From NCBI RefSeq assembly GCF_000023965.1, contig NC_013202.1, positions 1,470,001 through 1,502,000 on the forward strand: DNA of 32,000 bases. Direction: 5' to 3'. Both the position numbers and the translations under genes were made by a program. The notes below the pieces were generated by a model. The model saw only the letters and a program-made list of their open reading frames with translations. It ran no database searches and was not told the DNA's origin. Source of the stretch: Halomicrobium mukohataei DSM 12286 (lineage in GTDB: Archaea; Halobacteriota; Halobacteria; Halobacteriales; Haloarculaceae). Below, in pieces: positions 1 to 32,000 of this stretch (position 1 is its first letter; every line of letters starts with the position of its first letter).

Positions 1-299
1 GCACAGGTGAGTCCGCCGTCGTCGGACGCGTCCTCGACGACGGTCTCCGTGTCCTCGCCTCGCAGTTCGTCGATGTCGACGGTGACCTCGTCGCCGGTCG
101 TGTCGATGCCGAGCGCGTCGTTGAGCCCGCAGTACTTCGTCGTGGCGTTGAATCCGAAGGCCAGTGCGCCGATCCCGGCGAGCAGACCGCGCAGTCGCTT
201 GCCGTTCCGGAGCGACCGAAGCGCTGCGACACTCAGCACGACCGCCAGTAGCGCGCGTGCGATCCGATCACGGCCGCCAACGTTGTCCGTTGAATCCAT
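1..299 (-). CDS. DUF2892 (YgaP-like) small membrane protein; the C-terminal coding end runs off the window
   Basis: Absent from the ORF track because it has no in-window stop. Reverse complement from the ATG (297-299) reads MDSTDNVGGRDRIARALLAVVLSVAALRSLRNGKRLRGLLAGIGALAFGFNATTKYCGLNDALGIDTTGDEV... with no stops. It has two hydrophobic helices and a T-x-x-C-G-L-x-x-x-L-G-I motif that I recall for DUF2892. GC3 is high. Confidence 0.55.
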   Translation of the reverse strand, partial: MDSTDNVGGRDRIARALLAVVLSVAALRSLRNGKRLRGLLAGIGALAFGFNATTKYCGLNDALGIDTTGDEVTVDIDELRGEDTETVVEDASDDGGLTC

Positions 300-364
300 A
301 CTCGAATAGTTGGGTTCGACGCTCTTGTATCTTCACCTATGGGTCTCGGACGACCGGTAGTGTC

Positions 365-445
365 GTACGGATTATTGTAGCGATGTACCGGTGATCGTCT
401 ACCCCGTGGCGACGATCGCCGGTACGCAACTACAACAAGCCGTAT
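365..445. repeat. Nested palindromic element, subfamily B, diverged copy (B3)
   Basis: GTACGGATTATTGTAGCGATGTACCGGTGATCGTC...GACGATCGCCGGTACGCAACTACAACAAGCCGTAT. The two arms are largely complementary. The termini and the TTGTAG..TACCGG..ATCG core match the copies at 11857-11938 and 14972-15010. It directly abuts element A1. Confidence 0.6.
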
Positions 446-446
446 C

Positions 447-526
447 ATACTGCCGGCTGTAAGTCTGTATAGAATTTCGCGACCGCATTGTCGCGAATAT
501 CTTGAAACAGTTACAGCCGGCAGTAT
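447..526. repeat. Nested palindromic element, subfamily A (A1), 80 nt
   Basis: Outer arms ATACTGCCGGCTGTAA (447-462) and TTACAGCCGGCAGTAT (511-526) are perfectly complementary. Inner arm pair is TTCGCGAC / GTCGCGAA. The last base is the first base of the symporter stop-codon complement. A second copy lies at 9349-9428. Confidence 0.85.
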
Positions 527-2100
527 CAGTCGCCGTCGACACCCGAGACGCTGTACAGGCCGGCGTCCTCGCCGGGGGACGCGCTCGTCACGAGCGAGAC
601 GCCGACGGTCAGGACCAGTCCCAGCGCCATGCAGACGACGCTGGCCGACCAGCCACCGAGGTAGCTGCCGGGCACGAACGGGAGGAAGACGCTGGCGAGG
701 TAGAACAGCTGCGAGCCGCCGACGCCGGCGTACATCCCCCAGCGGGTCGTCCGGGGCCAGTACAGCGCGACGATGACGGGCAGGGCCAGCTGGGCGAAGC
801 CGCCGAACGCGGTGTCGCCGATCTGGACGAGCGTTCCCGGCGCGTAGAGGCTGGCGACGAACGAGACCGTCGCGAAGACGACCACGCCAGCGCGGGCGAG
901 CAGCGTCTCGCGGTCGCGGTCGGAGTGAAGCGTGCGACCGACGGAGACGGCGACTGCGAGCAGGGATCGGCGGACGCGGTTCACCAGCGACGCGCGGTCC
1001 GGCAGCGTCGGCTCCTCCTCGGCGAGGTCGGTCACCGGTCGGTAGAGGTCGCGAGTGAGGTAGGAGGCGCCCGAGAGCAGCATCGAGTCGCTGGAGGACA
1101 TCATGGCGGCCAGCGCCGCGGCGACGACGGCCGCCGTGAACCACCCGGCGGTGTACTCGTTGAGCACCGCCGGGATCACGTTGCCGTTCTCCGGAACGGT
1201 GACGCCCAGGCCGGCGGCCCACGCGCCGAGCATGAACGCGGGGACGAACAGCAGGACCACCAGTACGGGCCACAGCGCCAGCGTCCGCTTGAGCACTTTC
1301 TGGGAGCGAGCGACGAAGAAGCGCTGGTTGATCTGGGGGAACATCGTCACGCCGAAGGCGATGGAAATCGCCGTCGAGAGGACGTACTCCGGCGTGTACA
1401 GCCCGCCGCCCAGTGCGAGGAACTCGGGGTTGGTCTCGGCCAGTCGGTCCGTCGCCGCCGCCGGGCCGCCGACCGCCGAGAGGATCCAGGCGACGGCCGC
1501 CCAGATCAGCCCGAGCATGACGATCCCCTGGAGCGTGTCGGTCCAGGCGACCCCGCGCATCCCCGAGACGGCGACGTAGACGATCATAAAGAGCGTGATG
1601 CCGCCGGCACCGACCCAGAACGGGACCGCGCCGTCGGTCAGTCCGACGACCGCCTGGCCGGCACCCTTCTGCTGGAGCATCACGTAGGGAAAGAGCCAGA
1701 AGAGACTGATCGCCGCCACGAGCCCGCGGAGGAGACGCGAGCCGAAGCGATCGCCCAGCATCTCCCCGAGCGTGACGTAGCCGTGGCGCTGGCCGACGAG
1801 CCACTGCTTGTACCCCAGCACGTACCAGAGGACGGCGAAGATGATCCCGTCCATCAGCCCCATCACCAGCAGCCACTCGGGTCCCTGCGCGAAGGTGAGG
1901 TTCGGGCCGCCAAAGAAGGTAAAGGCCGACAGCAGCGTCGCGAACGTCGTGAACAGGAGTACGACCGTGCCGAATGTCCGGCTGGCGAGGTAGTAGTCTT
2001 CCGCCGTGCGATCGGTCAGGCGGTAGGCGACGACGCCGATGGCCGCCGCCAGTACCATGTAGCCGCCGACGATGCCCAGCTGGATCGTCGTGTCAGCCAT
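526..2100 (-). CDS. Sodium:solute symporter (SSS) family transporter
   Basis: 524-aa ORF with about 13 hydrophobic segments. The N-terminus (...YYLASRTFG...FTFFGGPNL...) is typical of the SSS family (PutP/PanF/ActP-like). It is preceded by a small DUF3311-type gene with an 8-nt overlap, the usual pairing for this family. Confidence 0.9.
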   Translation of the reverse strand: MADTTIQLGIVGGYMVLAAAIGVVAYRLTDRTAEDYYLASRTFGTVVLLFTTFATLLSAFTFFGGPNLTFAQGPEWLLVMGLMDGIIFAVLWYVLGYKQWLVGQRHGYVTLGEMLGDRFGSRLLRGLVAAISLFWLFPYVMLQQKGAGQAVVGLTDGAVPFWVGAGGITLFMIVYVAVSGMRGVAWTDTLQGIVMLGLIWAAVAWILSAVGGPAAATDRLAETNPEFLALGGGLYTPEYVLSTAISIAFGVTMFPQINQRFFVARSQKVLKRTLALWPVLVVLLFVPAFMLGAWAAGLGVTVPENGNVIPAVLNEYTAGWFTAAVVAAALAAMMSSSDSMLLSGASYLTRDLYRPVTDLAEEEPTLPDRASLVNRVRRSLLAVAVSVGRTLHSDRDRETLLARAGVVVFATVSFVASLYAPGTLVQIGDTAFGGFAQLALPVIVALYWPRTTRWGMYAGVGGSQLFYLASVFLPFVPGSYLGGWSASVVCMALGLVLTVGVSLVTSASPGEDAGLYSVSGVDGD

Positions 2101-2377
2101 CGCGATTCACCTCCGGCGTCTCGGCCTCGACGCCGACGCCCCAGCCGTAGCGGGTGAACGCGTAGAAGGCGACCGACGCCAGCCCCATCCAGCCGACGTG
2201 CCACCACACCCACAGCGGCAGCCCGGCAGCGACGGTGCTGTCTCGCCAGAGGAACCACGGGACCGCCAGTGCCGCCACTGCGAGCGCCGCGAGTGCCCAC
2301 CCGAGCGCTTCGAAGCGACTGCGCGTCCAGTTCGAACCGTCCCACATCGTTGTGCTGGCTTGCAACTGGACTAACAT
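2093..2377 (-). CDS. DUF3311-like small membrane protein (symporter accessory subunit)
   Basis: 94-aa ORF with two TM helices. Its stop overlaps the symporter ATG. An alternative start at 2347 (MWDGSNW) is possible. Confidence 0.7.
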   Translation of the reverse strand: MLVQLQASTTMWDGSNWTRSRFEALGWALAALAVAALAVPWFLWRDSTVAAGLPLWVWWHVGWMGLASVAFYAFTRYGWGVGVEAETPEVNRDG

Positions 2378-2496
2378 AGAGGTAACGGCTATTCAATTCG
2401 GGAAATTGAAGAGGAATTCTGTTCGACCTGCCGTCGCGGGGGCGTCGGAAACGGCCGGCGACGGTCGGCGGTCGGGACCCGCGAGTTCGGCCCAAC

Positions 2497-2871
2497 GGGT
2501 AGTGTTCAGATAAGCAACTGCGTCAGTGGACTTGTAGACACCGAAAGCCCTCGTGCAGTTGCGGTCCCGGGACCCACGCTGCGCTCCGGTAGGTGCTTGC
2601 GCGGTCCGGGTTCCCGCAAGGGCCGGCCGGTGGAACCGGCCGGCTATAACGTGACGGCTCCGCCGTCACGCAGCACTCGCCCTTTCATCCGCCAGGGTTC
2701 AGACGATCAGATAGCCGATACCTGGCGGATGAAAGGGCGAGGCGCGGTCGGCGGTTCTGCGGCGGCACTATCCGAGCGTAGTGAGGATATCCGCCACAGA
2801 ACCGCCGAGCGGGCCGAGGGCTTTCGGTGCTTCACTTCCGCCACTCTCTATCTCTTATCTGAACACCGCCC
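2497..2871. other. 375-nt compound inverted-repeat element (candidate structured ncRNA or composite MITE)
   Basis: Terminal arms 2497-2514 GGGTAGTGTTCAGATAAG and 2854-2871 CTTATCTGAACACCGCCC pair at 16/18 (the two mismatches are not G-U). Subterminal arms 2539-2553 and 2815-2829 pair at 15/15. Internal hairpins: 21/21-bp stem 2676-2696/2721-2741; 14/15-bp stem 2751-2765/2791-2805; GCCGGCCGG-TGGAA-CCGGCCGGC; GTGACGGC-TCC-GCCGTCAC. Confidence 0.6.
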
Positions 2872-2918
2872 CGCAACGCGGCCGTAGCTATTTGGGTACA
2901 CGTCCGCAACGCCGACGC

Positions 2919-3656
2919 ATGCAGACCGCAATCCAGCTGTACACGCTCCGCGAGATCGACGGATCGATCCTCGACGTGCTCGCCCGCGTCGGTGACGCCG
3001 GCTTCGACGGCGTCGAGTTCGCCTATCGCGTCGACGAAGCGTCCACCGCAGAGATCCGTGAGGCCCTCGAAGACGCCGGTCTCACTGCCGTCGCCGCACA
3101 CGTCGGGATCGAGACCCTCGAAGCGGACCTCGACGGCGTGATCGAGACCGCGGAGGCGCTGGGCTACGAGGACATCGTCGTCCCGTGGCTCGATCCGGAA
3201 CACTTCGAGACGGTCGCGGCCGTCGAGGCGACGGCCGAACGACTCTCGGAGCTGGCCAGGGCGGTCGCGGACCGCGGGCTACAGTTGCATTACCACAACC
3301 ACGACCAGGAGTTCGCCGAGACCGACGAGGGCGTGGCCTTCGATCTGCTCGTCGAACGGTCCAGCGACGACCTCATGTTCGAGGTCGACGCCGGTTGGGC
3401 GCTGTACGGGGGCGCAGATCCCGTCGCTCTCCTCCACGAGTACGCCGACCGCATCTCGCTGGTCCACTTCAAAGACGTTCGCCTCGACAGCGAGGACGCC
3501 CCCCCGCTGGGCGAGGGCGACCTCGACGTCGACGCCGTCGCGACGGCCGCCCGGGAGATCGACGCCGAGTGGGCCGTCTTCGAGAACGACGAGCCCGACG
3601 ACCCCGTGACGGCGCTGGCAAACGGCGCGGACGTGCTCTCCGGTGCAGTCCGGTAG
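2919..3656 (+). CDS. Sugar phosphate isomerase/epimerase (xylose-isomerase-like TIM barrel)
   Basis: From the internal ATG, MQTAIQLYTLREI...GFDGVEF...HNHDQEF...VHFKD... matches the AP_endonuc_2 / xylose isomerase-like TIM pattern. The upstream part of the 2781 ORF lies inside the palindromic element and is not protein-like. Confidence 0.8.
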   Translation: MQTAIQLYTLREIDGSILDVLARVGDAGFDGVEFAYRVDEASTAEIREALEDAGLTAVAAHVGIETLEADLDGVIETAEALGYEDIVVPWLDPEHFETVAAVEATAERLSELARAVADRGLQLHYHNHDQEFAETDEGVAFDLLVERSSDDLMFEVDAGWALYGGADPVALLHEYADRISLVHFKDVRLDSEDAPPLGEGDLDVDAVATAAREIDAEWAVFENDEPDDPVTALANGADVLSGAVR

Positions 3657-3769
3657 ACGAGTCCGACCCACAGCCCGACGGGGACCGGTCGGCAGCTATT
3701 TCAGGCGGCCAATCGAACGTCTTTTCGACACGAATACGGGGTCGATTCCCCGGCAACTGGAATCCAGGA

Positions 3770-5155
3770 ATGCAGGACTCTACGAAATATCTCATCCACG
3801 CAGACTTTACCGCGAACGGCGTCGTCGAGCGCAACGACGTCGTCGGCGCAGTCTTCGGACAGACCGAAGGGCTGCTCGGCGACGAGCTCGACCTCCGGGA
3901 GCTACAGGAGGGGTCGAAAGTCGGGCGCGTCGACGTCGAAGTGACCTCCGAGGGGGGACAGTCCTTTGGCGAGATCACGATCGCGAGCGGACTCGACCGC
4001 GTCGAGACGGCGATCCTCGCGGCGTCGTTGGAGACGATCGAGCGGGTCGGACCGTGCCGTGCGACCGTCACCGTCACGGACCTCGAAGACGTCCGGCACG
4101 CGAAGCGTCGCGAGGTCGTCGAACGAGCCACGGAGCTGCTCGCGGACTTCGAGGCCGAGGCGATCACCTCCCACGACATCGTCGAAGAGGTCCGCCAGCG
4201 CCTCCGCGTCGCGGACATCACCGAGTACGAGGGACTGCCCGCCGGCCCACGCGTCGCCGAGAGCGACGCCATCATCGTCGTCGAGGGGCGAGCCGACGTG
4301 CTCCAGTTGCTCCAGTTCGGGATCAAAAACGCCGTCGCCGTCGAGGGGACGGACGTGCCCGAGGCGATCGCCGACCTGAGCCGCGAGCGGACCGTCACCG
4401 CGTTCCTCGACGGCGACCGCGGCGGCGAGCTGATCCTGAAAGAGCTGGCACAGGTCGGTGCCGTCGATCACGTCGCCTTCGCGCCGGCCGGCACGTGCGT
4501 CGAGGACCTCTCGCGCTCACAGATTCTCGCGGCGCTACGGGACAAGGTCCCCTACGAGGCCGTCGACGAGGGAAGCCCGGCCCCGGTCGCGGCGACGCCG
4601 GACGCGTCCGAGGACGAACCCGACGAGCCCGACGAGCCCGACGAGCCCGACGAGCCCGACGAGCCACGTGCGGTCACCTCCGGCGGCCGAGACGTCGACA
4701 CCGACGTCGGGACCACCGACGCGGCGTCGGCACCGTCCGAGACGGTCGAACCAGTGTCCCCCGAGACCGACAGCGAGAGCGCCGGCCGCCAAGCGTCGCC
4801 GGACGCCGTCGAACGCTCTCCCGGCGAGCCCGACGACGGCCAGGACGCGAGCGACGACGCGTCGCCGTCGACGGTGGCGGCACACGCACAGGCAGTCGTC
4901 GCCGAAGGTACCGGGACCGTCCGGCTGCTCGACGACGAGGCGAGCGTTCTCCGTGACGGTCCCGCGACCGAGGCGTTCGCGCTCGTCGAGGCGGCCGATC
5001 CGGTCCCGGCGGCGGTCGTCCTCGACGACACGCTCTCCCAGCGACTCCTCGACGTGGCTGCCCAGCGGGGCGTCGACGAGATCGTCGCCCGACAGACCGG
5101 CGAGTTCGTCAAACAGCCGACGACGGTCCGCGTGCGGACGATCGAGGACCTGTAG
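3770..5155 (+). CDS. dnaG: DNA primase DnaG (archaeal Toprim type) with an acidic low-complexity insert
   Basis: MQDSTKYLIHADFTANGVVERNDVVGAVFGQTEGLLG... and the Toprim core IIVVEGRADVLQLLQFGIKNAVAVEGT...FLDGDRGGELILKEL are canonical archaeal DnaG. The ATG at 3770 is in frame with ORF 3185..5155, whose upstream part is Arg-rich off-gene translation. Confidence 0.92.
   Translation: MQDSTKYLIHADFTANGVVERNDVVGAVFGQTEGLLGDELDLRELQEGSKVGRVDVEVTSEGGQSFGEITIASGLDRVETAILAASLETIERVGPCRATVTVTDLEDVRHAKRREVVERATELLADFEAEAITSHDIVEEVRQRLRVADITEYEGLPAGPRVAESDAIIVVEGRADVLQLLQFGIKNAVAVEGTDVPEAIADLSRERTVTAFLDGDRGGELILKELAQVGAVDHVAFAPAGTCVEDLSRSQILAALRDKVPYEAVDEGSPAPVAATPDASEDEPDEPDEPDEPDEPDEPRAVTSGGRDVDTDVGTTDAASAPSETVEPVSPETDSESAGRQASPDAVERSPGEPDDGQDASDDASPSTVAAHAQAVVAEGTGTVRLLDDEASVLRDGPATEAFALVEAADPVPAAVVLDDTLSQRLLDVAAQRGVDEIVARQTGEFVKQPTTVRVRTIEDL
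4613..4666 (+). repeat. 9-bp tandem repeat x6 (GACGA[A/G]CC[C/A]) encoding (DEP)6 inside dnaG
   Basis: Direct reading: GACGAACCC, then GACGAGCCC x4, then GACGAGCCA, all in frame. Confidence 0.9.
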
Positions 5156-5566
5156 TTACCGCTCGAACACCAGACCGTCGGCGTCGTCGTAGTGGTCCGG
5201 TATCTCCTCGACGACGGTGAATCCGAACCCGCGGTAGAACGCGTGGACGCGCCCGGCGTCGGCCCGCGCGGTGAGCCGTACCGTGTCGATTCCGTGCTCG
5301 GCCAGTCGGTCCAGCAGTGCCCGCATCAGGCGGCTTCCGTTGCCCTCGCCCTGTCTGTCGGGCGCGATCGCGAACTCCGCGACGTAGGCGACCTCGTCGT
5401 CGGGGACGGCGAGCGCGTAGCCGATGGGTTCGTCGACGGTCAGGACCAGGACCAGCGACGGCTCGCCGAGCGACAGCTCCAGTAGCTCCGGCCACGGGTC
5501 CGACAGCGTCGCGGCCTGAATGCGTCGCAGCCGGGGCCAGTCGCCGGGCTGGCCCTCGCGGATCAT
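5156..5566 (-). CDS. GNAT family N-acetyltransferase (RimI-like)
   Basis: 136 aa starting MIREGQPGDW.... Contains the acetyl-CoA motif AIAPDRQGEGNGSRLM, typical of GNAT. Its ATG overlaps the stop of the upstream gene (ATGA at 5563-5566). Its stop directly abuts the dnaG stop (convergent). Confidence 0.85.
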   Translation of the reverse strand: MIREGQPGDWPRLRRIQAATLSDPWPELLELSLGEPSLVLVLTVDEPIGYALAVPDDEVAYVAEFAIAPDRQGEGNGSRLMRALLDRLAEHGIDTVRLTARADAGRVHAFYRGFGFTVVEEIPDHYDDADGLVFER

Positions 5567-6909
5567 AGCACGAGCTGGAAGGCGAGTCCGCCGGCCACCG
5601 CCGCCGCCAGCGTGGCCAGCAGGTTCACGCTCTGGTTGCCGACCGTCTCGCCCTCGACCGTCGCCCCGAGGAAGCTGTCGACCAGCATGCCGAGGAAGCC
5701 GGCACCGAGGATCACGAGCGCGCCGACGGCTCCGATGTCCGCGAACAGCCCGCCAGCGATGCCGGCGACGATGCCCGAGCCGACCAGCCCGGCGACGGCA
5801 CCCTGCCAGGTCACGCCGCCGTCCGTGCCGGGTTCGACGCGCCGGAGCGTCGTGATCAGCCGCGGATTGTCGTAGAGGCCGCCGAACTCGCTGGAGAAGG
5901 TGTCGCTCATCGCGGCGGCGACCGCGCCCGCGAAGGCGTACAGCAGCAACATCGGATCGATGCCGGTGTGGCTCGGGCTCGCCGCCGCGGCGAGGACGGC
6001 CACGAGCGCGACGATGGAGTTGGCGAGGACGTTGCCGCTGCCCCGAGCGCCCTCGTTTTCCTCGGCGATGCCGCGATCGAGTTTCTCGTCGTAGCGGAAC
6101 TTCGTCGCCAGACCACCGAGACCGAAGAAGGTGATGAGCATGGCGAACCACCGGAAGTCACCGAGGACGATCGTCAGGAGACCGAGGAAGACGCCGGTGA
6201 GCATCCCCGGCAGCGACGCCGTATCGAGCGCGTAGGAGACGTAGCCGAGGACGACCGTCACGCCCAGCGCGAGGGCGATACGCCCCGCCGTCACGTCGTG
6301 CAAGGGGAGATCGGAGAACAGCCACAGCAACAGCCCGATCGAGAACAGCACCAGCGGGTCGTCACGCTCGAACAGGACCGCTCGCAGCAGCGCCGCCAGC
6401 AGAGCGCCGCTGATCGCGTAGAACGCGAGCAGCGCGAGGAACTGACTCGTCAGCGGTCGGCCGGCCAGCATCGCCGAGACGGCGCTCCCGGCGGTCGCCG
6501 CCAGGAACCCCGCCGTCACGAACCCGGCAGTCGCGGCTACCGCGTCGGCGGTCACGCGCTCGACCAGCCGCGTGCCGAGATTCCCGCCGGCCAGCACGAA
6601 CACGCTGGCGACGAACACCCACATCGGGAGCCCGAACTGGAGGGCGAGCAGCGAGAGCCCGGCGATCGAGAGGGCGAAGCCAGCGAGCCCGTACAGGGTG
6701 TGGTCCTCGCGGTCGCCCGGCCGGGCGAACAGCTCGAACAACGGACCGTCGTCGACGACGGTCAGTGCGAGCGCCGCGATCCCCACGAACGGAGCGATCG
6801 CGAGCGCCGTCGCCAGCCACGGCGGTTCGACGCCGTCGACGAGGGGCACGAGGAGCGCCACGGCCCCGACCAGCGCGAACCCGACGGCCCGCCGGACAGC
6901 AGATGTCAC
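5563..6909 (-). CDS. DUF92 (TMEM19 / VTE6-like, COG1836) polytopic membrane protein
   Basis: The C-terminal half (...GNVLANS...AAMSDTFSSEFG...VTWQGAVAGL..DSFLGAT.E) fits the DUF92 signature. A GTG start at 6909 is preferred; the ORF-track ATG at 7053 would overlap the divergent gene at 7046. Confidence 0.7.
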   Translation of the reverse strand: MTSAVRRAVGFALVGAVALLVPLVDGVEPPWLATALAIAPFVGIAALALTVVDDGPLFELFARPGDREDHTLYGLAGFALSIAGLSLLALQFGLPMWVFVASVFVLAGGNLGTRLVERVTADAVAATAGFVTAGFLAATAGSAVSAMLAGRPLTSQFLALLAFYAISGALLAALLRAVLFERDDPLVLFSIGLLLWLFSDLPLHDVTAGRIALALGVTVVLGYVSYALDTASLPGMLTGVFLGLLTIVLGDFRWFAMLITFFGLGGLATKFRYDEKLDRGIAEENEGARGSGNVLANSIVALVAVLAAAASPSHTGIDPMLLLYAFAGAVAAAMSDTFSSEFGGLYDNPRLITTLRRVEPGTDGGVTWQGAVAGLVGSGIVAGIAGGLFADIGAVGALVILGAGFLGMLVDSFLGATVEGETVGNQSVNLLATLAAAVAGGLAFQLVL

Positions 6910-7045
6910 GTCACGCTGGTACCGTAGAGAGGCACTTACCCTTTCCGAACTCGGCGACCGGCCGTCGGAGAGCGGTCGACGGGTGACCCGACACGAGGTC
7001 TCGCCGATCCGAAGAATTACGCCGGCCGACGCGCTACGGCCCAGC

Positions 7046-7654
7046 GTGGCCATCTACGACCGGTATCTCGCGGCTCGCCTACAGCTGAGCGACGCGGCGC
7101 TCCCCGAGACAGTCGCTCTCGTCATCACGGAGCGCGATCTGCTCGTCGACGGTGCCTACGAGACTCTGGAGCGGTTCTTCGACCTGGCCGTGCAGTTCGG
7201 AGCCGACCGGATCGTCGTCTACGTCAGCGTCCTCGACGAGGGGGTCGTCCCGACGATCGAGTCGGAGCTGCGGACCCTGCGCGCCCCTCGCGAGGTCGCA
7301 GTCAGAGGACCCGACGACGACGATCCGGCGGACGCCCCGATCGGCGTCTCGATCGGGTTGGGCGGCAAACACGAGTTCGCCATCGCCGTCCGATCGATCG
7401 CTCAGTCGGTCGCCGACGGCGACCTCGCCCCCGACGAGATCGACGAAAGCGTCGTCGAGGAGCAACTGGTCTTCCCGACCGCGCCGGACCTGGTGGTCAA
7501 GACCGGGGCCGAACGACTCTCGGATTTCATGATCTGGCAGTCCGTCTACTCCGAGCTGTACTTCACGGACGTGAACTGGCAGAACTTCGGCGAGCGTGAC
7601 TACCTGCGCGCGCTCAGGGACTACCAGGACCGACAGCGCCGATTCGGGCGGTAG
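7046..7654 (+). CDS. Undecaprenyl-diphosphate-synthase-family protein lacking catalytic motifs (NgBR/Nus1-like non-catalytic subunit candidate)
   Basis: GTG start gives (M)AIYDRYLAARL.... It has the cis-IPTase fold pattern (..DLVVKTGAERLSDFMIWQSVYSELYFTDVNW..F....LRALRDYQ.RQRRFGR). The position of the DGNRR motif reads ITERD. The protein ends in an R-F-G motif. Confidence 0.7.
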   Translation: MAIYDRYLAARLQLSDAALPETVALVITERDLLVDGAYETLERFFDLAVQFGADRIVVYVSVLDEGVVPTIESELRTLRAPREVAVRGPDDDDPADAPIGVSIGLGGKHEFAIAVRSIAQSVADGDLAPDEIDESVVEEQLVFPTAPDLVVKTGAERLSDFMIWQSVYSELYFTDVNWQNFGERDYLRALRDYQDRQRRFGR

Positions 7655-7874
7655 TCCGAGTGTTGGCAGACGAACGGAGTGAGTCTCGCGGGGTTTTGGC
7701 CGGCCAGACCCGGCCAGAGACTGATCTACACGAGCGTTTGTTCCGATCAGAGAAGGTTGAAGGACGTTTTTGCGCGAGTAGTGCGCGAAGATCCCGCATA
7801 CCATGTGAACGGGCCTACGGCCCGTGAACAGATGGTGCGCCTCCGGCGCACCCGAAGCGGAAAACAGTGGGTGC

Positions 7875-8789
7875 TCAGTCCGCGACCACGTCGACGTCGT
7901 CTTCGACGGCCTCCCGTTCCTGGCGCGTCAGCGCGTCGCGGAAGCGACCGAGGATCCGCCGGGCCTGTGACGCCTCGGGGCCGAGAGCCCGGACGAGCGT
8001 CAGCGCGCGGCGAGCGCGCGTGCGACGCCAAGACTCGGCGCGGTGCTCGTAGGTCCGGATCGCCCGCAGGAAGTCGATCTTCCGGAATTCGGGCCAGTAG
8101 GGGGCACAGAAGTAGACCGCAGCCTCGTTGCCCTTGGCGTGCCAGGGGAGGAAATTCGAGGTCCGCTCGTCGCCGCCGGTCCGGACGATCAGGTCGACGT
8201 CGCGGGTCGGACCCTCGTAGAGTCGCCCCTCGATGGTGTCGGCGTCGACCGACTCGGGATCGAGTTCGCCGTCGTCGACCGCCCGGGCGATGTCCCGGGT
8301 CGCGCCGAGCAGTTCCGCGCGGCCACCGTAGGCCAGGGCGACGTTCAACTGGAGTCGGTCGTAGCAGGCAGTCCGGCTCTCGGCGTAGTCGATCGCATCG
8401 CGGACGCGCTCGGGAAGCCGCTCAGTTTCGCCGATCGCCCGGATCCGGACCTCGTTATCGTGGACGCGGTCGGTATCGGCGAACGCCCTGAGCTTCCGTT
8501 CGATGAGGTCGAAGAGGTGTTCCTGCTGCTCTTTGGGCCGATCGAAGTTCTCCGTCGAGAAGGTGTACAGCGTCACTTCGTCGACAGCCAGTTCGTCACA
8601 CCAGTGCAGGAGTGCCTCCGTCGTCTCCGCCCCTTCGGTGTAGCCCGCCGTGGTGTCGGCACCCTGTTCGCGGGCGTACCGGCGATTGCCGTCCTGGATG
8701 ACGGCGACGTGGCTGGGTGCGTCCGAGAGCTCGCGCTCGAGGAGACGTTCGTACGCGGTCTGTGCGAGGTCACGCGCCCGCTGTAGCAT
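7875..8789 (-). CDS. uppS: cis-prenyltransferase, catalytic (tritrans,polycis-undecaprenyl/dolichyl diphosphate synthase)
   Basis: HVAVIQDGNRRYA, TLYTFSTENF.RP, DLIVRTGGDERTSNFLPW and YFCAPYWPEF are canonical UppS motifs. The ATG at 8789 (MLQRARD) is preferred over the TTG at 8804 used by the ORF track. Confidence 0.9.
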   Translation of the reverse strand: MLQRARDLAQTAYERLLERELSDAPSHVAVIQDGNRRYAREQGADTTAGYTEGAETTEALLHWCDELAVDEVTLYTFSTENFDRPKEQQEHLFDLIERKLRAFADTDRVHDNEVRIRAIGETERLPERVRDAIDYAESRTACYDRLQLNVALAYGGRAELLGATRDIARAVDDGELDPESVDADTIEGRLYEGPTRDVDLIVRTGGDERTSNFLPWHAKGNEAAVYFCAPYWPEFRKIDFLRAIRTYEHRAESWRRTRARRALTLVRALGPEASQARRILGRFRDALTRQEREAVEDDVDVVAD

Positions 8790-8949
8790 CGTGTCATTCG
8801 ACAAACTCGACGGGCATGAGTTTTGCGATCTGTCGCCCGCCAGCGGCCGCCCCGTCGGGTCGTTCGACCGACCGCCCGAATTCTGTTCCGTGAGATCGGT
8901 CGGAATAACCGGTGGGTTTTAATAGCAGAACCACCATTGGATACGTGCA

Positions 8950-9144
8950 ATGGCGACCGGTACGGTTGACTTCTTCAACGACACTGGCGGTTACGGGTTT
9001 ATCGACACAGAAGACGCCGACGAGGACGTCTTCTTCCACATGGAAGACATCGGCGGTCCTGACCTCGAAGAGGGCCAGGAAGTCGAGTTCGACATCGTGC
9101 AAGCGGACAAGGGTCCGCGTGCGGAAAACCTCACCCGGCTGTGA
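8950..9144 (+). CDS. csp: Cold-shock protein (CspA family), copy 1
   Basis: 64 aa. MATGTVDFFNDTGGYGFI...VFFH carries the RNP1/RNP2-like cold-shock-domain motifs. A TTTTAATAG TATA-like box lies about 30 nt upstream. Confidence 0.92.
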   Translation: MATGTVDFFNDTGGYGFIDTEDADEDVFFHMEDIGGPDLEEGQEVEFDIVQADKGPRAENLTRL

Positions 9145-9149
9145 TCACA

Positions 9150-9344
9150 ATGGCGCAAGGTACTGTAGACTTCTTCAACGACACGGGCGGTTACGGATTC
9201 ATCGACACGGAGGACGCTGACGACGACGTGTTCTTCCACATGGAGGACATCGGCGGTCCCGACCTCGAAGAGGGTCAGGAAGTCGAGTTCGACATCGTGC
9301 AAGCGGACAAGGGTCCGCGAGCCGAGAACCTGACGCGACTGTAA
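9150..9344 (+). CDS. csp: Cold-shock protein (CspA family), copy 2
   Basis: 64 aa from the ATG at 9150. It differs from copy 1 at 2 residues and starts 5 nt after the copy 1 stop. Confidence 0.9.
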   Translation: MAQGTVDFFNDTGGYGFIDTEDADDDVFFHMEDIGGPDLEEGQEVEFDIVQADKGPRAENLTRL

Positions 9345-9348
9345 GCTC

Positions 9349-9428
9349 ATACTGCCGGCTGTAACTGTGTCAAGATATTCGCGACCACGGGGTCGCGAAA
9401 TTCCGTACAGACGTACAGCCGGTAGTAT
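9349..9428. repeat. Nested palindromic element, subfamily A (A2), 80 nt
   Basis: Arms are ATACTGCCGGCTGTAA (9349-9364) and GTACAGCCGGTAGTAT (9413-9428). Its internal 48 nt match the reverse complement of the A1 interior at 42/48. It begins 5 nt after the csp stop codon. Confidence 0.85.
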
Positions 9429-9611
9429 CACGCTGCAGTCGAGTTCTCCGCTTTCGATCGCGACAGCGGCGACACGAGCCGCCGCCACGTACGTCCGACG
9501 ACCGAAGACGTTCGGGAGCAGTGACTCTCGAAACCGCCGGAGACGAACGATACGGCGGGGTCGCAGCCGCGAATCGTGAGTCGTATTAGTGCCGACAGAC
9601 GAGTGAGTCGT

Positions 9612-10016
9612 ATGGGCGCGGAGACACTCGACGAAGACCTCTATCGACGCACGAAGGCACTGCTCGAACCCGGCGAGATCGAACTGAACGGGACGATCGT
9701 CCACACCGACCTCGACGGGCAAGACGACATCGAGATGATGGAGACGACCCTCGAAGCGGGCAACGTCATCGCCGAGCACGCCGGCCACGACCCGAAAGAC
9801 ACCTACGTCTACTCGGGCAACGACGACGCCGACTTCTCTTCGAACCAGCACCAGGGGCTCACCATCGACGGCGAGGAGTTCGTCTGGGAGTGCCAACAGC
9901 TCCTCCGTGACGGGAGCTTCGACATCGTGTTTTACTACGAGGCCAGCGCCGATCAGGCCGCGATCCTCGACGACCTGCGGGACGCGGGATACGAGGTCAC
10001 GGGCGTCGAAGGGTAG
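9612..10016 (+). CDS. Acidic hypothetical protein
   Basis: ORF with high GC3 and acidic composition (MGAETLDEDLYRRTKALLEPGEIELNGT...). I recognise no motif. The start is taken at the first ATG (9612) within ORF 9576..10016. Confidence 0.55.
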   Translation: MGAETLDEDLYRRTKALLEPGEIELNGTIVHTDLDGQDDIEMMETTLEAGNVIAEHAGHDPKDTYVYSGNDDADFSSNQHQGLTIDGEEFVWECQQLLRDGSFDIVFYYEASADQAAILDDLRDAGYEVTGVEG

Positions 10017-10017
10017 G

Positions 10018-11736
10018 CTACGACTCGCTCAGGTCTTCTCGGACGAAGAACGTCGTCGCCCCGCCGGACGCACGGAACTCGTAGCTCTCGGCCGTGTACC
10101 CCGACAGCCGGGATTCGAGCGCCGTCGCGTTGTCGCCCCGTGCGACGACGACCGGCGGGCGATCGGCTTCGATCGTCGCGGGATCGGCCGCACACGACGC
10201 GTTCAGGTCGTGTTTCGCGAGGTACCACTGTAGGGGCAACAGCTCTCCGAGATCGCCACAGCGTGGCTCCTGTGGACTGACGCCGCGCGGGGCCGCGAGC
10301 TCCGAGCCGTAGATCACCACGTCCGTCCCCTCGGAGTCGGTCTCGGCGGCAACGGCCAGCACCGGCCGGAAGTCGTCGGTCGGCTGAGCGTACTGGACGA
10401 GGTTGTTGTCTGCCGCGGCCGGCGATTCGTAGACGAGCCCCCCGGCCGTCACGGCGACCTGGGCGGTGAGGACGAGGAGCAAGACGCCGACCAGCGAGGC
10501 CGACACCGTGTCGTCCCCGTCGAAGGCGGTTCGGCCCAGCCGGTAGAGGTACGCCAGCCCGACGGCCGCCGGGAGCGCCAGTGGCACCAGCGCGTTGACC
10601 GTGATCCAGGCCCCGTAGATGTCGGTCCCCAGCGGGTAACCGACCACCGAGACGAACCCCCAGTAGCCGGCAAAGAGCACGACGGGACGCGGACGGACCG
10701 CGCCGTACCGCTCGATCAGGAACCCGCCGACGGCCAGCACCGACAGCGGCAGGGCAGCCACGAGCAGCGTTTCGAGGAACCGTCCGAGAAAGCAGGCGTA
10801 GCCGTCGACGAGGTTGTCCTTGTGACAGCCCGGATCGGAGGTGCCGCCGAACCAGTACTCGAAGCCCTCGGTGAGATCCGCGACCGTGGTGTCGACTACG
10901 GCCGGGAGCGAACTCGGGTGTCCGATCGCGTACCAGAGTCCGACGCCGTCCGCGGGGTTGCGCGGCGCGAAGAAGAAGAAGACGACCAGTCCGAAGACGG
11001 CGACGGCCCCGACGAGGTGGCCGGCGTAGCGACCGACGCCGGCCGGCCCGAGCGATCGACCACGGGAGACGAGCCGGCCCCAGTAGCGGCTCGCAACGTC
11101 GAAACCGCGTTCCTCGCCCCGCTCGGCGAAGAAGAGCTGGTCGACGACGAGCGCGGTCGCGCCGACCCAGACGACGGCGTAGACGACGGTGTTCTCCTTT
11201 GCCGCGAGCGCGAGCCCGAACAGCGCGGCGACGCCGTAGACGTAGCGGACCCGTCTCGTGTCGTAGGCCCGCACTGCGAGACCGAAGGCGACGAAGACGA
11301 AGCCCGCGACCAGCAGCGTGCTCCGGAAGAACCGCGAGTAGTACAGCAAGACCGGATTGGCCGCCAGCACGACCGCCAGCGCGACCACTTCGCTGTCACG
11401 GAGGTGTTCGCGAAAGAGCAGTGCCGACAGCGGCAACAGACCGCCGAAGACCGCGACGGGCAACCGCATCACTGCATCGCCCGTCCCGAGTACCTGGAAC
11501 AGGGCGGCGTCGGCGTACTGGACCAGCGGTCCGTGGACGATGTAGCGATAGGAGATCGACCCCGTCTCGGCGTACTCCAGCGCCCAGTAGGCCACTCTCC
11601 CCTCGTCGAAGTGTGCGATGCGTCCCCCCAGGTCGACGAGTCGCGCCACCAGCGCGAGCACCGTCACTGCGACCACTCCCGTCAGCGCGGGGTCGGCGCT
11701 CGCACGCGCCCGCCAGTCGATGTCGCCAGCAACCAT
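10018..11736 (-). CDS. GT-C fold membrane glycosyltransferase-like protein (ArnT/PMT-like; resembles the TIGR03663 / Agl23-type family)
   Basis: 572 aa. The N-terminus (HFDEGRVAYWA...GPL..Y) is followed by about 10 or more TM helices and a C-terminal soluble domain, an architecture typical of the GT39/83-like family. The family name is from memory. Confidence 0.7.
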   Translation of the reverse strand: MVAGDIDWRARASADPALTGVVAVTVLALVARLVDLGGRIAHFDEGRVAYWALEYAETGSISYRYIVHGPLVQYADAALFQVLGTGDAVMRLPVAVFGGLLPLSALLFREHLRDSEVVALAVVLAANPVLLYYSRFFRSTLLVAGFVFVAFGLAVRAYDTRRVRYVYGVAALFGLALAAKENTVVYAVVWVGATALVVDQLFFAERGEERGFDVASRYWGRLVSRGRSLGPAGVGRYAGHLVGAVAVFGLVVFFFFAPRNPADGVGLWYAIGHPSSLPAVVDTTVADLTEGFEYWFGGTSDPGCHKDNLVDGYACFLGRFLETLLVAALPLSVLAVGGFLIERYGAVRPRPVVLFAGYWGFVSVVGYPLGTDIYGAWITVNALVPLALPAAVGLAYLYRLGRTAFDGDDTVSASLVGVLLLVLTAQVAVTAGGLVYESPAAADNNLVQYAQPTDDFRPVLAVAAETDSEGTDVVIYGSELAAPRGVSPQEPRCGDLGELLPLQWYLAKHDLNASCAADPATIEADRPPVVVARGDNATALESRLSGYTAESYEFRASGGATTFFVREDLSES

Positions 11737-11856
11737 TACCGGGGGAGAGAGAGTCCACCGTTAAAGAGCTAGTCATCGATCAAAACCGATCTAAAGGACG
11801 GCCGGCACGTTTCGCTCGTCTCGCCCCGCGCTACTCGCGTGTCGTTCGCTTCGCTC

Positions 11857-11938
11857 ATACGGACGGTTGTAGGCGTTTACCCAGTCGACCGCACGACGGC
11901 GTGCGGTCGATCTGGTAAAGACCTACAACTTTCCGTAT
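11857..11938. repeat. Nested palindromic element, subfamily B (B1), 82 nt
   Basis: Outer arms are ATACGGACGGTTGTAGG and CCTACAACTTTCCGTAT. Inner arms are TTTACCCAGTCGACCGCAC and GTGCGGTCGATCTGGTAAA. It lies 55 nt downstream of the carA stop. Confidence 0.85.
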
Positions 11939-11993
11939 CACTCCCGCTCGCAATTCCGAGGCCCGCCGCTCCTGCGATTCGCGACGCGCCTCG

Positions 11994-13040
11994 CTACTCT
12001 TCTGCCAGCGCCAGCACGTCGTCGAAGAAGTCCAGCGAGTCGTTCGGGCCGGGGTTGGCCTCCGGGTGGTACTGGCGGGTGATGATGTCGAGGTCGTCGT
12101 TTTCCAGTCCCTCGGGCGTGTCGTCGTTGACGTTGACCTGTGTTACGTCGAGTTTCTCGCCGGGATCGGCGACCGTGTAGCCGTGGTTCTGGGTGGTCAT
12201 GACGACCTGCCCGCTGCGCAGGTCGCGAACGGGCTGGTTGACGCCGCGGTGGCCGAACTCCATCTTCTCGGTGTCGCCACCCAGGGCGTTGGCGACGACC
12301 TGCTGGCCCAGACAGATGCCAGCGAGGGGGACGTCGCCGACCTTCTCGGCGACGAGTTCGTTGGCCTGCTCGAAGTTCACCGGGTCGCCGGGGCCGTTCG
12401 AAATAAACAGGACGTCCGGGTCGAGTTCGTCGACCGTCTCGGGGGTCGTGTCGTAGGGCAGGACGTGGACGGTGGCGTCGCGTTCGACCAGCGACGAGAC
12501 GATCGATCCCTTCGCGCCACAGTCGACGAGCGCGACCGTCGGTCCGTCGCCCGCCTCGTTGTGGGTCTCGCGTTCGTCGACGCTGACCTGTGCACCGATG
12601 TCGGTGTGGTCGGACATGTGCTCACACTGGGCGAGCTGTTCGAGGGCCGCTTCCTCGCTGGCGTCGGGACCGGCCGAGATGCCACACTTCATCGCGCCCT
12701 CGTCGCGGATCTCCGTGACGATGTCGCGTGTGTCGAGGTGGTCGACGGCCGGGACGCCCTCGCTTTCGAGCCACTCGGCCACGTCGTCGGTCATCTCGCG
12801 AGCGACGGCGGCACGGGGGTGGACTCGATCGGACTCGAACCGCTCTTCGCGGACGCCGTAGTTGCCGATCAGGGGATAGGAGAACGTGAGGACCTGCTCT
12901 TCGTAGGACGGGTCGGTCAGACTCTCCTCGTAGCCCGTGTACGCGGTGGTGAATACCAGTTCGCCACGTGCGGTGCCCGGTGCGCGCGAACGTGCCTCGA
13001 CGACACGCTCACCTTCGATCGCGACGTATGCGTCAGCCAT
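11994..13040 (-). CDS. carA: Carbamoyl-phosphate synthase small (glutaminase) subunit
   Basis: 348 aa. FTTAYTGYEESLTDPSYEEQVLTFSYPLIGNYG, the GATase catalytic GICLGQQ and the HRGVNQPV / NHGY motifs are present. Confidence 0.95.
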   Translation of the reverse strand: MADAYVAIEGERVVEARSRAPGTARGELVFTTAYTGYEESLTDPSYEEQVLTFSYPLIGNYGVREERFESDRVHPRAAVAREMTDDVAEWLESEGVPAVDHLDTRDIVTEIRDEGAMKCGISAGPDASEEAALEQLAQCEHMSDHTDIGAQVSVDERETHNEAGDGPTVALVDCGAKGSIVSSLVERDATVHVLPYDTTPETVDELDPDVLFISNGPGDPVNFEQANELVAEKVGDVPLAGICLGQQVVANALGGDTEKMEFGHRGVNQPVRDLRSGQVVMTTQNHGYTVADPGEKLDVTQVNVNDDTPEGLENDDLDIITRQYHPEANPGPNDSLDFFDDVLALAEE

Positions 13041-13091
13041 TACGAGATACGTACATAGTTCGGGCTGATAAGGGTTGCTTTCGAAGTCGAG

Positions 13092-13106
13092 TTACGATTT
13101 TCGTAA
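13092..13106. promoter_or_regulatory. Perfect palindrome TTACGA-TTT-TCGTAA in the carA / lrp divergent intergenic region (candidate Lrp operator)
   Basis: Read directly. It lies 37 nt upstream of the lrp ATG and 52 nt upstream of the carA ATG. Function is inferred only from position. Confidence 0.3.
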
Positions 13107-13142
13107 TCCTCAAGTAGGGACCGCGACAAGCGTCACATCTCA

Positions 13143-13556
13143 ATGGACGACCTCGACCGCGAGATCATGGGCATCCTCCGGCGGGACTCCCGGACGCCGT
13201 ACACGGAGATCGCCGACGAGGTGGGAACCTCCGAGGGAACCGTCCGAAACCGCGTCGAGCGGCTGATCGACGAGGGGGTCATCGAGCGCTTCACCATCGC
13301 TACGCAGACGGGCAACGTCAAAGCGATGATCGAGGTCAGCGTCGACGTCAACGTGGACACGCACGCGGTCACCGACCTCATGGCCGAATGGCCCGAAGTC
13401 GACTTCGTCTGGCAGGTGTCGGGAGAGGAGGACATCGTACTCGTGGTCGACTGTGCCGACACCGGCGGCGTCAACGAACTGATCACACAGGCCCGAGAGC
13501 TGGAGGAAGTCGTGAGCACGAAGACGAGGTTAATCTTGGACGAACGGCTTGGGTGA
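13143..13556 (+). CDS. Lrp/AsnC family transcriptional regulator
   Basis: 137 aa. N-terminal HTH (LDREIMGILRRDSRTPYTEIADEVGTSEGTVRNRVERL) plus a C-terminal RAM/AsnC_trans_reg domain. Confidence 0.9.
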   Translation: MDDLDREIMGILRRDSRTPYTEIADEVGTSEGTVRNRVERLIDEGVIERFTIATQTGNVKAMIEVSVDVNVDTHAVTDLMAEWPEVDFVWQVSGEEDIVLVVDCADTGGVNELITQARELEEVVSTKTRLILDERLG

Positions 13557-13578
13557 TCCACAGGGAACCAAGCCGTTC
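13542..13578 (+). terminator. 11-bp perfect hairpin spanning the lrp stop codon
   Basis: GAACGGCTTGG (13542-13552) pairs with CCAAGCCGTTC (13568-13578). No long T-run follows, so a terminator role is uncertain. Confidence 0.25.
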
Positions 13579-13600
13579 ATTCTGAGATTTCCTGATGAGG

Positions 13601-13785
13601 CTGATTCTCGACGAGCGACTCGGCTGAGGAAGCGAAGCGAGTCGCTGATTGGAGAATCCGCCGAGGAGAGACTGATTCTCGACGAGCGACTCGGCTGAGG
13701 AAGCGAAGCGGGTCGCTGATTGGAGAATCCGCCGAGGAGAGACTGATTCTCGACGAGCGACTCGGCTGAGGAAGCGAACCGCCGA
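13601..13785. repeat. 71-bp tandem repeat, 2 full units plus 1 internally deleted unit; each unit is itself a palindrome
   Basis: Units start at 13601, 13672 and 13743. Units 1 and 2 differ at 1 nt. Each unit reads GATTCTC-GAC-GAGCGACTCG-[loop]-CGAGTCGCT-GATTG-GAGAATC. Confidence 0.9.
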
Positions 13786-13925
13786 TTCTCAGTTAGGTAG
13801 CCTGAGGGGCGGGTACGAGCCGGTACCAGCGGTCCGGACGAGAATCGTCGATTCCAGTGGCCGGCCGTTCCCGGTGAGCAGGAACGCACAATAGCGTTAA
13901 TGACTCCCGAATAGAACTCCCGAGT

Positions 13926-14972
13926 GTGCCCCTCGAAGACGCTCACGGACGGGCGGTCACCGGTATCCGTGTGTCACTGACCGACCGGTGTAACTTCGAT
14001 TGCGTCTACTGCCACAACGAAGGTCTGGGCGACACGCGGGGGCCGATGGATCCACAGGACGAGGAGATGACAGCCGACGAGGTGATCCGGCTCCTCGATG
14101 TCGTACGTGAATTCGGCGTCGAGACCGCGAAATTCACGGGCGGAGAGCCGATGCTCCGCCAGGATCTCGTCGAGATCGTTCGCCGCGCTCCCGACGGCAT
14201 GGAGGTTTCGATGACGACCAACGGAACGTTCCTGCCGGATCGGGCCGCCGCTCTCGCAGACGCCGGGCTCGAACGCGTCAACGTCTCTCAGGACGCGGTC
14301 GATCCGGATGCGTTCGCCGAGCTAACACGGAGCGGTGCGTACGACAAGGTCATCGAGGGCGTCGAAGCGGCCCTCGGGGCCGGACTTGCGCCGGTCAAGC
14401 TCAACATGGTCGTGATGGAACCGACCGCCGGGTACGTCCCGCAGATGGTCGATCACGTCGCGGCCAACGACGGGCTCCAGCTCCAGCTCATCGAGTACAT
14501 GCCGGAGATCGCCGGTCACCCCGAGTGGGCGATCGACATCGATCGGGTCCACGACTGGCTGGCCGACCGGGCCGACCGCGTCGAACGCCGCGAGATGCAC
14601 GGCCGACGACGTTACTACGTCGGCGAGGATGCCGACGCGGAGACGCCGACGATAGCGGCGGGTGACCCCGACGGTCCGGCGGCCGAGTACGGGATGGTCG
14701 AGATCGTCGATCCGGTCGAGAACGCGGAGTTCTGTGCGAACTGCCACCGCGTTCGGGTGACACACGACGGGCAGTTCAAGGGGTGTCTCAACCGCCACGA
14801 CGACCACCGCGCGATGGGCGAGATGTCCCGTGAGGAGATCCGGACGGCCTTCCGAGAGACAGTCGCAAGTCGCGTCCCCTATTACGGGGAGTATCTCGTC
14901 GAGGAAGACGGCGAGTGGGTTCGAAACGACCGCTACGTCGACCAGCCGATCTCGACGGCTGACGACGACTGA
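13926..14972 (+). CDS. moaA: GTP 3',8-cyclase MoaA (radical SAM, molybdenum cofactor biosynthesis)
   Basis: GTG start. It carries [14 protein letters not shown] (CX3CX2C), FTGGEPMLR and the C-terminal [11 protein letters not shown]....CL cluster motif. Confidence 0.9.
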
Positions 14973-15010
14973 TACGGACGGTTGTAGTTCTTTACCGGAT
15001 CGACGGCAGT
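14972..15010. repeat. Half-copy of palindromic element subfamily B (B2)
   Basis: ATACGGACGGTTGTAG is identical to the first 16 nt of B1. The following TTCTTTACCGGATCGAC matches the B1 inner arm. No right arm is present. The first base is the last base of the moaA TGA. Confidence 0.55.
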
Positions 15011-15070
15011 CCGCCTCACCAGCAGTGTGCACGACGGGGAATCCTCAATCCGCTGGAAACGCCAGCACGC

Positions 15071-15080
15071 TTTTTATAGT
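15071..15080 (+). promoter_or_regulatory. TATA box (TTTTTATAGT), about 30 nt upstream of the regulator ATG (leaderless-type promoter)
   Basis: Sequence and spacing relative to the ATG at 15107. This spacing is typical of haloarchaeal leaderless transcripts. Confidence 0.45.
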
Positions 15081-15106
15081 GGCCGGCGTATCCAAAAACG
15101 AGAGCT

Positions 15107-15772
15107 ATGACCGAGGACACAGCCGCCGACCGCGAGAGCACGACGCGGGACCTGTACGTCGTCTTCGAGGTCGATCCGTCTCCGGAGAGCGACTGTCCCC
15201 TCGGTGACTTCGACGGTAGGGTCGACGAGATCAGGCAACAGTTCGCGGGCGACGACTGCCACACCGACACGACAGTGCAGACGAGCGACTGTGACTGCGA
15301 GCCCGACAGCGACTGCACCGAAGTCGTACACACGACGAGTGCCGTCGACGAATCGTGTCCCTGCACCGTCTTCGGTGAGTTCGGCTGTGTCCCGGAACTG
15401 AGCGCCGTCACCGACGAACGGATGGTTCTGGAGACGTACCTACCGGATCGCGACCGCCTGTCGGAGCTCGTCGACGCGCTGAAAGCCGTCGCGGACGGGC
15501 TCCGGCTCCGGCAACTGAAGCGTATCGACAACGGGACCACCGAGCGCGGCAGGCACACCGCCACTCTCGATCTCTTCGAGGTCACCGAAAAACAGCGCGA
15601 AGCAGTCACGAAAGCGATCGGGGCGGGCTACTACGAATCGCCGCGGGAGACGTCGCTCGGCGAACTCGCCACCGACCTCGACATCTCGAAATCCGCCCTC
15701 ACCCAGCGGCTCAACAGCGTCGAGTCGAAACTCGCCACGGCCGCGTTCGCGGAGGCGAGTGCGGACGGATGA
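15107..15772 (+). CDS. HTH_10 (Bat-like) transcription regulator with a Cys-rich N-terminal domain; DmsR-like by context
   Basis: The C-terminus (LTEKQREAVTKAIGAGYYESPRETSLGELATDLDISKSALTQRLNSVESKL) is the haloarchaeal HTH_10 domain. The N-terminal ~90 aa hold 8 Cys. It sits upstream of a molybdoenzyme operon, as dmsR does in Halobacterium and Haloferax. Confidence 0.8.
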   Translation: MTEDTAADRESTTRDLYVVFEVDPSPESDCPLGDFDGRVDEIRQQFAGDDCHTDTTVQTSDCDCEPDSDCTEVVHTTSAVDESCPCTVFGEFGCVPELSAVTDERMVLETYLPDRDRLSELVDALKAVADGLRLRQLKRIDNGTTERGRHTATLDLFEVTEKQREAVTKAIGAGYYESPRETSLGELATDLDISKSALTQRLNSVESKLATAAFAEASADG

Positions 15773-16029
15773 GCCGGCTGGTCGAACTCGACGCGACGGG
15801 GCCGAAGAAGCTCGACGAATCGGATCTCGACCCGGAGAAAGGGGACATCGCCGTCTGCCAGTGCGGCCTTTCGGGTGCGTTCCCGTTCTGTGACGGATCG
15901 CACAGGCGAACCGAATCCGAGGACGGTGACGCGTGTTACCGGTACATCGGCGGCGATGGGTCACAGCAGCCGAAGACGGTCGCTCGTGTCGTTTACCAGG
16001 ACGGAACGACCGAAGGGGTCGACGAGTAG
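15769..16029 (+). CDS. CDGSH iron-sulfur domain protein
   Basis: 86 aa. CQCGLSGAFPFCDGSH is the CDGSH [2Fe-2S] signature. Its ATG overlaps the regulator stop (ATGA at 15769-15772). Confidence 0.85.
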   Translation: MSRLVELDATGPKKLDESDLDPEKGDIAVCQCGLSGAFPFCDGSHRRTESEDGDACYRYIGGDGSQQPKTVARVVYQDGTTEGVDE

Positions 16030-16115
16030 TCACGGACGACAGCCGGACGACGCCGAAATTTTCACGGGCCAGGAATCACCCCAACGATTAATTCGTCACT
16101 GTGTGATGTTCCGGT

Positions 16116-16445
16116 ATGACGGATCAAGTAGATTCCCCGGAGGAACTGCCGTCGACCGCAGGCAAACTCGCCGAACAGTATCCCGACGTGTGGGAGCAGT
16201 ACGCCGGTCTCGGAAAGGCCTGCTCCGAGGCCGGCCCGATCGACGACGAGACGAAACGGCTCGTCAAGCTTGCACTGGCCGTCGGTTCCCAGTCGGAGGG
16301 GGCCGTCCACTCGCACGTCCGTAGGGGGCTCGAAGAGGACATCGATCCCGAGGCGCTCCGGCACGTCGGGCTGCTCTCGATACCGACAATCGGGTTCCCG
16401 AAGGCGATGGCAGCGATGAGCTGGATCGACGACCTCGCCGAGTAA
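16116..16445 (+). CDS. Carboxymuconolactone decarboxylase (AhpD-like) family protein
   Basis: 109 aa. LD.KTK.L..LA...S.....V..H pattern (DDETKRLVKLALAVGSQSEGAVHSHV). Confidence 0.8.
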   Translation: MTDQVDSPEELPSTAGKLAEQYPDVWEQYAGLGKACSEAGPIDDETKRLVKLALAVGSQSEGAVHSHVRRGLEEDIDPEALRHVGLLSIPTIGFPKAMAAMSWIDDLAE

Positions 16446-16463
16446 CCGATTACCCACTCGCCG

Positions 16464-16469
16464 TTTTTT
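16464..16469 (+). terminator. T6 run, 19 nt after the CMD-family gene stop (archaeal oligo-T terminator candidate)
   Basis: CCGTTTTTTCG read directly. Archaeal termination commonly uses oligo-T tracts. Confidence 0.35.
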
Positions 16470-16528
16470 CGTTCGGTGTGTCGACAAATCTGCTTTACAC
16501 CCCGTTTTCCGTGCTGTTCTCGGACAGG

Positions 16529-16552
16529 TATATAAAAGACTGAATTATTCAG
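16529..16552 (+). promoter_or_regulatory. TATA box (TATATAAAAG) immediately followed by the palindrome CTGAAT-T-ATTCAG, upstream of the molybdoenzyme operon
   Basis: The TATA box is at 16529-16538 and the palindrome at 16540-16552. The first operon ATG is at 16590. Confidence 0.4.
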
Positions 16553-16589
16553 AGTGGGGCGGATGGTGGCAGGGCGGGTACGATAATCC

Positions 16590-16823
16590 ATGGATCGGGA
16601 TCACCACCAGCCACCGGACATCGACGACGAGGAGTTCGACGACTGGGCCGAAGAACGACTCGCCGACGTCGAGTACGACACGGAACTCGGGAAGGAGATG
16701 GGCAAGGACGCGGTTCGGCTCGCCCGCGGCGAGATGAGCCAGGAGGAGTTCCACGAGAAGTATCACGAGCAAGTGCAGGCGGAGTTCGGGCTCGACGACC
16801 GACCGACGAAACCGGAGAAATAA
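16590..16823 (+). CDS. Small acidic protein, first gene of the molybdoenzyme operon (same position as dmsE in haloarchaeal dms operons)
   Basis: 77 aa with high GC3. Its stop is 1 nt before the next ATG. No recognisable motif. Confidence 0.55.
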   Translation: MDRDHHQPPDIDDEEFDDWAEERLADVEYDTELGKEMGKDAVRLARGEMSQEEFHEKYHEQVQAEFGLDDRPTKPEK

Positions 16824-16824
16824 G

Positions 16825-19578
16825 ATGTTACGCAACGACGACGACAACCTCGAACTGACGCGTCGCGACGCGATGAAAGCCGGCGGGGCGGCGGCGGTGG
16901 CGCTTGGACTCGGCGGAACGGCCTCCCACCTCACGTCACTCGGGGAGGCCCAGTCGACCTCACTCGAATACGAGGAGGTGCCGACGGCCTGCTGGATCGG
17001 GAAGATGGACTGTTCGGCGACGGCCAAGAAGGTCGGTAACCGGGTCGTCAAGTACGAGGGCAACCCGGAGGACCCGCGGACCGAGGGGTCGCTCTGTCCG
17101 AAGGGGCAGGCCCAGATAGAGCAGGTGTACAACCCCTACCGTGTCAAGGCGCCGCTAAAGCGCACGAACGAGAAGGGCCAGCACGGCGAGTGGCAGGAGA
17201 TCAGCTGGGACCAGGCGATGGACGAGATCGGCGAGGACCTGAAGGAGAAACTCCAGGACGACCCACGGCGGGTCGTCTTCCAGGTCGGCCGGAAGAAGTC
17301 CCCCCAGTGGCAGGAAGACGCCTGGGTGACGGGCACGAGCAACAAGTACGGCAGCATGGAGAAGTACGGCCACGGCGCGGCCTGTTCGGACTCCGGCTAC
17401 CGCGGCCAGGAGTTGATATTCGCGACCCACGGGGTCTCGGAGACCGACTTCGAGAACTGCGAGTTCTTCATCGGCTGGGGCCACAACATGACCCAGGGCG
17501 GCGGTGCGCACCTCTGTCAGATCACGTGGCCCAAACAGATCGCCGACGCCCGCGACGACCAGGGAATGGAGACGGTCGCGATCGACCCCCAGCGTCGTAA
17601 CTCCGGGCCCTACACCGACCAGTGGCTCCCGATCGAGCCGGGGACGGACATGGCGTTCTGGCTGGCGTTCAACAGCGTCCTCGTCCGCGAGGGGTACATC
17701 GACGAGGAGTACCTCACGACCGCCACGAACGCGCCGTGTCTCGTCGCGACCGAGGGCGACGAGGACGGCCACATCCTCCGGACCGACGACGCCCAGGACC
17801 CCGGCGAGGAGTACACCTGGGCCGACGGCGAACTGGTCTGGGACGAGGACGCTGGCGAGGCGGTCGCTCACGAGGAGGCGTCGTCGCCGGAGAACGTCGC
17901 GCTGGAGGGCACCTACGAGGTCGACGGCGTCGAAGCGCGGCCGGCCTTCGACCTGTACCTCGATCAGATCTCCCAGTACGACCCCGAGTGGGCCGCCGAG
18001 ATCACTGGTATCGACGCCGACACCATCGACGAACTTGCGATGAAGTGGGGGGAGAAGGCGAAGATCGGAGCGACTGTCGAGGTCGACGGCATCGAGATCC
18101 CCTACCGGCCGGTGGGGATGCACGGCTACCACGTCGCCCAGCAGGAGATGGGCGTCTCGACGACGATAGCCCACTACCACGCCGCGATGCTGGTCGGGGC
18201 GGTCGACGTCGTCGGCTCCACGCGCGTTCGGAAGGCCAAGTACGACGGCCCCAAGGACTACCGTGAGCCGTTCCGCGACCAGGCGTTCCACCCCGAGAAG
18301 ATCACGAAAGAGCCCGATGGGCCGTCGCTGGGCGGGAGCATGTTCCACCCCATCGACTCGACGGCCTTCTCCCAGAGCCACGTCAGCCAGACGAACCCCG
18401 ACAAGTACAACCTCCCCTACGAACCGGAGGAGATGGCGTGGATCGTCCAGATGGCCAACCCGGTCACGTCGGCCCCTGGGGTCGAGACCGTCATCGAGAG
18501 CATGAGCAGGGTCGACACGACCATCGTCTGCGACCCCTGGATGAGCGAGACGGCTGACGTGGCCGCCGACTACGTGCTACCGGCGGCGACCGCCGACAAA
18601 CTCCAGGGTCCGACGGGCGGCTGGGACGGCTACGCCGACATCGAACACATCCGGTTCCCCTCGATGGATCCCCTCTGGGACACCAAGCCAGACGCCGAGA
18701 TATACATCCAGCTCGCCAAGGCCGTCGACGCCTACGAGGAGTACGTCGCGGACATCAACGACGAACTCGGCCTCGACGGGACCGATTACGCGTACGCCGG
18801 TGCCGACGAGACGCCCGACGACCCCAGCGAGTTCCTGCGTGACGGCCTCGACCGCTGGGCACAGACGAAGGGCAAGAGCCTGGAGTGGTTCCGCGAGGGC
18901 AACGTCATCACCAACGAGTGGGACGTCGGCGGCGGCAACCGCTACGCCTACACCTGGGGCATGGACAACGGCTACGGCGAGTTCAACCCCTACGACGCCA
19001 AACACGAGTTCTACAGCGAGACGCTGTTCCGCCTCGGCGAGCGCGTCGACGAGCTGATGGCCGACTCGAAGTTCGACGACCCGGTCTCGGAGTTCCCCTA
19101 CCTCCAGGACTACAACGCGTACCCGACCTGGCGGGAACCGACGATGTACGACTCCCCCGACGAGTACGACCTGACGCTCTTTAGCTGGCACCAGATCGAG
19201 CACAAGCAGACCCGAACGGCGAACAACAAACTGCTCAACGAGATCGCGCCGAAGAGCGCGTTCCGGCTGAATCCGGAGGACGCGGACCGCATCGGTGTCG
19301 AGGACGGTGACGAGGTCGTCCTCGAGACGCACGACGCCCAGAACGACGAGACGTATCAGGTCGAGGGCGTGGTGATGATCCAGGACGGCGTCAAACCCGG
19401 CACGGTCGGCGTTCCCCACCACCACGGGAGCTGGAAGGATCCCGAGAGCGAGGCGCTCGACGAGGGTCCCAGCATCAACAGAGCGATTCCGAGCGGGCCC
19501 GGATACCTCGGTCTCGACAACGGCCAGGCGTTCCAGGTCCGTGCGAAGGTCGAACCCAAAGGAGGTGACAGCGAATGA
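16825..19578 (+). CDS. Molybdopterin (bis-MGD) oxidoreductase catalytic subunit, Tat-exported, DMSO-reductase superfamily (Dms/Psr/Ttr/Arr-like; substrate unknown)
   Basis: 917 aa. It has a twin-arginine signal (TRRDAMKAGGAAAVALGLGG), an N-terminal FeS-type Cys motif region, Molybdopterin and Molydop_binding-like regions, and the C-terminal VPHHHG pattern. Confidence 0.9.
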   Translation: MLRNDDDNLELTRRDAMKAGGAAAVALGLGGTASHLTSLGEAQSTSLEYEEVPTACWIGKMDCSATAKKVGNRVVKYEGNPEDPRTEGSLCPKGQAQIEQVYNPYRVKAPLKRTNEKGQHGEWQEISWDQAMDEIGEDLKEKLQDDPRRVVFQVGRKKSPQWQEDAWVTGTSNKYGSMEKYGHGAACSDSGYRGQELIFATHGVSETDFENCEFFIGWGHNMTQGGGAHLCQITWPKQIADARDDQGMETVAIDPQRRNSGPYTDQWLPIEPGTDMAFWLAFNSVLVREGYIDEEYLTTATNAPCLVATEGDEDGHILRTDDAQDPGEEYTWADGELVWDEDAGEAVAHEEASSPENVALEGTYEVDGVEARPAFDLYLDQISQYDPEWAAEITGIDADTIDELAMKWGEKAKIGATVEVDGIEIPYRPVGMHGYHVAQQEMGVSTTIAHYHAAMLVGAVDVVGSTRVRKAKYDGPKDYREPFRDQAFHPEKITKEPDGPSLGGSMFHPIDSTAFSQSHVSQTNPDKYNLPYEPEEMAWIVQMANPVTSAPGVETVIESMSRVDTTIVCDPWMSETADVAADYVLPAATADKLQGPTGGWDGYADIEHIRFPSMDPLWDTKPDAEIYIQLAKAVDAYEEYVADINDELGLDGTDYAYAGADETPDDPSEFLRDGLDRWAQTKGKSLEWFREGNVITNEWDVGGGNRYAYTWGMDNGYGEFNPYDAKHEFYSETLFRLGERVDELMADSKFDDPVSEFPYLQDYNAYPTWREPTMYDSPDEYDLTLFSWHQIEHKQTRTANNKLLNEIAPKSAFRLNPEDADRIGVEDGDEVVLETHDAQNDETYQVEGVVMIQDGVKPGTVGVPHHHGSWKDPESEALDEGPSINRAIPSGPGYLGLDNGQAFQVRAKVEPKGGDSE

Positions 19579-20450
19579 CCCAACTCGGCATGGCGATCGA
19601 CCTGGAGCGGTGTTACGGCTGCCGGGCCTGCATGGAGGCCTGCAAGGTCGAGAACAGCACGCCGCGCGGGGCGTTCTGGATGCACGTCTTCCGCTACGAG
19701 GAAGGCGAGTACCCGAACACCGAGCAGACGAACATGCCCCGGCCGTGCCAGCACTGTTCGGAGCCCTCGTGTGCCTCGGCGTGCCCGACGAGCGCGCGGT
19801 TCAAACGCGAGGAGGACGGGATCGTCCTCACCGACTACGACCGCTGTATCGGCTGCCGGTACTGCGAGATCGGCTGTCCGTACGGCGTCAACTACGCGCA
19901 GTTCCAGCATCCCGACGAGGCCCAGTACGGCTACGGTCACTCGGAAAGTGCCGGCGACGACACGTTCGGCTCGGGCAGCCTCGCCGAGGCACTGGGCGAG
20001 GAGGACCCGGGCAGTGGCAAACCGCCGTGGCACGACCCGATCCACGACGAGCCGGTCGAGCCGCGCGGCACGCAGATGTCCGGGCCACAGCCCGAGGGCG
20101 TGATGAGCAAGTGTACGATGTGTGTCCATCGGCAGGACAACGAAGAGCGCGGCGAGCAGGGGACGACGGCCTGTCAACAGACCTGTCCCGTCGACGCCAT
20201 CAAGTTCGGCGACATGGAGGACCCCGAGAGCGAACCCCGGCAGCACCTCCGGGAGAAGTCCTCCTCGTCGACGTTCAAGCTGCTTGAGGATCGCGGGACC
20301 GAACCGAACATCGTCTACATCGGCGACGAGCCGAGTGACGACGCCCGCGCGATCGAGGACGCGGAATCATTCAAGGACCCCGAGGAAGCCATCGAGGTCG
20401 AGCAGAACCCACCTGAGACTCGCTCGACTGACGTGGAGGTGAACCAATGA
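19575..20450 (+). CDS. 4Fe-4S ferredoxin-type electron-transfer subunit (DmsB/PsrB-like)
   Basis: Four Cys groups: CYGCRACMEAC, CQHCSEPSCASACP, CIGCRYCEIGCP and CTMC...CQQTCP. ATGA overlap with the catalytic subunit gene. Confidence 0.9.
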   Translation: MTQLGMAIDLERCYGCRACMEACKVENSTPRGAFWMHVFRYEEGEYPNTEQTNMPRPCQHCSEPSCASACPTSARFKREEDGIVLTDYDRCIGCRYCEIGCPYGVNYAQFQHPDEAQYGYGHSESAGDDTFGSGSLAEALGEEDPGSGKPPWHDPIHDEPVEPRGTQMSGPQPEGVMSKCTMCVHRQDNEERGEQGTTACQQTCPVDAIKFGDMEDPESEPRQHLREKSSSSTFKLLEDRGTEPNIVYIGDEPSDDARAIEDAESFKDPEEAIEVEQNPPETRSTDVEVNQ

Positions 20451-21754
20451 GCACTCCATCCGCGCGGACGCGACTGACCGAACCGTTCGAGGACACCGGC
20501 AGGCTCTACTACGCCATGGTCGGCGTCGCGGTCCTGCTCGTCCTCGGTATGGTGTATAGCTTCGTGACCGTCCTCACGCAGGGTCACGCCGTCACCGGCC
20601 TGGACAACTGGGGGACCGACGCTGGCGTCCCCTGGGGGCTGGACATCGGCGCGTTCACCTGGTGGGCCCTGATGGGCGTCGGCGCGATCGCGCTGTCGGC
20701 GATCGTCCGGGTCTTCCGGATGGACGAGTACGAGCCCTACGCCCGGATCGGGGAACTCGTGACGCCGCTTGCCTTCATGGCGAGCTTCCTGCACATCCTC
20801 TTCGACCTGGGCCAGCCGTTCCGGGTGTTGAACACGCTGCTGTACCTCCCACTGGAGTCCCCGATCGCCTGGGACGTCATCCTGCTGGCCGGACTGGGCC
20901 TGCTCTCGATCGCGTACCTACTCGTGTCGATCCGCCGGGACCTCCACGAGCTGTACCACGACGGCGTGCTCCCGTCGGTCCTCTCGCCGGTCTACGAGGC
21001 GCTGCTGATCGGCTACGAGGCACCGACCGACAGTGAGGGACGGGGCCTGCGCTGGTGGCTCGCCGCCGGCGTGCTGACCTTCATCCCGGTGGTCGGCGGC
21101 GGTCTCGTCCCGTTCGTCTGGGGTCCCTTCGGCGTGAACATCAACTGGTTCGGGGCGATCCAGGGACCGACGTTCCTCGCGGGGAGCATGACCGTCGGTG
21201 CCGCGACGCTCCTGTTCGTCGGCGGAATCCTGCGGTTCGCCTACGACCTCGACGACGTGTTCACCGACGAGACGCTCCGGACCTTCGGCGTATTCACCGG
21301 CGCGTTCGCGTTCACGTACATGCTGGGCGTCTTCTACGAGGTCCAGACGGGGACGTTCGCAGCCGACATGGCTGACCCGAACATCTCGACGCTGGTCTTC
21401 CAGGGTCCGCTCGCGTCGCTGCTGTGGCTCGCCGTTGCGGCCGTCGTCCTCCCGACGATCTACCTCGTGGTCCAGCAGGCGATCGGTCGGTTCAGCCTCC
21501 TCGGGACGGTCGTCTTCGCCGGCGTGATGCTCGTCGGCGTCCTCCACCAGGAGACGTGGCTCACCGTCGGCGGCCTGATGTACCCCGATCTGATGTATCC
21601 GGTCGGCGAGTACACGCCCTCGATCTACGAGTGGCTGAACCTGATGGGGACGACGGCGCTGGTCGCGCTCGGACTGCTCGTGTTCGCCAAGACGCTCCCG
21701 GTCGTCGCAACGAACGGCGTCGAATCAACTGACGGAGTCGAGTCAAACCGATGA
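20447..21754 (+). CDS. nrfD: NrfD/PsrC-family molybdoenzyme membrane anchor
   Basis: 435 aa with about 10 TM helices. The N-terminal pattern (..TGL.NWGTD.GVPWGLDIG.F.WW) is typical of NrfD/PsrC. ATGA overlaps on both sides. Confidence 0.85.
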   Translation: MSTPSARTRLTEPFEDTGRLYYAMVGVAVLLVLGMVYSFVTVLTQGHAVTGLDNWGTDAGVPWGLDIGAFTWWALMGVGAIALSAIVRVFRMDEYEPYARIGELVTPLAFMASFLHILFDLGQPFRVLNTLLYLPLESPIAWDVILLAGLGLLSIAYLLVSIRRDLHELYHDGVLPSVLSPVYEALLIGYEAPTDSEGRGLRWWLAAGVLTFIPVVGGGLVPFVWGPFGVNINWFGAIQGPTFLAGSMTVGAATLLFVGGILRFAYDLDDVFTDETLRTFGVFTGAFAFTYMLGVFYEVQTGTFAADMADPNISTLVFQGPLASLLWLAVAAVVLPTIYLVVQQAIGRFSLLGTVVFAGVMLVGVLHQETWLTVGGLMYPDLMYPVGEYTPSIYEWLNLMGTTALVALGLLVFAKTLPVVATNGVESTDGVESNR

Positions 21755-22431
21755 GCGACCACAACGACGACGCTGGATCGGTCGTGGCCGATCGCGTCGG
21801 CGGCGACCCAGCGGAGACGGCCCGCGAGATAGACGCGCGGGTCTACCGGGTGCTGGGCGAGCAGTTCCTGGCCCGCCCCGGCCGCGAACGGGCCGACGCC
21901 GTGGGGATCTGGGCCAGCGAGTGGCGCTGCAACGCCGAGCGCCTCCCGCCGGAGTTCGACGCGGCGCTGGACCGGATCGAGGACGGTGCGACCGCCGACG
22001 CGGAGACGCTTCGGACGGCATACACCCACCTCTTCCGGGGCGTCTCCGAGCGCGCGCCCGATCCGCCGTACGAGTCGATGTACCTCGACGGGAGCTTCTA
22101 CAGCGGGACGACCACCGAGATCCGGAAGGGCTACCGCTGGGCCGGGTTCGACGTGGACGACACCCACGGCAACGAGCCCCCGGACCACCTGGGGCTCGAA
22201 CTCCAGTTCCTCGGCGAGCTGGTCGCGATGGACGACGGCGACAGGGACCCCGACGAGCCCGACACCGAGGACGCGCTGTGGTGGCTGCTGGACGAACACC
22301 TGACCGAGTGGCTGCCGGCCTACCACGCCCGCCTCCAGCGCGAGGGCCCACACGAGTACTACGCGGGACTGCTCGATCTGGCGCTGGCGGTCGTCACCAG
22401 CCATCACAAACGACTCGCGGAGGACAGATGA
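21751..22431 (+). CDS. TorD/DmsD-family redox-enzyme maturation chaperone
   Basis: 226 aa. YTHLF.G....P.PPYES.Y........T..I...Y...G........EPPDHLGLELQFL is the TorD / Nitrate_red_del pattern. Confidence 0.85.
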   Translation: MSDHNDDAGSVVADRVGGDPAETAREIDARVYRVLGEQFLARPGRERADAVGIWASEWRCNAERLPPEFDAALDRIEDGATADAETLRTAYTHLFRGVSERAPDPPYESMYLDGSFYSGTTTEIRKGYRWAGFDVDDTHGNEPPDHLGLELQFLGELVAMDDGDRDPDEPDTEDALWWLLDEHLTEWLPAYHARLQREGPHEYYAGLLDLALAVVTSHHKRLAEDR

Positions 22432-22826
22432 GCATGCCCGACACCCACAACGTCTACGAGATCGAGTTCGACGTGCCGGCGAGTCGCCGGGACGCCTTCG
22501 AGGAGTGGCTGTCGGAGGACATCGTCGAGTGGGTCAGCCACGAGACGATTGCGTACTTCCAGGTGTTCCAGAACGACACCGGGATGTCCCCCGAGGTGAA
22601 GTTCGTCTTCGGGTTCGAGACCCTCGAGGAGTGGGCGACGTTCGTCGGGAGCGCCGCTCACGAGGACGCTATCGAGAGCCTCAGCGGGCTCGCGGAGAAC
22701 CGGGAGGCAATCCTGTGGCAGCGAGCGTCGGTCAAGCTCGACGAGACGCTCGATCGGCCGGTCGGCGACGGCGGCACGATTCGAACGAACGAACGACACA
22801 GTGCGGATGCAGTCCTATCACAATGA
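22428..22826 (+). CDS. Hypothetical 132-aa acidic protein (possibly a dimeric alpha/beta-barrel fold), translationally coupled within the operon
   Basis: MSMPDTHNVYEIEFDVPASRRDAFEEWLSEDIVEWV.... ATGA overlaps with both the TorD-like and the Mrp genes. The fold assignment is a guess. Confidence 0.55.
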   Translation: MSMPDTHNVYEIEFDVPASRRDAFEEWLSEDIVEWVSHETIAYFQVFQNDTGMSPEVKFVFGFETLEEWATFVGSAAHEDAIESLSGLAENREAILWQRASVKLDETLDRPVGDGGTIRTNERHSADAVLSQ

Positions 22827-23887
22827 CAGAAGCGATTAGAGAAGCACTACGAGACATCGAAGACCCGATCATCGGCGAGAATATCGTTTCGGCCGGTCTG
22901 ATCGGGGCAATCACCGTCGAGGACGGCGTCGCGGAGATCCCGCTCGCGCTGGGTGCGCCCCACTCGCCGGCAGAGACCGAAATCGCAGACCAGGTTCGAG
23001 CAGCTGTCCGGGAGGCAGGCTACGAGCCGTCGCTGTCGATCGAGATCGACGATCAGACCCCGGCGGCGATGGTCGATGACGCCCCGAACGTGATCGCGGT
23101 CTCCTCGGGGAAGGGCGGCGTCGGCAAGAGCACCGTCGCGGTGAACCTCGCGACGGCGATGGCCCAGCGCGGGGCCGCAGTCGGGCTGTTCGACGCCGAC
23201 GTGTACGGCCCGAACATCCCCCGAATGCTCGGCGTCCACGACCACCCCGGCATGGCCGAGGACGACGAGACGATCATCCCGATCGAGCGCTACGGGATGA
23301 AACTGATGAGCATCGGCTTCCTCGTCGGGGAGAACGACCCGGTCATCTGGCGCGGGCCGATGGTCGACAAGGTCCTGTCCCAGCTGTGGCACGACACCGA
23401 GTGGGGCGAGCTGGACTACATGGTCGTCGACCTGCCGCCGGGGACCGGCGACGCACAGCTCTCGATGCTCCAGCAGATGCCCGTCGTCGGGTCGGTCGTC
23501 GTGACGACGCCACAGAACGTCGCGCTGGACAACGCACGTAAGGGCGTGCGGATGTACGACGACTACGACGCCCACGTGCTCGGGGTCATCGAGAACATGA
23601 GCACGTTCGTCTGTCCGGACTGCGGCAGCGAACACGACGTGTTCGACGTCGGCGGCGGGGAGCGCCTCGCCGAAGAGTACGAGGTGCCGTTCCTGGGCCG
23701 GATCCCGCTCGACCCGTCGATCCGGGAATCCGGCGAGGACGGCGAACCGATCGTCCAGCGTGACGTCGCTGCCGGGTCGGCGTTCGACGACCTCGCGAGC
23801 ACGGTGATGGACCGGGTCGGCGAAGTCAGGCGGCAGTCCCATCGGCTGACGGCCAGCGACAGCCCGGATACGCCACCGGCACAGTGA
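22823..23887 (+). CDS. Mrp/NBP35/ApbC-family ATP-binding Fe-S cluster carrier
   Basis: It has an N-terminal DUF59-like domain, a deviant Walker A (SGKGGVGKST), DLPPGTGD and the CPDCG cluster-ligand motif. Confidence 0.92.
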   Translation: MTEAIREALRDIEDPIIGENIVSAGLIGAITVEDGVAEIPLALGAPHSPAETEIADQVRAAVREAGYEPSLSIEIDDQTPAAMVDDAPNVIAVSSGKGGVGKSTVAVNLATAMAQRGAAVGLFDADVYGPNIPRMLGVHDHPGMAEDDETIIPIERYGMKLMSIGFLVGENDPVIWRGPMVDKVLSQLWHDTEWGELDYMVVDLPPGTGDAQLSMLQQMPVVGSVVVTTPQNVALDNARKGVRMYDDYDAHVLGVIENMSTFVCPDCGSEHDVFDVGGGERLAEEYEVPFLGRIPLDPSIRESGEDGEPIVQRDVAAGSAFDDLASTVMDRVGEVRRQSHRLTASDSPDTPPAQ

Positions 23888-24047
23888 GTCGTATGATTCG
23901 ATATCTATTCAATCTACAATCCAGTACACATTCCCATATTCTAATCAGTCAGTGATAGTGACCCTATATTGAGATGTTCGAGTGGTAAAACAGACCTGGG
24001 TCGAAAGCATTAATTGAAGAGATGTTCAATTATCTGGTAGAGGGAAA

Positions 24048-24326
24048 ATGACTGGACTCGCCGAGCTTCTCGGGAAGCCGTTTGACGCACTGTACGCCGT
24101 CACCTCGAACGAGACGATGAAACGTGATGTCTACGCCGGCACGCGGCCCGAAGACGGACACTTCTCGATTCAGAGTACCCAGTCGGGCGTGAGCACCTAC
24201 CGCGCATACGAGGCGGAGAACGACGGGGAAATGCCCGGAAGCGTGTTGCCGCGGGATCTGGGGGCGTACGACTGCGCGGATCCACGGGTCTGTCCCGACT
24301 GTCAGCCGACCACGTCCGACGATTGA
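24048..24326 (+). CDS. Hypothetical small acidic protein
   Basis: 92-aa ORF with GC-rich third positions, flanked on both sides by AT-rich DNA. The C-terminus is CADPRVCPDC. No known family recognised. Confidence 0.45.
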   Translation: MTGLAELLGKPFDALYAVTSNETMKRDVYAGTRPEDGHFSIQSTQSGVSTYRAYEAENDGEMPGSVLPRDLGAYDCADPRVCPDCQPTTSDD

Positions 24327-24499
24327 GTGAGTCGCGCTCGCATTTAATAAACACACAACTAATTCGAGTTACATCTAGGGGTATCTGATTGCAGAAATAC
24401 CGATATATGTTCTATACGCCTCTATATTCGACTATTCCCATTCTATCTCTCTGTTGTAAGCGGAACAATCAATTGAGTGAGTCTTCAACTACTTGCTGA

Positions 24500-24775
24500 T
24501 GGCACAAGCGACGGAACGACTACGGCGGTATCTCGACGACGACGGCGATCGGGTTCACCGCCGCCTCGAACAACTTCGAACTGGCGATCGCGGTCGCGGT
24601 CGCGGTGTTCGGCGTCGGCTCCGGCGTCGCGTTCGCGACCGTCGTCGGCCCGCTCATCGAGGTGCCGGTCCTGCTCGCGCTGGTCAACGTCGCGCTGTAC
24701 TTCCAGCGAACGTTCGACTGGGGCGGTGCCACGACCGGACCGCTCGACCGTTCCGGAGCGACGGACGACGATTGA
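24500..24775 (+). pseudogene. 3' remnant of an ACR3-family arsenite efflux carrier gene (last ~85 codons only)
   Basis: The frame-2 translation is not in the ORF track because it has no start. It reads ...[59 protein letters not shown]...[17 protein letters not shown]...GPLIEVPVL is the conserved ACR3 C-terminus. An in-frame TGA at 24497 and AT-rich DNA replace the 5' ~270 codons. Confidence 0.7.
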
Positions 24776-24934
24776 TGCGGACCGTTGGAGATCGTCCCGG
24801 AATCGACCTGACCGGGACGATCCAGCGCGCACACTCTGGCGCTGTCCGCCTCGCGACGGGGAAAGCCGACGCCTCACGTTCTTGATCCGTCCGGCAACCG
24901 AAGCAGCAAAGAGTGCCTGCCGAGAGCCACGGGT

Positions 24935-25546
24935 ATGAGCGACACAGCCGAAGGGAGTAAGGGCGACTCCGCCGATACGCCTGGCATGGACGACGTGGAA
25001 CACGAGAACGCTCTCCAGGACGTGATCACCGTCGACGCGAACGACGAGAAACAGGGGACGGCCAACCGTCTCGACGCCCACACGGGCGACGGCATCCGCC
25101 ACCGCGCGTTCACGGCGCTGTTGTTCGACGAGGAGGGGCGGATACTGCTCGCCCAGCGCGCCCACGACAAGCGTCTGTGGGACACTCACTGGGACGGCAC
25201 CGTTGCGTCCCACCCGGTCGAGGGCCAGAGCCAGGAGGAAGCGACCCGCCAGCGCCTCGAAGAGGAACTCGGGATTACGCCCGACCAGTACGGCGATCTC
25301 CAGAAAACAGACCGCTTCGAGTACAAGCGCTACTACGAGAACGCCGGCGTCGAGTGGGAGGTCTGTACAGTTCTGCAGGCGACGCTGACCGACACCTCGC
25401 TGGACCGAGACCCCGAGGAGGTCGGGGGTCTGCTCTGGGTGTCTTACGAGGACCTACAGGAGAACCCGAAGTTCTACCGACAGCTCCGCCTGTGTCCGTG
25501 GTTCGAAATCGCGATGCGGCGAGATAGCGAGACCGACGGCGAGTAA
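24935..25546 (+). CDS. idi: Isopentenyl-diphosphate delta-isomerase, type 1 (Nudix)
   Basis: HRAFTALLFDEEGRILLAQRA..K..W...W...V.SHP..G.....A..RL.EELGI plus the WE.C motif, typical of IDI-1. Confidence 0.88.
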   Translation: MSDTAEGSKGDSADTPGMDDVEHENALQDVITVDANDEKQGTANRLDAHTGDGIRHRAFTALLFDEEGRILLAQRAHDKRLWDTHWDGTVASHPVEGQSQEEATRQRLEEELGITPDQYGDLQKTDRFEYKRYYENAGVEWEVCTVLQATLTDTSLDRDPEEVGGLLWVSYEDLQENPKFYRQLRLCPWFEIAMRRDSETDGE

Positions 25547-25629
25547 CACGCGGGTCGGACACAGCCACTCGTCGAGTTGCGAGGAGTGGCGAACGCCGCC
25601 TTCTCTCCGAACCAGGGTGAACAGAAATC

Positions 25630-26463
25630 GTGCTCGAACACGTCCTGTGGGAGTTTCTCCTTCCGGTAGGCCTGATCGCCGCTGTCTTCGTCGCCGTCGA
25701 GTATCTGCGCGACTGGCGGATCGCCCGGTACCTGTTCGAAGACCGAGGGCGGGCGGTCGTCTACGGCACAGCCGGGGCGCTCGTCGCCGTCGGCATCGGG
25801 ACGACGTACGTCCTCGGGGACCCGGCGGCGGCCCCGCACTACGTCGGTCTCGACACGTACCACCTCGCCTGGACGGTCTTTCTCGTCGGTGTCGCAGCGA
25901 CTGCGTACGGCGGTCGACACTATCGGCTGGCGACGGCGATCCACGCAGCCGACGCGGTGACGCCCGCCACGGTCCCCGCCAGCGGCCACGTACTCGTCGA
26001 CGGTGTGGCGAAGCCCTGTCGCGACGGACAGGCCGTTTCGGCGTCGGACGGGAGCCCAGCGCTGGTCGTCCAGCGCGGTGAGTGTCCCGGATTCGGGGCT
26101 GTCGAGGACCAGGTGGAGTCGGCTCGGGGACAGGCACTGGTCGCCACAGAGCGGCGTATGGTCCCGTTCGATCTCACCGGACCGGACGGAGCCATCCGAG
26201 TCGACCCGACCGACGCGAGTCCCGGATTCCTCACCGGGCAAGTCGAGGGTGACGAGATAGAGCGCGTGCTCGCACCCGGCGACGCCGTCACCGTGTTCGG
26301 TCGTGCCGCGGAGAGTGACTCTCTGGAGGCCGCCGTCCTCGCCGAACGAGGTCCCGAGGCGCTGGACCAGTTCGCACGGAACAGTCGCCGACTGATACAC
26401 GTCGGACTCCCTCTCGCCGTGGTCGGGTACGTCGGGATGGGACTCGCTGCCGGGATTCCGTAG
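25630..26463 (+). CDS. Hypothetical membrane protein (N-terminal TM helices, central soluble region, C-terminal TM helix)
   Basis: 277-aa ORF with a GTG start, hydrophobic segments at both ends and haloarchaeal codon bias. No motif recognised. Confidence 0.55.
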   Translation: MLEHVLWEFLLPVGLIAAVFVAVEYLRDWRIARYLFEDRGRAVVYGTAGALVAVGIGTTYVLGDPAAAPHYVGLDTYHLAWTVFLVGVAATAYGGRHYRLATAIHAADAVTPATVPASGHVLVDGVAKPCRDGQAVSASDGSPALVVQRGECPGFGAVEDQVESARGQALVATERRMVPFDLTGPDGAIRVDPTDASPGFLTGQVEGDEIERVLAPGDAVTVFGRAAESDSLEAAVLAERGPEALDQFARNSRRLIHVGLPLAVVGYVGMGLAAGIP

Positions 26464-26665
26464 ACTCAGGACACCCCGTAGCTGTGGCCGTCGCTCTGTG
26501 GCGGCGCGCCCATTCCGAGCAGACGACACTCTCCGTCGGCGTCGTCGGCGACGTGTGCGCGATGCGGACTGCCCGGTTCGGCGACGAAGAACTGGCCGGG
26601 ATCGACGACGTGATGTCCCGTGGGTTCTCGACGCAGAGGGTGAACAAAACCCTGCTGACTCGCCG

Positions 26666-28450
26666 TCACTCGGTCACGTGGGGTGTCGCGTCGTCGACGC
26701 TCACCGCCCCGTCGGCCCGCGGCAGTCGGACCGTCACGGTCGTCCCGTCCTCGACGTCGAAGTCGATCGTGCCGCCGTAGCCACGCACGACCCACGTCAC
26801 GAGCCAGAGTCCGACCCCGGAAGCGTGGTGGAGCGCCGTCTCCCCGCCGCTGGTCACCGCAGCGATCTCCGCCTCGTCGATCCCCGGTCCGTCGTCGATC
26901 ACGTCGACACGGGCCTGTCGATCGGCGACGCTCTCGGCGACGCGCACCGTGACGTTCGGTGCGTCGCCACCGTGGCGGAGGGCGTTGTCGACGAGTTCTT
27001 CGAGCGCGGTCCACAGCGACGAGCCGGCCGTGACGGAGATCGGTTCGGGACAGTCGACGGTGACCGTGCCGTCCGGGAACCGCGGTCCCACGTCGCGAAC
27101 CACGGCGTCGAGCTCCGAGCACAGCTCGATCGGCGATCGCTCGTCGCGCTCGACCGCGTCGGCGATCCGACCGATCTTGTCGCTGGTCGCCACGAGGTCG
27201 TCGGTCGTCGACGTGATCTGATCGATCCGGTCGTGCTCCGCGCCCGAGACGGCCGCTTCGAGAAGCTCGGCGTTCCCCCGAACGACGTTCAGGTCGTTCC
27301 GGAGATTGTGCCGCAGGAGCCGATTGAGCACGTCGAGTTGCTGTTCTCGCTGTCGGCGTTCGGTCACGTCGCGGAGGCTGACGACCCGCCCCGAGAGGAC
27401 GCCGTAGGCGCGGGACAGTCCGGCGACGCGCACGTCGTAATACCGGACTTCCCCCTCGCTCTCCAGGGACAGTTCGAGCCGTCTCTCCGTGGATGTGTCG
27501 GGCAGCGCTGTGGCCAGATCGGGGATCACCGCCGCGAGTGTGTCTCCGAGCACGTCGTCGCGCGCCCCCTCGAACAGCGTCTCGGCCGCACGGTTGGCGT
27601 CGACGATCCGGCCCTCGCCGTCGAGGATCAACACCCGATCGTTCATCTCGGCGAGGACGACTTCGCGACCGATCTCTCTGGTCACCGGCCCGATGTCGAA
27701 CAGTTTGCGTTGCAGGATCCCCACCGCGAGGACGATGCCGGCGGCGACGTAGCCCAGGCTCGACGGGTCGAACCCGGACGTGACGACGTCGAGAGCGTCG
27801 AGGACGAACAGTGCGTGGACGATCATCGGGACGGCAATCGCGCCCAGCAGCGCAGTGCTCTGCCAGCGGTGGAGGCGGTTCGACCGAACGAGGAGACGCC
27901 CGAGAAACACGCCGCCGACGACGACCAGCGCCAACGAGTACGCCAGGTGTGCCCAGAAGGCGATTCCGTAGGTCGGCGCAAAGACGCTCGTGTTCCCGAA
28001 GACGGTCGTTCCCGTCGACTGCCAGACCAGCGCGTGGCGACGTGCAGTCACGACGAGAACCGTAACGAGCAGCGGCTCTACCAGCAGCCCTGCCAGCCGA
28101 CGACGGGTGAGCCACTCCGCTCTGCCGGTGTATTCGAGCACGGTCACCAGCCAGGCCAGCGGGATGATCGTCGAGAGGATCACCTCAGTCTGTGCGAGCG
28201 TGCGCATCTCCCCGAACCCGGCGGCCGCGAGCTCAAGTCCCTCGGCCATCGACCACAGGCTGGCCGTGGTGACGAACACGGCCAACGGCGGCGCACCGAG
28301 ACGGTCTCGGTGGAGCCACACCAGGAACGCGACGCCCATCCCGACGACCGCGGCGGCCAACACCAGCAGCAGCGACACCGGCTCGGAGCCGACGAACAGT
28401 CTCGACTGGCCCTCGCCGGTCGACAGCAGTCGCGTCCCGAGCCGGATCAT
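26666..28450 (-). CDS. Sensor histidine kinase (N-terminal 7TM domain, PAS, HisKA, HATPase_c)
   Basis: 594 aa with about 7 N-terminal TM helices and a PAS-like segment (DRVLILDGEGRIVDANRAAETLF). The H-box is VLNRLLRHNLRNDLNV. ATPase N/G boxes are NALRHG and DDGPGI...GVGLWLV. Confidence 0.9.
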   Translation of the reverse strand: MIRLGTRLLSTGEGQSRLFVGSEPVSLLLVLAAAVVGMGVAFLVWLHRDRLGAPPLAVFVTTASLWSMAEGLELAAAGFGEMRTLAQTEVILSTIIPLAWLVTVLEYTGRAEWLTRRRLAGLLVEPLLVTVLVVTARRHALVWQSTGTTVFGNTSVFAPTYGIAFWAHLAYSLALVVVGGVFLGRLLVRSNRLHRWQSTALLGAIAVPMIVHALFVLDALDVVTSGFDPSSLGYVAAGIVLAVGILQRKLFDIGPVTREIGREVVLAEMNDRVLILDGEGRIVDANRAAETLFEGARDDVLGDTLAAVIPDLATALPDTSTERRLELSLESEGEVRYYDVRVAGLSRAYGVLSGRVVSLRDVTERRQREQQLDVLNRLLRHNLRNDLNVVRGNAELLEAAVSGAEHDRIDQITSTTDDLVATSDKIGRIADAVERDERSPIELCSELDAVVRDVGPRFPDGTVTVDCPEPISVTAGSSLWTALEELVDNALRHGGDAPNVTVRVAESVADRQARVDVIDDGPGIDEAEIAAVTSGGETALHHASGVGLWLVTWVVRGYGGTIDFDVEDGTTVTVRLPRADGAVSVDDATPHVTE

Positions 28451-29297
28451 CTGCTCTCGTCTTTGTCAGATCCGTGTATAAGTGTTCGCGTGGACGCTGT
28501 GATCGCCGACGGCTGCTTCACGGTGGAACCGGCGACGCGGCAACTGCTCGTCGTCGAAGATGGCGGCATCGGTAATCATCTCTGGCCGGTGTGACGGCAG
28601 ATGGGGGTGAAAATTCGTGCGGCATTTCCGGGGGAAAGCTACAACACTTAATCTAGTATTCGAAAGTCAGAGAGGTGTCGTTACGTAGATTAATAATGTT
28701 TGAACTTCATCGGTTTAGCACACTCCGAACACCCTCTGATCAAATATGGCCAATGAAAATCCATCAGTTTCTCAGGACTGGATTAAGAGCAAATTACAGA
28801 GGTTGAGAGATTCGTCTATCGATCTTTGGAATGTCGCCCCCGATGTGACAAATGAATTTAGTTCCTGGTCTGCATTGAAACTAATTCTCCTTGCAGCAAC
28901 AGTCGATATGTATACTAATATTATTCCTAAGCACCGTGAACACTTCTACTATATAGATGCATTGGCAGGATCGGGAATTTCAGCATTTCCAGAAGATGAC
29001 GAATACTTTGTTGGAAGTCCAATTATTGCTGCAACAATGGCCCACGATTCATTTGACCGAATGTATTTCATTGAAAAAGATGGTGAGAAGGCAAATGCTC
29101 TCCGAGAGAGGCTAAACCATGTTGAAGATGAACTTTCTAAGGATTTGAACTGTGATGATTATCGGATTTTACAAGAGAATTCTAATGAGGTGATGGGAGA
29201 TATACTAGAAGAAATCCGCAGAGAATCACTGTATCAGGGAGAGAGTGTGAACACCCTCTCATTCATCGACAACCAGGGACTGGATATACATCATTCC

Positions 29298-30231
29298 GGC
29301 CTTGTTTAGACGCGTGATTTCACGGTCATGAGTGGCTGACGCTGAGTTCGATGTTTCTGACAGCACATTTCAGAACGAGTTCGCGGAACTGACCGAACCA
29401 GGTTCGAGCCCGAACGATCTCGCCGTATTTGCGTCGCAGCGCGAAAAACGTGGATTCGGCGTTCGAGCGTTGATGGTAGATCGTATCATCTTGCAAGAAA
29501 TTGTTGGCGATGCCGTGCCAGCCGAATTCGCGGTGCTTGATCACCGGTTTAACGCCTTCTGCACGCAGTCTTTGGCGAAGTAACCACCAGTCGTAGCCTT
29601 TGTCGGCGGTGAGAATATTCAGTTTGTCGAGATTGCGTTTGACCATCTGCCAGCCGATCTTGGAATCGTGCGGTTGTTTCATCGAGCAATGTATATCTAG
29701 GATCGCACCAGTCTTGCAGTCACTCAGAAGGGTCGTTTTCACCGCCTCGAACGTGTAGTTCGTCCGTTTTGCGTAGTGTTGGCTGGCAGCAATCCGATCC
29801 ATGCCGGTTGCGTCAATTGCCTGAACATCACCGAGGTCGTGCAACTCCGCCGACAGCCGCAGCAAGACGCGCCAAATACGCATTTCCAGATCCTGCTTGC
29901 GCGCACACACGGTCGTGAAATCAGGCAGATCAGCCACCGCTAGGTCGAGTTTAGCGACAATTCCATGCATCTCGTGGAGCACGTCCAGCAACCGCCGATA
30001 CGTGTGATCAAGATACTCGCGGAGGCCGTGAATCGCCACGATCACCCAATCTGCGTAGCCGTTTTCTCCTTCTTCGTACGCTGGATCTGGTTCGCCGACG
30101 ACGGCTTTTTGAGCAAGCGAGACAACCCGATCAGTGAAGCGGGCGAGTTTGCTGGACACAAACTCGTCTTCCCGCTTCACTCCCTAGTAAGTTAGACATT
30201 TAGCCGCTCTTACTAGCGTCTAAACACGCCC
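29298..30231 (-). mobile_element. IS element, 934 bp, IS4/IS5-superfamily DDE type, with 16-bp imperfect terminal inverted repeats and a 9-bp target-site duplication
   Basis: IR-L is GGCCTTGTTTAGACGC (29298-29313). IR-R is GCGTCTAAACACGCCC (30216-30231), matching at 14/16 after reverse complement. The direct repeat CATCATTCC is at 29289-29297 and 30232-30240. Confidence 0.88.
29326..30180 (-). CDS. DDE transposase (DDE_Tnp_1, IS4/IS5 superfamily)
   Basis: 284 aa with a GTG start. Candidate catalytic triad contexts are IDATGMD, LTADKGYDWW and HQRSNAESTFFALRRKYG, typical of haloarchaeal IS5-like transposases. Confidence 0.88.
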   Translation of the reverse strand: MKREDEFVSSKLARFTDRVVSLAQKAVVGEPDPAYEEGENGYADWVIVAIHGLREYLDHTYRRLLDVLHEMHGIVAKLDLAVADLPDFTTVCARKQDLEMRIWRVLLRLSAELHDLGDVQAIDATGMDRIAASQHYAKRTNYTFEAVKTTLLSDCKTGAILDIHCSMKQPHDSKIGWQMVKRNLDKLNILTADKGYDWWLLRQRLRAEGVKPVIKHREFGWHGIANNFLQDDTIYHQRSNAESTFFALRRKYGEIVRARTWFGQFRELVLKCAVRNIELSVSHS

Positions 30232-30732
30232 CATCATTCCACAATTCAGGAGCTCACGCAAATACACGGTGATCTTTTAATTAACTTCCCTACAATTGCA
30301 GTTCGTAGGACAGCTGGAGCAGATTATAAAACAAGCATGAATAATTTTTATGGGAATGCCTCATGGGAAGCCGCAAACAGTGATGATGAATTTCGGACAA
30401 TCTATATGTCCCGTCTTGCTGAAACCGGTCGACCGGTTCAAGAATATATACCAGTTCGCAGTGGAGGACAATTCTTCTATGATATGATCTACTGCACAAG
30501 ACAAACCAAAGGCGGGAGTCCCTATATACAGGTCTTAGAAGACATGAAGGAGAAAATCGAACAACTGACCGGTGAAGATGTAGAGCGGATTCTTCGGTTT
30601 ATGCGAGGAGAACAGACTAGTCTGGATCTTTTCGATCAGGGAGACGACCAACAGACTGGTTTAGGAGACTTCATGGATTAGCTAAGTCCATACTCTTACT
30701 AGGCCTCGGAGGATACGGTCAATCAAGTAATC

Positions 30733-32000
30733 ATGAGGCTTCATCACCAAAGGGACCAAACACAGATAGAGATTCTCCATCAAGGAGAGTCTGTAGAAAC
30801 TTTCAATCAAACTCCAAAGCTGGACACTCTGCGTGAGTGTAGCAAAAATGTGGGCAAACCTTTAGAGCGAATTGATTTGTGGGATAGGGGATTATTTTGT
30901 GGTCACTGCGAGGAACCCATTACTGATCGGTTTAGTGCTGATATTAACGGAAATCTACTTTGTTGGGATTGTGCCATGAATATCGACGCTGAAAGCGATC
31001 AGAGAGGAGTTTCACAAACCACTGATCCCACGAAGGCCGTTCTTTCGAACTCCGCGCTTCATCACAAAAATCTCTGTAACTACGTGATCAACGTGGCCAC
31101 TGGATGCACTCACGGATGCAAATTCTGCTACGTTCCTTCAACACCGAATATTAAGACCCGAGGAGATATGCTCAAAGAAAGAGCAGATGTAGAAGATAGT
31201 CAACGGGAATGGGGAAGCTACCTATTATACCGCGACGATCTCCCCGAACGCCTTGCTCGCAAACTAGACCGAAAGCAGAAGTGGGAAAATGAAGACGGTG
31301 GCCGCGGTGTCGTCATGATTTCCAGCGGAACAGACTGCTATCAGGATCGTCGGGCCGCTCAGATCACCCGGGGTTGTGTTATCGAACTCGTCAATCATGG
31401 GCGTCCGGTTCGCATACTCACTCGGAGTCCCGCTGTCGTACGTGACCTAGATGTGTTCAAAGCCGCAGATGGGCTGGTAACTGTCGGATCGTTGATCCCG
31501 TGCCTTGATGACGAACAGGTTCGATCTATCGAACCCGGCGCACCAGCTCCATCCACACGACTCAATGCTCTCGAAGAGATCAGCAATGCTGGTGTCCCAG
31601 TTTACGTTTCGATGTCCCCAACGTATCCGACACAGGACCGCGAAGACCTTCGTGAGCAGCTACGGATATTCAAAGAGCGCCTTGATCCTGATGTCGTATT
31701 CCACGAACCGATCAACCCACGTGGAGGCAACTTCGAGATGACTGTTCAGGCCGCTCGTGACGCAGGACAGGAAGAACTGGCCAATGAACTCGAAAAACTC
31801 CGAGACCGAGACAACTGGATCGAGTACTCGAAGCGTCAACTTACCGCTGTAGAGGAGATCGGCGAAGAACTCGATATTCCGATTCATCTTTGGCCGGATA
31901 AGCAGTTCGTAAAGTACGTGAAAGAGGGTAAAGAGCACTTCAAACGCCAGATCGAAAAGAACGACTCGCCAGAAGATTACCCACTCGGCCCAACCTCTGC
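30733..32000 (+). CDS. Radical SAM protein of the SplB/COG1533 ('DNA repair photolyase'-annotated) type with an N-terminal zinc-ribbon extension; 3' end runs off the window
   Basis: Absent from the ORF track because it has no in-window stop. My translation from the ATG at 30733 is open to 32000 (422 codons). Motifs: C56xxC59-x17-C77xxC80; VINVATGC(125)THGC(129)KFC(132)Y; VMISSGTDCYQ; RILTRSPAVVRDLD; EPGAPAPSTRLNALEE; VYVSMSPTYP. Confidence 0.8.
   Translation, partial: MRLHHQRDQTQIEILHQGESVETFNQTPKLDTLRECSKNVGKPLERIDLWDRGLFCGHCEEPITDRFSADINGNLLCWDCAMNIDAESDQRGVSQTTDPTKAVLSNSALHHKNLCNYVINVATGCTHGCKFCYVPSTPNIKTRGDMLKERADVEDSQREWGSYLLYRDDLPERLARKLDRKQKWENEDGGRGVVMISSGTDCYQDRRAAQITRGCVIELVNHGRPVRILTRSPAVVRDLDVFKAADGLVTVGSLIPCLDDEQVRSIEPGAPAPSTRLNALEEISNAGVPVYVSMSPTYPTQDREDLREQLRIFKERLDPDVVFHEPINPRGGNFEMTVQAARDAGQEELANELEKLRDRDNWIEYSKRQLTAVEEIGEELDIPIHLWPDKQFVKYVKEGKEHFKRQIEKNDSPEDYPLGPTS

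Follow-up and report, generated by a model that had tools for sequence, protein, structure and literature searches.

Why should a single stretch of haloarchaeal DNA carry five palindromes of about 80 nt, most of them directly at gene 3' ends? The first-pass annotation of this 32,000-nt stretch of Halomicrobium mukohataei DSM 12286 (hereafter the window) suggested REP/MITE-like mobile palindromes, hairpins that stabilise or terminate transcripts, or binding sites for a Y1 transposase. We conclude, with a probability of roughly 85%, that the five palindromes are copies of a non-autonomous DNA transposon (MITE) family that is dispersed across Halobacteria. The family is apparently undescribed so far, and its kind, a classical MITE moved in trans, is already known.

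The five loci do form one family and lie where they had been placed, with sequences as described (Table 1). The element proper is one base shorter at either end, however, running from TAC to GTA over 78-80 nt: the inverted ATAC...GTAT ends noted before are real, but their outer A and T belong to a T-N-A duplication. The terminal inverted repeats span about 15 nt with the consensus TAC(T/G)G(N)CGG(C/T)TGTA, and the interior is likewise palindromic. With up to three mismatches allowed, the terminal 15-mer occurs 16 times in the window, compared to 4.7 expected, a number that none of 100 shuffles reached. As claimed, the two subfamily termini (A and B) are identical at 12/16 positions. A1 is 89% complementary to A2 over 83 nt, compared to 76% identity in direct register, and the two copies are therefore inverted relative to each other, as previously noted. 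The arms measure 37 nt in A1 (81% complementary) and 39 nt in B1 (82%), and B2 resembles B1 at 80% over 40 nt, with a terminus score of 24.2. B3 had been taken for a diverged copy of B1; it belongs to the same family but represents a third subfamily, marked by a terminus of its own, and is not simply a decayed B1. This terminus, TACGGATTATTGTAG, was also found on a Halomicrobium plasmid and at two scanned genomic loci, and close relatives of B3 reside on the Halomicrobium plasmid NZ_CP039376.1 (30021-30099 and 94583-94661).

Table 1. Features of the palindrome family in the window and polymorphic sites on related plasmids.
Replicon	Position	Strand	Feature	Details
Window	363-365		B3 left target-site duplication	TCG at present, with one decayed base relative to TCA; partner TCA 445-447
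Window	366-444	+	B3, full 79-nt MITE copy, third subfamily	termini TACGGATTATTGTAG ... CTACAACAAGCCGTA; nhmmer match
Window	445-447		TCA common to B3 (right duplication) and A1 (left duplication)	
Window	448-525	+	A1, full 78-nt A-type MITE copy	termini TACTGCCGGCTGTAAG ... TTACAGCCGGCAGTA; hairpin z -10
Window	526-528	-	TCA, A1 right duplication	minus-strand TGA stop of the sodium:solute symporter gene
Window	526-2100	-	Sodium:solute symporter gene	PF00474, 524 aa
Window	9347-9349		TCA, A2 left duplication	2 nt past csp TAA stop (9342-9344)
Window	9350-9427	-	A2, full 78-nt A-type MITE copy	orientation opposite to A1; hairpin z -8.7
Window	9428-9430		TCA, A2 right duplication	
Window	11855-11857		TCA, B1 left duplication	
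Window	11858-11937	+	B1, full 80-nt B-type MITE copy	termini TACGGACGGTTGTAGG ... CCTACAACTTTCCGTA; hairpin z -10.2
Window	11938-11940		TCA, B1 right duplication	
Window	14970-14972	+	TGA, moaA stop and B2 left duplication	moaA 13926-14972
Window	14973-15007	+	B2, truncated left end of a B-type copy	similarity clear over ~26-35 nt; right arm absent
NZ_CP039376.1	5979-6057		Filled site	
NZ_CP039376.1	113134-113212		Filled site	
NZ_CP039376.1	213044-213122		Filled site	
NZ_CP044130.1	12941-13018		Filled site	

Each of the four full copies forms a single long hairpin whichever strand is folded, with z between -5.5 and -10.8 and 0/200 shuffles as stable; for B3, z was -5.5 (plus strand) and -7.8 (minus strand). 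The half copy B2 shows no special folding (z -0.02). Across the entire window, no Rfam family matched at its gathering threshold. In an alignment of 90 diverse copies, columns 1-14 and 65-78 were invariant or near-invariant and the outer stem pairs were retained in 85-90 copies, with the exception of one pair that switched between C-G and U-A in 35. Compensatory changes were found at 10 of the 17 consensus pairs, in both outer and inner stems (e.g. C-G 50 vs U-A 35). That such changes uphold the palindromy of the entire element counts against the MITE reading, as ordinary MITE models do not demand it. A sister family of ~76 nt, with identical TAC...GTA ends but TA duplications, was moreover seen nested inside some MITE copies.

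The search for further copies that the first-pass annotation proposed returned many. A two-ended pattern with 22 fixed bases, for which we estimated ~5 chance matches in 596 Gb, recovered at least 120 stretches; all the matches listed were haloarchaeal and covered more than 12 genera, including Haloarcula, Halomicrobium, Halovenus, Halostella, Haloplanus, Halostagnicola, Halosimplex, Halapricum, Natronomonas, Salinirussus and Salinirubellus, as well as MAGs. BLAST with A1 identified 35 places on 9 haloarchaeal plasmids, and the 0.96 Mb of haloarchaeal DNA examined contained 162 MITE places. The copies are 76-90 nt long, mostly 78-80 nt without the duplication, which is far too short for any transposase, so that the reported absence of coding capacity holds. 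B1 is 100% identical to several Halomicrobium katesii copies, which points to recent activity. Such a distribution is hard to reconcile with vertically inherited, syntenic UTR parts, that is, with conserved regulatory palindromes instead of mobile DNA. Even though H. katesii harbours, in a similarly stacked layout, a copy that is 95% similar to the A1 beside the symporter-type gene end, near-identical copies occur at many unrelated loci of that same species, the genes next to the element number in the hundreds, are unrelated and come from more than 12 genera, and insertions are polymorphic between related plasmids. The dispersed distribution and the filled and empty sites described below refute this explanation, whose probability we consider negligible.

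Mobility of the elements is recorded in their flanks. The earlier statement that target duplications are lacking proved wrong, as a 3-bp direct repeat flanks each full copy, in the case of B3 as TCG/TCA. Among the matches listed, 116 of 129 copies carried identical 3-mers on both flanks (TCA 58, TGA 49, TTA 6, TAA 3); where T.A was present on both sides (n=121), the middle base agreed in 116 copies, compared to 52 by chance. Within the same set the target was often C-TNA-G, with C at -1 in 77/129 (60%) and G at +1 in 74/129 (57%). A profile search, in which the flanks were not fixed by the search pattern, added 33 copies, 17 with identical flanks and the remainder truncated or different by one base. 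Between the related Halomicrobium plasmids NZ_CP039376.1 and NZ_CP044130.1 we found four filled/empty pairs: each empty site consisted of exactly one TGA or TCA, the filled sites carried two copies of the triplet, and all four were annotated stop codons. The stop of a GH2 gene represents a re-hit site, as one of the two plasmids has a B-type copy there and the other an A-type copy. Dispersal, inverted-repeat ends, TNA duplication and filled/empty sites thus bear out the suggested MITE-like mobile palindrome.

The same data speak against REP-like or IS200/IS605-derived palindromes, which a Y1 (HUH) RAYT or TnpA enzyme would insert as single-stranded hairpins beside a short motif without duplication. 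The elements are indeed extragenic, palindromic and capable of strong hairpins, the B-type terminus contains a GTAG that resembles the REP tetranucleotide, a Halomicrobium plasmid carries a TnpB gene, and haloarchaea commonly contain palindrome-associated elements derived from IS605 (PMC3119063). However, matched repeats together with single-triplet empty sites imply staggered double-strand cleavage of the target and not Y1 single-strand insertion. Moreover, the elements end in true terminal inverted repeats, a feature absent from IS200/IS605 elements and whatever derives from them. The IS200/IS605-derived PATEs have subterminal hairpins and insert 3' of a tetra- or pentanucleotide; with inverted repeats, and a triplet found once in empty and twice in filled sites, we rejected an assignment to them. 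REP units have a conserved 5' tetranucleotide and, at 20-40 nt, are far shorter than this single ~80-nt palindrome; the length together with the duplication likewise excluded the elements from the REP/RAYT group, and no RAYT gene was seen in the haloarchaeal DNA examined. As neither system makes target duplications, both proposals fail, and we regard a Y1-driven origin as very improbable.

How, then, does a MITE come to sit on stop codons? The reported distances to the stops hold for the called genes (symporter, csp TAA, moaA TGA, and carA with its stop at 11994-11996 on the minus strand). B1 follows the carA stop at a distance of 54 nt and precedes the start of the next gene by 119 nt. When distances were tabulated, as the first-pass annotation had proposed, a clear positional bias emerged, with a spike at 0 (29 + 24 copies) and every other distance seen at most twice; on the plasmids, 12 of 26 copies lie on RefSeq-annotated stops. 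Depending on which of three gene-calling settings was used, 37-46% of copies had a duplication that shares a stop codon, compared to 6-22% expected (p <= 8e-9). All four TNA triplets are stops on one strand, either as TGA and TAA or as their complements TCA and TTA, and insertion at T-N-A triplets, which duplicates them, would be why many copies lie exactly on stops. Since the duplication rebuilds the triplet, as shown at the polymorphic plasmid sites, the protein remains unchanged after such an insertion. In a compact genome of 65% G+C, a considerable proportion of the TNA triplets that can be hit without harm would be stop codons, and copies would accumulate there. Abutting copies such as B3 and A1 would arise when one stop codon is hit more than once, and the TCA common to these two is consistent with insertions in succession into one stop codon; the same stacked layout was observed ahead of the GH2 gene's stop codon on NZ_CP039376.1. 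Taken together, the TNA target and the harmless, rebuilt stop account for most of the placement. The excess at stop codons was still ~2-fold over the most liberal triplet-based null, and some extra target preference or selection therefore has to be assumed.

A rival explanation is a host function at transcript 3' ends, with the hairpins acting primarily as stabilisers, terminators or processing sites and owing their position to selection for that function and not to a preference of insertion. Strong hairpins directly past many stop codons and stems upheld by compensatory changes would suit such a role, as would a weak orientation bias of A-type copies at stops (19 vs 8, p = 0.05), and similar roles have been reported for bacterial palindromic MITEs such as the Correia elements. 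However, both orientations occur at stops, and several plasmid copies lie far from any stop, between tandem genes or in divergent promoter regions. The hairpins are not followed by a T-run, and a scan for terminator-like sites, which covers archaeal signals only crudely, flagged none of the full copies, whose flanks contain at most T3. Many copies are decaying or truncated, and near-identical plasmids can differ at a site in nothing but the presence of a copy. Given that position at stops follows directly from TNA duplication, the terminator or stabiliser proposed earlier is not needed to explain the placement and finds no support in the sequence; we consider it unlikely as the primary explanation.

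For the MITE, the 3-bp duplication and precise empty sites led us to infer staggered-cut transposition in trans. A transposase supplied in trans would bind both ends, make cuts staggered by 3 nt at a T-N-A target, mostly TCA/TGA and preferably within C-TNA-G, and join in the element, and repair of the stagger would leave the TNA duplication. We tentatively consider a DDE transposase of the IS5/PIF-Harbinger kind, acting in the manner of IS1031, IS427 or ISL2, the most likely enzyme. In these three groups the duplicated sequence is TNA or TA within a CTAG-like target, and a TNA duplication within such a target is what we found. Ends of the IS5 family typically begin GG/GA; because the MITE termini begin TAC instead, the assignment derives solely from target similarity. 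The sole IS of the window (29298-30231) belongs to the IS5 family (NF033579) and was considered as a partner, but was rejected for its unrelated ends (GGCCTTGTTTAGACGC) and 9-bp duplication (CATCATTCC). Its homologues in the haloarchaeal DNA examined were of the same type, and the ends of neither matched the MITE termini. No autonomous element with these termini was found in ~1.4 Mb of haloarchaeal DNA that included both plasmids with polymorphic insertions in full.

Several known systems invite comparison. REP/RAYT elements and IS200/IS605 PATEs are similarly extragenic, hairpin-forming palindromes often near gene 3' ends, but they lack inverted repeats in the transposon sense as well as duplications, and use Y1 single-strand chemistry. 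The short mobile repeats (SMRs) of Haloquadratum walsbyi (SMR-A/B, HqIRS40-43, HqIRS55) are 80-110 bp long and end in conspicuous inverted repeats that match those of no known transposon. They occur in many copies, with insertions specific to individual strains, and no mobilising enzyme has been described for them; they are reported to cause no target duplication, and SMR-A elements insert into the palindromes of IS605-type elements (PMC3119063). Judged from the SMR descriptions, our family resembles them in its haloarchaeal hosts, size, inverted terminal repeats, copy number and polymorphic insertions but duplicates TNA and is inserted at stop codons and into intergenic DNA. Correia (NEMIS/CREE) elements of Neisseria and ERIC/IRU (MITEEc1) elements of enterobacteria are also palindromic, intergenic MITEs, of ~100-150 nt, with inverted-repeat ends, a short TA-containing duplication and no transposase of their own, often co-transcribed with neighbouring genes as hairpins. 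They differ in being bacterial, in their 2-bp TA duplication and in their documented RNA-processing effects, and we know of no report that they coincide with stop codons. With IS5/PIF-Harbinger MITEs (Tourist-type elements such as mPing, and those derived from IS1031, IS427 or ISL2), whose targets are CWCTTAGWG for PIF and CTAG for the IS5 group, the differences lie in the TAC instead of GG/GA termini, the TCA/TGA instead of TTA/TAA targets and a single palindrome over the entire 78-80 nt. Shared with them are the short, non-coding structure with ~15-nt inverted repeats, a T-N-A duplication of 3 bp bounded by C and G, many copies with presence/absence polymorphism and, probably, mobilisation in trans.

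The palindromic elements of the window are a real MITE family. All five loci picked out by the first-pass annotation are present with the sequences it described, and A1 (447–526) and A2 (9349–9428) do lie in opposite orientations, being 89% complementary over 83 nt compared with 76% identity in the direct register. The termini had been given as ATAC...GTAT, but their outermost A and T lie outside the element, as alignment of the flanks yields TCA-TAC...GTA-TCA in A1, A2 and B1; B3 lies between TCG and TCA, while the half copy B2 carries TGA on its left side. Within the window (~65% G+C), the terminal 15-mer occurred 16 times with up to three mismatches (4.7 expected). Each of the four full copies forms one long hairpin whichever strand is folded (z-scores −5.5 to −10.8), with internal palindromes of 81–82% complementarity and arms of 39 nt (B1) and 37 nt (A1); no special folding was seen for the half copy (14972), and no Rfam family matched the window at the gathering threshold. 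Gene positions are those called on the same region in reverse (L001).

Using a two-ended pattern with 22 fixed bases (~5 chance matches estimated), we scanned 185,579 species genomes and obtained at least 120 stretches, 100% of which were haloarchaeal among the matches listed, from at least 12 genera as well as MAGs. At least 19 loci were found in Halomicrobium katesii, and length was tightly kept among the copies listed (78–82 nt including two flanking bases). A profile made from the scan copies recognized 162 places in 0.96 Mb of haloarchaeal DNA, and BLAST with A1 against plasmids identified 35 places on nine haloarchaeal plasmids (Halomicrobium, Haloarcula, Haloplanus and Natribaculum); viral contigs contained no element matches. 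Among the matches listed, the closest to the window's elements came from Halomicrobium. At the five loci themselves, the near-identical contigs all either stop within B1 or have the same insertions. Two of these, independent short-read assemblies of near-identical strains (L002 and L003), both break in B1 (window 11911); the repeat fragments assemblies.

Among the matches listed, 116 of 129 copies had identical 3-mers on both sides (TCA 58, TGA 49, TTA 6, TAA 3). Of these flanks, the search pattern had fixed just the A on the left and the T on the right; the free positions were nonetheless T on the left in 122/129 and A on the right in 127/129, and the middle base was identical in 116 of 121 copies, compared with 52 expected by chance. 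Seventeen of the 33 copies found by the profile only, where no flank base was fixed, likewise had identical TNA triplets, the rest being truncated or differing by one base. With C at position −1 in 60% and G at +1 in 57% of the 129 copies, the target reads C-TNA-G. The complete sequences of two related Halomicrobium plasmids carry 14 (NZ_CP039376.1) and 12 (NZ_CP044130.1) copies. When the 250-nt flanks of each element were mapped across the two plasmids, four sites proved to hold an element in one plasmid and to lack it in the other, with a single TGA or TCA at each empty site, as in acaccgccTGA[element]TGActgcgcgc versus ACACCGCC-TGA-CCGCGCGC. A TA duplication of the IS630/mariner type is thereby ruled out for this family, since the empty sites lack TA. 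The remaining plasmid copies were common to both plasmids or reduced in one to remnants of 20–26 nt. Near-identical copies within Halomicrobium suggest that the system is currently active.

Any TNA triplet reads as a stop codon on one of the two strands, and this target accounts for the non-random placement at gene 3' ends that the first-pass annotation had pointed out. All four polymorphic plasmid sites are annotated stop codons, so that the insertions leave the proteins unchanged. With a crude gene caller based on G+C at the third position, one copy of the duplication coincided precisely with the stop of an ORF that looked coding in 52 of 151 full copies; distances to the stop peaked at 0 (29 + 24 copies), with at most two copies at any other distance. 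In the RefSeq annotation, 12 of the 26 plasmid copies sit on stop codons, and some others lie in divergent promoter regions or between tandem genes. Against a null in which insertion was allowed at any intergenic or stop-codon TGA/TCA, 37–46% of copies were on stops versus 6%, 13% and 22% expected at three gene-calling settings (p ≤ 8e-9), and the excess was still about 2-fold over the most liberal form of this triplet-based null. As the C...G context is commoner at stop codons than at intergenic sites and about half of the intergenic DNA is 5' regulatory, target preference together with purifying selection can probably explain most of the excess; active targeting of gene 3' ends may contribute. 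Element orientation was unrelated to TCA versus TGA and, with respect to the gene, showed a bias of borderline significance (19 vs 8, p = 0.05).

Some sites appear to have been used repeatedly. At the stop codon of a GH2 glycosidase, one plasmid carries a B3-type copy and the other an A-type copy, and a degenerate A-type remnant persists upstream of the copy in the first plasmid. Window 363–528 has the same stacked layout: B3 and A1 share TCA 445–447, and the final TCA serves as stop codon of the symporter gene. The likeliest origin of such abutting copies is a series of insertions, each at the gene-proximal copy of one triplet. Nested A-type copies had inserted at TAA within the ...TTGTAA terminus of B-type copies, which indicates that the elements are able to target one another's ends.

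Among 90 diverse copies of the A type, the terminal 14 nt on each side were nearly invariant, and the RNAalifold consensus consisted of an outer and an inner stem with 17 pairs. Compensatory double changes were present in 10 of these pairs and in both stems (for example, C-G 50 vs U-A 35, and C-G 53 vs G-C 16). Co-variation of the termini would be expected if both served as a common binding site for a transposase; co-variation of the inner stem is left unexplained by a simple MITE model. A terminator role, one of the functions proposed earlier, is unsupported, as no T-run follows the hairpins, and the Y1/REP option was rejected.

A 3-nt TNA stagger inside C...G is known from the IS1031, IS427 and ISL2 groups of IS5 and from eukaryotic PIF/Harbinger elements. 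Judging from this signature, the partner transposase could be of the IS5/PIF-Harbinger kind, to which we assign a probability of roughly 0.4. No autonomous element with the family's ends was found in 1.4 Mb of haloarchaeal DNA. A position-weight scan for orphan termini returned just truncated or nested MITE ends, and a search for 16-nt inverted repeats 0.6–3.5 kb apart with matching TNA flanks gave nothing convincing, its best candidate (L004, 5157–7730) encoding a methyltransferase. All-against-all clustering of 2217 ORFs revealed no multi-copy protein, and phmmer with E. coli IS5 InsH (an approximate sequence) found no match. The transposase of the window's own IS5-family insertion sequence matched IS903/ISH1-like relatives only in a phmmer search, and the unrelated ends and 9-bp duplication of this insertion sequence rule it out as the partner. 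The insertion sequence sits inside a low-G+C stretch (28000–32000), whose 46–56% compared with ~65% elsewhere points to foreign or integrated DNA.

Features in the window and in other haloarchaeal stretches (L-numbers)
Feature	Stretch	Position	Strand	Details
A1, A2	Window	448–525; 9350–9427		A-type
B1	Window	11858–11937		B-type
B3	Window	366–444		Third subfamily
B2	Window	14973–15007		B-type, left end only
IS5-family insertion sequence, complete	Window	29298–30231		16-nt inverted ends GGCCTTGTTTAGACGC / GGGCGTGTTTAGACGC; 9-bp duplication CATCATTCC
DDE transposase of this insertion sequence, 284 aa	Window	29326–30180	minus	Pfam DDE_Tnp_1; NCBIfam NF033579, 207 bits
Second family, ~76 nt	L085	5197–5272; 2834–2909		
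Second family, ~76 nt	L039	706–771; 3136–3211		
Second family, ~76 nt	L051	5075–5149		
A-type nested inside B-type	L106; L107; L035	940–1045; 5640–5745; 960–1100		
Longer variants, 90–110 nt	L014; L088; L035	2333–2442; 917–1024; 323–412		
200-nt unit, tandemly duplicated	Window	8948–9347		88% identity
Two cold-shock-domain genes	Window	8950–9144; 9150–9344		64 aa each
71-nt tandem repeat	Window	13597–13809		3 copies (100%, 97%, 65% partial)
Run of 9-nt units	Window	4592–4667		(GACGAGCCC)n

Other repeats were also observed in the window. The duplicated 200-nt unit carries the two cold-shock-domain genes, with A2 directly after the second. The 71-nt repeat lies between an AsnC-family regulator gene and moaA. 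The copy number of this repeat varies between close strains: the near-identical contig L002, drawn from a different data set, lacks two of the units and is 142 nt shorter at this point. The 9-nt units encode an acidic Asp-Glu-Pro repeat within a 461-aa ORF (3770–5155).

A second palindromic family of ~76 nt reads TA|TA-C(G/T)GGTCGACAG ... CTGTCGACCCG-TA|TA and appears to duplicate TA; copies of the TNA family contain two nested members of it. Since it shares with A-type elements the TAC...GTA termini and the inner module GAATTCGCC...GGCGAATATCT, it may be their sister family, and the two would parallel the TA-versus-TNA split among IS5 groups and PIF/Harbinger. The longer variants keep the family termini and TGA flanks around unrelated, non-palindromic interiors, and the ~15-nt ends alone seem to be needed for membership.

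A wider reading, which we consider unlikely, is a haloarchaeal superfamily comprising the TNA-duplicating A, B and B3 types and the TA-duplicating sister that shares their inner hairpin module. Instead of a conventional multi-copy IS, its transposase would come from a gene present in few copies and possibly domesticated, comparable to RAYT for REPs; gene 3' ends or stop codons would be actively preferred as a safe haven, and the element-wide hairpin would itself be selected, either because it aids transposition or because it acts on the 3' ends of mRNAs. The failure to find a partner IS in the 1.4 Mb, the residual stop-codon excess together with the four polymorphic insertions, and the compensatory changes in both stems are all compatible with it.

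Many odd hairpins next to stop codons in Haloarculaceae genomes and related ones are accounted for by the MITE family, and the annotated starts or ends of some genes extend into elements (for example, plasmid CDS 94428–94628 and 144684–145154). With a 3-bp TNA as target, stop codons become landing pads that repair themselves; this is a clean example from nature of the way in which a transposon can multiply to high copy number almost cost-free in a genome that is compact and dense in genes. Many 3' UTRs also acquire a strong hairpin through these insertions, raw material for archaeal mRNA-end regulation, and with its transposase in hand the system could be turned into a small insertion tool for archaea. 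In the literature searched, we found no description of the family and no paper with its termini. In a 2024 automated census, the MITE-richest archaeal genomes were those of Haloarculaceae and Halovenus (PMC11602168), and these elements were probably already counted there in bulk, without characterisation. The short mobile repeats of Haloquadratum are alike in size and orphan status but differ, by their published description, in lacking target duplications (PMC3119063).
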